Below are positions 1 through 41,753 of a stretch of 41,753 nt of DNA, in pieces. The number at the start of each line of letters is the position of its first letter. Positions within the stretch are counted from its first letter, which is position 1. The translations under genes and the position numbers were made by a program. This stretch comes from Candidatus Doudnabacteria bacterium (GTDB taxonomy: Bacteria; Patescibacteriota; Doudnabacteria; UBA920; 2-01-FULL-46-14). Under the pieces are notes generated by a model. It was not told where the DNA came from. It made no database searches and saw nothing but the letters and a program-made list of their open reading frames with translations. Location of the stretch: assembly GCA_023246055.1 (NCBI GenBank), contig JAHFJD010000004.1, positions 1 to 41,753 of the forward strand. The letters run 5' to 3'.

Positions 1-10
1 CCCAGATCCA

Positions 11-391
11 GTGATCTCATGTACACAAACTAGCTGCACAGCAACAGATGATGCCGGTAACACGACGATTCTATCCTTTCAAAAGACCAAGGTCCTGACC
101 ACCAAAAACCTGAAGCTTTTGTCGGTTTCGTATAACGGGACGACATCAAGCTTTCAGCCAAATCTACTCGTCATAAATCTCGTGGAGAAATCAGGTTCGC
201 TGTTGGATTTTGACCAAGGATTTTGGCTCAAATCCAAGCAAGTGATTTACATAGACCTCAACAAACCGAAGAACCAATCCACGATTTATACTCTGAAAAG
301 CAACGGGACATTGACCAAAGAGGTGGTGAGGGGAATGAGATTTTTGCAACTCGGAACAGAAGGCGGTAATATTAAGGCAAATATTAAATAG
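11..391 (+). CDS. hypothetical protein, 5'-truncated by window edge
   Basis: Frame is open from the window start; followed 6 nt later by the next ORF. Confidence 0.5.
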   Translation: MISCTQTSCTATDDAGNTTILSFQKTKVLTTKNLKLLSVSYNGTTSSFQPNLLVINLVEKSGSLLDFDQGFWLKSKQVIYIDLNKPKNQSTIYTLKSNGTLTKEVVRGMRFLQLGTEGGNIKANIK

Positions 392-397
392 GAAGAG

Positions 398-697
398 ATG
401 ACAATAAATAAAAAGCTTTGGATAATTTTTGTTCTGATTGTTATAGTACCCTTTATTTTGGGTCTATCCCCTGATTCCTTGCTTAACACAATTGGATGTC
501 GGGGTGAAGTACCCATCTGTAATAACTTTAGATTTGTATTTTTTTCAATATCTATACTTGCTGCTGTATATGTCATTTATGCTAATCATTCAAGAGGTTC
601 AAGAGGAAATTTGTGGTATGCACTTGGACTTATTTTTTTGATCGTTGATGTTTTATTTGTTTTCACATTGTACTCTCTATCCAACTTTGGCTTCTAA
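398..697 (+). CDS. hypothetical membrane protein (about 3 TM)
   Basis: Hydrophobic segments; GGAAGAG before ATG; low GC. Confidence 0.6.
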   Translation: MTINKKLWIIFVLIVIVPFILGLSPDSLLNTIGCRGEVPICNNFRFVFFSISILAAVYVIYANHSRGSRGNLWYALGLIFLIVDVLFVFTLYSLSNFGF

Positions 698-869
698 ATG
701 TTTTTTGGTAATGATTTCTAGAAGCAACGCAACCTGTCGAACGTGTACAAAACCTGATTAACTTACATTGTCCAGAATTTTTCGACCGAAAAAAACGCGG
801 CAATTCATGCAGTGAGCTCAAAAGCCTTGTCACCAGGAACCTGGAGCGAAATTTCATTTTGCGCCGATA

Positions 870-898
870 TTGCCACTTTCCTTAGGCAGAGGTAAAAT
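870..898 (+). promoter_or_regulatory. sigma70-type promoter (TTGCCA-17-TAAAAT)
   Basis: Near-consensus hexamers with 17-nt spacing, upstream of ATG 924. Confidence 0.55.
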
Positions 899-923
899 AT
901 GGATAAGACCTAAATTTATTGAT

Positions 924-2315
924 ATGGCCGATACTACCACCCCAAAAAAATCCCTCACAGAAACTCTCTACAAACAAAACGCCGAGCTGGCGATCAGAAA
1001 CAAAACTCTCTCCCTCCTCTCCAAGCTCTACGAAATCAGCATCCTGACCCTGACGCCAAAGGATTTGGCCGCCAAAATCAGCCCTATAGTCCAAGCGGAC
1101 CTAAATTTTGAGTTGGTCGGGATATTGCTTTTCGACAAAGAAAAAAACTCGTTTTTACCTCTGGATTTCTCAAGCTCCGAACGTCTCGAAAAAATTCAAA
1201 CGGCATTCAAAATCCAATTTGCTGGAATAAAGATTCCAACTTCAAAAAGTCTTTTTTGGAAACAGCTTGTTGATTCCAAGACCGTGGGATACACGGAAGC
1301 TTTACCTGAGGTGTGGAACTCGTTAGTGGCAGAAAAAATGCTCGCCGAGATCAGCACTGATGGTCATGTCCGCTCCTCCCTCGTCTACCCCCTACTCATC
1401 CAAAACGAAATTATCGGCGCATTGATACTAAGCCTCAATCGCCTGAAAAATGACCTCGTGGATTTTGAAAAAGAGTCAATCAGCAGCTTTGTCAATGTCA
1501 TTACAGTCGCTCTGGACAAAGCCATTGTCTCGGAAAAATTAAAAGAAGCCAATCAGCAACTGAAAATTCTCGATGCGGCGCGGGCCGAGTTCATCACCAT
1601 GGCCAGCCACCAGCTGCGCACACCGCCGTCCTCCATCAAATGGTTTCTGTCAGCCATCCTCGCCGATGAATTCGGAAAAATAGATGGCGAGCTGCGGGAG
1701 GCGCTTCGAAAAATCGATGCTACTAACAGCTCGCAAATTTCGCTCATCGATGCATTGCTTAACGTCTCCCGCATTGAACGCGGCAAGTTGGAATTCGTCT
1801 ATGAAGTGGCAGATCTCCTGGAAATTACCGCTCTCACAGTCGATCAGCTCCAACCTCTGGCTCAGCAAAAAAATCTCAAACTTCGCTTTGTGAAACCAAC
1901 AACTGGGCTTCCAAAGATTGTCATGGATAAAGAAAAAATTCACCAGGTGGTGAGCAACATGATTGACAATGCCATCAAATATTCGAAACAAGGTGAAATC
2001 CTAGTATCCTTGCAGCAAACTGCCACTAATCTTGAACTGAAGGTCAAAGATACGGGCAAAGGCATGGAAAAAGACGAACTTTATGCCGCTTTCCAAAAAT
2101 ACGGCCGGGGCAAAGACTCCAAAAAATACGCGGCTGGGCTGGGACTTGGCATGTATCTCGCTAAAGTCATTGTCGACCAGCACAACGGCAAAATCTGGGC
2201 GGAAAGCAAAGGCATCGGCCAGGGCTCAATATTCGCCTTCTCTCTGCCGATCGAGAGCAAACTCAAGCCTACCTCCCTGGTTTTTGACCTCACCAAAACT
2301 CAAAACGTAAAATAA
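924..2315 (+). CDS. GAF-domain sensor histidine kinase (HisKA + HATPase_c)
   Basis: H-box ASHQLRTP, N-box NMIDNAIKYS, G-boxes DTGKG and GLGLG; ATG 924 preferred over TTG 870. Confidence 0.9.
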   Translation: MADTTTPKKSLTETLYKQNAELAIRNKTLSLLSKLYEISILTLTPKDLAAKISPIVQADLNFELVGILLFDKEKNSFLPLDFSSSERLEKIQTAFKIQFAGIKIPTSKSLFWKQLVDSKTVGYTEALPEVWNSLVAEKMLAEISTDGHVRSSLVYPLLIQNEIIGALILSLNRLKNDLVDFEKESISSFVNVITVALDKAIVSEKLKEANQQLKILDAARAEFITMASHQLRTPPSSIKWFLSAILADEFGKIDGELREALRKIDATNSSQISLIDALLNVSRIERGKLEFVYEVADLLEITALTVDQLQPLAQQKNLKLRFVKPTTGLPKIVMDKEKIHQVVSNMIDNAIKYSKQGEILVSLQQTATNLELKVKDTGKGMEKDELYAAFQKYGRGKDSKKYAAGLGLGMYLAKVIVDQHNGKIWAESKGIGQGSIFAFSLPIESKLKPTSLVFDLTKTQNVK

Positions 2316-4934
2316 ATGCTCAAATCTAGATCCTGGCAGAGTCTCGAAATCCAACAAATCCTGGAAATTCTGAAACTCAATAACTCAAAAGGTCTCACTT
2401 CAGACGAGGTCGAAACACGACGCGCTGAGTACGGAGCCAATGTCTTGCCCGAGAGCCGGAAGCGTAGCGTGTTGCAGATGTTTTTTTCGCAATTTGCTAG
2501 CCCCTTAGTTTGGATATTGTTGGTTGCGGCACTCCTCGGCCTGTTTTTTCACGAACCGGGCAATTTTTTAGAAAAATATGGTGACCCCATCGTTATCCTC
2601 ATCGTGGTCATTGTCAACGCCTGTATCGGCCTGTTTCAAGAATACCGCGCGAACAAAATTTTTGAAAAACTCAAAGAAATAGTCCGGGTCAAAGCGATTG
2701 TGATTCGTGGAGGAAAAACTTATTCAGTTGACTCAGCCGATTTGGTGCCGGGTGATCTCGTGATGCTAAAAGGCGGCAATAAAGTTCCGGCTGACTCGAG
2801 ACTTTTAAAGGTCGCCAATCTCGAAGCCAATGAGGCTTTGCTCACAGGTGAATCCAAAGCAGTCAAAAAATCACTGGGCCTCATCGGAGAAAAAGCCCTG
2901 GTCGGAGACCGAACCAACATGGTGTTCACCGGCACGGTCATAGAACGCGGCGAAGGGCTCGGCCTGGTCGTGGCCACTGGTGGACTAACCGAAATTGGAC
3001 AAATTTCTACCCTCACCCAAAATACCGAGAACGAAGAGAGTCCCTTGCAGGCCCGGATGGGCAAACTCGGACGCTTTCTCACGGAAATCTTTATCGTCAT
3101 TTCTCTCGCCATTTTTATCCTCGGCCTTAGCGAGGGCGATCCTTTTATTGAAATGGTGCAAACGACTGTGGCTATGGCGGTCGCGGCAATCCCCGAAGGC
3201 CTACCGGCCGCAATATCCATAATCCTCGCGGTCGCCAGCCAAAAAATCTTGGCCCGCAAAGGCCTGGTACGAAAGCTTATCGCCGCCGAGACCTTGGGCT
3301 CAACTTCAGTAATTTGCACTGACAAGACAGGAACTCTCACCTACGGACAGATGAAAGTGGAGGAAATCATTGCGCGCAGTGACGAAAAACAAGTCCTCCT
3401 CGCCCTGGCTTTGGCAAATGAAGCCATACTAGAGGATCGCGATGGGAAAATGACAGTGAACGGAGAGGCCACAGACAAAGCCAAGCTGGAAAAATTTATG
3501 ACGACAGGAAAAAATCTACGCGACACGCTGTCCTCCCTCCCCCGCATCGCCATGGTACCGTTTGAAGAATCAAGGAAATATATCGCCTCCTTCCACCTGG
3601 ACGGCAAGATGCTAAAAATTTTCCTGTCTGGGGCGCCAGAAGCAATCCTTTTGAAAAGCAAGCTCAAGGAAACAGAAAAACGCCAGATTCGTGAAACCTA
3701 TGAGAACATGGCGGGACGCGGGTTTCGCTTAATCGCCGCTGCTTCCCGAAATATCGTGTTGTCGAAATCGAATTTTCGAGAAGGAATGGAGGTTTCTGAT
3801 CTCGTGAAATTCGTAGACGATTTGGAATATTTAGGCCTCGCTGCGATCCGCGACCCCATCAGGGAAGATGTGCGCGAAACCTTGGCCGTTACCCGCAAAG
3901 CTGGTGTCAAAGTCCTCATGGTTACCGGCGATCACATACTCACCGCCAAAGCTATTGGACTCGAATTGGGTTTTGGCACTGCTAGCGATGCTGTAATCAC
4001 TGGCGAGGAGTTAGACAAAATTTCCGACGGGGAGCTACAGTCTGTGATAAAAAACTTGGAAATCATTGCCCGAGTCAACCCGGAACACAAGCTCCGCATC
4101 ATTGCCGCTTGGCAAAAACACGGTGCAGTGGTCGCTATGTCGGGTGATGGGGTAAATGACGCACCAGCCCTGAAAGCGGCTGACATTGGGGTGGCCGTTG
4201 GCTCTGGCACGGATGTGGCCAAAGAAGCTTCGGATTTGGTGCTCCTCGATGATAGTTTCAGCACCATAACCGCCGCAATCGAAGAAGGTCGCACAGGTTT
4301 TGCAAATATCCGCAAAGCCACAGTCACCGTCATGTCCAACGCTTTTACGGAAATCATTCTCATTGCCTCAACTCTCGTCACTCATTCCCCTTTTCCTGTC
4401 ACTGCGATCCAAATCCTCTGGGTCAACATTGTGGAGGATGGTTTGCCTGTCCTAGCGATGGCTTTCGAGCCGTCAGAAGAAGGGATTATGAACACCAAGC
4501 CCATATCACCTCGAGAACCAATCTTGGATCGAGAGAGTAAGATGCTGATTTTTGTGGTAAGCTTGATTAGCGACCTCACTCTGGTCGCAATATTTTTATA
4601 TCTGCACCGCGTTCTGCATTGGGATCTCATGAAGGCCCAATCTCTGGTGTTTATAGCCACTGCCACACCCACGCTCGTCAACGTCTTTTCGTTTAAATCC
4701 TTGCGATTGCCTCTCCCCAAGATAAACCTCTGGAACAATAAATTTCTGCTCGCGTCCGTGGCAATCGGATTTGCCCTGATGCTCATCGCTGTGTATGTGC
4801 CTTTTTTCAATCACTTTCTCGGTACTGTGCCTTTGCCATTTTGGCCAGCGATCGCGAGCCTCGTCCTATTTCCTGTCTACAAACTTTCCCTCATTGAACT
4901 CACCAAAATGTGGTATCGAAGAAATCACAATTAA
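2316..4934 (+). CDS. cation-transporting P-type ATPase (type IIA, Ca2+-like)
   Basis: TGES, PEGL, DKTGT and GDGVNDAPAL motifs. Confidence 0.93.
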   Translation: MLKSRSWQSLEIQQILEILKLNNSKGLTSDEVETRRAEYGANVLPESRKRSVLQMFFSQFASPLVWILLVAALLGLFFHEPGNFLEKYGDPIVILIVVIVNACIGLFQEYRANKIFEKLKEIVRVKAIVIRGGKTYSVDSADLVPGDLVMLKGGNKVPADSRLLKVANLEANEALLTGESKAVKKSLGLIGEKALVGDRTNMVFTGTVIERGEGLGLVVATGGLTEIGQISTLTQNTENEESPLQARMGKLGRFLTEIFIVISLAIFILGLSEGDPFIEMVQTTVAMAVAAIPEGLPAAISIILAVASQKILARKGLVRKLIAAETLGSTSVICTDKTGTLTYGQMKVEEIIARSDEKQVLLALALANEAILEDRDGKMTVNGEATDKAKLEKFMTTGKNLRDTLSSLPRIAMVPFEESRKYIASFHLDGKMLKIFLSGAPEAILLKSKLKETEKRQIRETYENMAGRGFRLIAAASRNIVLSKSNFREGMEVSDLVKFVDDLEYLGLAAIRDPIREDVRETLAVTRKAGVKVLMVTGDHILTAKAIGLELGFGTASDAVITGEELDKISDGELQSVIKNLEIIARVNPEHKLRIIAAWQKHGAVVAMSGDGVNDAPALKAADIGVAVGSGTDVAKEASDLVLLDDSFSTITAAIEEGRTGFANIRKATVTVMSNAFTEIILIASTLVTHSPFPVTAIQILWVNIVEDGLPVLAMAFEPSEEGIMNTKPISPREPILDRESKMLIFVVSLISDLTLVAIFLYLHRVLHWDLMKAQSLVFIATATPTLVNVFSFKSLRLPLPKINLWNNKFLLASVAIGFALMLIAVYVPFFNHFLGTVPLPFWPAIASLVLFPVYKLSLIELTKMWYRRNHN

Positions 4935-4945
4935 ATTGAACTTCT

Positions 4946-5506
4946 ATGGAAAAACCCGAATTCAAACCTAATATCTCCGATGATCTCAAAGAGCCGGTTG
5001 GCCACCTTATCGAACACCGTCTGCCGTGGCTGATTTTAGGGCTCCTTGGAGGCATCGTCACCTCGATCATTGTATCCAGCTATGAAAAAATTCTGTCCGC
5101 TGACCTGCGATTGGCCTTTTTTATTCCTGTGATCGTTTACATGAGCGATGCGGTCGGTACCCAAACGGAAACCATCTACGTCAGGCATTTACGAAAATCA
5201 GGCGGAGACTTCTCAAAATATCTTTTCAAAGAAACTGGTCTCGGCCTCTCTCTAGGTTCAATCTTCGGACTCGTCATCGGGTTATTCGCCGCCTACTGGC
5301 TGCACGCGCCAGCGATCGGAATAACTGTTGGGTTGGCGATGTTTATCAATGTAACCATAGCGCCTGTCTTGGCAATTTTCATTCCAGAAATTCTATACAA
5401 AGAACATTCAGATCCCGCCCTTGGCTCGGGTCCGCTCGCGACGATTATTCAAGACCTATTGAGTTTACTCATTTATTTTCTGATAGCAAGCTTGATTATT
5501 TTCTGA
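4946..5506 (+). CDS. MgtE-family magnesium transporter, membrane domain only
   Basis: RLPWL, FFIPVI and DPALGSGPL..IQD motifs. Confidence 0.85.
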   Translation: MEKPEFKPNISDDLKEPVGHLIEHRLPWLILGLLGGIVTSIIVSSYEKILSADLRLAFFIPVIVYMSDAVGTQTETIYVRHLRKSGGDFSKYLFKETGLGLSLGSIFGLVIGLFAAYWLHAPAIGITVGLAMFINVTIAPVLAIFIPEILYKEHSDPALGSGPLATIIQDLLSLLIYFLIASLIIF

Positions 5507-5520
5507 AAATCTGCTATAAT
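5492..5520 (+). promoter_or_regulatory. sigma70-type promoter (TTGATT-17-TATAAT, extended -10 TG)
   Basis: Perfect TGnTATAAT upstream of ATG 5555. Confidence 0.65.
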
Positions 5521-5554
5521 ATTTTCAGATTTATTAACATCGGAAACAAAAAAT

Positions 5555-5734
5555 ATGAGTTCGGCAATCGCTCAATATATCAAACACACGTGCGTTAAAT
5601 GCGGCAAAGCCAAGACGGGGGTGGAAGGAATCCACCGCTTTGGGGGTAAAACCTTTTGCTGCGAGGTTTGCTGCGGAAACACCTCCCAAAACGAACACAA
5701 ACAAAAAGTAGCCAATGCTTGCGAATTCTGTTAG
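5555..5734 (+). CDS. 59-aa Cys-rich small protein (metallothionein/TRASH-like); not in the ORF track
   Basis: Manual translation MSSAIAQYIKHTCVKCGKAKTGVEGIHRFGGKTFCCEVCCGNTSQNEHKQKVANACEFC; overlaps the next start codon. Confidence 0.75.
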   Translation: MSSAIAQYIKHTCVKCGKAKTGVEGIHRFGGKTFCCEVCCGNTSQNEHKQKVANACEFC

Positions 5735-6503
5735 CGTCTTATTTTATAGCTGTTTAATCATCGGGGTTTTCCTGATTGCGGCTCTGGTGAAAAAAGAGCC
5801 GAGTCAGAGCTTAAAACTCTTTTTATTTTTGGGTATGATTGTGCCGGCTGTATTTACGACCATCTATTTGGCGGCTGCCACAGTCATGGAAAATCGCGCA
5901 TCTGTCACCGCAGGTCCGGTCCACTGGCATGCGGATTTTCAAATTTATTCCTGTGATAAAAATCTTCAGGCCTCGAATCAGGTCCTCGGCCGGACCATCC
6001 TGCTTGCTCATGGAGGCGAAGAGGAAAACATGGGAAAAACATCCGAATCGGTTGATATGGTCGATCCGAAAGGGCTGTCCAATCGCGTGGGCACGTCAGT
6101 TTTTCACGAACACGGCGACAATCGCATTCATATCGAAGGCGTTGTCCGAAATCTTCGGGATATCAGGCTCGAAAAATTTTTTGAGGTAATCGGCGGACAA
6201 CTCACTCCCTCCTTTTTGCGGATTCCGACAAATCACGGAGAAGAAATTTTGCAAAACGGCATGAATTGCCCGAATGGCCAGCCCGGAACCCTGCAGACGT
6301 TCGTCTACAAAACTAAAGGCAATCGTATCACTCAAGAAAAACTCGCGGATTTTCCCAACTATGTAATTTCGCCTTACAGCAATATCCCTCCGGGTGATTG
6401 TCTCATTCTTGAATTTTCATCAGAAATCAAAAACAAGACGGACAAAATTTGTCCGTTCTACGAGATCGCCATCCAAAAAGGAGAATACAAGTATGAGAAT
6501 TGA
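5715..6503 (+). CDS. membrane-anchored hypothetical protein with His motifs (putative metal binding)
   Basis: Two N-terminal TMs; HWHAD and HEHGD..IHIEG motifs. Confidence 0.7.
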   Translation: MLANSVSVLFYSCLIIGVFLIAALVKKEPSQSLKLFLFLGMIVPAVFTTIYLAAATVMENRASVTAGPVHWHADFQIYSCDKNLQASNQVLGRTILLAHGGEEENMGKTSESVDMVDPKGLSNRVGTSVFHEHGDNRIHIEGVVRNLRDIRLEKFFEVIGGQLTPSFLRIPTNHGEEILQNGMNCPNGQPGTLQTFVYKTKGNRITQEKLADFPNYVISPYSNIPPGDCLILEFSSEIKNKTDKICPFYEIAIQKGEYKYEN

Positions 6504-7348
6504 TAAGGTTCCAAAAACGTGGAGCGCACTCCGACCTTGTGTCGGAGCAACACGCGTTTTTGGAAAAAGGAGAGGCACGGATACCGGAGCAGCCCCGAGC
6601 GGCGTCGAGGAGATGCGAAGTGTATCCAAGGCTCGACGTGGGGATTGAGTCACAGCTTCCGACAATTTTCACGGTTCTGGTGACGGCGGTGATTGATTCC
6701 ATCAATCCCTGCGCCATTGGCGTATTGATCTTGATGATGTCTGTAGTCATGTCTTCTGGCGGTTCGATCAGACGAATGCTCTCTTTGGGCTTTGTCTATA
6801 TTGGTGCAGTCTATGTCACGTATCTAGCTGCCGGTCTGGGGCTAATCTATTTTTTTGCCCGCATTCCCCTGGTCGTAACTGAATACCTGTCGATTGGCGT
6901 GGCACTGTTTGTTACTCTGGCCGGTATTCTGGAAATCAAAGATTATTTCTGGTATGGCCGGGGTTTTTCTTTGGCCATTCCGGCCAGCATGGCAAAAAAA
7001 ATCGACCAATACGCGACGCACACGACAATCATCGGCATGGCGGCCTTGGGAGCTTTCGTGTCAGGCGTGGAACTGCCTTGCACGGGCGCGCCATATTTGG
7101 CAATAATCACCATTCTGTCGCAGTATTTTGATTTCAAGGCATTTCTGCTTCTGGTGTTTTACAATCTCATCTTTGTCTCCCCTCTGATCGTCATCCTCCT
7201 GATGGTCGCGACTGGAAAAAAGATTCAAGAAGTCAAGAAATGGAAACAGGACAATCGCGGATTCATGCGCCTGGCTATCGGTCTGCTTTTGATTGGCCTT
7301 TCCTGGCTGCTGATCTTGATCGCCAACGGCACAATTAATTTCGGTTAA
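6500..7348 (+). CDS. CcdA/DsbD-like (cytochrome c biogenesis-type) transmembrane protein; true start probably near 6640
   Basis: DSINPCA and ELPCTG catalytic Cys motifs; multiple TMs; the N-terminal part of the ORF is non-homologous, hairpin-rich sequence. Confidence 0.8.
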   Translation: MIRFQKRGAHSDLVSEQHAFLEKGEARIPEQPRAASRRCEVYPRLDVGIESQLPTIFTVLVTAVIDSINPCAIGVLILMMSVVMSSGGSIRRMLSLGFVYIGAVYVTYLAAGLGLIYFFARIPLVVTEYLSIGVALFVTLAGILEIKDYFWYGRGFSLAIPASMAKKIDQYATHTTIIGMAALGAFVSGVELPCTGAPYLAIITILSQYFDFKAFLLLVFYNLIFVSPLIVILLMVATGKKIQEVKKWKQDNRGFMRLAIGLLLIGLSWLLILIANGTINFG

Positions 7349-7387
7349 TCCTTTTTTGTATTTTCGTAATAATTAGTATTTCGTAGT

Positions 7388-7657
7388 ATGCCACATATCG
7401 TAAAACGCAGAGGACATACAGAGCCTTTTGATTCCCGCAAAATCTATGCGGCAGTTTTCGCATCCTGCCGCAACGCTCATCTGTCGGAAATGCTCTCCGA
7501 AAACATTGCTGACAGTGTGCAAAACCGTCTGGAGGAGTGGGTCGAAGATAAACAGGACGTAACATCAGAGCAGATTTTCCGGGAAACCATCACTGTCCTC
7601 AAAGCCCTGCACCCAGACGCCGCGTTTCTGTTCGAAACTCACCGCGACATCTCATAA
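7388..7657 (+). CDS. stand-alone ATP-cone domain protein
   Basis: IVKRRG..EPFD..KI motif. Confidence 0.8.
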   Translation: MPHIVKRRGHTEPFDSRKIYAAVFASCRNAHLSEMLSENIADSVQNRLEEWVEDKQDVTSEQIFRETITVLKALHPDAAFLFETHRDIS

Positions 7658-7670
7658 TTTGCAATTCTTT

Positions 7671-7710
7671 CCCTCCCCAGGCCTGGGGAGGGATCAAGGG
7701 AGGGGTCGCC
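7671..7710. repeat. family A C/G-rich hairpin + G-rich tail
   Basis: CCCTCCCCAGGCCTGGGGAGGG-ATCAAGGGAGGGG; near-identical to 12046 and 40452. Confidence 0.9.
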
Positions 7711-8043
7711 ATGTCTGATTTAACTTCCAAACACTGTATCCCATGTGAAGGAGACGTTCCTCCCTTCACCCGCCCGCAAGCCGAAACCTATCTGCCCCAA
7801 GTTTCAGGATGGGAACTATCCCCGGATGCCCGATCAATCTCCCGAAAATTCAAATTCAAAAATTTTAAGGCCGCACTTGTTTTTGTAAACCAGATCGGCG
7901 AGATTGCCGAAGCCGAAGGCCATCACCCAGACATCTCTTTTGGCTGGGGTTATGTCCACATCAAACTCTCAACTCATGCAATCACAGGTTTATCAGAGAA
8001 TGATTTTATTCTGGCGGCAAAGATTAATCAGATTAGGAATTAG
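7711..8043 (+). CDS. phhB: pterin-4-alpha-carbinolamine dehydratase
   Basis: FKFKNF, EGHHPD, THAI.GLS.NDF.LAAKI. Confidence 0.92.
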   Translation: MSDLTSKHCIPCEGDVPPFTRPQAETYLPQVSGWELSPDARSISRKFKFKNFKAALVFVNQIGEIAEAEGHHPDISFGWGYVHIKLSTHAITGLSENDFILAAKINQIRN

Positions 8044-8050
8044 ATCAACT

Positions 8051-8086
8051 AAAAAACCCGGACGAACTTCAGTAGTTCGCACGGGC
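8051..8086 (-). terminator. intrinsic terminator between convergent genes
   Basis: Imperfect CCCG.ACGAACT/AGTTCG.ACGGG stem followed by a T-tract on the minus strand. Confidence 0.5.
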
Positions 8087-8095
8087 TTGGAATTT

Positions 8096-8815
8096 TTACC
8101 GTTGGGTCGGGGTAAGCGATTCACGATCCACAAGCTTTCCGGCCTCTTTAACACTCAAACCAAGATCCTTAGGAAGCAGGGGGTATTGGATAAGTAAGTC
8201 TCGGAGCTGATCGCGTGCCTCTTCATCACCGGCGAGAACCCGTTCTCGAAGCTTTGGACCATTCTTTTTTCCATACTCGACAAACCACGTTATGAGTCCT
8301 AACCTCGTGATTATCCCCGACCCATCTGTGGGGGCGTCCTGATAGACGAGTTGAAACTCAACATCGCTCACATAATATTGCAATATATGGGCAACATCAT
8401 ATTGGTTCTTGTGGTAGAAAGAGTTCAGACGTTCCTGCGCCCAGCCGGGACTGGTAATTAATGCCCCATATAAGGTTTCACAGCGAATTGGAAACTCATC
8501 TTCTGGTGCGTTCAGATACTTTGTGAGCATTATCGCCTTTTCTCTATACGACTTGATCCACAACTGTTCCAATTATTTTTCAGACAACCTTAGTGTCTCC
8601 TGCAGCTTTGGATCAGAGCGCAGAGCTTGTCTCAATTCTCCCATCCCGTTATACCTGGCATGAATCGTGCAGATATCCTCGGAAATCGGCTCCAAGCGTA
8701 ATGTTGCAAGGATGTTTGCAAGATCACTGATTTCAAGTTTGTGCGGCTGGGCATTCGAAGCCACTGGAACCGCAAGCACAAAAACAATGGCCGCAACAAT
8801 ACTGAAATTTTTCAT
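8096..8815 (-). pseudogene. secreted hypothetical protein split by an in-frame TAA (8573-8575), or two coupled ORFs
   Basis: ORFs 8573..8815 (signal peptide, GAGGAGG SD) and 8096..8572 are contiguous and in the same frame. Confidence 0.5.
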
Positions 8816-8890
8816 CGTCTCCTCCTCGAAATAGGTTCCTAACTCTTGCTAAAGCTTAGTTTAGTTTCCAAATCTTGTCTAGTTTCCGAT

Positions 8891-8934
8891 AATCACACGC
8901 TATTACCATACTAGTATGGTAATAGCGTGTGATT
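8891..8934. repeat. 44-bp perfect spacer-less palindrome
   Basis: AATCACACGCTATTACCATACT|AGTATGGTAATAGCGTGTGATT. Confidence 0.95.
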
Positions 8935-8989
8935 CCAATTATAAAATTCTGACTTGCTTACAACTCTACAGCTTACTACTTACAACTTC

Positions 8990-10246
8990 CTAATAGTCTC
9001 TCAACTTCTGAATATGTTTGTGCTCTTTGATGCGCTCGAGGGCTTTGGCTTCGATTTGGCGGATACGCTCGCGCGTGACGCCAAACTCTTTGCCAACTTC
9101 TTCCAGAGTATGCGTCACCCCGTCTTCGAGCCCGAAGCGCATTTTCAAAATCTTTTGCTCGCGCGGATCAAGGTCTTTCAAAACATCGCCCACGTATTCG
9201 CGCAGTATCTGTCGGCCCGCTGATTCTGCGGGCATTGAGGTTTGCTCGTCAACGATGAAATCCCCGAGTCGCGAATCTTCTTCATCCCCCTCATCCCCCA
9301 CGGCTGTATCAATTGACACAGTTTCCTGGGAAATTTTTTGGAGCTGCAGCACTTTGGCTACCTCAATCCCCATTTCCGCGGCAATTTCCTCAACTGTTGG
9401 CTCGCGCCCTAACTCCTGCACGAGCGACCGCTCGGCTTGCGCGTATTTATTGAGAGTCTCCACCATGTGCACCGGAATACGGATGGTGCGCGACTGGTCG
9501 GCAAGTGCCCGGGTAATGGCCTGACGAATCCACCACGTCGCATAAGTGGAAAATTTATATCCTTTCGTCCAGTCAAATTTTTCCACAGCGCGAAACAGAC
9601 CCAGGTTCCCCTCCTGGATGAGATCAAGCAGTCCCAGGTTCCGACCCATATATTTTTTGGCAATGGATACTACGAGACGGAGATTGGCTTCGGTCAATTT
9701 TTTGCGGGCCGCCACATCGCCTTTTTGGATTCTTTTCGCGAGTTCCACCTCTTCCGCACCCTTGAGCAGCGAAACCTTGCCAATTTCCCGCAAATACATC
9801 TGGATCGAGTCATCATAAATATCCCCGAGGTCGTAACTCTCTGGGGTCGCGCTCACAGATTTGGAACGCGGTCCTTCCGGCTCAGCTTTGCTTTGCTCCC
9901 AAATGGAAGCCACCTCCTGATCCACCACCTCCACCCCGAGCCGATCAAGCTCTGAAAACAGCTTTTCCAGAGCCTCGAGGTTCTCTTCAAAATGCGGCAT
10001 GTTGTGAATTATTTCTGCTTCAGTCACAAAACCGCTCTGCTGGCCTTTTTTCGAGAGATCAAAAATGGCTTTGTCCCAATCAAACGCCTGTACCGGATGA
10101 CTTAAGGTTGTGTCGACCTTCCTGCCTCTTCGCTCTTCCCTGCCTTTCCTGTCTTTGCGACGCTTCCCGCCCTTTATCTTGTGAATCGATTTTTTAAAAT
10201 GTTTCGGCTTGGACTTCTTGTTTTTTTTCAATCTATGTTTAGCCAT
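8990..10246 (-). CDS. rpoD: primary sigma factor RpoD with basic N-terminal extension
   Basis: [40 protein letters not shown]; downstream of dnaG. Confidence 0.97.
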
Positions 10247-12033
10247 CAATTACGAAACTTGCTTAGTTCTCCCGCTAAATGATTAAATTCCAAGGACAAT
10301 GTCTTGACGAGCTCTGGATTGCCTGCCGTTTCCGCATTTTTGATCTCTGCGGTCAGCTGGCGCATACTCTTTCTGATTAAGGCCTCCCGAAACTGCCCCA
10401 AAAAATTCTGTTTCAAAGATTCTAGGTTCCCGCCACCCTCAAACGAAATCTCATTATCGAGAGCAAACACCAGAAGATTGAGATTGGTGGCGAGTTTTGG
10501 ATGCTCTGACAAGAGATTTTCCATATTGAGGCGGCCAGACGAGTATGCCTCGGCTATGGTCTGGAAAATTTCCCGATGGACGGGCAGAGAAAAATCTTCG
10601 GCCTTGAGACTCGGGATGTCAAGCGCCAGTTCCTCGGGAAATTTCAGAATCAGCCCGAGAACCCTGGCCTCCAGTATTTCTTGCTTTGTCTTTCGAGGAA
10701 TCGACTGGCTCGACTCCGAAGATCCACCTTGGGCGGATTTGAATTTCGATAGACCTGCTTTGTTTAGTAATTCAATTATGACCTTGGGGTCAACACTGAC
10801 AGCGCCGGCCAGTTTTTGTGAATAATGGACACGGTCTATGCTATCAGGCAGAAGTGATAAAAGCGGGAGAATTTCTCGCACCGCTTGTTTTTTGCCGGTC
10901 GCAGATTGTAAATCCATTGTAGCAAGAATCCGGGTAAAATAAAAGTCAAGGAAGCTTTGAACGCTTTTGACCGCGTTCTCCCAGAGGCTGGGGTCTTTGC
11001 GGATGAGCTCATCGGGGTCTTTGGCAAGAGCTCTGGGGATTGAGATAATCTTCACGTTAAACCCGGCTGCGAGAGCGAGCTCTACAGCGCGACGCGTTGC
11101 CACAACCCCGGCCGCATCTGCATCGAGCGCAAAACTGATGTTTTCGGTAAATCTTTTGAGACTCTCAAGCTGCGGATTTGTAAACGCTGTGCCAGAAGAG
11201 CCTACCACATTGGAAAATCCAAATTCATGGCAGGTAATCACATCCACATTCCCTTCCACTACAATCACCTCATCGCGCTTGCGGATTTCGGTTTTTGCGA
11301 GATTGAGTCCATAAATCAGCCGGCTCTTGCTGTAGATCAGGGTCTCAGGACTGTTAACGTATTTGGAAACTCCGTCCTGGTCTTTCAAAATCCTAGCTGT
11401 AAAGCCCACCACTCGCCCATGCATGTCAAACAGGGAGAACATCACCCGCTCATGAAATCGGTCAAAATAACTGCCGTCTTCTCTTTTGACTAGTAGTCCG
11501 GCGGTGGCGGCCTCCTGCTTTGTGTAACCTTTCTTCACAATAAATTCCTCAAACGCGTGAAAGCCATCTGGAGCGTAACCGATTTGCCACTGCTTGAGAG
11601 TCTCTGGCCTGAACCCGCGTTTTTGCAAATAATCGCGGGCAGGCTTGGCAGTCTGCGAATCCGACAAAACTTTCGAATAAAACAAAGCGGCCCAGTTGTT
11701 AATGTCGTAAAGATTCTTTTTCTGGTCAGGAGTGTAGGACACCCCACCCTCCGGCCGCCGCAATGTCACTCCGGCCCGCGCAGCTAAAATCTGCAGAGCT
11801 TCGGGAAAATCCACGCCCTCGCTTTGCTTCACGAACTCAAAAACATCCCCGCCGAGACCGCAGCCGAAGCAATGCCAGATCTGTTTCGCCGGTGACACTG
11901 TAAACGACGGCGTTTTCTCGGAGTGAAACGGACACAGACCGCGGAAATTCACCCCGGCTTTTTTGAGCCGCACTGTCTCGCCCACGAGATCCACAACATT
12001 GATTTTTTCTCTTATCTCATCCGTTGGCTGCAT
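10246..12033 (-). CDS. dnaG: DNA primase
   Basis: CPFH...CFGC zinc finger, [17 protein letters not shown] and DAD. Confidence 0.97.
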
Positions 12034-12045
12034 ACGGTCTTTTCC

Positions 12046-12083
12046 CCCTCCCCAGGCCTGGGGAGGGATTAAGGGAGAGGTCG
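12046..12083. repeat. family A hairpin + tail
   Basis: CCCTCCCCAGGCCTGGGGAGGGATTAAGGGAGAGG between ppa and dnaG. Confidence 0.9.
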
Positions 12084-12092
12084 AACCAAACT

Positions 12093-12599
12093 TTATTCAC
12101 CATTCGCATGTGCCGCTTCCAATTCTTTCTCTGCTCTAGCCCGATCCTTAAACCCTTTTATCTCGATAATCTTATCCTTCTGGACTCCGAGCTCCTTGAA
12201 AAAATCTCTAAAAGTTTTCTCATAATCAAACTTCAAATCCCTTAGTTCTTGGAACCTGCCAAATTCCTTATCCGCTACGGCCACGGCGAGAATTTTATTG
12301 TCCACCTCCCCGCGGTCCAAAACCTCAATCATCCCTACCGCGCGGCATTCCACGACTGTTCCCTGCTCTAGCGGATGCGAACAAAACACAAACGCATCAA
12401 GAGGATCGCCATCACCCCCCAAAGTTTGCGACACAAATCCATAATCGAAGAGGAACTTAAAATCTCCCGTAAACACCCACTCGAGCTTGATGAGATCGAG
12501 GCCAGGATCATACTCGTATTTATTTGGGCTACCTTTTGGGATTTCAATCACGACATTAAACTTTGCCACTGACCCGAAAGGCAAATTCTTATAACTCAT
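12093..12599 (-). CDS. ppa: family I inorganic pyrophosphatase
   Basis: VIEIPKGS.NKYEYD and DGDPLD motifs. Confidence 0.95.
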   Translation of the reverse strand: MSYKNLPFGSVAKFNVVIEIPKGSPNKYEYDPGLDLIKLEWVFTGDFKFLFDYGFVSQTLGGDGDPLDAFVFCSHPLEQGTVVECRAVGMIEVLDRGEVDNKILAVAVADKEFGRFQELRDLKFDYEKTFRDFFKELGVQKDKIIEIKGFKDRARAEKELEAAHANGE

Positions 12600-12611
12600 C
12601 TTTTTTACCCC

Positions 12612-12848
12612 TTAATTATACTCTGGCCGTCTCTCGATCTCATCGAGCATGCGATCAAAGGACTGGTACGCGGTCTTCAGATACCGGTGCAGGCCTTGCA
12701 AATTCTCGCGCGCGTCCTCGGCGCTGTCCACGCGGTCAGCCTGATAATAAGCAATAACGTCGCGGTCTAGCATCCGCTCCAACTCACGCACTCGTTCGAT
12801 GATTTGGCTTTGAAATTCCTGAACGCCGGAAGGATCAAATTCTGCCAT
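12612..12848 (-). CDS. hypothetical protein
   Basis: Co-oriented ORF upstream of ppa; helical composition. Confidence 0.6.
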   Translation of the reverse strand: MAEFDPSGVQEFQSQIIERVRELERMLDRDVIAYYQADRVDSAEDARENLQGLHRYLKTAYQSFDRMLDEIERRPEYN

Positions 12849-12978
12849 GTTTTTTAGAATTAATAATGGGGGCTGTCTGCCCCTATTTTAGCCAAAACGA
12901 GCTTTTTCGTCTATTTCGCGCTTTTATCATCCTCATAAATCCCGAAAAATTTCCTATGATAAAGGTTGATGAGGGAGC

Positions 12979-13197
12979 TTAGCGGCTAGTTTTCGACGCG
13001 ATCCAGTTGAGGGTTGCCAAAAAAATCCACGCCCATGGGAAAACCCCGATCAGCGTATCGCTGACCGAGTGGCTGTTCCGATCCGCAACCATGAACACCC
13101 AAGCTATGGCGGCAAAAACGAGAAGCGTTAAACATCACCCCGGAACGCTCACTGGCCAATGCACCCATCCCCATTTTCTAAACCAATAATTGTTCAT
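12979..13197 (-). pseudogene. small Trp-rich membrane protein with internal TGA at 13135-13137
   Basis: Manual translation MNNYWFRKWGWVHWPVSVPG*CLTLLVFAAIAWVFMVADRNSHSVSDTLIGVFPWAWIFLATLNWIASKTSR. Confidence 0.6.
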
Positions 13198-13327
13198 CTA
13201 TCAATTACTCCAAAATCTTATGGCGGTGTTTGTTGGACAAAGTTCGAATATATTTCGAGCAGAATCCAAAGGACTAATGTGCTTGCCCCGCGCGCCCTGT
13301 GCACGCATAAATTCCTGAATCAAGTCG

Positions 13328-13531
13328 TTACTTTTTATATTCTAAAATATCTCCTGGCTGACATCCCAAAGCTTTGCAAATTGCCTCCAATGTTGATAAC
13401 CGAATGGCTTTTGCCTTTTCGTTTTTCAGTATAGAGATATTAGCCATCGTAATTCCGACTTTTTCGGCAAGCTCGGTTACACTCATCTTCCTTTTTGCCA
13501 GCATCACATCAATGTTGATTATAATTGCCAT
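13328..13531 (-). CDS. Cro/C1-type HTH regulator (YozG-like)
   Basis: LAEKVGITMANISILK...CQPGDILEY; usual partner of DUF2975. Confidence 0.9.
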   Translation of the reverse strand: MAIIINIDVMLAKRKMSVTELAEKVGITMANISILKNEKAKAIRLSTLEAICKALGCQPGDILEYKK

Positions 13532-13535
13532 AGAT

Positions 13536-14015
13536 TTATACCGTTAAATCGTTCTCAGATTTTATATCCACCGCATTTTGCAAAATTCGTTCAAACATCG
13601 CCGCCGCCGTGGCGATAACGACAGAGCCGAAGGTGATGAGGACACCCATGAAAACCCCGCCCGCAGGATCATCATTACCATGGTTCAACATAATGAAGAT
13701 TTCTTCTACCACAACAAAACTAATGATGGCTATTGCGCAATATTTTATAGTCCGCAGAGCTTTCACGGCTTCCGCTGAAAATACCTTATTTTGTCCGGCA
13801 TATCGGAGCACCTTGAACGCCTGATAGAGTGCTGCGAAAAAAGGAATAGACCCTATGTAGACAAGCGCTATGAACGGATCTTTGAAGTATATTTCAAAGT
13901 TCGTAGCGTGTACGTTCCTGCCCTCAATGTGGGGTTCCCAAAGCAGGAGGGCCAGAGCGCCGATGCCGATGAGCACAACGACCACCTGCAGAAAGATTGT
14001 GGAGCTTTTTTTCAT
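13536..14015 (-). CDS. DUF2975 family membrane protein
   Basis: C-terminal KSENDLTV and WEPHIEGRN (YoaS-like). Confidence 0.88.
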   Translation of the reverse strand: MKKSSTIFLQVVVVLIGIGALALLLWEPHIEGRNVHATNFEIYFKDPFIALVYIGSIPFFAALYQAFKVLRYAGQNKVFSAEAVKALRTIKYCAIAIISFVVVEEIFIMLNHGNDDPAGGVFMGVLITFGSVVIATAAAMFERILQNAVDIKSENDLTV

Positions 14016-14259
14016 GGTTGGTTCTTATAAATTATTTATGCCTGCATCTTAATTTATTGTTTATCGTTTGTCAATATGTATTTATCGTTATGTGTGGATA
14101 TCTCTAGCGGAGATGTGGGCAACCTTTTTCGCTCTTTTATTTCAAAAGTTTATCCACGCCCGCCCGGTGCGCGCACAAATCCCCGCTGTTTTAGGAAAAA
14201 TTATAAAACGGCGGGGATTGCTCCCACCACATCACTTTTCTTTTTGTGGTCTTTGCTCG

Positions 14260-14541
14260 TTACTCGAGCTTAAAGGAAACAGTTACTCGATCACCAACGG
14301 CTATTTTTTCTTCGTTTCTTACAGTCGCCTTAAGGGCTACGAAAAAATCACCACCTTTTTTCATCATAAGTTTTGTTTTCCATGATGTTTCGCCGACATA
14401 TGCAGTAATCGGGTACATGCCCCACGCGCGTCTTTGCGCCTTAAGTTCTTTTGTGTATTTTGTGGGTACAGCGACATACACCCAGCCGCCAGAGTCGGGA
14501 AATTTTTGCACAGTACCCTTAAAAGTAACATCCCGCTTCAT
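14260..14541 (-). CDS. DUF1905 domain protein
   Basis: GGW.YV.VP...WKT.L...VR..EKI.VGD.V. Confidence 0.75.
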   Translation of the reverse strand: MKRDVTFKGTVQKFPDSGGWVYVAVPTKYTKELKAQRRAWGMYPITAYVGETSWKTKLMMKKGGDFFVALKATVRNEEKIAVGDRVTVSFKLE

Positions 14542-14879
14542 GTTCGTTTTTTCGAAGCTTTTGCTCGTTTATTAAAATCAAGTGCGAGGTCAAGCCAATA
14601 TTTCAAATCTTTCTTACTCGCTGTCCCTTTGGGCCCAACAAAAACAAACCCTTTCATCGGCTTACCGGTAAAATCCATTGGCCGACAGCCCTTTTTCTTT
14701 AGTGCTGTCTCATATACATCAGGATTAAGCCGTACCATGAGATCATCTTTCAAGACACCAGCGCACATTTTACTGTTCACCATAAAAGTCAGTCCGCCCA
14801 TCATTTTCTTTTCGGCAACATCTTTTCGTTTACCCAGCGCTTCTCTTACTTTTTCTGCAAACGACTCGCTATATGCCAT
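14538..14879 (-). CDS. TfoX/Sxy N-terminal domain protein
   Basis: EKKMMGGL.FMVN.KMC, DFTGKPMKGFV. Confidence 0.85.
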   Translation of the reverse strand: MAYSESFAEKVREALGKRKDVAEKKMMGGLTFMVNSKMCAGVLKDDLMVRLNPDVYETALKKKGCRPMDFTGKPMKGFVFVGPKGTASKKDLKYWLDLALDFNKRAKASKKRT

Positions 14880-14909
14880 AAAATTTATGCAAATTCGTTA
14901 TTTGAGATT

Positions 14910-15110
14910 TTATGCTGCTTCAAAGCGCGCTTTGTTCTCATCCATCCACTTCTGCATTTCCGACTTTTGTTCTTCTTCGGTTAAATTTGCCTTGCCCTTC
15001 ATAACTTCAGCATGCGCTTCGGCATAGTGGGGCTTAAGCGCATTCATCCACTCTTCAAAAGTTTCTCCTTGAGCTTCGTGATCACATAGATCGCATTTTA
15101 GTATTTTCAT
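14910..15110 (-). CDS. small CxxC/H protein (DUF1059-like)
   Basis: CDLCD...GETFEEW...H...H. Confidence 0.6.
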   Translation of the reverse strand: MKILKCDLCDHEAQGETFEEWMNALKPHYAEAHAEVMKGKANLTEEEQKSEMQKWMDENKARFEAA

Positions 15111-15225
15111 AGGATTTTTGGTTAATTTAATAATTATTGTGCTCGACCTTTTAATTATACTACTTTTTATTCTCCAGATTTAGTTCGTCTGTTTGAAAAT
15201 ATCCGAACGGCCAGCCTTGTCTCTA

Positions 15226-15683
15226 TTAATTTTTATCCTGGCTCTTTTCTAACTCTTTTGGCAAGGAGGTAATTTTATAAAAGTTGTTTAAGGCAATATA
15301 GCCAAAAACTATAAAAAACAATGACCGGGCAATCACAGGAACGATTTGGGTACCGGCTTGAAAAATTCCTGATATGCCCCATAGCCCTCTGTATAAAACA
15401 ATATATGAGCAAAATAAATAAGGCACAAAACCAAGAAAGAAGACCAGGACATCCACGACCGTCGCGCACCGTCAAGTGCAGCCCTGCTGAGCGCACCATA
15501 CCCAAATATCAAGACAATAGAAATAAGAGATCCTAAACTTAGAAGTAAGTAATCTGAATTTAGGAACCCAAAGCGAAACCCTTGAATAACAGACACAATA
15601 AAAATAACCAACAAAGGTAATATGGCCCTAGTGATGTAGTGTGAAAAAATTTCGGTTGTGCTAAGTTCTTGGGTATTGATCAT
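15226..15683 (-). pseudogene. membrane protein, probably frameshifted near 15455
   Basis: Hydrophobic N-terminal part lies in ORF 15333..15683; hydrophobic C-terminal part lies in overlapping ORF 15226..15456. Confidence 0.45.
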
Positions 15684-15746
15684 ATGCCAGACCCCTTTAA
15701 TTTATTATTAACTCAATACCGCAAATTTAAGAGATATGCCAGCAGG

Positions 15747-16163
15747 CTAAATTTCTATTTCCTCTCGCATAAGATCTTCTATTCTGTTTAAAATATTATC
15801 TGGATCGCGGGACGATATGAAAGTAGATAATTTATCACGCAATTTTTTATTTTGGGTTATGAGAAAGGCCTCTGCTACCAATCCCTTAATTGCGTTCCTA
15901 CTTCTCCTCCATTCTTCAACTTTTCTATTATATTCTGCAACTTTTTCGACATGGTAGCTATCAACGCTACCGGCGATATCGTGTGGGTAGTTTCCTTCCG
16001 ATCTTATCGCGGATAAGAGTCTGCCATAAGCAGATATTTTAGTTTCCATAAGAGATTGAGTCTTTACGCGGCGCTTAGAAAGCCATGAACCTAACCAAAC
16101 TCCACCAAGCGAAAAAAGTCCGGTAAGTATGACTAAGAATAGTTCCATAGTAATTTTAAGCAT
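15747..16163 (-). CDS. hypothetical protein with N-terminal TM
   Basis: Low-GC ORF next to the tRNA 3' end. Confidence 0.6.
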   Translation of the reverse strand: MLKITMELFLVILTGLFSLGGVWLGSWLSKRRVKTQSLMETKISAYGRLLSAIRSEGNYPHDIAGSVDSYHVEKVAEYNRKVEEWRRSRNAIKGLVAEAFLITQNKKLRDKLSTFISSRDPDNILNRIEDLMREEIEI

Positions 16164-16265
16164 TTATAAAAGGTCCCGATGCATATGGGTTGCCCTCGAT
16201 AACAAGTTATCTGGCGGTGTATTCTAAAAATAGCTCGAACGGAATTCTGTCCAATCCGGGCAGAG

Positions 16266-16350
16266 CGGAGGCGGTGAGATTCGAACTCACGAGACCCCGA
16301 AGGGTCACGGCTTTCCAAGCCGTTGCACTAGGCCGCTATGCGACGCCTCC
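16266..16350 (-). tRNA. tRNA-Ser(GGA), long variable arm, CCA not encoded
   Basis: GGAGGCG/CGCCTCC acceptor stem, ACGGC-TTGGAAA-GCCGT anticodon arm, GTTCGAATC T-loop. Confidence 0.97.
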
Positions 16351-16545
16351 GCCCTATCCGGATTGACCAATTTTTTAAATACTTGCCCGCCTTTGTACTT
16401 TTTAATCTGTCACTCTCTCAACCATGTGGATTTTTTACCCGGGAATGCTTCACTCGGTCGAGTTCCGCTCGCCCCAAAAAATCAATAACCAATAAATTCT
16501 ACCATGAATTTTTAGTTTATCCAATTTTGTTGAACCTTTCGTAGT

Positions 16546-16581
16546 TGTGGCAAATTCCTGCGGCCGCAGGAATTTGCCACA
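16546..16581. repeat. 36-bp perfect palindrome downstream of the PaaX-like gene
   Basis: TGTGGCAAATTCCTGCGG|CCGCAGGAATTTGCCACA. Confidence 0.95.
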
Positions 16582-16583
16582 TT

Positions 16584-17117
16584 TTATTTTAAACTAAATA
16601 CTTGCCTAAGCTCTCTTTCGTTATCTATCTCCATCACTGTGAGGTAGCGAAAATATTTTCGCAAATTCCACTCCCTTAGAAGCTGATCCAACTCCCCTGT
16701 CACTGGATATGGCGTTATATAAACACTCTCTTGCAATGGCCAGAATCCCAAATTGCTTTTTAATTCTGTTCGGATATACTCTCGCCATTTCTTAAGGCTC
16801 TCTGGCATATCAAAAATTACAATCCGCCAATGTCCATCCCACTTCTTTGGCCTAAGCTTTTCAAGACGTGCATATTTCAGAATGCCGAGTCTCCCTTTCG
16901 GCGTAAGATGAAAAAAGGACTGGTTATTCTTTTCCTTTTGCCGGACATATCCGCGTCTCTCCAGATCGTGCATTTTTAGGAACACGCTTCTATAATCCCA
17001 AGGCATCTCCCCTTTGAAATTAATTTCTGTAAACTCCCGCGATGACAATGCTCCTTTCTCAAGCAAAAGATTGAGAACAATGCGGCTCTTTTCATTCAAC
17101 TTTCTCCCTTTTTTCAT
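16584..17117 (-). CDS. PaaX-like protein (wHTH + Cas2-like/PaaX middle domain)
   Basis: LTPKG, WDGHWRIVIFDMPE...LGF..LQESVYITPY; ATG 17117 preferred. Confidence 0.85.
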   Translation of the reverse strand: MKKGRKLNEKSRIVLNLLLEKGALSSREFTEINFKGEMPWDYRSVFLKMHDLERRGYVRQKEKNNQSFFHLTPKGRLGILKYARLEKLRPKKWDGHWRIVIFDMPESLKKWREYIRTELKSNLGFWPLQESVYITPYPVTGELDQLLREWNLRKYFRYLTVMEIDNERELRQVFSLK

Positions 17118-17133
17118 TTCTCGACTGATTACG

Positions 17134-17181
17134 TCTATTTGTGGCAAATACCTGCGGCCGCAGGTATTTGCCACAAATAGA
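17134..17181. repeat. 48-bp perfect palindrome upstream of the PaaX-like gene
   Basis: TCTATTTGTGGCAAATACCTGCGG|CCGCAGGTATTTGCCACAAATAGA. Confidence 0.95.
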
Positions 17182-17219
17182 TAATAATTCGTTATGTAAT
17201 TTTGGTCAACTTTACTGGC

Positions 17220-18578
17220 TCAAAACAGAACGTTTTGTTTTTTTGAGTCAAATTTTCCTCTCTCCCCTTCTTCAAAGACTTTAATAATCCCATAAACTCC
17301 GTCGTAACCCGGTGTTTTTATCACCCGCTCTTCACGCACACGTTTAACCGCTTCGGCCACCAGCTCTCCGGCGACTGTCTTCAAATCCTCAATCGGCAGA
17401 TCGAGAATCACGGCAAATTCACTGCCCGCTCGGCGGATAAGCTTCCAATAAATATCCTGAATCTTTTTGCTCTTGGAGCCAACCTCAAAACAGTCAGCCA
17501 ATACTTCCTCAAGCGGCACCAAGTGTTTTTGGGGGATGAAATTTTTCGGAACAAATCCTTCCGGCCGATCTGCAAGATCACTGACTCGGGACACCACTCC
17601 GACGACTAACCCGCGACCGCAGACTGGGCAACGGCCACCGGCTCGGCGCGTTTGATCGGGAGTATAGAAAATTTTGCACGGTCCATGACCATCAAGGTGA
17701 TATTTCCCCTCTTCGGGAAAATACTCGATAGTGTATTTGAGGCGTGTGCGGTCTTTCTCTTTGAGGATTCGGAAATATTCAGCATAAGATAATGCGTCCT
17801 CCGGAATCTCCATGACTGTAGCCTCGCGCCCAATGCGCGGCAGAGAATGGGCATCCGAAGCGGAAACGATCGAGAAGCGATCCGTGATCGACACACGCCA
17901 ATTCATAGCCGGATCAGAGGATAGGCCAGTCTCAAAAGCGTAAATATATTTTGTCATATCCCCAAAACATTCCTCGATCGAATCAAAACCGGATTTACTG
18001 CCAAAAATCCCGAAATACGGCGTCCAGGCGTGTGCCGGGATCATCAGCGCAGTCTCGTCTGCATCAAGCAAATATTTCAAAATCTCCACGGAATTCATGC
18101 CCAAAATCGGTCGGCCATCGCTTCCGAGTTTGGCCCCGCGTTTTTCCAAAGAATTCGTGAATTTTTCGACAGCCGCAAACGATGGCAAAAGCAATACATA
18201 ATGCACCCGCCGCATTTTCTTTTCGCCCTGGGAATAGATACAGGCCACCTCGGATGACAGTATAAATCTCACCCCTCCCTCGCCCTCCCCCTCCAGGGGA
18301 GGGAAATTCGTATTTATTCCTTCCCCTTGTCCCACTTTTATTCCCCTCCCTTGATGGGAGGGGCTGGATGAGGGTGATCGTAATTTAAAAAATCCCTGTT
18401 CTGCTTCCTCCAGCTTTTCTCGGAGTTCCGCTCTCCACCCTGGATGCGTAAAATCACCCGTGCCCAGGAGATTGACGCCTTTGATCCGCCCCCATTTGTC
18501 TAAATTTTCCGGAATCAAATCCCGGGAACACGCCCGGGAATATTTGGAATGGATATGGATATCGGAGATAACACGCAT
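17220..18578 (-). CDS. endonuclease Q-family PHP protein, with in-frame repeat insertion
   Basis: DIHIHSKYSRA, GTGDFTHP, PAHAWTP, ETGLSSD, SDAHS, PEEGKYH, GYDGVYG. Confidence 0.9.
   Translation of the reverse strand: MRVISDIHIHSKYSRACSRDLIPENLDKWGRIKGVNLLGTGDFTHPGWRAELREKLEEAEQGFFKLRSPSSSPSHQGRGIKVGQGEGINTNFPPLEGEGEGGVRFILSSEVACIYSQGEKKMRRVHYVLLLPSFAAVEKFTNSLEKRGAKLGSDGRPILGMNSVEILKYLLDADETALMIPAHAWTPYFGIFGSKSGFDSIEECFGDMTKYIYAFETGLSSDPAMNWRVSITDRFSIVSASDAHSLPRIGREATVMEIPEDALSYAEYFRILKEKDRTRLKYTIEYFPEEGKYHLDGHGPCKIFYTPDQTRRAGGRCPVCGRGLVVGVVSRVSDLADRPEGFVPKNFIPQKHLVPLEEVLADCFEVGSKSKKIQDIYWKLIRRAGSEFAVILDLPIEDLKTVAGELVAEAVKRVREERVIKTPGYDGVYGIIKVFEEGERGKFDSKKQNVLF
18269..18377. repeat. family A composite element inside the EndoQ-like CDS
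   Basis: TCACCC...two hairpins...GGGTGA. Confidence 0.85.
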
Positions 18579-18671
18579 AATATGGATTATAAACAAAAGA
18601 GAGGCGAACCACAAAGGGTTCGCCCCACTAACAGGGGTTGTTACCAATTAAGAAGCACTATGTTGCCGGCC

Positions 18672-18824
18672 TTAAGGTCTACGGCTCGGACTTTTTTTGC
18701 TTCGGTGCGAGGATAACCGTTTGCGGTGAATTAATTGCTCCACTAGAACGTCTAGGGCAGCCTGTTTGCCGCTTGTGCTGGTTCGCGGATCCCGCTTCTT
18801 CTTGTGATCTCTGTGACCGCTCAT
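18672..18824 (-). CDS. 50-aa basic small protein; not in the ORF track
   Basis: GAGGAGG SD; MSGHRDHKKKRDPRTSTSGKQAALDVLVEQLIHRKRLSSHRSKKSPSRRP. Confidence 0.45.
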   Translation of the reverse strand: MSGHRDHKKKRDPRTSTSGKQAALDVLVEQLIHRKRLSSHRSKKSPSRRP

Positions 18825-18862
18825 AGATCCTCCTCTCGTTCAGGGGTTCCTTCCGATCACTG

Positions 18863-19180
18863 TTAATTACTTCCAGACGCGAATGCCCGCATATGCTCTA
18901 CGAGTTGCGGGATATGTAGATGGAATTTGCGGTCCAGTTGTGCACGCATACGAAGCGCATGCAAAGCCGCAACGACAGCTCCCCAGGACCTGGAATTTGA
19001 ACAATGCGGAAAAATCAATCCGCACTCCGCCGGACTGCCCATGCAGAACCGCCACAATTTGCCCTTCTCGTCCCGAAATACCCACATCTCTGAATTGCAG
19101 AGATTGCAGCGTCGGTCGTCCTCTTTCACAAATGCAGGATTACCGGTATCGTGAATGTACACGCCTTCTTCTTTTCGCAT
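18863..19180 (-). CDS. hypothetical zinc-ribbon-like protein
   Basis: AGGAGG SD; CNLC and C..C motifs. Confidence 0.55.
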   Translation of the reverse strand: MRKEEGVYIHDTGNPAFVKEDDRRCNLCNSEMWVFRDEKGKLWRFCMGSPAECGLIFPHCSNSRSWGAVVAALHALRMRAQLDRKFHLHIPQLVEHMRAFASGSN

Positions 19181-19242
19181 GAAGTCCTCCTGAATGACCG
19201 CAATACATAATATTAAAACAAGCCTGGCTTTTCAGCAAGCCT

Positions 19243-19280
19243 ACCTCTCACCCTACCCTCTCCCCATCAAGGGCGAGGAA
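19243..19280. repeat. family A element (degenerate)
   Basis: CCTCTCACCCTA-CCCTCTCCCCATCAAGGGCGAGG. Confidence 0.7.
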
Positions 19281-19616
19281 TCAATTGGGGAAATCCATCC
19301 GAAACTCGAGACCGTGATCGGCAAATCCAAATTTTTTGTAATAGCCATGCACGTCTTGTTTCTCGTGCCGCGCTGTGCAGATAAGTTTATAACATCCCCG
19401 AGCTTTCGCTTCCGCGATTACAACTTCTATAAGTTTCGAACCAACGCCCTGTTTGCGGTGGGATTCATCTACAAACACATCCTCCATAAAACCAAACGAA
19501 TCTTCATGTAGATCGTTTTTCAAAATATACAAATAAGCGCGACCAACGGTTTGACCATTTTCAGTGGCTAGGAATTTGATACCGGTTGCGCTAATTTGTT
19601 GTCGCTCAATTTGCAT
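19281..19616 (-). CDS. GNAT family N-acetyltransferase
   Basis: EDVFVD..HRKQGVG motif A. Confidence 0.9.
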   Translation of the reverse strand: MQIERQQISATGIKFLATENGQTVGRAYLYILKNDLHEDSFGFMEDVFVDESHRKQGVGSKLIEVVIAEAKARGCYKLICTARHEKQDVHGYYKKFGFADHGLEFRMDFPN

Positions 19617-19621
19617 ATACT

Positions 19622-19658
19622 TAACCTCCCCAACCTCGCTCCTGCCCGAGGAGAGGAA
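19622..19658. repeat. family A element (degenerate); tail forms the SD of the GNAT gene
   Basis: Minus strand reads ...GGGGAGGTTAAGTAT-ATG. Confidence 0.65.
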
Positions 19659-19659
19659 T

Positions 19660-20640
19660 TTAGGAAACTAATCCATAAATAATCTTCGCGAGTTTTTTAC
19701 TGTCGTGCCGCAGAAAACTGCGCTGCAGAGCATCAGCCTTCACTTTACGATGATTATTTTTGGAAAGCAAATCTGCGGAGACCACTCGCACTCCCATTTT
19801 TTTCACAGCCTCGGGGTCTGGTTCCACAAATTTGGCCTTGGTTTTACGGTATTGGCTCAACACCGCGGGCTTTGGTATTTTCTTGTTCAGAATGACCAAA
19901 TCCAAACCTTTTGGACCCAGATATTTCTGCATCGCTTGCACGAAGTGCGAGACTTTGAAACTGTTAGTCTGGCCCCATTTGGTCATGAGGTTTACGATGA
20001 GGATTTTTTTGGCGCGCGACCTCTGTATCGCCGGAACAATGCCTTTGACTAGCAGATTGGGAACGGTGCTGGTATACAGGTCACCCGGCCCGAACACGAT
20101 CGCGTCTGCCTCTGTTATGAGACGCAAGGCCCGCGGATTGGCCGGACCGGAAGGATTCAATTTTAGATTCGTGATCTTCAAGGCGCCGTTGTGCCTCGGT
20201 TCGTCGATCGTATGCTCGCCGACAATCTTTTTACCGTTTTCGAGTATAGCCGTGAGTGTGGTCGGAAATTTCGTGACCGGCACGACCTGCCCGCGAACAT
20301 TGAGAATCTTGGCCGCGATCTTTATCGCCTCTTCATTGCTGCCCAGAGCTTTTTCCAATGCGGCCAGAATGATGTTTCCCGCAGTGTGGCCGGCAAGCGC
20401 GCCTTGATTAAAACGATAAGAAAAAAGTGCTTGCAGCGGCTTTTCCGTGTAGGAAAGCCCCAGCAAACATTGCCTGATATCCCCAGGCGGCATAATATCG
20501 AGCTCCTGGCGAAGCCTGCCAGTCGAGCCACCATCATCCGCGCTCGAGACAATTACCGCGTTGTTGGTTGGAAACTGCCGCAAACCAGAGAGAAGAGTTG
20601 AGGTTCCTGTTCCTCCGCCGATGATGACAATATTTTTCAT
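19660..20640 (-). CDS. yvcK: YvcK/GlmR (CofD-like) gluconeogenesis factor
   Basis: IGGGTG, DDGGSTGRLR, PPGDIR, GPGDLYTS. Confidence 0.92.
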   Translation of the reverse strand: MKNIVIIGGGTGTSTLLSGLRQFPTNNAVIVSSADDGGSTGRLRQELDIMPPGDIRQCLLGLSYTEKPLQALFSYRFNQGALAGHTAGNIILAALEKALGSNEEAIKIAAKILNVRGQVVPVTKFPTTLTAILENGKKIVGEHTIDEPRHNGALKITNLKLNPSGPANPRALRLITEADAIVFGPGDLYTSTVPNLLVKGIVPAIQRSRAKKILIVNLMTKWGQTNSFKVSHFVQAMQKYLGPKGLDLVILNKKIPKPAVLSQYRKTKAKFVEPDPEAVKKMGVRVVSADLLSKNNHRKVKADALQRSFLRHDSKKLAKIIYGLVS

Positions 20641-20654
20641 TGCTTGTTCTTTCT

Positions 20655-20710
20655 GTCATTCCCGCGAAAGCGGGAATCCAGTCTGGATCCCGGATCAAGT
20701 CCGGGATGAC
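20655..20710. repeat. family B GTCA...TGAC double hairpin (dRS3-like core)
   Basis: GTCATTCCCGCGAAAGCGGGAATCCAG-T-CTGGATCCCGGATCAAGTCCGGGATGAC. Confidence 0.9.
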
Positions 20711-20720
20711 AAATTGATCC

Positions 20721-21950
20721 TTAATTTATCACTTTTAATTCTCTACCAACCTCTTCAAAAGCCGCAATGGCTTTATCGAGATGTTCTCGAGTATGGGCAG
20801 CGGAGAGCTGTACTCGGATCCGCGCTTTGCCTTTGGGGACTACGGGATAAGTAAATCCACGCACATAAATGCCTTTCTTGAATAGTGCTCCGGCCATATC
20901 AAAAGCTAATTTTTCTTCGCCCAGCATTACCGGAGTGATTGGATGTTTCCCGTCGCCTCCGAGTTTAAATCCCAGCTTGTCCATGGCAGATCGGAAATAA
21001 TTGGTATTGTCGCGCAGGGTTTCGAGTCGGGTACTGAACTCTATATCGAAATTCTTCAAAGTATAGAGCGCGGCCGCGGCAATCATGGGCGGCAAGGAAT
21101 TGGAAAAGAGCGAGGTGCGGGAACGTTGGCGCAAATATTCGATAATCTCTTTGCGACCCGCGGTAAACCCGCCGCCCGCCCCGCCTAGAGCCTTGCCAAA
21201 AGTTGAGGTGAGGATGTCCACACCACCCATAACGCCTGCCTGCTCAATACTGCTGCGACCAGTTTTGCCAAGCACTCCGGAAGCATGTGAATCATCCACC
21301 ATGACCATGGCCCCGTATTTGTCGGCCAAATCGCAGATTTCTTTTAGCTTGGCAGTATCGCCGTCCATGCTAAACACCCCGTCCGTGGCAATCAACATCC
21401 TCTTTCCCCTCCCTTGAGGGGAGGGGCTGGGGGAGGGTGATCTTGAAGAAAACTCTTTCAACTTCTCTTCCAAATCCCCCATGTCACTATGCTTGTATCG
21501 AAACCTTTCTGCTTTGCAAAGCCGCACACCGTCAATAATCGAAGCATGATTGAGCTCATCACTAAAAATCGCGTCCCCTTCCTGCAGAATGGTTTCGAAA
21601 AGCCCGGTGTTGGCATCAAAACACGAAGTGTAGAGAATCGCATCCTCTGTACCGAAAAATTTGGCGATTTCCGCTTCCAAGTCTTTGTGCACTGTCCCGG
21701 TACCGCAAATAAATCTCACCGAAGCCATACCGAAACCGTATCTTTCAAGTCCGTCTGCGGCCGCCGTTTGCATTTCCTCACTGCCAGCAAGACCCAAATA
21801 ATTGTTACCGCAGAAATTCAGAAGCTGCTTGCCGTCAACTTCAATTTCGGCTCCCTGTTTGCCGCTAATTGTCTTTTCCTCTTTCCACGTGCCAGCAAGA
21901 TGAATATCTTCCAAATCCTTTTCAAATTGTGATTTGTAGTTTGTGAACAT
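20721..21950 (-). CDS. kbl: glycine C-acetyltransferase (2-amino-3-ketobutyrate CoA ligase)
   Basis: [38 protein letters not shown]. Confidence 0.95.
21406..21440. repeat. family A half element inside kbl
   Basis: CCCCTCCCTTGAGGGGAGGGG-CTGGGGGAGGGTGA. Confidence 0.85.
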
Positions 21951-21952
21951 AA

Positions 21953-22663
21953 TTATTCTCTCTTTTTATAAACTGCCCATATCCTTGCAGTTTTTTTATC
22001 TGGTGTTTCTGCCGCTCTCAACTGTTCGTGTGGTTCTGCAGTGATCTCAAATCCATATTCTTCACCCAGTTGTCTCAACTCTTCTGCGCTGAAATAATGC
22101 TGGGCTATATCTTTTTTGATACCCTGTCGATCTGCACCAGTAAAGCCAAGTCCCTGCCCACGCATATCCTCGGTAATTTCCCTTTCTTCCGAATCATCAT
22201 TAACTGATCTACCCATGAACAGAAAATATTTCTCCGGTTTGAGGACTCTGTTTATTTCCTTGAATGATCCTCTCACTCCTTCAATATTATTGTGGTGGAT
22301 AGCGCCGGTACTGATGACAAAATCAAAGCTTCCGTCTCCAAACGGCAACTCGGCACTCTGGCCCTTTACGAAATTCGCTCGGAGATTCTGCTCTGCTAAC
22401 CTTCTCTGCGCTGCGCTGATCATCCCTTCTGACAAATCAAGGCCGGTGACATTAAATCCGTCCCGAGCCAAAGGCATAACATAACGCCCGTTTCCGCTGC
22501 CAACATCCAAAACATCGCGGCCCAATTCAGATTTGTGCTGTGCGCAGAATTGATTGAAAAATGGATCAGGGCCTTCGTCCTCTCTCCAGCCTCTCTCACC
22601 TTCTTTATCCCAGTAATCTCTGGCCTTTTCTAAATTGTTTGGTCGTAAATTTTCCGGTGGCAT
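21953..22663 (-). CDS. class I SAM-dependent methyltransferase
   Basis: [18 protein letters not shown]. Confidence 0.9.
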
Positions 22664-23970
22664 TACATTTGAATTAAAAATTTCGGATGATTATTGATCA
22701 TATTTTCAAACCGCTCTTTAGTGTACTCGCCAATCGGCAGAATAGTTCCTTGCCCTTGATCTAGTATAACATTATACAGCTTTTCCTGAATCTGGTTTTT
22801 GGGATCTTCGAGGAGTGCGCGTGTCATCTCCCACGTCCGCCAAATCTGCCGGCCGATTACAGCGTGCATGGTAAAACCATGCACTATGAGGCGGTTATAA
22901 TTCTCAATCACAAAATCACCGCTTTTGATGCCAAACAAAATGATCTCGCCACCGCGACGCGTGGCAAAGAGGCAATTGTTCACAGACGAGTTAAAACCAG
23001 ACATTTCAAACGACACATCCACCCCTACGCCTTTGGTGATGTTCATAATCTCGTCGGTGATTTCAGGATTGTGCGAATACATTTCACCCCTCCCTTGCCC
23101 TCCCCCTCGAGGGGAGGGAATAATACCGGGCTTCTCTGCATTTTCCTCCCCCTTGAGGGGGGATGTTGGGTGGGGGTGAGTTTTCAATGGAATGACGTAA
23201 TCTATCCCCAATTTCTTTGCCATGTTAATTGAAATTGGATTCGGCTCCACACCGATGATACTCTTCGCGCCCCTGGCCCTAGCAATCAGCAAGAGAAACA
23301 GTCCGATGGGTCCCAAACCAAAAATCGCCACTGTTTTGTCTTTCAGATCCACTTTGCTTGCAGCATGAACAGCGTTACCAAATGGCTCTTGCATGGCTGC
23401 TACCTCTGGCCGGATCTTGGCAGTGTTGGTTTTCCAGACAATGTGCGCTGGCACTCGGACATATTCTGCAAATCCTCCATCATGGGAAATACCCAAAATC
23501 TTCTCGTTAGTGCACACCTCTTTTTGCCCGCGTAGACACTGGTAGCATTGGTTACAAACCACGTGCGATTCACATGCTACAAAATCGCCTTTTTTGATCC
23601 CTTTCACACCTCTGCCAACCTCAACCACTTCTCCAAAGAATTCGTGACCAATTATTCTATAGGTATTTTCACCCCTCCCTTGCCCTCCCCCTCGAGGGGA
23701 GGGAATAGCCCCGGACTTTCCTGCATTTTCCTCCCCCTTGAGGGGGGAGGTTGGGTGGGGGTGAAATTCCGACTCTAAACTCCCCAAAATCTGCTCCTTG
23801 AACGCCTGCCGATACCAAATCCCCTTGTCTGACCCACACACGCCAGCATAATGGACCTTGATCATAACGTCCGTATCGCTTTCCACTTTGGGCATGGGCA
23901 CCTGCGCTAACTCGAAGCCAGTTGATTCATCCCACTTTGTTTTACTCTTGTCGAATATTAATGCGCGCAT
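22663..23970 (-). CDS. tdh: L-threonine 3-dehydrogenase-like Zn-dependent dehydrogenase with two in-frame repeat insertions
   Basis: GVCGSD, GHEF.G, ESHVVC..C..C, EPFGNAVH; near kbl. Confidence 0.88.
   Translation of the reverse strand: MRALIFDKSKTKWDESTGFELAQVPMPKVESDTDVMIKVHYAGVCGSDKGIWYRQAFKEQILGSLESEFHPHPTSPLKGEENAGKSGAIPSPRGGGQGRGENTYRIIGHEFFGEVVEVGRGVKGIKKGDFVACESHVVCNQCYQCLRGQKEVCTNEKILGISHDGGFAEYVRVPAHIVWKTNTAKIRPEVAAMQEPFGNAVHAASKVDLKDKTVAIFGLGPIGLFLLLIARARGAKSIIGVEPNPISINMAKKLGIDYVIPLKTHPHPTSPLKGEENAEKPGIIPSPRGGGQGRGEMYSHNPEITDEIMNITKGVGVDVSFEMSGFNSSVNNCLFATRRGGEIILFGIKSGDFVIENYNRLIVHGFTMHAVIGRQIWRTWEMTRALLEDPKNQIQEKLYNVILDQGQGTILPIGEYTKERFENMINNHPKFLIQM
23084..23179. repeat. family A 96-bp composite, copy 2 in tdh
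   Basis: TCACCC...GGGTGA, 32 codons. Confidence 0.95.
23669..23764. repeat. family A 96-bp composite, copy 1 in tdh
   Basis: 7 mismatches versus 23084-23179. Confidence 0.95.
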
Positions 23971-24137
23971 AAAATCAGCCAATCTCGCCCCGTAGTGAAC
24001 GGTACTCCGTTCTACTACTGGCGTCAAAACCGCGGGAATTGTCCCAATCTGTTTTGGCTTTATTGAATATTAACGCTTGCATAGAGATAATTTATATGAT
24101 AATGTTGGGAATCCACAACTCCAAGGGGGGCACATAA

Positions 24138-24380
24138 ATGAGCGAAACACTTGACAAAAAATTCACCGGGCGTGGTCCTATATTTGTGAAGCTTGAAGGT
24201 ATGGAACGAAGAGTCGGGGTCACAATTGCGCCAGGTGACCCGCTGTCGAACGCCGTTCGGCAAGCGGCCAGCATGCTAATTCCGCGCTTCGTCGCTGGCA
24301 ATCTGAACGACCAATTCGAGATCGTCGAGGACAACACTTCCACCACCGGCTATCTCGTTATCCGCAAAAAGGGGGGGTGA
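24138..24380 (+). CDS. hypothetical protein
   Basis: G-rich SD; overlaps the next ORF (GTGA). Confidence 0.55.
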   Translation: MSETLDKKFTGRGPIFVKLEGMERRVGVTIAPGDPLSNAVRQAASMLIPRFVAGNLNDQFEIVEDNTSTTGYLVIRKKGG

Positions 24381-24655
24381 TGGATGTCAATTGGGACACA
24401 GTAATTGAAACATCCGACCTCATTGTCGCTTGCGAAGGTTGGTGGAAGGGTTCTCCACAACTACTGGGAAGTTTCATGGTCAGAAGCGATTCTCGTCCAG
24501 CCACAGTGCGAGACATTGCCCTGATCGCGTATCAGCAGCTCCATCCTGGCCGCATGTCCGGTATCAGATTCATTGAACCGAAAGACGTCATGGGGATTGA
24601 CAAATTCGACCCTCATTGCAAACGGATCACGTTTCGGTTCAACCGGCCAGCGTGA
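24377..24655 (+). CDS. hypothetical protein
   Basis: Coupled to the previous ORF; followed by a hairpin and T-tract. Confidence 0.55.
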   Translation: MMDVNWDTVIETSDLIVACEGWWKGSPQLLGSFMVRSDSRPATVRDIALIAYQQLHPGRMSGIRFIEPKDVMGIDKFDPHCKRITFRFNRPA

Positions 24656-24661
24656 CTCGAA

Positions 24662-24700
24662 GCGGTTTGTCCACTCTAACTGGACTGACCGCCTTTTTTT
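24662..24700 (+). terminator. intrinsic terminator
   Basis: GCGGTTTGTCCA/TGGACTGACCGC stem followed by T7. Confidence 0.55.
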
Positions 24701-24763
24701 ATCCACCTCATCGGCGGACCGCGCTTCGCTTGTTTACTTTACAAAGAACTTACAATTTTCCGA

Positions 24764-24865
24764 TTCTCCCCCTCATGAGGGGGAGCTAAAGGGGGTCATA
24801 GTTGGCTTCGAAAATCTTCAAGGTTCTCTATTACCTCCCCTAACCCCTCCTCACGAGGAGGGGAA
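24764..24865. repeat. family A tail-to-tail pair
   Basis: CTCCCCCTCATGAGGGGGAG...CCCCTCCTCACGAGGAGGGG. Confidence 0.85.
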
Positions 24866-24872
24866 AATACTT

Positions 24873-26807
24873 TTATTCTACAGTAACTGATTTCGCTAGA
24901 TTCCTCGGCCGGTCGACATCGCGGCCCAAATTCACTGCTATATAATAGGCAAAGAGTTGCAAGGGAATGGTGTTGAGAAGCGGCTCGAGGAGTTCCATAG
25001 TTTTCGGCACAAATATTATATCATCGGCCACTTCTTTTGCTTCCTCATCGTCTTCCGACGCGATTATCAAGGTCCGCGCGCCCCGCGCCCGCGCTTCCAT
25101 AATATTACTTTTCATTTTTTCAAACAGCTGATTGCGCGTCAAAATTGCGACCACTGGGAAATCCTCGGACACGAGCGCGAGGGGGCCATGTTTCATTTCT
25201 CCTCCCGCATAACCCTCGCTATGAATATAGGAAATTTCTTTGAGCTTGAGCGAGCCTTCCAGCGCCACAGGGTAGTTTACCCCACGGCCGAGAAAAAACA
25301 TATTTTTATAATGAGCATATTTTTTGGCAATTTTTTTGATGTTTTCGGCCTGCTTCAAAATCTCATTCATCTTCCCTGGTATCTCGAGCAGAGATTCCAA
25401 AAATCTTTTCCCTGTTGCCACGTTAACGTGCTTTAGTCGTCCCAACTGCAAGGCATTGAGCAAAAGCAGAGCAACCATGTTAGTGTACGCTTTGGTGGAC
25501 GCCACAGCCATTTCTAGACCTGCGTGAATATACGAACCAGCTTTGGTCTCGCGAGCGATTGTCGAGCCGACCACATTGATAATCCCTCGAACATGCGCGC
25601 CTTTTCGCTTGGCCTCTCTCACAGCCATAATCGTATCCGCAGTCTCACCTGATTGTGAGACAGCATAGACCAAAGTTTTTTTATCAACGATCGGATCGCG
25701 ATAGCGAAATTCGCTGGAAAAATCCACCTCGCAAGGGACTTGCGCCAGTCTCTCAAACGCATATTTGCCGACAAGCCCGGCATAGTAAGCCGTACCGCCT
25801 GAAATGATATTGATTCTTTTCAAATCCCGCAGTTGATCCTCGCTGATATTCAATCCTCCAAGATGGGCTGTCCCCTCTTCCATATCTAACCGCCCACGGA
25901 TCGCGTCCTCAAACACTGTTGGCTGTTCCATGATTTCCTTGAGCATAAAATGCTCGTAACCGCCCTTTTGCGCCTTTGCCTGATCCCAATCAATTTGCAT
26001 CGTACCTTTAGTAATCAGTTCGTCTTTTAGATTGGAAATGCGCAGGTTGTCCCGTGAAATCTCCGCTACCTCACCATCATCGAGAAAAGTCACTTGTTTG
26101 GTATAGGCGAGCATAGGGGTCACGTCAGAAGCAATATAATGCTCCCCTTCAGCCACGCCCACAACCAAGGGACTGCCGAGCCTCGCGGCAATAATTTGGT
26201 CAGGGTGATCAGCGTGCACTGCCAAGAGTCCATATGTGCCACGGACATCGCTAAGGGCTCTGCGCACAGCATTAGCAAGTGTATTTTCACCCCCACCTTT
26301 ATCCTCCCCCCTCAAGGGGGAGGAATTCCCCTCCCTTGCCGTGCCCGCCGAAGCTTCGTGCGAAGGCTGGGAGGGGAGGGGTTGGGGGAGGGTGGAATAA
26401 TAATCCGCAATCAAATGTGCCAGCACCTCGCTGTCAGTATCTGATGTAAATTTATATCCTTTTTTAACAAGCTTCTTTTTGAGCTCGCGGTAGTTTTCAA
26501 TGATGCCATTGTGTACTATGGCCAATTTGCCATCCATTGCGACGTGCGGGTGAGCGTTTTCTTCAGTCACTCCGCCATGCGTAGCCCACCTGGTATGGGC
26601 AATACCGAGCGTACCAGGATAATTTGAGTCTTTCAATTTCCCGACAAGGTTATCAATCTTGCCTACAGCACGAACCCGCTCAATCTTGTTTTCATGTAAC
26701 AAGCAGATACCCGCGCTGTCATAGCCGCGATATTCCAAATCCCGCAGTCCTTGAACGAGGATGGGCAGGGCTTGTTTATTGCCAATGTATCCGACTATGC
26801 CACACAT
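24873..26807 (-). CDS. glmS: glutamine--fructose-6-phosphate transaminase with in-frame repeat insertion
   Basis: MCGIVG, HTRWATHG, SQSGETADT, PRNLAKSVTVE. Confidence 0.98.
   Translation of the reverse strand: MCGIVGYIGNKQALPILVQGLRDLEYRGYDSAGICLLHENKIERVRAVGKIDNLVGKLKDSNYPGTLGIAHTRWATHGGVTEENAHPHVAMDGKLAIVHNGIIENYRELKKKLVKKGYKFTSDTDSEVLAHLIADYYSTLPQPLPSQPSHEASAGTAREGNSSPLRGEDKGGGENTLANAVRRALSDVRGTYGLLAVHADHPDQIIAARLGSPLVVGVAEGEHYIASDVTPMLAYTKQVTFLDDGEVAEISRDNLRISNLKDELITKGTMQIDWDQAKAQKGGYEHFMLKEIMEQPTVFEDAIRGRLDMEEGTAHLGGLNISEDQLRDLKRINIISGGTAYYAGLVGKYAFERLAQVPCEVDFSSEFRYRDPIVDKKTLVYAVSQSGETADTIMAVREAKRKGAHVRGIINVVGSTIARETKAGSYIHAGLEMAVASTKAYTNMVALLLLNALQLGRLKHVNVATGKRFLESLLEIPGKMNEILKQAENIKKIAKKYAHYKNMFFLGRGVNYPVALEGSLKLKEISYIHSEGYAGGEMKHGPLALVSEDFPVVAILTRNQLFEKMKSNIMEARARGARTLIIASEDDEEAKEVADDIIFVPKTMELLEPLLNTIPLQLFAYYIAVNLGRDVDRPRNLAKSVTVE
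26287..26395. repeat. family A composite in glmS with a nested hairpin at 26344-26371
   Basis: TCACCC...GGGTGG; inner CCCGCCGAAGCTTCGTGCGAAGGCTGGG. Confidence 0.85.
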
Positions 26808-26865
26808 AATTAGTAGCGAATAGAGATTAGAGAAAAACGAATAGTCTTAGAATAGAGAAAAGTAA

Positions 26866-27235
26866 CTACCATTCTCGCTCCGAAGTCTTAGTATTACTTA
26901 TCAACTTTGATAACATCTTTTGCACCTCAATAACTAAAGATTCGGCCTTATTATAATCGATATTTGAATACTGCGATTTGGCAACTATTAATTGTGTTTC
27001 TAATTCAGTTGCTGAACCAAATGAAATATTCATAAACCTTACAAATTCCACTTTATGGTTTCGCGCCCAGCCTTCGGCAATATTGGAAGCAATAGAAATC
27101 GCGGCTCGGGTCATTTGAGGAAACAAAATATATTTCTCATTCTCTGGTAACTGCTTGGCTATTGCGTAGACCTCTTTCACTAGCTCAATCGCTTTTTGCC
27201 AAACTATTTAATCTTTAATAAGAATTTACTTTCAT
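26866..27235 (-). pseudogene. four-helix-bundle protein (23S rRNA-IVP/bAvd-like), N-terminus disrupted
   Basis: LP..EKY.L..QM.RAA.SI.SNIAEG, GS..ELETQL; the upstream MKVNSYKD(L)IVWQKA motif is broken by +1 nt and a TAA at 27208-27217. Confidence 0.75.
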
Positions 27236-27265
27236 AACTATTCTCTATGCACTATTCCCTTTTCG

Positions 27266-28108
27266 CTATAACTTATTCCAAACAAATTCAAAAATCATCT
27301 TTTGCGTCTCGTAAAGGCCCTGGTCTTCTATGATAACACCAACTGGTTCGCCTGTCGCGGACAAAGATATCATGGCCACTTTCCCACCGTAAATAATCAT
27401 ATAAGTCGGCGTGCTTTCTTTTTCTGACAGGCATCTCCGCTCATCAAGACCCGCGAGCTCCCCGCCTTTGCCAAAAGCAATAACCCGGTTGGCTACACCC
27501 GCCTTGATTCGATCTTTGTTGAAATTGGAATAAGCTTTGTAGAGATATTGTTTGATGTCAGATGAAGAGTAGACATAATAAGTTGAATTCATAACTCCCC
27601 TTCCACCCCCTCTTATCTTAAGAGGGGGAACTCCTCCCCTTAAACTAAGGGGAGGTTGGGAGGGGTTATTACTCATTGTCGCTAGCACGTCCTGCAAGAT
27701 GATTCTCAAGCCTGCGCTACCTTCATAATATTTGGCCACAGGCCGCGCGCCGGATTTTTCGTACAAGGATTCCAATTCTGGCAAAGATTTGCTAATATGA
27801 ACCTTAAGTGTGTCCAAAGACCGCTTCTTGTTTTCGACAGCATCGAGAAGCTTCTGCGGCGGCTCAGCCACGAAATACTGCTTTTTCTGATCTTTCCCGC
27901 CAGAGGTGGATCGAGATTGGTATTGCTTGTAAAAACTCACCACACCAAGCTTCAGAAGCCGCTCGAGAATGTCATAAGTGGTGCCGCGATTGACTTGTGA
28001 CTGTTTGGCTATCGCGCTTGCTGGTGCTGGACCTAAAGAAATCGAGGCCAAATATACAGAAATTTCCTTTTCATCTAGACCAAACTGTAGGAGATTTTCT
28101 ACAATCAT
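27266..28108 (-). CDS. TrmB-family wHTH regulator with in-frame repeat insertion
   Basis: FGL...E..VY.A...G...AS.IA..S.VNR.T.YD.L..L; C-terminal K..FE..W. Confidence 0.85.
   Translation of the reverse strand: MIVENLLQFGLDEKEISVYLASISLGPAPASAIAKQSQVNRGTTYDILERLLKLGVVSFYKQYQSRSTSGGKDQKKQYFVAEPPQKLLDAVENKKRSLDTLKVHISKSLPELESLYEKSGARPVAKYYEGSAGLRIILQDVLATMSNNPSQPPLSLRGGVPPLKIRGGGRGVMNSTYYVYSSSDIKQYLYKAYSNFNKDRIKAGVANRVIAFGKGGELAGLDERRCLSEKESTPTYMIIYGGKVAMISLSATGEPVGVIIEDQGLYETQKMIFEFVWNKL
27591..27669. repeat. family A composite inside the TrmB-like CDS
   Basis: ATAACTCC...CCCCTCTT/AAGAGGGG, CCTCCCCTTA/TAAGGGGAGG...GGGGTTAT. Confidence 0.85.
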
Positions 28109-28279
28109 TGACAGAAATCTTAAAATAATGATAAAATAAGGGTATCAAACGCTATTCTTATTGTCAAGTATCTTCTACAGAAATATGTTGATAATTCTAA
28201 ATAATTTACCCGCCCTTCCGAAGTCCCGTCTGACTTGACGGAGGAGGGTCAAGTGAAGTCTACAAAATTAAGAAGCAAC

Positions 28280-28364
28280 TTCTCCCCTTAAGCTAAGGGG
28301 AGATTGAGAGGGGTTATGAAATCCTCGTAACTCACCCGGCCCTCTCTTATCTTAAGAGAGGGAA
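28280..28364. repeat. family A tail-to-tail pair
   Basis: CTCCCCTTAAGCTAAGGGGAG...CCCTCTCTTATCTTAAGAGAGGG. Confidence 0.85.
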
Positions 28365-28374
28365 GAAAAGACCC

Positions 28375-29127
28375 ATGTACGAAAAACAACTCAAAATTGC
28401 CATCGCCGCAGTAAAAGCATCGGAAAAAACCTTCCGGAAATATTTTGGCACTAAAACAAAACTGCAAAATAAATCCGGCGATTTTCGAAACCTCGTGTCT
28501 TTAGCGGACAAAACCATTGAAAAAGAAATCAGGAAATATATTCTTACCAAATTTCCTAAGCATGGGTTTGTTGGTGAAGAGAACGGCAGTGTGAATCGAA
28601 AGGCAGAGTTCAAATGGGTGCTTGACCCGATAGACGGCACCTCGAACTACATCAACGGACTATCGAGTTGCGTCATCTCCCTAGCGCTTTTAAAAAAAGA
28701 AAAAACGGTGCTGGCTGTCGTGTATGTGCCAATGTTGCGGGAATTGTATACAGCTATTCTGGGACAAGGAGCCTTATGCAATGGCCAACCCGTTCGCGTA
28801 TCAAATAAAACGGATTTACATCTCGGCTTTGGAGCCCTCGGCTGGAGCAGAGACATAAAATTTGCAGTTAGACTGTTTTCCAAGCTTCTCCCCAAAGTCT
28901 TGAGCCTGCGCGTCGCAGGATCGGGAACATTTACCCTCTGCAATGTCGCCAAGGGTAATTATGATTTTTTTGTTGGAAAAGGCAATCCTGCAATTTGGGA
29001 TATCGTGGCTGGCGAGCTGATAGTAAAAGAAGCGGGAGGAGCAGTAGTAAACCTCAAAAAAAAACCGCCAATACAAATCGCAGCTAACAAAATGCTGGCC
29101 GCGAAAATATTCAAACTTTTCAAATAA
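28375..29127 (+). CDS. suhB: inositol monophosphatase family protein
   Basis: GEE, WVLDPIDGTSNY, WDIVAG. Confidence 0.85.
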   Translation: MYEKQLKIAIAAVKASEKTFRKYFGTKTKLQNKSGDFRNLVSLADKTIEKEIRKYILTKFPKHGFVGEENGSVNRKAEFKWVLDPIDGTSNYINGLSSCVISLALLKKEKTVLAVVYVPMLRELYTAILGQGALCNGQPVRVSNKTDLHLGFGALGWSRDIKFAVRLFSKLLPKVLSLRVAGSGTFTLCNVAKGNYDFFVGKGNPAIWDIVAGELIVKEAGGAVVNLKKKPPIQIAANKMLAAKIFKLFK

Positions 29128-29134
29128 TCCGATC

Positions 29135-29168
29135 TCCGCATTTTTATGCAATTGCATAAAAATGCGGA
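29135..29168. repeat. 34-bp perfect spacer-less palindrome
   Basis: TCCGCATTTTTATGCAA|TTGCATAAAAATGCGGA. Confidence 0.95.
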
Positions 29169-29174
29169 AAAAAA

Positions 29175-29648
29175 TTAACGGGGATTGTATTTTTTTTGTA
29201 GACGTGAAAAATCATCAGCCAGCCGTATGGCATCGTGAAGCTCTGGAGAGGAAACTTCCAAAACCTGCACGTTATCCTTCGGGGCTGATATCCGGTGAAC
29301 AGTCTGCGCCTGGCAATGAAACACCATTCCGGGTTTGGCTTGAAATTTTTTCATATCAAGAGCAATGGTTGGATGCCCTTCGAGAACCAGCCAGCTTTCA
29401 GCTTTGATCTTGTGCTTTTGCAGAGAAAACCTCTTACCCTTTTCAAAATACATTATTTTTCCGGCATAGCGGTTGGTAAAAATCAGCCACACCTCCCCGC
29501 CCCAAGGCTTTTCCTGAGCAATCGGCTTCACAAGGCCACTCCCACCCCGGTGTAGAGCTTTGCTCACAGCAAATCCGTCTTTGTAGATTTTTATTTTTCC
29601 AAAACGTTTTTCGATGAGCTTGCGGATTGCGGAATTCATAACTTTCAC
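29175..29648 (-). CDS. cupin (mannose-6-phosphate isomerase-like)
   Basis: EKPWG.E, SLQKH..K.E, HRI, EVSSPEL.D.IRL.DD. Confidence 0.85.
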   Translation of the reverse strand: MKVMNSAIRKLIEKRFGKIKIYKDGFAVSKALHRGGSGLVKPIAQEKPWGGEVWLIFTNRYAGKIMYFEKGKRFSLQKHKIKAESWLVLEGHPTIALDMKKFQAKPGMVFHCQAQTVHRISAPKDNVQVLEVSSPELHDAIRLADDFSRLQKKYNPR

Positions 29649-29680
29649 CCCTCCCTTGCCCTCCCCCTCAAGGGGAGGGA
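29645..29680. repeat. family A half element filling the gap-cupin intergenic space
   Basis: TCACCCCTCCCTTG-CCCTCCCCTCAAGGGGAGGG; nearly identical to one half of the tdh inserts. Confidence 0.9.
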
Positions 29681-29681
29681 A

Positions 29682-30698
29682 TTATGTACTGATTCGATTA
29701 GCTAGATATTCGAGAAGGCTAGTGAGCTGGGTGACATAGCCCCATTCATTGTCATACCAGGCCAGGACGTTTACAAACGAGCCGTCCACGACCTCTGTGG
29801 ACAGCAAATCAATAGTCGCACCGGCAGGGTTGCCCTGATAATCGCGCGACACCAGGGGCAGGTCAGAAACCGCGAGTTGGCCTTTGAGATGAGTCTTACT
29901 GGCTTTGATAAATGCATCGTTAATAGTTTTTGCCATGGTCTTTTTATTCAATTGTGCGGAAAAGGCAAGAACGGACGGATCAAGCACTGGCACACGAAAC
30001 GACATGCCGGAAATTTTATCTTTAAGCTTTGGGAACATCTTGCCAATGGTTTGGGTGACACCTGTGGTTGATGGAATGATCGACTGACTTGCGGCCCTGG
30101 CGCGTCGCAAATCTCTATGGGAGTTGTCCACCAAGCTTTGATCAGATGTAAAGGCATGGACTGTGTTGATGAAACCCCGCTGGATGCCGAAATTTTCTTC
30201 GAGGACTTTCACAACGAGCGAGGAACAGATAGAGGTGCATGAGGCCCCGGATATTATTTTGTGCTTTTTTGGATCAAAAGTTTTGTGATTTACCCCGTAA
30301 ACCAGCGTGGCTTCTAGGTCGTGGCCGGGCGCGCTCACCACCACGTACCTGGCGCCGGCTTTAATATGCTGTGCGGCTTCTGCACGATTCTTATGTTTTC
30401 CGGTAGCGTCCAAGACCAAGTCGGTTTTGTACTTCCGCCAGGGCAAATCAAAGCTCTCGGTTTCTTGGATGAATGGAACGGCCTTGCCTTCAATAACTAA
30501 ATTCTTTCCCTTCACCTTCACTTCTTTGTCCCACAAGCCATAGGTAGAATCATATTTGAGAAGGTGCGCGTAGGTTTCGAGATCGGAACGGCTGTTGCTA
30601 GCCACAATCTCAAAATGCGGATTATTCCAGGCAATCCGGAGAAATATCCGGCCGATTCTCCCCAGTCCATTTATCGCAAGTCTAATTGGTTTTGCCAT
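29682..30698 (-). CDS. gap: type I glyceraldehyde-3-phosphate dehydrogenase
   Basis: INGLGRIGR, ASCT, WYDNEWGY. Confidence 0.93.
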   Translation of the reverse strand: MAKPIRLAINGLGRIGRIFLRIAWNNPHFEIVASNSRSDLETYAHLLKYDSTYGLWDKEVKVKGKNLVIEGKAVPFIQETESFDLPWRKYKTDLVLDATGKHKNRAEAAQHIKAGARYVVVSAPGHDLEATLVYGVNHKTFDPKKHKIISGASCTSICSSLVVKVLEENFGIQRGFINTVHAFTSDQSLVDNSHRDLRRARAASQSIIPSTTGVTQTIGKMFPKLKDKISGMSFRVPVLDPSVLAFSAQLNKKTMAKTINDAFIKASKTHLKGQLAVSDLPLVSRDYQGNPAGATIDLLSTEVVDGSFVNVLAWYDNEWGYVTQLTSLLEYLANRIST

Positions 30699-30730
30699 CT
30701 AGCTTATTCCTTATTAGCTTAATGCTTAAC

Positions 30731-30806
30731 TTTATCCCGTTCAAAATCACGCCCGCGCTTACGCGCCCGAAGGGCCTGGGGGCGGGACTATTTTGAACGG
30801 GATAAA
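30731..30806. repeat. family C-like element with 17-bp inverted ends, overlapping the pgk 3' end
   Basis: TTTATCCCGTTCAAAAT...ATTTTGAACGGGATAAA. Confidence 0.75.
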
Positions 30807-32020
30807 TATTTCATCACCGGAAATTCTTTGCCCGCCAAGAACTCTAACGAAGCTCCCCCACCGGTCGAAACATGCGTAAACTTTCCTTGCCAGCCATAGC
30901 GCTCCACAATGCTTTCCGTATCGCCTCCCCCGATCACTGTTATGGCGGAGCTTCCGATCATGGCTTCGGCGATTTTTTTCGTGCCGATCGCAAACCGCTC
31001 TTCTTCAAACACTCCCATCGGCCCGTTGGCAAAAATCATTTTGGCGGTTTTTAAAATGTCTGAATAAAGGTCGATCGTCCGTGGACCGATGTCAAAATAA
31101 GACCAATTTTTTTCAAGGTGTTCGCCGGTGTCGAGATTTACCACTCTAATGTCCGAACTTTCGCCACTCTCCGCAGAAAGCATATCAATAGGCAGCACTA
31201 TTTTATCGCCTGCTTCTTGGAGCAGTCTCCTGCAAATTTCCAGATAATCCTGCTTCTCCCCCCGGGAGGCATCTACAAATACGTCCTCTACCTTTGATTT
31301 TTCAACAGCCATCCCTTTAGCCTTAAAGAAAGTGTTCGCGAGAGCTCCGCCGATTAGAATCCTGTCAGCCTTATGAATTAGGTTCTGCAGCACACCGACG
31401 CGATCAGAAATCTTGGCCCCGCCCTGCACCGCCACAAACGGATGTTTTGGTGCTTCCAATAATTCAGAAAGGATTCGGATTTCCTTTTCAAACAAAAACC
31501 CGCAACAGGATGGTAAAATTTCTAAAATTCCAGTGGTAGACGCATGAATCCGCATGGCTTGCGCAAAACCCTCATAAACAATAAATTCAAAACCTTTACA
31601 TAATTGTTTTGCAAATTCCGGGTCGGCGGCTTCTTCCTCGGGATGAAAACGGACATTCTCGAGCATAGTCAATTCCCCAGGCTTCATAGCTTTGATCTGC
31701 TTTTCCACCTCTGAACCGACACATTCTGAAAGTGCCTTGACCGGACGGCCAAGCAGTTTGGATAATCTGTCTGCGATCGGTTTTGTGCGCATCCCCTCGA
31801 CAACTTTTCCACCCGGTCTGCGCACATATGTCAAAAAACCTATGGAACAGCCTTGCTGCAAAAGATATTCAATAGTTGGCAGAGTCGCGCGAATCCGCGT
31901 GTCATCCGGGACTATCCAACTGCCATTTTTCTCAGTCAAAGTAATGTCATAAGGCGCGCGCAGCAGAATTTTTTTACCTTGCACATCTGCCTCCTTCAGG
32001 GTTTTTAGATTATATTTCAC
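30788..32020 (-). CDS. pgk: phosphoglycerate kinase
   Basis: LENVRF, GGAKISD, NGPMGVFE, STGGGASLEFL. Confidence 0.95.
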   Translation of the reverse strand: MKYNLKTLKEADVQGKKILLRAPYDITLTEKNGSWIVPDDTRIRATLPTIEYLLQQGCSIGFLTYVRRPGGKVVEGMRTKPIADRLSKLLGRPVKALSECVGSEVEKQIKAMKPGELTMLENVRFHPEEEAADPEFAKQLCKGFEFIVYEGFAQAMRIHASTTGILEILPSCCGFLFEKEIRILSELLEAPKHPFVAVQGGAKISDRVGVLQNLIHKADRILIGGALANTFFKAKGMAVEKSKVEDVFVDASRGEKQDYLEICRRLLQEAGDKIVLPIDMLSAESGESSDIRVVNLDTGEHLEKNWSYFDIGPRTIDLYSDILKTAKMIFANGPMGVFEEERFAIGTKKIAEAMIGSSAITVIGGGDTESIVERYGWQGKFTHVSTGGGASLEFLAGKEFPVMKYLSRSK

Positions 32021-32097
32021 CCCGTTAGAAATCCTTGCGCTTAATTATCAAAGCTGCAAAAGTTTTTTCCATTCCATTAATTTGATTTCTAACGGGG
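32020..32097. repeat. family C MITE-like element
   Basis: 14-bp inverted ends CCCCGTTAGAAATC/GATTTCTAACGGGG, identical at 39723-39802. Confidence 0.9.
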
Positions 32098-32098
32098 C

Positions 32099-32944
32099 TC
32101 ATACTTTAAATTCCTTCATAACCTCTGCATAAATCTGTGGAGTAGAAACGTCATGCCACTCGCCCTCAAACGGATAACCGTATAGTTTGCCCTCACTAGC
32201 CAACCTGGGAAATAGATCTTGCTCAAGCCGCAAGGATTTGGAACCAATATATTTAAACACCCCCGGATCTAGAACGTAAATTCCTGCATTGATAAGGTGC
32301 GAACGAGTTTTGTTTTTCGGTTTTTCCACGAAATCTTTGATGCGATTACCTTCAATCGCGGCCACGCCCCACATGGATGGGTGCTCGACAGAAGCGAGCG
32401 CCATGGTGGCGATGCCGCGGTGAGAATTATGAAAATCCAGGAGGTCAAGAAAATTAATTTTTGTCAGAACATCCCCGTAGACAACCAAAAAAGGTTCTTG
32501 AGATAAATATTCTTTGGCTTGCAAGAGCGGCTGGGCTGTGCCGTTTCGACTCTCGGCTTGCTCAATATATTTGATACGAACCCCCAGTCTCGCGCCGTCG
32601 CCAAAATAATCTTTGATTTTTTTGCCAAGGTGCGCGACGGAGACATAAATATCAGTGAGGCTCTGTTCTTTAAGCGCGAGGAGCGTATGCTCTAAAAGCG
32701 GGCGGCCGTTTATCGGAAGGAGGGATTTGGGAAGCTCGTTCGTTAACGGACGAAATTTCACACCTTCTCCGCCGGCCAAAATCAAAACCTTTGTCGATTG
32801 CGGTACGAGGCAGCTCGACAGCAAATACTCGATCGCGTGCGAGCGGTTGCGGATTTTTGATCCGTCTATAGCAGCATCAACACGCTTCAGGATGTCTTCA
32901 TCAAGGGTTATGGTCAGGCGGGTTTTTGGCATATTAACATTCAT
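32099..32944 (-). CDS. NDP-sugar pyrophosphorylase-like nucleotidyltransferase with N-terminal ribbon-helix-helix
   Basis: RLTITLD...RNRSHAIE; ILAGG.G..FRPLT..PK; EKP. Confidence 0.88.
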   Translation of the reverse strand: MNVNMPKTRLTITLDEDILKRVDAAIDGSKIRNRSHAIEYLLSSCLVPQSTKVLILAGGEGVKFRPLTNELPKSLLPINGRPLLEHTLLALKEQSLTDIYVSVAHLGKKIKDYFGDGARLGVRIKYIEQAESRNGTAQPLLQAKEYLSQEPFLVVYGDVLTKINFLDLLDFHNSHRGIATMALASVEHPSMWGVAAIEGNRIKDFVEKPKNKTRSHLINAGIYVLDPGVFKYIGSKSLRLEQDLFPRLASEGKLYGYPFEGEWHDVSTPQIYAEVMKEFKV

Positions 32945-33077
32945 ACGGTATCATATTTACTCACATTGGGGCAACTCACAATATAAAAAGAAAGGCCACT
33001 TGGAGGGAGTGGCCGTGGTGATGCGAAGATTGGGGGTTTGGTGCGAGTTGTGGTCCATCAGGGGTGTTGGGGGGTTA

Positions 33078-33314
33078 TTAGGTATGATTGCAGAATTCGG
33101 TAAGATGGAGGGTGGCTTCGCGCCAGTTAAAGAGGGTGTCGGTGAGGTGTTCGGGAAATTGCTTTATGTAAGCGTGTGGTAGTTGGGGTAGATGTTGTAT
33201 TTGTGGGTGGTGTGTTTGGGGTTCAGTAAAAACAATTTCTCGGTGGTTTGGGACACCGTCCTCAATTTCTTTTCGCATTTTTATGATTCCTCCTGCTAGT
33301 TCATACATTATCAT
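33078..33314 (-). CDS. doubtful Pro/His/Gln-rich hypothetical protein
   Basis: ORF in a strongly strand-skewed region; GCAGGAGG SD before an internal ATG. Confidence 0.35.
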   Translation of the reverse strand: MIMYELAGGIIKMRKEIEDGVPNHREIVFTEPQTHHPQIQHLPQLPHAYIKQFPEHLTDTLFNWREATLHLTEFCNHT

Positions 33315-33405
33315 ACCCTATCATACTCTGTCTAGGGCAGTTATCCACACTTCTCCGATAAAGCTTCGAAGTGCTTGGCACCGCAAACAAAAACCCCCTT
33401 TTCTA

Positions 33406-33522
33406 AGGGGGCAACGACCTACTTTCCCAACCGCATCGCGCGGCAGTATCATCGGCGCTGACGTCTTTCACGGCCGGGTTCGGGATGAGACCGGGTGGTT
33501 CAACGTCGCAAATGTCACCCTA
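33406..33522 (-). rRNA. rrf: 5S rRNA
   Basis: CCCGAAC, CGCCGATGATACTG and GGGAAAGTAGG 5S motifs; flanked by a long complementary processing stem. Confidence 0.93.
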
Positions 33523-33708
33523 GAAAAGGGGGTTTTGACTTTGGAGGGGCAAACCCAGAAGGGTTTTTCCCCTTCCAACGGCCTCCCCTTTCCAATGTCA
33601 TCCAGGACACTAGCCAAGCTAGATGTCCTGGATTTAATTTGTGAAATGAGTAATTTTCCTGCCGAAGAGGCAGGATGGCTAACAATCATGAACTGCTAGT
33701 CAAACTAG

Positions 33709-33797
33709 TGGAAGTTGGAAGTGGGAGATGGGAAGTGGGAAAGAAGATTCCAGAGCTTCTCTATCCAACCTCTAACCTCTCACTTCCAACCTCCAAC
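33709..33797. repeat. heptamer-repeat hairpin (GGAAGTK...CMAACCT) abutting the 23S 3' end
   Basis: Tandem 7-mers followed by their complements. Confidence 0.75.
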
Positions 33798-34101
33798 ACT
33801 AAAACACTTTCGGTTGATTAGTAACGCTCGGCTGAATCCCTTACGGGACTTATACCTGCGCCCTATTAACGGGGTCGTCTCCCCCGAACCTCTCATTCCG
33901 CCTTGCGGCGGAACAACGACACTTAATCTTGAGGACGGCTTCGCGCTTATATGCCTTCAGCGCTTATCCAAACTAGGGTTTAGCTACCCGGCAATGCCCT
34001 TGACAGGACAACCGGTACACCAGAGCCCTATTCATCCCGGTCCTCTCGTACTAGGAATGAACCCTCTCAAGTATCGAACGCCCACAGCAGATAAGGACCA
34101 A

Positions 34102-34477
34102 CAATCATGTTACTTCGTAACAAAATTTCTAATTACTAATTTCTAAATAAATCCCAATGATTTAATTTCAAAATTAGAAACATTATTACGTGGCATGGAC
34201 ATTTCTGCCATGCTCTCTATGTCGCCATAGAGTTCAGACTATATCTTTACTCTCCTGTCATCCTCGGGCTTGACCCGGGGATCCAGAACTGGATTCCCGC
34301 CTTCGCGGGAATGACATCGAAAGATGTTGAGCGTGTAGTCGTTGAGGGTTCCTTAAAAAATTAAGATCTTCCCTGCTGATAATCCGCAATCGAAGATTAT
34401 TACGCAATAAATTACGTACTCCAATATACACGGGTTTTCCAGCATATAGCTCAATTTATAGACAGCTTTGGTCACTC
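34102..34477 (-). ncRNA. group I intron after U2604 (E. coli numbering), no ORF
   Basis: 5' exon ends in U, intron ends in G; IGS GCUGUCU pairs with exon AGACAGU; P10 GACCAA pairs with 3' exon UUGGUC; R CAACGACUAC, S GAUAUAGUC. Confidence 0.93.
34257..34315. repeat. family B element in P8 of the L2604 intron
   Basis: Approximate reverse complement of 20655-20710. Confidence 0.9.
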
Positions 34478-34570
34478 ACTGTCTCACGACGTTTTGAACC
34501 CAGCTCGCGTACCACTTTAATAGGCGAACAGCCTAACCCTTGGTAGCTTCTTCACCACCAGGATGTGATG

Positions 34571-35437
<867 letters not shown>

Positions 35438-35641
35438 TAGAGTAGCTTTTATCCGTTGAGCTTCCACCATACCACTATGGATGGTCGGATCACTAACTTC
35501 CACTTTCGTGCCTGCGCGGCGTGCTTGCCTTGCAGTTAAGCCAGCTTATGCGTTTGCACGACCAGCGCGATTTCCATCCGCGCCTAGCTGACCTTTAAAC
35601 GCCTCCGTTACCTTTTAGGCAATTATGTTACTCGTTCTTCT

Positions 35642-35722
35642 TTCTCCCCTTCGTGAGGGGGAGATTAAGAGGGGGTTATGGAATTCATAACCTCCCCTAG
35701 CCCCTCCTCACGAGGAGGGGAA
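35642..35722. repeat. family A pair in the P9 region of the L2262 intron
   Basis: Same architecture as 24764-24865. Confidence 0.85.
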
Positions 35723-35792
35723 CGGGTACGCGCATTTCTGCCGCACTCTGCATGTCGCCATGCAGTTCAGACTATATCACTATCCTCACCTT

Positions 35793-35864
35793 GTCATGCC
35801 CGACCTGATCGGGCATCCAGACACAAAGGACTGGATTCCTCCGCCTTAGGCGGACGGGAATGAC
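35793..35864. repeat. family B element in P8 of the L2262 intron
   Basis: GTCATGCCCG...CTGGATTCC[TCCGCCTTAGGCGGA]CGGGAATGAC. Confidence 0.85.
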
Positions 35865-35913
35865 AGAAAAGGATACTCGGCGTGTAGTCGTTGAGGATTA
35901 TAATTTATGCTTA

Positions 35914-36156
35914 TCAAGATTCAGGTTGTCTATTCTCCAACCAATCTTTAATTGATGTTTTAACACCAACTACTATTCCGTTTTCAGTTATGGCCTCTTC
36001 ACCGGGTCTGAAAGCATAAAATTTACCTTCCGGCGAGATGACCCCCAGTCTGCCTTTTGCAGTAGTCCATTCTCCTTTTTCATTTTGACCAGGTTGAACC
36101 GTTAGTCTTTGTTCCGAGTCTGGACTAACTGAAAACTCTTTCCCTTTATTTGACAT
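35914..36156 (-). CDS. 80-aa intron-encoded protein of unknown function
   Basis: ATG with AGGAAAGGA SD; fills L6 exactly; same strand as the rRNA. Confidence 0.65.
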   Translation of the reverse strand: MSNKGKEFSVSPDSEQRLTVQPGQNEKGEWTTAKGRLGVISPEGKFYAFRPGEEAITENGIVVGVKTSIKDWLENRQPES

Positions 36157-36726
36157 AAATTATCCTTTCCTGCTGGTTGTCTGCACCAAGCTGATTTTCA
36201 CTTTGGCACATAAACCATTAATTAGGTTTATTATACCAAAGTACAGTTGGATACTCCAGATGTTCCAGCATATAGCCAAGTTTTTTTCTTCTAATGTTGC
36301 CATTAGAGGGCCCGGTATGACGCTTCCTCGACAAAAAGTCAAGGCGTAACGTATCGCGCCATACTTCCAGGCAACCGCCCCAGTTAAACTACCCACGAGC
36401 CACTGTCCCTGTGATGGTTAATCACGGGTTAGAATCAAAATTCATTCAGGGTGGTATTTCATATTGCGACTCCTCTCGAGCTAGCGCCCGAGACTCAAAG
36501 TCTCCCACCTATACTAAACAGAACAAATCTTGACCCAATGACACGCTATAGTAAAGCTTCATAGGGTCTTTCCGTCTTGCTGCGGGTAAACGGCATCTTT
36601 ACCGATAATGCAAATTCATCGAGCTATTTGTTAAGACAGTCCCCCACTCGTTATGCCATTCGTGCGGGTCGTAACTTACACGACAAGGAATTTCGCTCGG
36701 ACCATTGTTACTCATTCCGTGTAATA

Positions 36727-36817
36727 TTCCTCCCCCTCGATGGGGGAGGTTAGGTTAGGTGGGGGTGATTATTTAATAATTCACCCTTCCCTTGCCCCTC
36801 CCATCAAGGGAGGGGAA
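36727..36817. repeat. family A pair in the P9 region of the L1931 intron
   Basis: CCTCCCCC/GGGGGAGG...GGGTGA and TCACCC...CCCCTCCC/GGGAGGGG. Confidence 0.85.
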
Positions 36818-36898
36818 TAAATCCCGGAATTGGTGCGATCGTTTCCGTCGCACTCTCTGTGTCGCCACAGAGCTCGGACTCTATCTTCATCTTTGTCT

Positions 36899-36969
36899 GT
36901 CATCCCAAACTCGATTTGGGATCCACGTCATGAATTCCCTCCGCCAGATGGCGGATTCGCGGGAATGAC
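36899..36969. repeat. family B element in P8 of the L1931 intron
   Basis: GTCATCCC...GGGATCCA...ATTCCC[TCCGCCAGATGGCGGA]TTCGCGGGAATGAC. Confidence 0.85.
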
Positions 36970-38797
36970 AATCAAGAGGTGCAGCGTATAGTCTCTACGG
37001 GTTCGAATTACGTAATTAATTACGTAACAAGTCTTCCCTCGGAATTGTCTCATTGATGAGAGTTTTTCCGATATAGCTACATTTTACTATGGCAGCAAAA
37101 CCTTCTTTTCTGAAGTAAATTCCTCTACCATAGGACGATTATAGTTATCGCCGGCGTTCATCAGGGCTTGGCCCACCGGGTTGCCCCAGCGGGTTTAACC
37201 TTCTGACACTGGCCAGGCATCAGCCCGTATACATCAGCTTTTAGCTTTAGCACGGACCTGTGTTTTTGTTAAACAGTCGGGAGGGGGTCATTCGCTGCGA
37301 CCCCGTGTGATAGCGCTTGCGCGACATCACATGGGGCAGGCCATATACCGAAGGTACGGCCGCTTTTTTGCCGAGTTCCTGAACAAATATTGTCTCGTTC
37401 GCCTGAGGATACTCTCCTCATCCACCGGTGTCGGTTTGCGGTACGGTTGGCGCGAAATGTAAGGTTCGAACCTTTTCTTGGCACCTTGGGTCACACAAAT
37501 TTCCCTTGCGGGATTTCTCCAAATTTTCTAGCTTGTCCCGATAAATCGGAACGGCCTTCCGGATTTGCCTGAAAGACCATAGCTCTACGAATTCAGAAAC
37601 CTAAATAGTCAGATTAGGCTTGCACTACCATGATGCGTCAATCCGAAACAAATTTCGCGTCAGCGACGGAATATCAACCGTCTCATCCATCGCACGGCAC
37701 CATTGGGCACCGCACTTAGGGCCGGCTAACCCTGGGCTGATAAGCATTGCCCAGGAAACCTTGGATATTCGGCGTGCAGGATTCTCACCTGCATAATAAT
37801 TACTTATCCCAACATTCTCTCTTGTGAGCGCTCCACCGGCTCTCGCGAGTCCGACTTCGCAGCTGCTCACAATGCTCCTCTACCCCCTGCGCCTTGCGGC
37901 GCAGAGTCGTGTTTTCGGTACAAAGCTTAGCCCCTATACATTGTCGGCGCCCCTGTCCCTCTCCGCCTTCCGTAAAGTTGGCGGAGATTCGAGTAGTGAG
38001 TTGTTACACACTCTTTAAAGGGTGGCTACCTCTAAGCCAACCTCCTACCTGTCTTGGGACAGAAACATCCTTTACACTATAGCTTTGATTTGGGGACCTT
38101 AAACGACGATCTGGGCTCTTTCCCTTTGGACACATGAAGCTTAGACCTCACGGTCTGACTCCTCCGCATACGTTCCTGGTATTCAGAGTTTGATTCGAAC
38201 GAACGACTTGCGCCGCTCGATCCGATTCAGTGCTTTACCCCCAGAAACAAAACGGAAGGCTAGCCCTAAAGCTATTTCGAGGAGAACCAGCTATCACCCA
38301 GTTCGATTGGAATTTCTCCCCTACTCACAGCTCATCCCCTATTTTTGCAACAATAGTGGGTTCGGACCTCCCCCAAGTTTTACCTTGAGTTCATCCTGGC
38401 CATGAGTAGCTCACCGGGTTTCGGGTCTAACGCATACCACCAACCAGCGCTTCGCGCTGGAAATATCGATATATCGAAATATCGAAATCTCCAGTGCGTT
38501 AGCACTGGCAACGGGCTATTAACCCTCGCTTTCACTACGTCTACGCCCGTGTGACGGGCTTAAACAAGCGATATACGTTAACTCGTTGGGTCATTCTTCA
38601 ATAGGCACGACGTTGCCCACTGCTTCGCAGATGGGAATTTCAAATTTCCAATATCAAATGTCAAATGAAATGCATAAAGTGCATCCTTTTGAAATTTGTA
38701 ATTTGGCATTTGACATTCCTAACTGCGGAGCAGTTAGAGCTTCGTCTCCTTGTAGATATACGGTTTCAGATACTATTTCATCGCCCTCACCGGGCTG

Positions 38798-38839
<42 letters not shown>

Positions 38840-39507
38840 AAAAAGTATTTAGTCTTAGATCGTAGTCGACCCAGTTTCGTGCAAGCTTTCACGTGTCTTG
38901 CACTACTTAAGAACCAATCAGGAAACAATTGTGGTCTTTCGCGTACGGGACTATCACCCTCTGTGGTCCGCCTTTCCAGGCAGGTTCTACTAGACAACAC
39001 AAGAAATTTTTCCCTCGCTTTTACAGAAGCGATCGATTGGTCTTGCGACCCCTTATTCACAACGGCTGTAACCTTTAAAGAAATGCAACTCCTAATAAAT
39101 TAGAAACTACACCCCCAACATGAATAAGGTTTGGACTGTTCCCCTTTCGCTCGCCACTACTAGGGGAATGCAACCGATCTCGCCTCGCTCGCTCGGAAAT
39201 CCAAATTACAAAATCCAAATGTCAAAATTTGACATTTGAAATTTGAGCTTTGTCATTCCGTATCGAACGAAGTGAGATACGGTAATTGTTTTCTTTTCCA
39301 CATGCTACTGAGATGTTTCACTTCGCATGGTACCCGAACTCTATATACCACTATAGAGACTTCCGAGGTTTACTCGGAAAGGTTTCCCCATTCGGACATC
39401 CCCGGATCAAAGCTTGTTTGCCAGCTCCCCGAGGCGTATCGCCGGCTCCTGCGTCCTTCATCGGCTTTTTGTGCCAAGGCATCCACCGTATACCCTTATC
39501 GGTGTTT

Positions 39508-39603
39508 TAGACTAAACGCAGACTTACACTGACTGAAACGCAGACTTACGCAGAAAAAATTCCGCGTTCGTCTGCGTCTAGTCCGCGTAGTTCCGCGTCT
39601 AGT
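39508..39603. repeat. ACGCAGA-repeat hairpin abutting the 23S 5' end
   Basis: About 10-nt tandem units followed by complementary TCYGCGT units. Confidence 0.75.
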
Positions 39604-39722
39604 AGTTGACTAGCAGTTCATAATCGCTAGCTTGATCGCCATCAGATCTTGAAGAAAAATCTGACGCGCGATCAATTTGAATTTTACCCCGACCAGTCAG
39701 ACTGGTCTGGGGTTGCCATTTA

Positions 39723-39802
39723 CCCCGTTAGAAATCCCGTTTGAGACGAGACGACTAATCGGGGTAAATCCCGTAAAAAATCAGCAAAGATTTCTAACGG
39801 GG
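39723..39802. repeat. family C MITE-like element in the rRNA leader
   Basis: Same 14-bp inverted ends as 32020-32097, with a different interior. Confidence 0.9.
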
Positions 39803-40087
39803 TTTACTCATTTCACCCACCTAAATTTCTTGAGAAATTTTGGCGGGTTCATCCCACCAAACGCGTTCGTTGGTTTGGTGAGATATATTCAGTTGTTAAA
39901 GTTCTTGCCATGCTTACTCACTTACCGCTTACTGCATACTACTCTTTACTCCCACAATCCACTCCGATCTAGATCGGGGTGAATTCTAGGAACAAATTCA
40001 ACACCAGATTTCGTATTTTCGTACAGATTCGCCCGCCTGCCAGACGCTTCTAGCGTCAGCGATTGCGGGCAGGTATTTCGTAGTACT

Positions 40088-40112
40088 AAAAAACCGCCTT
40101 TGGGAGGCGGCT
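40088..40112 (-). terminator. intrinsic terminator-like hairpin inside the rRNA leader
   Basis: GCCGCCU-CCCAA-AGGCGGU followed by U5. Confidence 0.6.
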
Positions 40113-40220
40113 CTCACATTCACACGAAAATGCAAGTCAGTTCGGCAACCGCCTGGTTTTTATGAATAATGTTTGCTCGTTTCGCATATTTTGCCTGTTT
40201 ATGGAGTTTCTCACACCCCC

Positions 40221-40308
40221 AGTATACTTGTTTTTCTCGAGAAAGTCAAGTTTTTTGAGGTATTTTAGAACGTAAAATCATTTTATGCTTCCCAACCTCT
40301 CATGTCAA
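40221..40308 (-). promoter_or_regulatory. tandem sigma70 promoters of the 23S-5S locus
   Basis: TTGACA-17-TAAAAT (40308-40280) and TTGACT-17-TATACT (40249-40221). Confidence 0.75.
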
Positions 40309-40358
40309 GGCTGAAGCTGTCCCCACCTTTTCCACAAAGGAGCGAAGCAACATTGAAA

Positions 40359-40533
40359 CCCTCTCCCCGAATGGGAGAGGGGGGACCGGTACTCCGGTGG
40401 GTGAGGGATGGTGTAGCCAAGGCTACGCAGTGCACGGCAAGCATTTATTTTCCCTCCCCAGGCGTGGGGAGGGATTAAGGGAGAGGTCGTCGGTTTTTAT
40501 TCCCCTCCTCGTGAGGAGGGGTTGGGGGAGGTT
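40359..40533. repeat. three family A elements (40359-40407, 40452-40489, 40502-40533)
   Basis: C/G hairpins, each followed by a G-rich tail. Confidence 0.85.
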
Positions 40534-40618
40534 AAGAGAATCCTACTCTGACTTGAAATCTCAATCCCGCCATGCTACTCTAAAGAGCTTTCAAAGCAAT
40601 GAATTCAACGGGGGACAA

Positions 40619-40966
40619 ATGAACATGAGCGTATCCAGGAAACCACTGCATGAGCTTTTACTAGATGAAATAGAAAGTAAGTTGCGAGTCCTTAACGATC
40701 CGTTTGAAAACCGGATATTATTAGACTCTACCCAAAAAAAAATAGAACGGTTAAATTACGAAGTGGTATTCGCATTGCGGCTGCTCGACAGCGGCAGTAT
40801 GAAACCGGAACATATGAGAGAAGTGGTCGCGAGGCTTCAAGTAATGAATTTCCCAGAGGGATTCAGTGTTCAGTCATCGGTGACGAAATTGGAAACCGAC
40901 GCCGCCATACTCGAAGCCGAGCGGGCCAAACAGACTACTGGTACAGCCGAAGGTATCACCAGCTAG
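40619..40966 (+). CDS. hypothetical protein
   Basis: ATG after GGGGA; the upstream extension of the ORF runs through repeats. Confidence 0.55.
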   Translation: MNMSVSRKPLHELLLDEIESKLRVLNDPFENRILLDSTQKKIERLNYEVVFALRLLDSGSMKPEHMREVVARLQVMNFPEGFSVQSSVTKLETDAAILEAERAKQTTGTAEGITS

Positions 40967-41148
40967 CAATGCAACAGCAAAGTTCACGAGAGCACGAGGC
41001 TCATCCCTCCGCGCTCTCTTTTTTTTATCTTCTTTTTCTCAAAAGTCCCTTCGCCAATTTCCATCGCGGCCGCGATGGAAATTGGCACTCATGTTTATCC
41101 CGCACCTTTCCCCCGAAAACCCCTCGGCTTGCCGCGGGGATGAACTCG

Positions 41149-41753
41149 CTATCTCACCACCCGCCGCAAATGCTGCGGAATATGCACTACAATATCTAGA
41201 GCGATAGTATTGCAAAGTTTAGCCAAATTTTCCACTGAATTCTCGTCAAAGGCATTTGCACTCACCACGACAACTTCATCACCGGCCTTGGCCTCTGGCA
41301 CCTCGGTCAAATCTATGGTCGTGATGTTCATGCTCACACGGCCCAAAATCCTGCAAAACCTGTCTTTGTACTTGACCATACCGATGTTTGAAAGTCTGCG
41401 GTCCACGCCCTCAAAATATCCAAGCGGGAGAGTGCCAACCCTCATGTCTTTCTCTGCCTTGAACGTCATGCCATATCCGACCGAATCTCCGGATTTGATT
41501 TTTTTCACTCCTGTGATCCGCGCTCGCATCTCGAGTGTGGGCTCTGTCCCGACAATATTTCCCAAACCAAAAAGCCCCTTGCCTACTCGGACTGTATTGC
41601 TCTTGATGCTAGACAGGTGCCGCAGGCCAGTGGTGGCGGCAAGGTGAATGAATTTAAAAGGGAATTCGAGAGTCAGTTTTTCAACCAAAGGATTCCAGAC
41701 CTCAATTTGTTTCTTCGTATAATCATCATCCTCCCCATCTGCAAAATGCGAGC
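41149..41753 (-). CDS. alr: alanine racemase, 5' part outside the window
   Basis: VGYG, LGYFEG..R.LSN, GRVSMN motifs. Confidence 0.9.
   Translation of the reverse strand, partial: SHFADGEDDDYTKKQIEVWNPLVEKLTLEFPFKFIHLAATTGLRHLSSIKSNTVRVGKGLFGLGNIVGTEPTLEMRARITGVKKIKSGDSVGYGMTFKAEKDMRVGTLPLGYFEGVDRRLSNIGMVKYKDRFCRILGRVSMNITTIDLTEVPEAKAGDEVVVVSANAFDENSVENLAKLCNTIALDIVVHIPQHLRRVVR

Follow-up and report, generated by a model that had tools for sequence, protein, structure and literature searches.

The gene at positions 16584-17117 (minus strand) of the DNA stretch analysed here (the window, 41,753 nucleotides from a Candidatus Doudnabacteria bacterium, an ultra-small member of the CPR) encodes a 177-aa protein and lies between two perfect palindromes. 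It is most likely a self-controlling regulator belonging to a large family, and searches of the open literature (subscription journals being outside their scope) found no paper describing that family, here termed mini-PaaX. The reading favoured below, which we hold to be probable, is that the protein is a self-repressing, dimeric and sequence-specific DNA binder with private operators.

The gene, its protein and the bracketing palindromes

The coding sequence starts with an ATG at 17117 and ends with the stop codon at 16584-16586, within an open frame spanning 16584-17174. Its product comprises a winged helix-turn-helix (approximately residues 1-88) followed by a Cas2-like/PaaX_M domain (approximately residues 93-173). 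The Pfam family PaaX_M (PF20803) was matched at residues 91-165 with an E-value of 3.2e-19 (69.2 bits vs a cut-off of 24), while matches to winged-helix families were weak; together with the motif VIFDMPE, this match agrees with the preliminary description, which had recognized a winged helix combined with a Cas2-like fold carrying an IFD motif. The residues conserved in the family are W93, D94, W97, F102, D103, P105, R112, Q129, and S131. A look-up of protein clusters found no source that names these proteins.

The structure model of the whole protein (pLDDT 90.9) was compared with known structures using Foldseek and the best match was E. coli PaaX (8a39, E 1e-7). Modelled residues 1-95 matched operator-bound PadR/MarR proteins (5x11, Z 12.8; 5h3r, Z 12.6). 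The C-terminal domain, with the ferredoxin-like topology beta-alpha-beta-beta-alpha-beta, retrieved only PaaX-like or Cas2 structures among its eight best matches, including 8a39 (Z 9.0, aligned at residues 95-187), 3exc (8.3), 8ia4 (8.2), and 7cr6_E (8.0); the scores against the Cas2 chains 3exc, 8ia4, 7cr6_E, 1zpw, 2i0x, and 7mi4_E ranged from 6.5 to 8.3, and that against VapD (6zi0) was 5.9. Three near-invariant acidic residues (D94, D103, and E106) are kept in this domain. The family FDiP motif aligns with YDV/FDLP/FDMP of Cas2, and D103, present in 90% or more of the members, aligns with the beta-1 Asp of Cas2, at a position where E. coli PaaX has LSEG. A homodimer prediction scored 0.35, the mark being 0.42, a value that speaks neither for nor against a dimer.

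The upstream site is a 48-bp perfect palindrome (17134-17181) with ungapped, 100% complementary arms of 24 nt (17134-17157/17158-17181) and a conserved 32-bp core (17142-17173; dyad centre 17157|17158; half-site TGGCAAATACCTGCGG). The downstream site is a 36-bp perfect palindrome (16546-16581), also ungapped, with 18-nt arms of 100% complementarity (16546-16563/16564-16581) and a 32-bp core (16548-16579; centre 16563|16564; half-site TGGCAAATTCCTGCGG). A repeat search placed GCGGCCGC at the centre of both, and the 36-bp cores of the two copies differ at a single symmetric pair (TTCC/GGAA vs TACC/GGTA). The upstream palindrome lies 16 nt from the ATG and the downstream one 2 nt from the stop codon; in all these respects the repeat search and the coordinates reproduce what had been described initially. 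Two occurrences of the 36-bp pattern were counted in the window but none in any of 100 shuffles, and when up to 3 mismatches are allowed these are its only two places in the 1.16-Mb genome. In four DNA sequencing runs compared with 15700-18700 through their assembled Logan contigs, unitigs broke at both palindromes and no joint or skipped form was detected.

A promoter-like sequence on the minus strand (TTGACC-17 nt-TATTAT, 17181-17209) matches the consensus at 10 of 12 positions. The last base of its -10 hexamer is shared with the upstream palindrome, whose outermost base it is, so that the predicted transcription start falls within the upstream site and the protein would repress its own promoter. 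In 4 of the 5 slot orthologs (G000, G003, G005, and G006) a TTGAC(C/T)-17/18-TAnnAT sequence ends 7-13 nt before the core site. Promoter-like hexamers in 115 cassettes peaked within the right arm of the upstream site, a weak hint obtained with upstream and downstream search windows that are not comparable.

The slot occupied by this cassette is delimited on its lower side by a conserved tRNA-Ser(gga) (16265-16350, minus strand), which adjoins it in 8 of 9 family loci examined (the G005 locus ended short of it), and on its upper side by a conserved gene of 475 aa (17220-18647, minus strand) whose stop is 38 nt from the upstream palindrome. Orthologs of the latter, with 68-83% identity, are present in 9/9 family genomes, and no Pfam family matched it above the cut-off. 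The slot beside tRNA-Ser is common to five genera and the paralogs described below are only 23-42% identical to each other, evidencing an old, syntenic gene and not the recently mobile one that had been suspected. The search for empty sites retaining a single palindrome, which had also been suggested, gave a different picture: in G001 and G002 the 475-aa gene and tRNA-Ser are 0.7-1.0 kb apart, and the interval holds neither a family ORF nor a read-through remnant nor a dyad reaching 11 of 16; these slots thus carry no single-palindrome scar. The 43 window ORFs scanned against Pfam included no cas or paa gene and the window contained no CRISPR-like tandem array, as stated in the preliminary description.

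Conserved layout and protein-site co-variation

The genome (1.16 Mb, 92.8% complete) encodes 11 paralogs, each between its own matched sites, and up to 13 are encoded in the genomes of relatives. A scan of one genome per species detected at least 596 related stretches; a smaller set was used for the family alignment employed in the locus search, the full family being too diverse. Fourteen stretches with the pattern were detected in viral contigs and none of these contigs encoded a relative by the query used. When the upstream flank of each cassette was compared with its downstream flank across Patescibacteria, 118 of 151 cassettes had a common 32-mer agreeing at no fewer than 23 of 32 positions, against a 99th percentile of 22 in a null of 600 mismatched pairs; these genomes are kin, so the raw counts overstate independence. 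The palindrome-gene-palindrome unit initially postulated is thus conserved, both in the 11/11 paralogs of this genome and across the phylum. The flank comparison replaced a palindrome scan with strict settings (11 pairs or more, no more than 1 mismatch), which in 56 family-level genes detected sites on both sides of 11, on one side of 10 and on neither side of 35; as the majority of sites are imperfect, these counts are too low.

The sites are two-block dyads that contain a paralog-specific outer block, a variable A/T-rich spacer and a family-wide core, RCGR|YCGY; in the window site these blocks are TGGCAA and GCGG|CCGC. In 81 cassettes with two dyads the disagreement among the four arms was 4-14% at positions 13-16, 14-26% at positions 1-4 and 38-51% at positions 7-11, with C at position 14 in 78/81 and G at position 15 in 65/81. 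This pattern of conserved blocks looks like a binding footprint.

In 90 of 97 cassettes the central base of the site is the one expected from residue 130 of the Cas2-like domain: K or R occurs with a central A in 59/60, and other residues with a base other than A in 31/37. The mutual information of this pair was 0.82 bit (null maximum 0.37), and among 8 phylogenetically independent pairs approximately 6.5 changed in the same direction and 0 in the opposite one (median p 0.03). Residue and base have switched together repeatedly, and the window protein (E130, GCGG|CCGC) obeys the rule. Position 2 of the outer block, in turn, tracks two third-helix residues, 46 and 47, with 0.69 and 0.77 bit of mutual information against a null that reached at most 0.64. 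Site centres are shared within protein clades, and 14 of 15 GCGGCCGC-type sites were found in genomes with the matching protein clade, the reversed control pattern giving 0. Co-variation between protein and palindrome, which had been put forward as a check, is therefore present, and based on these clade-shared centres, the tracking by residue 130 and the co-occurrence, the claim that the 177-aa protein recognizes its own palindromes stands, on indirect evidence.

Based on this anatomy it can be hypothesized that mini-PaaX, in which a PadR/MarR-like winged helix is joined to a Cas2-fold domain and the C-terminal ligand domain of PaaX is absent, occupies a dyad of approximately 32-36 bp in dimeric form; the two winged helices would read the paralog-specific outer blocks and the Cas2-fold domains, placed on the dyad axis, would read the core. 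In this manner the eleven paralogs, with their private sites, could coexist in one genome without cross-talk. The downstream site may be a second binding site and, in a tightly packed string of co-directional genes, would probably act as a roadblock/insulator or as a loop partner, a role that is a guess. Helical phasing of the two sites was considered and rejected, since centre-to-centre distances of 594, 607, 678, and 694 bp do not correspond to a whole number of helical turns.

Solo sites, perfect symmetry and alternative readings

Solo sites, defined as those within 2 of 16 mismatches of a paralog's own arm, were detected for 8 of the 11 paralogs, with 1-4 per paralog. Twelve of 15 distinct solos are perfect palindromes, each built from a single variant among the arms of its own cassette: in solo C3:13018, for instance, this is the inner upstream arm found at C21, and in solo C32:10793 the outer downstream arm found at C9. 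According to the greedy ORF calls made for this analysis, on which the context statistics rest, 7/15 solos are in convergent gaps vs a background of 125/797 (p 0.0047, test as run), and where both neighbours of an intergenic solo were called (12 cases), they were convergent in 7. A further two solos are in frame within conserved genes, a Mur-ligase-like gene and an alpha/beta-hydrolase gene, where they are absent from 5/5 and 6/6 family orthologs and replace sequence with length changes of +3 aa and 0 aa. Another one, C28:6279-6314, occupies the place of a full cassette in G005, after the orthologous gene.

Located in convergent gaps and in frame inside genes, the solos cannot be classical operators, and this speaks against self-repression. 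The same is true of D94, D103, and E106, which are unexpected where a surface does no more than contact DNA and which hint at metal binding, and of the fact that the protein lacks the ligand domain that would take a derepressing signal. An alternative that we regard as possible but unlikely is a REP/RAYT-like system, in which an active, metal-dependent Cas2-fold nuclease nicks or cuts the dyad centre (as duplex, cruciform or hairpin DNA) and disperses perfect palindromes, while the gene, passed on vertically, keeps its sites on both sides in the manner of RAYT genes; self-repression may coexist with it. In the available part of one report REPIN-RAYT systems are likewise described as single-copy and vertically inherited (bioRxiv 10.1101/2022.05.22.493013). 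This alternative is favoured by the solos themselves, that is, their occurrence for most paralogs, perfection and derivation from one arm, their preference for convergent gaps, the two in-frame cases and the one standing in place of a cassette. It is also favoured by the retention of the Cas2 signature FD(I/M)P...R...Q-x-SV with its D103, lost in canonical PaaX, as well as by the lack of a Y1/RAYT transposase (PF01797) in the genome, in a search that was positive in 6/14 control genomes. On the other hand, REPs reach tens to hundreds of copies and the numbers here are tiny, the protein lacks HUH/Tyr chemistry and nuclease or transposition activity is hypothetical for the family. In addition, the intragenic solos leave no clean insertion signature, no excision joint was seen in the assembled contigs, and the flanking sites of relatives are mostly imperfect, with conserved blocks that resemble a footprint. 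Of the REP/RAYT analogy drawn in the preliminary description, the flanked gene, the solos, their enrichment in convergent gaps and the two in-frame cases survive; the gene itself is old and syntenic, and cleavage by its protein is hypothetical.

A more specific proposition, which we consider doubtful, is that two winged helices place the Cas2-fold domain, as an active metal-dependent nuclease, on the dyad axis, where it cuts the palindrome centre, and that single arms would give rise, through hairpin or fold-back intermediates, to new perfect palindromes seeded into convergent gaps and coding loops.

Perfect symmetry has a simpler candidate origin. Arms are identical within the site in 55/162 sites, and like arms of the two sites (left-left, right-right) in 21/162 comparisons; the distribution of within-site differences is bimodal, and in most relatives the dyads are imperfect, the two blocks alone being conserved. 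In the accessible text of three articles, template switching is described as homogenizing the arms of inverted repeats (PMC7202029, PMC8604942, PMC8794818). Replication template switching at quasi-palindromes, acting separately at each site, could account for the perfect arms as well as for the "co-varying" pair at which the two copies differ, and the symmetry thus looks like mutational arm-to-arm homogenization and not like the selection on hairpin/cruciform structure initially proposed. Against such selection are the commonness of imperfect dyads and the mismatches of imperfect sites, in which G.T/G.U-compatible changes numbered 81 on the sense and 63 on the antisense strand, of 357, with no clear bias. 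Inversion at the palindrome centres was also evaluated as a source of symmetric differences and rejected, as gene and flanks are collinear in one informative pair (sites AA'/BB' in G000 C19 and AB'/AB' in G008 L033).

The same mismatch counts bear on the proposal that the palindromes act as 5' and 3' mRNA hairpins, bound or cleaved by a Cas2/VapD-like domain for post-transcriptional self-control, which is improbable. With a start after the predicted -10, the 5' UTR would contain the entire upstream palindrome and the 3' UTR the downstream one, both palindromes fold very stably as single strands (-24.3 kcal/mol with a z-score of -12.4 for the 48-bp and -18.5 kcal/mol with -8.3 for the 36-bp palindrome), and the fold matches include SSO8090 (3exc, an RNase by its PDB title) and the VapD toxin (6zi0). 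Nevertheless, the sense strand has no clear G.U-compatible excess and conservation is confined to two blocks around an unconstrained A/T spacer and does not extend along a whole stem. Moreover, the outer block co-varies with residues of the winged helix, which is what reading of duplex DNA would produce, and the solos occur in either transcriptional context. An Rfam search of 16000-17600 (E up to 1) passed the tRNA alone, the palindromes giving sub-threshold matches to miRNA precursors, that is, generic hairpins.

That these are ordinary bidirectional terminators or generic repeats beside a short gene, with no specific link to the protein, is very improbable: although the genome has 90 perfect palindromes with arms of 10 or more, in several families and many at the 3' ends of genes, no T-run follows the downstream palindrome on the gene's strand, each paralog has the same private sequence on both flanks, site centres are clade-shared, and the idea is already contradicted by the flank matching, which exceeds the mismatched-pair null, and by the residue-base association.

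Comparison with known systems and significance

Like the REP/REPIN-RAYT systems, as far as these are covered by the accessible part of the source cited above, mini-PaaX is encoded by a single-copy gene that is inherited vertically, has its palindromes on either side and is accompanied by extragenic solos. The differences are that the protein combines a winged helix with a Cas2 fold and is no Y1/HUH transposase, that there are 1-4 solos per family, and that the sites are two-block dyads with footprint-like conservation, mobilization being hypothetical here. The solos and the perfect palindromes derived from a single arm raise the question of whether the conserved Cas2-type acidic site still cuts DNA. 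If it does, CPR bacteria would carry a non-HUH counterpart of REP/RAYT, with many private palindrome-enzyme pairs per genome, and mini-PaaX would be a free-standing, sequence-specific DNA-acting relative of Cas2 that bears on the origin of Cas2.

With Cas2 and VapD the C-terminal domain shares the ferredoxin-like fold, and its FD-x-P and Q-x-SV motifs align with those of Cas2. In contrast with Cas2, it is fused to a winged helix, the window has no CRISPR array or cas gene, and the Cas2 models were matched poorly (TIGR01573, 18.8 bits vs a cut-off of 24.5; PADLOC Cas2, E 3.8e-4). Furthermore, the domain appears, from its co-variation with the core, to read the centre of a DNA dyad. We know of no earlier case of a Cas2-fold domain reading DNA sequence and, if binding is true, this would be the first.

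The resemblance to PadR/MarR repressors lies in the N-terminal domain, which superposes on 5x11 and 5h3r (Z 12.6-12.8), in the small size of the protein and in the dyad operator. Unlike in those repressors, dimerization and reading of the centre would correspond to the Cas2-fold domain, and the putative operators are about twice as long and are situated on both sides of the gene.

A known relative is PaaX, the phenylacetyl-CoA-responsive repressor of the paa operons (E. coli W 8a39; PaaX-like 3l09 and 3kfw), which has the same order of winged helix and Cas2-like PF20803 domain and, in 8a39, provides the best structural match to both the whole protein and its C-terminal domain. According to the available portion of the article, E. 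coli PaaX represses its own promoter (Px) by hindering RNA polymerase and binds TGATTC-N27-GAATCA (PMC9493321); self-repression and a long dyad with widely spaced half-sites are features that the anatomy of mini-PaaX fits. However, mini-PaaX has 177 aa vs the 316-residue chain of 8a39 and ends right after the Cas2-like domain, with no PaaX_C match at E up to 1. It reached 35.7 bits with the NCBIfam PaaX equivalog model (TIGR02277; cut-off 264.55), keeps the Cas2-type FD(I/M)PE where PaaX has LSEG and has no paa gene among its neighbours in the window. Its gene, in addition, is bracketed by sites whose core co-varies with the Cas2-like domain, and is one of 11 paralogs in 1.16 Mb. CPR/Patescibacteria genomes are generally regarded as poor in recognizable regulators. 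Since private sites of approximately 32-36 bp lie on both sides of each gene, the protein-to-site code can be read from sequence alone, and as self-repressors with private operators the mini-PaaX family would constitute a natural set of orthogonal repressor-operator pairs.

A palindrome-flanked mini-PaaX gene and its relatives

The gene encoding the 177-aa mini-PaaX protein (minus strand, ATG at 17117, stop at 16584-16586) lies between two palindromes, an upstream one with arms of 24 nt (17134-17157 and 17158-17181) and a downstream one with arms of 18 nt (16546-16563 and 16564-16581). In both, the arms are 100% complementary with no spacer and the centre is GCGGCCGC; the gaps to the gene measure 16 nt on the upstream side and 2 nt after the stop, and a single symmetric pair is the only difference between the two 36-bp cores. 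The preliminary description was therefore accurate as regards position, symmetry, spacing and the symmetric difference. None of 100 window shuffles contained a match to the 36-bp pattern and, allowing up to three mismatches, only the two window sites were detected in the 1,164,896-base genome of origin. Pfam assigned residues 91-165 to PaaX_M ("PaaX central Cas2-like domain", E 3.2e-19) and gave weak matches to winged helices N-terminal to it, in agreement with the winged helix plus Cas2-like composition proposed earlier. As had also been reported, no cas gene, paa gene or CRISPR-like array was found within the window, the rest of which is housekeeping (dnaG, a sigma-70 gene, GAPDH, PGK and an intron-bearing 23S rRNA gene). 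The rRNA region (33406-39495) comprises 5S rRNA and a 23S rRNA gene split by three group I introns. A LAGLIDADG endonuclease ORF occupies 34698-35279, and a gene for a 23S-rRNA-intervening-sequence protein is located at 26866-27177.

The genome of origin encodes 11 mini-PaaX paralogs, 23-42% identical to the window protein, and a profile built from them recovers precisely these 11 out of its 7,688 ORFs. Paralogs on contigs C50, C19, C54 and C11 are flanked on both sides by perfect palindromes of their own, different in sequence for each, and two further paralogs have one perfect palindrome each; in a tolerant scan, matched dyads were detected on both sides of 11/11. This genome contains 76 long dyads (at least 13/16 symmetric pairs plus a perfect 8-bp core) vs 2 in a shuffled genome, and 90 perfect palindromes with arms of at least 10 nt where simple arithmetic predicts about one. 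Of 41 genomes sampled from the order, 33 contained the family, the highest copy number being 13, and at least 596 related stretches were returned when each species was scanned through one genome, the best 80 of which bear mostly Patescibacteria/CPR names, with a few MAGs labelled otherwise.

Whether homologs carry flanking palindromes, a check proposed in the preliminary description, was answered with 151 cassettes (own genome, eight family genomes, order-level loci and 80 public loci) having 150 nt of flank on each side, scored by the best ungapped 32-mer common to both flanks. In 118 of them the score was 23 or higher, above the 99th percentile (22/32) of 600 mismatched pairs in which the upstream flank of one gene was combined with the downstream flank of another. 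The refuting condition named in the preliminary description, homologs without flanking palindromes, is thereby contradicted. A first, strict palindrome scan of 56 genes had given both sides for 11, one side for 10 and none for 35, low values because most sites are imperfect. No description of the mini-PaaX family was found in the literature covered, that is, outside subscription journals and supplements. What the present analysis contributes is a census of sites and solos across the whole genome, the geometry of promoter and operator with its conservation, the history of the slot, the arm-homogenisation statistics and tests of the residue-130 rule and of in-frame solos.

Site architecture, proposed recognition and regulation

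Site statistics were obtained from 81 cassettes with at least 11/16 symmetric pairs in both dyads, after 3 duplicates were dropped, numbering each arm of the 32-bp core from its outermost base (1) to that adjoining the dyad axis (16). The share of cassettes whose four arms disagree was 4-14% at positions 13-16 and 14-26% at positions 1-4, rising to 38-51% at positions 7-11; positions 6-9 are about 90% A/T. A core R-C-G-R|Y-C-G-Y is family-wide (C in 78/81, G in 65/81), and the outer block varies between paralogs. This is how the footprint of a protein that makes two contacts in each half-site looks, as opposed to a continuous stem. Selection on hairpin or cruciform structure, as previously deduced from the symmetric difference, is hard to square with this two-block footprint and with the many imperfect sites.

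When 56 proteins of nine related genomes were placed on a tree, the site centre was common within each clade (GCGGCCGC, CAATTG, CGATCG, etc.). Residue-base co-variation was evaluated in 97 cassettes against 30 shuffles. The base adjoining the dyad axis shared 0.82 bit of mutual information (largest shuffle value, 0.37) with residue 130, the x of an invariant L-Q-x-S-V in the Cas2-like domain: K/R at this residue is accompanied by A in 59/60 cassettes and any other residue by a non-A base in 31/37, a rule with which the window protein (E130, GCGG|CCGC) complies. Supported branches provided 8 independent pairs differing in residue class, with the base concordant in about 6.5 and opposite in 0 (median sign-test p 0.03). 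Position 2, in the outer block, co-varied with residues 46 and 47 (0.69 and 0.77 bit; null maximum 0.64), both of which lie in the third helix (42-54) of the modelled winged helix. The GCGGCCGC-type pattern occurs 15 times in the nine family genomes, 14 of them where the window-protein clade is present, and its reversed control gave 0 matches. A perfect site of this type (AAATTCCCGCGGCCGCGGGAATTT) is located at C16:19785-19808 of G008, a family genome in which a search with the window query found no protein of the matching clade; this site may be the leftover of a lost cassette.

A promoter-like element on the gene's strand, TTGACC-17 nt-TATTAT, agrees with the consensus at 10/12 positions and has its end precisely on the outer base of the 48-bp palindrome, suggesting that transcription starts at the edge of the site, which would be the classical position for a repressor. 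The arrangement is kept in 4/5 same-slot orthologs, as TTGAC(C/T)-17/18-TAnnAT with 7-13 nt between its end and the 32-bp core (genomes G000, G003, G005 and G006; in the fifth, G004, it is not clearly recognisable). A review describes that PaaX hinders RNA polymerase, repressing its own promoter, and that its site is a TGATTC-N27-GAATCA dyad, similar in span to the mini-PaaX sites (PMC9493321). The best-supported account, and in our judgement the probable one, is that mini-PaaX binds DNA sequence-specifically as a dimer and represses its own gene, which has private operators on either side.

In the chief rival account the Cas2-fold domain would also be catalytic and cut at the dyad axis, which would make the family a non-HUH analogue of REP/RAYT; D94, D103 and E106 are nearly invariant in this domain, which is putatively placed on the dyad axis, and we hold such activity to be unlikely, self-repression and catalysis not being mutually exclusive. 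A role of the palindromes at the RNA level is poorly supported and quite improbable: G.T-compatible pairs make up 81 (sense strand) and 63 (antisense strand) of the 357 mismatched ones, counts that give no clear sign of RNA-hairpin selection. That the palindromes are terminators coinciding with the gene by chance is the least credible reading.

Solo sites, slot history and probable arm homogenisation

Solo dyads, sites without a mini-PaaX gene, were found elsewhere with up to 2/16 mismatches to an own arm for 8 of the 11 paralogs. Fifteen distinct solos were counted (one with 3 mismatches), 12 of which are perfect, and several reproduce a single specific arm of their cognate cassette at 16/16 positions. 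According to the greedy ORF calls made in this analysis, 12 of the 15 are intergenic with both neighbours called, 7 of these 12 lying in convergent-gene gaps vs 125 of 797 background gaps (p 0.0047, test run with n=15); one is a repeat found at three contig ends, and two are inside called ORFs, including a 107-aa ORF on C23 that is probably spurious. A 120-148-bp repeat starting with a C22-type dyad ends contigs C6 and C47 and starts C62, implying at least two copies at which the assembly was broken.

The in-frame solo at C24:10352-10381, counted among the 15, lies in an alpha/beta hydrolase gene, is absent from 6/6 family orthologs and entails a length change of 0. A weaker in-frame match at C24:9432-9463 (4 mismatches, outside the 15), immediately ahead of the GITGSYGKTT loop in a Mur-ligase-like gene, is absent from 5/5 family orthologs, with a length change of +3 aa. 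Sites of this kind do not serve promoters as operators; dispersal at a low level would leave such copies behind. No Y1/RAYT transposase was found in the genome of origin.

The solo of the window protein, C28:6279-6314, has the same outer 10 nt and centre as the window site and follows the ortholog of a gene that in G005 precedes a full same-clade cassette. The search for a single palindrome where a relative has a cassette, as had been suggested, was successful here in terms of location, but the outer block matches the resident protein and not that of G005. Two perfect 34-bp solo palindromes are also present in the window, a CAATTG-centred one (29135-29168) between convergent inositol-monophosphatase-family and cupin genes and a GCGGCCGC-centred one (41053-41086) before an alanine-racemase C-domain ORF; no resident paralog arm is within 2 mismatches of them (6 each). 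In five relatives, CAATTG-clade cassettes are directly upstream of an inositol-monophosphatase-family gene.

The window cassette occupies a slot between a 475-aa gene (17220..18647) and tRNA-Ser(gga) (16265..16350), an order that is conserved: the former is present in 9/9 family genomes, the latter adjoins in all 8 loci long enough to show it, and a two-dyad cassette occurs in the slot in 7/9. Five genera have a slot cassette of the window clade (59-74% identity). That of genus g8 falls on the opposite side of the tree's deepest split (28-31% identity, CATATG-centred sites) beside a 475-aa protein 75-83% identical, suggesting that the slot was either refilled or diverged very fast. Neither cassette, remnant nor dyad was found in the slot of G001 and G002.

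The two arms of a site are identical in 20/81 upstream and 35/81 downstream sites, with a bimodal distribution of mismatches (0 or 3-5), whereas comparing arms across the two sites of a cassette gave identity in only 9-12 of 81 cases, with a unimodal distribution. In a set of 84 cassettes that includes duplicates, the two palindromes are perfect yet different in 11, the form seen in the window, perfect and identical in 5, and identical but imperfect in none; in locus L028 the copies differ at 4/16 core positions per arm (5/19 of the full arms), both being perfect. Independent point mutation cannot produce this pattern. According to three studies (PMC7202029, PMC8604942, PMC8794818), template switching at quasi-palindromes during replication homogenises inverted-repeat arms; acting on each site separately, it would yield perfect arms and symmetric differences between copies, and we infer that it accounts for both. 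Cassette inversion between the two centres, which would give the same pattern, was rejected on the one informative pair, where gene and flanks are collinear. The upstream site of the C21 cassette is a hybrid of two arm types, its left arm being equal to the perfect solo at C24:10366 and to the cassette's own downstream site, and its right arm matching the perfect solo at C3:13018 in both of that solo's arms (16/16 positions), implying half-site exchange between distant loci.

Other palindromes were detected as well. A second long perfect family, ..GTATTA(C/G)CAT-ACTAGT or GTTAAC-ATG(G/C)TAATAC.., has at least 12 copies (on C31, C52, C4, C49, C58, C18, C27 and C37, and in the window at 8891-8934, 55 nt past the stop of the sigma-70 gene at 8990-10249), with no mini-PaaX gene adjoining them. 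The six copies of a third, GTTGTACAATTCGCGCGAATTGTACAAC, are at C7:133, C28:5, C38:8030, C52:9692, C65:22671 and C16:3602, several of them upstream of small ORFs. G/C-rich hairpin repeats of the CCCCTCCC..GGGAGGGG types, the commonest class among the listed own-genome palindromes, occur in the window at 7670-7693, 12046-12067, 24766-24785 and about 18340-18377, the last one being in frame within the 475-aa protein, where it forms part of a variable linker rich in Gly and Pro; metagenome contigs spike there to a depth above 1000, which indicates a widely dispersed repeat. The C24 alpha/beta hydrolase has a similar G-rich in-frame insert, absent from orthologs.

Protein fold and relationship to PaaX and Cas2

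The whole-protein model (pLDDT 90.9) has E. coli PaaX (8a39) as its top Foldseek match (E 1e-7), and residues 1-95 superpose on operator-bound PadR (5x11, Z 12.8) and MarR (5h3r, Z 12.6). Modelled alone (pLDDT 91.0), the C-terminal domain shows the order beta-alpha-beta-beta-alpha-beta, and its eight top fold matches are all PaaX-like or Cas2 (8a39, Z 9.0; 3exc, 8.3; 8ia4, 8.2; 7cr6_E, 8.0; 3kfw, 7.5; 1zpw, 7.5; 2i0x, 6.8; 7mi4_E, 6.5), with generic ferredoxin-like folds at Z around 6. By sequence profile, Cas2 proteins are the best solved relatives of this domain, at weak significance (E 0.035-0.8). The window protein scores below the curated cut-offs of both families, PaaX (35.7 vs 264.55 bits) and Cas2 (18.8 vs 24.5 bits), so that it is a member of neither, and it does not contain the C-terminal domain of PaaX. 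The YDV/FDLP/FDMP and QrSaF/QkSVY motifs of Cas2 align with FDiP and QkSV of mini-PaaX, respectively, whereas E. coli PaaX has LSEG in the place of FDiP.

Follow-up and report, generated by a model that had tools for sequence, protein, structure and literature searches.

Triplex-code repeats bracketing DUF559 nuclease genes and inserted in frame into genes of a Candidatus Doudnabacteria genome

Short C- and G-rich palindromes lie inside genes, in spacers and in introns of a Candidatus Doudnabacteria genome (G000; 1.16 Mb, assembly 92.8% complete), raising the question of what these elements are and how they could have spread. The window analysed here is contig C50 of this genome, 41,753 nucleotides in length, and other G numbers denote relatives. 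A reading of the window from its letters (the sequence-only reading) had described a dense family of short palindromes present as singles and as inverted pairs, and both the density and the two forms are borne out. In the window there are 19 occurrences of CCCTCCCC, compared with 1.5 expected and a largest count of 3 in 100 shuffles. A structure-based scan for strict units, in which a mismatch-free pyrimidine/purine stem is 7 bp or longer, the loop measures 3–9 nt and the tail departs from a triplet rule at no more than one position, finds 20 units in the window and 198 in G000, the latter on 182 of 229 pyrimidine/purine hairpins, at a density of about 17 per 100 kb. A looser earlier scan gave 189 hits in the genome, and three Markov-shuffled versions gave 1, 0 and 3. 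A unit measures 30–40 nt and a doublet 70–110 nt.

Along one strand, a unit consists of a pyrimidine arm, a loop, a purine arm, a 3-nt linker and a purine-rich tail. The hairpin with its G-rich tail, as described before, is real, but the sequence-only reading had missed that the tail is also a mirror image of the purine arm, in which G faces G, and A or T faces A. When the linker is fixed at 0 to 8 nt, the numbers of perfect mirror matches among 458 hairpin-strand instances are 0, 1, 5, 111, 6, 2, 0, 5 and 1, respectively, whereas a control that applies a direct-repeat rule never exceeds 7 perfect matches at any linker. The linker is 3 nt long in 148 of the 198 strict units, and the mirror fit is perfect in 130 and has one mismatch in 68. 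Of the 110 unique units whose arms are asymmetric and whose tails are G-rich, 68 fit perfectly; permuting the tails among the arms 1000 times gives on average 15.4 perfect fits and never more than 26. The 1679 triplets comprise 1176 G.G, 251 A.A, 184 T.A and 68 others, so that 1611 of them (96%) belong to the canonical G.G-C, A.A-T and T.A-T types; the third strand runs antiparallel to the purine arm and departs from the code at one position at most. Judged from sequence, this mirror-tail pattern is characteristic of a class II intrastrand purine-motif DNA triplex of the BoxC/PIT/TMECO kind. Arms and tails co-vary over 50 distinct arm types with matching tails in G000, and this three-way covariation offers comparative evidence for selection on triplex-compatible sequence itself, in contrast to published triplex-repeat work, which is based on one conserved sequence.

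To our knowledge, the function and origin of BoxC/PIT repeats have not been known since the 1990s, and few abundant repeats of bacteria besides the intrastrand triplex ones still lack a known origin, partner or function. The present units resemble BoxC/PIT/TMECO, as characterized in the relevant sections of Holder et al. (2015, PMC4666352, which also cites the treatment of BoxC/PIT by Hoyne et al. 2000), in the class II order, the 3-nt loop, the reverse-Hoogsteen tail, the triplet code, the coexistence of singles and inverted pairs, and the patchy spread among close relatives. One pair in G000 is like the E. coli phnE–phnD BoxC pair in arms, tail, both linker types and tail-in order. The published TMECO pattern has 10 copies in G000, the other 188 units having other arms, and among 401 genomes of the phylum 21 contain it; its reversed form, used as a control, is absent from G000 and from all 401. 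The same sections report CD/NMR evidence for a stable triplex formed in vitro by the E. coli BoxC sequence, and state that RNA does not form purine-motif triplexes. They describe BoxC as one conserved sequence whose E. coli copies are 'always intergenic', whereas 119 of the 198 units of G000 (60%) are within called CDSs and further units within group I introns, so that the intergenic location does not hold here. They report TMECO from proteobacterial genomes and find no link to a mobile element or enzyme, whereas the present units occur in Patescibacteria, where units bracket DUF559 genes.

Table 1. Repeat copies of the window and the genes and introns that carry them
Feature	Position	Strand	Details
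Single unit	7667..7709	+	intergenic spacer; G-rich tail ends 5 nt upstream of ATG at 7711
Single unit	12043..12084	+	between two minus-strand genes
Endonuclease Q (EndoQ) gene, in-frame insert	17220..18647	-	PDB 5zb8, E 5.7e-51
EndoQ tail-out doublet	18268..18378	.	strict unit 18268-18306 (-) and degenerate partner ~18339-18378 (+)
kbl (2-amino-3-ketobutyrate CoA ligase-like aminotransferase), in-frame insert	20721..21950	-	Pfam PF00155
kbl single unit	21403..21441	+	C-rich on sense strand
tdh (L-threonine 3-dehydrogenase), two in-frame inserts	22663..24027	-	
tdh insert 2, tail-out doublet	23083..23181	.	between residues 217 and 223 of 2d8a_A
tdh insert 1, tail-out doublet	23668..23766	.	between residues 49 and 63 of 2d8a_A
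Tail-in pair	24763..24866	.	between convergent genes
glmS, in-frame insert	24873..26807	-	
glmS doublet, 108 nt	26286..26396	.	strict unit 26286-26327 (-) and partner, extra hairpin in partner's loop
TrmB-like regulator, in-frame insert	27266..28108	-	Pfam PF01978
TrmB-like gene tail-out doublet, 72 nt	27589..27671	.	site empty in G004 and G007
Tail-in pair	28278..28365	.	between divergent genes
Single unit	29644..29682	-	fills 33-nt spacer between gap (29682-30698) and cupin gene (29175-29648)
Group I intron	35605..36368	-	764-nt insertion in 23S rRNA
Tail-in pair in 764-nt intron	35640..35723	.	3' part, past Rfam intron match 35748-36329
Group I intron	36704..37130	-	427-nt insertion in 23S rRNA
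Pair in 427-nt intron	36724..36818	.	36724-36766 (+, 8-nt linker) and strict unit 36780-36818 (-)
Two units, direct order	40448..40536	+	upstream of rRNA genes

The window copies are listed in Table 1. The six insertions in EndoQ, kbl, tdh (two), glmS and the TrmB-like gene are all in frame, as previously claimed, and each of the five genes has at least one relative gapped at the site. In the alignment of EndoQ with 5zb8, query residues 89-125 stand opposite chain residues 66-68, and G029 and G006 have a 90-nt gap at the doublet. Relative to G003 and G007, the kbl unit adds 36 nt; G002 has it as well. The two tdh inserts are identical in 90 of 99 columns; the site of insert 2 is empty in G002, G003, G007, G008 and G032, and that of insert 1 is empty in G002, and five relatives carry other subfamilies or a different family of elements there. 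Both form low-confidence coil in the structure model of tdh, the sole protein modelled, the true start of which is probably at 23970. The glmS site is empty in G003, G004, G007 and five other glmS genes; G008 shares the insert, and G005 carries a different subfamily at the same site. Copies had also been noticed in introns, and both 23S group I introns indeed contain a pair located 3' of the Rfam intron match, i.e. after P9.

Genome-wide, the CDS units reside in 79 called genes, and a stricter count leaves 89 units deep within 56 solid genes, so that 56 to 79 of about 1180 called genes host units. The C-rich tail leads on the sense strand within the window, as had been stated, but this rule fails for the genome, where 67 CDS units are C-sense and 52 G-sense (36 and 27 among singles). 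Doublets inside genes have a permuted, tails-outward order. The insert peptides contain 19.4% proline and 18.5% glycine, compared with 4.4% and 7.3% in the proteome, confirming their predicted Pro/Gly-rich nature. Of the 53 CDS units that could be tested, 27 have a relative in which the site is empty, all five window genes being among these cases, and the density varies from 0 to 20 units per 100 kb across nine genomes of one family; the search for empty orthologous sites thereby reveals presence/absence polymorphism. This in-frame load in a minimal genome shows how essential enzymes (tdh, glmS, kbl, EndoQ) can gain loops from repeats of this kind, and the inserts need attention when CPR proteins are annotated or their structures predicted. 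A comparison with Rickettsia palindromic elements had been drawn; it holds as an analogy of outcome, namely in-frame insertion into many unrelated housekeeping genes with function apparently tolerated, and not as membership. In the part of PMC10969869 that concerns them, those elements are about 150 bp long, encode a conserved peptide and account for 44 genic insertions in R. conorii, versus the shorter units and doublets and the 119 genic units of G000.

The window contains no mobilizing enzyme, in agreement with the sequence-only reading, and DUF559 (Vsr-like) genes flanked by the same hairpins, which it had proposed as candidates, are present elsewhere in the genome. For the six DUF559 proteins of G000, E values are 1e-32 to 1e-39 against PF04480 and 1.4e-17 against PDB 3hrl. 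The family has 28 DUF559 matches: 17 are flanked by units on either side at a distance of up to 150 nt, 6 on a single side, and 5 have no strict unit nearby, whereas the chance of a unit within 150 nt is about 0.02-0.03 per side; the tails point inward at 16 of the 17 bracketed loci. Among 28 other genomes of the phylum, DUF559 has units on both sides in 12, on one side in 8 and no strict unit nearby in 8. Bracketed genes lie between two different units, and each of four well-supported nuclease clades has its own arm pair. The 5' tail mostly lies 2-18 nt from the start codon as chosen by the analyst, placing it at the position of a ribosome-binding site, and the ORF often extends into the 3' unit. 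DUF559 occurs in 17 of 21 genomes with the TMECO pattern versus 72 of 380 others (odds ratio 18, p 6e-9, the relatives being not independent). In named organisms of other phyla, a strict unit lies within 150 nt at 4 of 8 DUF559 loci; inspection by eye of three of the remaining four reveals short-armed units in two and one imperfect relic. At the N. gonorrhoeae locus, strict units lie only 223-325 nt downstream and an upstream unit is seen by eye, and on two Synechocystis plasmids the units are directed outward from the gene. Sister cassettes are found at the same locus in different genera in 4 of 9 cases, and therefore the cassettes themselves move rarely. The pair at 24763..24866 has the arm types and order of the ends of clade-1 DUF559 cassettes, with the gene absent. 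The available passages of literature mentioning DUF559 describe no role of it with repeats.

REP and REPIN sequences are short structured repeats, single or in inverted doublets, that are associated with RAYT (Y1) transposases and have many orphan copies. The present system is similar in its singles and inverted doublets, a small enzyme gene between inverted repeats, many orphan copies and some enzyme loci stable across taxa. It differs in that no RAYT is found in G000, the bracketed gene that accompanies the common doublets being a PD-(D/E)XK Vsr-like nuclease, and in that the repeat has a third-strand domain and largely intragenic copies. On balance, we consider it somewhat probable that the units form a diversified BoxC/PIT/TMECO-type family with a [unit]-DUF559-[unit] master form, copies spread by the nuclease and in-frame survivors. 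One strand would fold such that the major groove of the hairpin accepts the tail as a third strand (G.G-C, A.A-T, T.A-T; purine motif, class II). The cassette would be the autonomous or 'master' form, the nuclease of which may recognize or cut cognate folded units on transiently single-stranded DNA, thereby spreading non-autonomous copies, whether as lone units, as tail-in pairs lacking the gene (the BoxC form) or as tail-out doublets, in parallel with REP/REPIN and RAYT. Genic copies would persist only when in frame and in tolerant surface loops, being translated as a Pro/Gly-rich peptide, and some intergenic copies may have been co-opted as ribosome-binding sites. The tails-outward order of intragenic doublets is not accounted for by this model. 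More tentatively, and with slightly less than even confidence, we propose that BoxC/PIT repeats are the non-autonomous partners of DUF559 nucleases in a widespread RAYT–REPIN-like system that recognizes folded triplexes and has remodelled dozens of CPR housekeeping proteins in frame. The bracketing provides the first concrete candidate enzyme for intrastrand triplex repeats and makes their origin testable at the bench through binding and cutting of cognate units.

The nuclease could instead be a guest, a free-standing homing-type DUF559 gene that targets tail-in pairs already in place and settles in their spacers while the repeats spread otherwise; gene-less pairs would then be landing sites and not forms derived from cassettes by deletion. 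This would predict the same static pattern of bracketing, fixed orientation and clade–arm matching, and the Vsr/DUF559/DUF2726 PD-(D/E)XK clade, as covered in part of PMC3424549, includes one group I intron homing endonuclease besides T/G mismatch nicking. Many genomes and arm types also have units and no nuclease: the 92.8%-complete assembly contains no DUF559 gene cognate to the arm types most frequent in the window, G358 has no DUF559 match despite 37 TMECO-pattern copies, and PF04480 has no match in one BoxC-bearing E. coli chromosome. However, the gene is tightly built into its units through the tail at the ribosome-binding site and the ORF entering the 3' unit, the unit-free G001 has no DUF559 gene, G007 with 1.2 units per 100 kb has a broken one, and the spread of the repeats would be left without explanation, so that we regard a guest nuclease as rather unlikely.

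Spread by the bracketing nuclease also has to be weighed against ordinary REP/MITE-like hairpins, in which the mirror tail would be a protein-recognition or compositional trait and the triplex irrelevant. The hairpin form, the inverted pairs and the patchy distribution fit such hairpins, as does the E. coli motif, for which PMC4666352 reports no stable-triplex footprint in vivo and the formation of a duplex once the complementary strand is present. Nevertheless, copying cannot create mirror symmetry, the register is fixed at the 3-nt linker and the purine-motif code is obeyed almost throughout, making this reading improbable. The RAYT suggested earlier is also missing, PF01797 having no match in G000 and control matches in 6 of 14 genomes, and the two IS4/5-type DDE transposase loci of G000 have ends unrelated to the units. 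A classical MITE was rejected on these unrelated ends and on 54 filled/empty junctions, at which inspection by eye reveals neither a common target nor the target-site duplication envisaged in the sequence-only reading.

Immobile regulatory modules selected in place (a ribosome-binding site plus hairpin, a terminator or an attenuator) would explain why 16 of 79 non-CDS units adjoin a start codon within 15 nt and why several units occupy whole spacers between co-directional genes, yet most units lie in CDSs and others in introns, orthologous sites are empty in relatives, and, as the introduction of PMC4666352 states, PIT elements showed neither promoter nor terminator activity; we therefore consider such modules very improbable. 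G-quadruplex or i-motif elements are suggested by four G-runs in the commonest subfamilies and are hardly plausible, since the canonical motif of four runs, each with three or more G and separated by short loops, is present in only 35 of the 198 units and two-run subfamilies still obey the mirror rule. RNA-level removal of intragenic copies is unlikely, as judged from the reading frame, because every intragenic copy in G000 is in frame and stop-free and none of the 79 non-CDS units splits a gene out of frame, and since removal would lift the frame constraint, we give almost no credence to proteins left unchanged by removal or ribosomal bypass.

Among the other window copies, the two units at 40448..40536 are surrounded by a weak ORF (40397-40966) without a Pfam match, which may be no gene. 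The purine arm of the 12043..12084 unit lies on the minus strand 12 nt ahead of a start codon at 12033, and the tail of the 7667..7709 unit has a Shine-Dalgarno-like placement.

The repeat motif of the sequence-only reading occurs 19 times in the window against 1.5 expected, and the loci read share one layout: a short T-rich lead, a C-rich arm of 7–10 nt, a loop of 3–9 nt, a complementary G-rich arm, a short linker, a G-rich tail and then T. When the units are listed by arm, the tail sequence varies along with the arm type as the mirror image of the arm and not as a copy of it. The assembly (G000; 1,164,896 bases in 67 contigs, 47.6% G+C, with the window as contig C50; CheckM-type completeness 92.8% and contamination 1.5%) was scanned for pyrimidine/purine stems of 7 bp or more with perfect pairing, giving 458 hairpin-strand instances, that is, 229 hairpins on both strands. 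The bases after each stem were scored against the reversed purine arm, G being matched by G and A by A or T, which identifies 198 units on 182 hairpins, 130 with perfect mirror tails and 68 with one mismatch. A direct-repeat rule finds only 18 perfect tails in the 458 instances. With the linker fixed at 0 to 8 nt, perfect mirror matches number 0, 1, 5, 111, 6, 2, 0, 5 and 1, and perfect direct matches never exceed 7. Of the 110 unique units whose arms are asymmetric and whose tails are G-rich, 68 have perfect tails; reassigning the tails of these units among the arms gives 15.4 on average and at most 26 (1000 permutations). The 1679 aligned triplets comprise 1176 G.G, 251 A.A, 184 T.A and 68 others. 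A canonical four-run quadruplex motif is present in only 35 of the 198 units. Since polymerase copying, to our knowledge, gives direct or inverted repeats and never mirror repeats, the mirror pattern points to selection for a fold with the tail antiparallel to the purine arm, namely a putative purine-motif (reverse-Hoogsteen) intramolecular triplex. Unit strand relative to local GC skew is split 72 to 100, so that a replication bias is not clear. An nhmmer seed-profile count (95 matches at E<0.01, strands mixed) was replaced by the structural scan, and a MAFFT alignment of 20 units was rejected as the base of a covariance model because its subfamilies were one column out of register; 12 relatives were scanned in 100-kb samples with our own unit scanner instead of such a model.

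'Class II' intrastrand triplex motifs have been described by Holder et al. 2015, and one G/C-rich family, formerly BoxC and PIT, has a published pattern with a second loop of 3 nt (PMC4666352). According to the available text of that paper, the BoxC/PIT triplex is stable in vitro with no in vivo footprint seen, purine-motif triplexes do not form in RNA, and the E. coli copies have no mobile-element link and no promoter or terminator activity and are tied to local genome variability. Ten copies in G000 fit this published E. coli (TMECO) pattern, which is found in 21 of 401 sampled genomes of the phylum, its reversed control being found in none. A pair on contig C30 has arms identical to those of the E. 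coli BoxC pair between phnE and phnD and a tail with T and A likewise placed; the two linker types and the tails-inward order also agree. This likeness derives from the parsed architecture and not from BLAST statistics, the BLAST match of G000 to E. coli BoxC being weak (E 0.6, limit 10). Outside subscription journals, no literature was found on triplex repeats in the Candidate Phyla Radiation, within genes or tied to DUF559, nor on palindromic elements in Candidate Phyla Radiation/Patescibacteria, in-frame insertions included. Judged by title, only Holder et al. 2015 is relevant to triplex or BoxC repeats, and no DUF559 paper concerns repeats; for Vsr-like genes that are mobile or flanked by repeats, none was relevant among the matches listed.

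The units of G000 are arranged as 99 singles, 18 tails-inward pairs (14 intergenic), 16 hairpins with a tail on both sides (12 in CDSs), 12 tails-outward pairs (9 in CDSs), two tandem pairs and one triple. Unlike the E. coli copies, always intergenic in the available text of PMC4666352, they lie mostly within called CDSs: 119 of 198 are inside 79 genes, 69 are intergenic and 10 are at gene edges, the calls being those of our own ORF and codon-usage caller and not of a standard tool (1179 genes, 84% coding). A strict count retains 89 units in 56 genes; it admits only ORFs of 150 aa or more that score well as coding and extend 90 nt or more to either side of the unit. In comparison with about 1.15 Mb sampled from relatives, a homologous alignment spans 53 of the 119 CDS units, the other 66 having no homologue there to confirm the gene call. 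At least one relative has a gap at 27 of these 53, 7 are shared and 36 face dissimilar residues; the empty orthologous sites sought by the sequence-only reading exist, and the target duplications sought with them were not seen at the junctions inspected by eye. None of the 79 non-CDS units splits a gene into out-of-frame halves; 5 actually lie within genes missed by the caller, 16 have a start codon within 15 nt, and several occupy entire spacers between co-directional genes. Pro (19.4%), Gly (18.5%), Ser and Glu are abundant in the insert-encoded peptides. The window inserts had been said to lead always with the C-rich tail on the sense strand, a rule that fails genome-wide, where 67 CDS units are C-sense and 52 G-sense; this mild bias is in keeping with how many frames are open in each orientation (2.07 versus 1.55 of 3). 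Core length modulo 3 is no different between CDS and intergenic units, so that the frame is not determined by the unit core.

The in-frame inserts reported in five window genes (tdh, glmS, kbl, the TrmB-like gene and EndoQ) are indeed polymorphic, each gene having empty-site relatives. The two doublets of tdh are identical at 90 of 99 columns and map between residues 49–63 and 217–223 of the solved Pyrococcus enzyme 2d8a; the EndoQ insert maps between residues 66 and 68 of 5zb8. An AlphaFold2 model of tdh (8 aligned orthologues; mean pLDDT 52, inserts as low-confidence coil) is too weak to use, and so alignment to PDB 2d8a and 5zb8 was used instead. Among seven same-family orthologues, one has an empty first tdh site, one has an unrelated short stretch there and one the same subfamily; other subfamilies of the unit family occupy the site in two, and a different palindromic family does so in two. 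Between G000 and its relative G003, the odd base at this site is shifted in concert across all three segments. Only G000 and G004 have a filled second site, G004 with the other palindromic family. This other family is in frame in tdh of G004 and G005 (L002, L003), with its own terminal inverted repeats and peptides of another type; judged from these sequences, the tdh loops are landing sites common to unrelated elements. The 108-nt glmS insert is common to G008 and missing in G007 of the same genus, in G003 and G004 and in five more distant glmS genes, and G005 carries another subfamily at the site. The 23S rRNA is interrupted by three group I introns, and the placement of copies in introns is borne out by two of them, which have a pair in the 3' part, past the Rfam match.

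Locations of features in the window, in G000 and in other genomes
Feature	Location	Remark
tdh insert sites	window 23083-23181, 23668-23766	orthologous sites of L002 and L003 hold the other palindromic family
Tails-inward pairs	window 24763-24866, 35640-35723	arm types as at clade-1 cassette ends
rRNA operon	window 33406-39495	
194-aa ORF	window 34698-35282	in or near introns
80-aa ORF	window 35914-36156	in or near introns
189-aa ORF	window 40397-40966	low coding score, no Pfam match; two direct-order units, just upstream of rRNA genes; probably not a real gene
Second palindromic element	window 20655-20710	intergenic spacer
Second palindromic element, introns	window 34306-34315, 35855-35864, 36960-36969 (minus strand)	all three introns
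DUF559 protein L220	G000 C30:29156-29479	N for the D conserved before FYCP in the other five G000 proteins (by eye); may be inactive
Cas12f/TnpB-like zinc-ribbon match (750-aa open frame); reverse transcriptases at three loci, one of them split (listed together)	G000 C67:1222-1413, C40:3287-3895, C52:3508-3942, C31:207-849	
DUF559 domain within 700–1240 aa open frames, several Patescibacteria	G351:C1:305553, G074:C77:20828, G415:C31:23001, G329:C195	may represent fusions to larger proteins or cassettes with in-frame read-through
Left out of family DUF559 set	G008:C10:68917, second piece of broken G007 gene, G006:C19, G000:C43	the last two weak partial matches

A search for genes with units on both sides in G000 found a DUF559 (PF04480) gene, in agreement with the earlier suggestion that DUF559/Vsr nuclease genes might lie between the same hairpins. 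Of the 28 DUF559 matches analysed in the family (from 32 rows), 17 are bracketed by units no more than 150 nt away, mostly 3–67 nt, 6 have a unit so close on one side only and 5 on neither; the chance of a unit start in a 150-nt window is about 0.026 in G000 (198 units in 1.165 Mb). The orientation is tails-inward in 16 of the 17 bracketed loci. In most DUF559 loci the 5' tail ends 2–18 nt ahead of the chosen start codon, and the 3' unit starts at or before the stop. The nine family genomes have 7, 6, 5, 4, 3, 3, 2, 2 (one broken gene) and 0 matches, and in the two unit-poorest the gene is broken or absent. In 28 further genomes of the phylum, units bracket 12 loci, stand on one side of 8 and are absent from 8 (28 of 30 loci, L199 and L201 being already in the family set); overall, presence was sampled in about 400 genomes and adjacency at 64 loci. 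In a maximum-likelihood tree of 52 DUF559 proteins, omitting 2 longer than 200 aa, four clades are well supported, and each of them has a distinct pair of arm types. Two window pairs have the two arm types and the order of clade-1 cassette ends, and so look like unit–DUF559–unit cassettes minus the gene. DUF559 is present in 17 of 21 TMECO-pattern genomes versus 72 of 380 others (odds ratio 18; p 6e-9, which overstates the significance since relatives are not independent). Matches to PF04480 (E 1e-32 to 1e-39) and to 3hrl, a solved protein of Neisseria, place the six G000 proteins in the Vsr/DUF559 clade of PD-(D/E)XK nucleases. Among eight DUF559 loci of named organisms outside the phylum, a strict unit lies no more than 150 nt from four, those of two Synechocystis plasmids (where the units face outward), a Deinococcus and an Azospirillum. 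The N. gonorrhoeae locus has strict units only 223–325 nt downstream and an upstream unit by eye; also by eye, short-armed units are seen at Picosynechococcus and Pseudanabaena loci and an imperfect BoxC-like relic downstream of the gene in E. coli H240. A genome search of G000 found no Y1/RAYT and no rve integrase, and the inverted ends of its two DDE_Tnp_1 genes are unrelated to the units.

The best-supported reading of the observed triplet code, density, in-frame residence, polymorphism, bracketing and clade–arm match is a nuclease–repeat partnership similar in type to REP/REPIN–RAYT, in which the enzyme is another one and the repeat is capable of forming a triplex. The triplex fold would arise on single-stranded DNA, the DUF559 nuclease would act on the folded unit, and this action would spread the units. 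A real rival reading has the nuclease gene homing into already existing pairs; the Vsr/DUF559 clade also includes an intron homing enzyme, according to the available text of PMC3424549. Several observations speak against the partnership. Many units are orphans, and the commonest arm types of the window have no cognate DUF559 gene in the G000 assembly. A 94%-complete genome of the same phylum (G358, family f27) has 37 TMECO-pattern copies and no DUF559 match at E<=1e-5, and is an orphan bloom like E. coli, of which one chromosome was searched with no DUF559 match. The 54 junctions inspected by eye show no target duplication, 4 of 9 sister cassettes occupy syntenic positions in different genera, and the doublets within genes are tails-outward, a permuted order as from a circle or tandem junction. 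For E. coli in vivo, the available text of PMC4666352 reports that no stable triplex was found.

Unit density in samples of 67–100 kb per genome (shuffled controls 0) is 17 per 100 kb in G000 and 0, 13, 7, 18, 20, 1.5, 1.2 and 7 in its same-family relatives G001 to G008, respectively; in other families of the order it is 0, 0, 0 and 8 (G010, G019, G029 and G035). Few close relatives were found in a glmS scan, where the best match in named genomes is a Candidatus Magasanikbacteria MAG at 63% identity. DNA of G000 was found in 3 DNA runs only, all groundwater metagenomes of one study, and no RNA run was found to contain it. Taken together, these features mark G000 as a genome of the Candidate Phyla Radiation/Patescibacteria. 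Metagenome contigs over window 17200-30700 end at units, and none bridges an insert as an empty site, rare variants being invisible in contigs. At window 23742 and neighbouring units, the depth of the unit sequences is about 900 in run X1 and reaches about 670 in run X3, where the organism is nearly absent; other organisms of the aquifer community must commonly carry these units. A second palindromic element, about 56 nt long and unrelated to the units, contains three hairpins and has a terminal inverted repeat of its own; the genome has 3 full copies of it, and its k-mers have a metagenome-contig bin depth of 3294 against about 15 for the organism.
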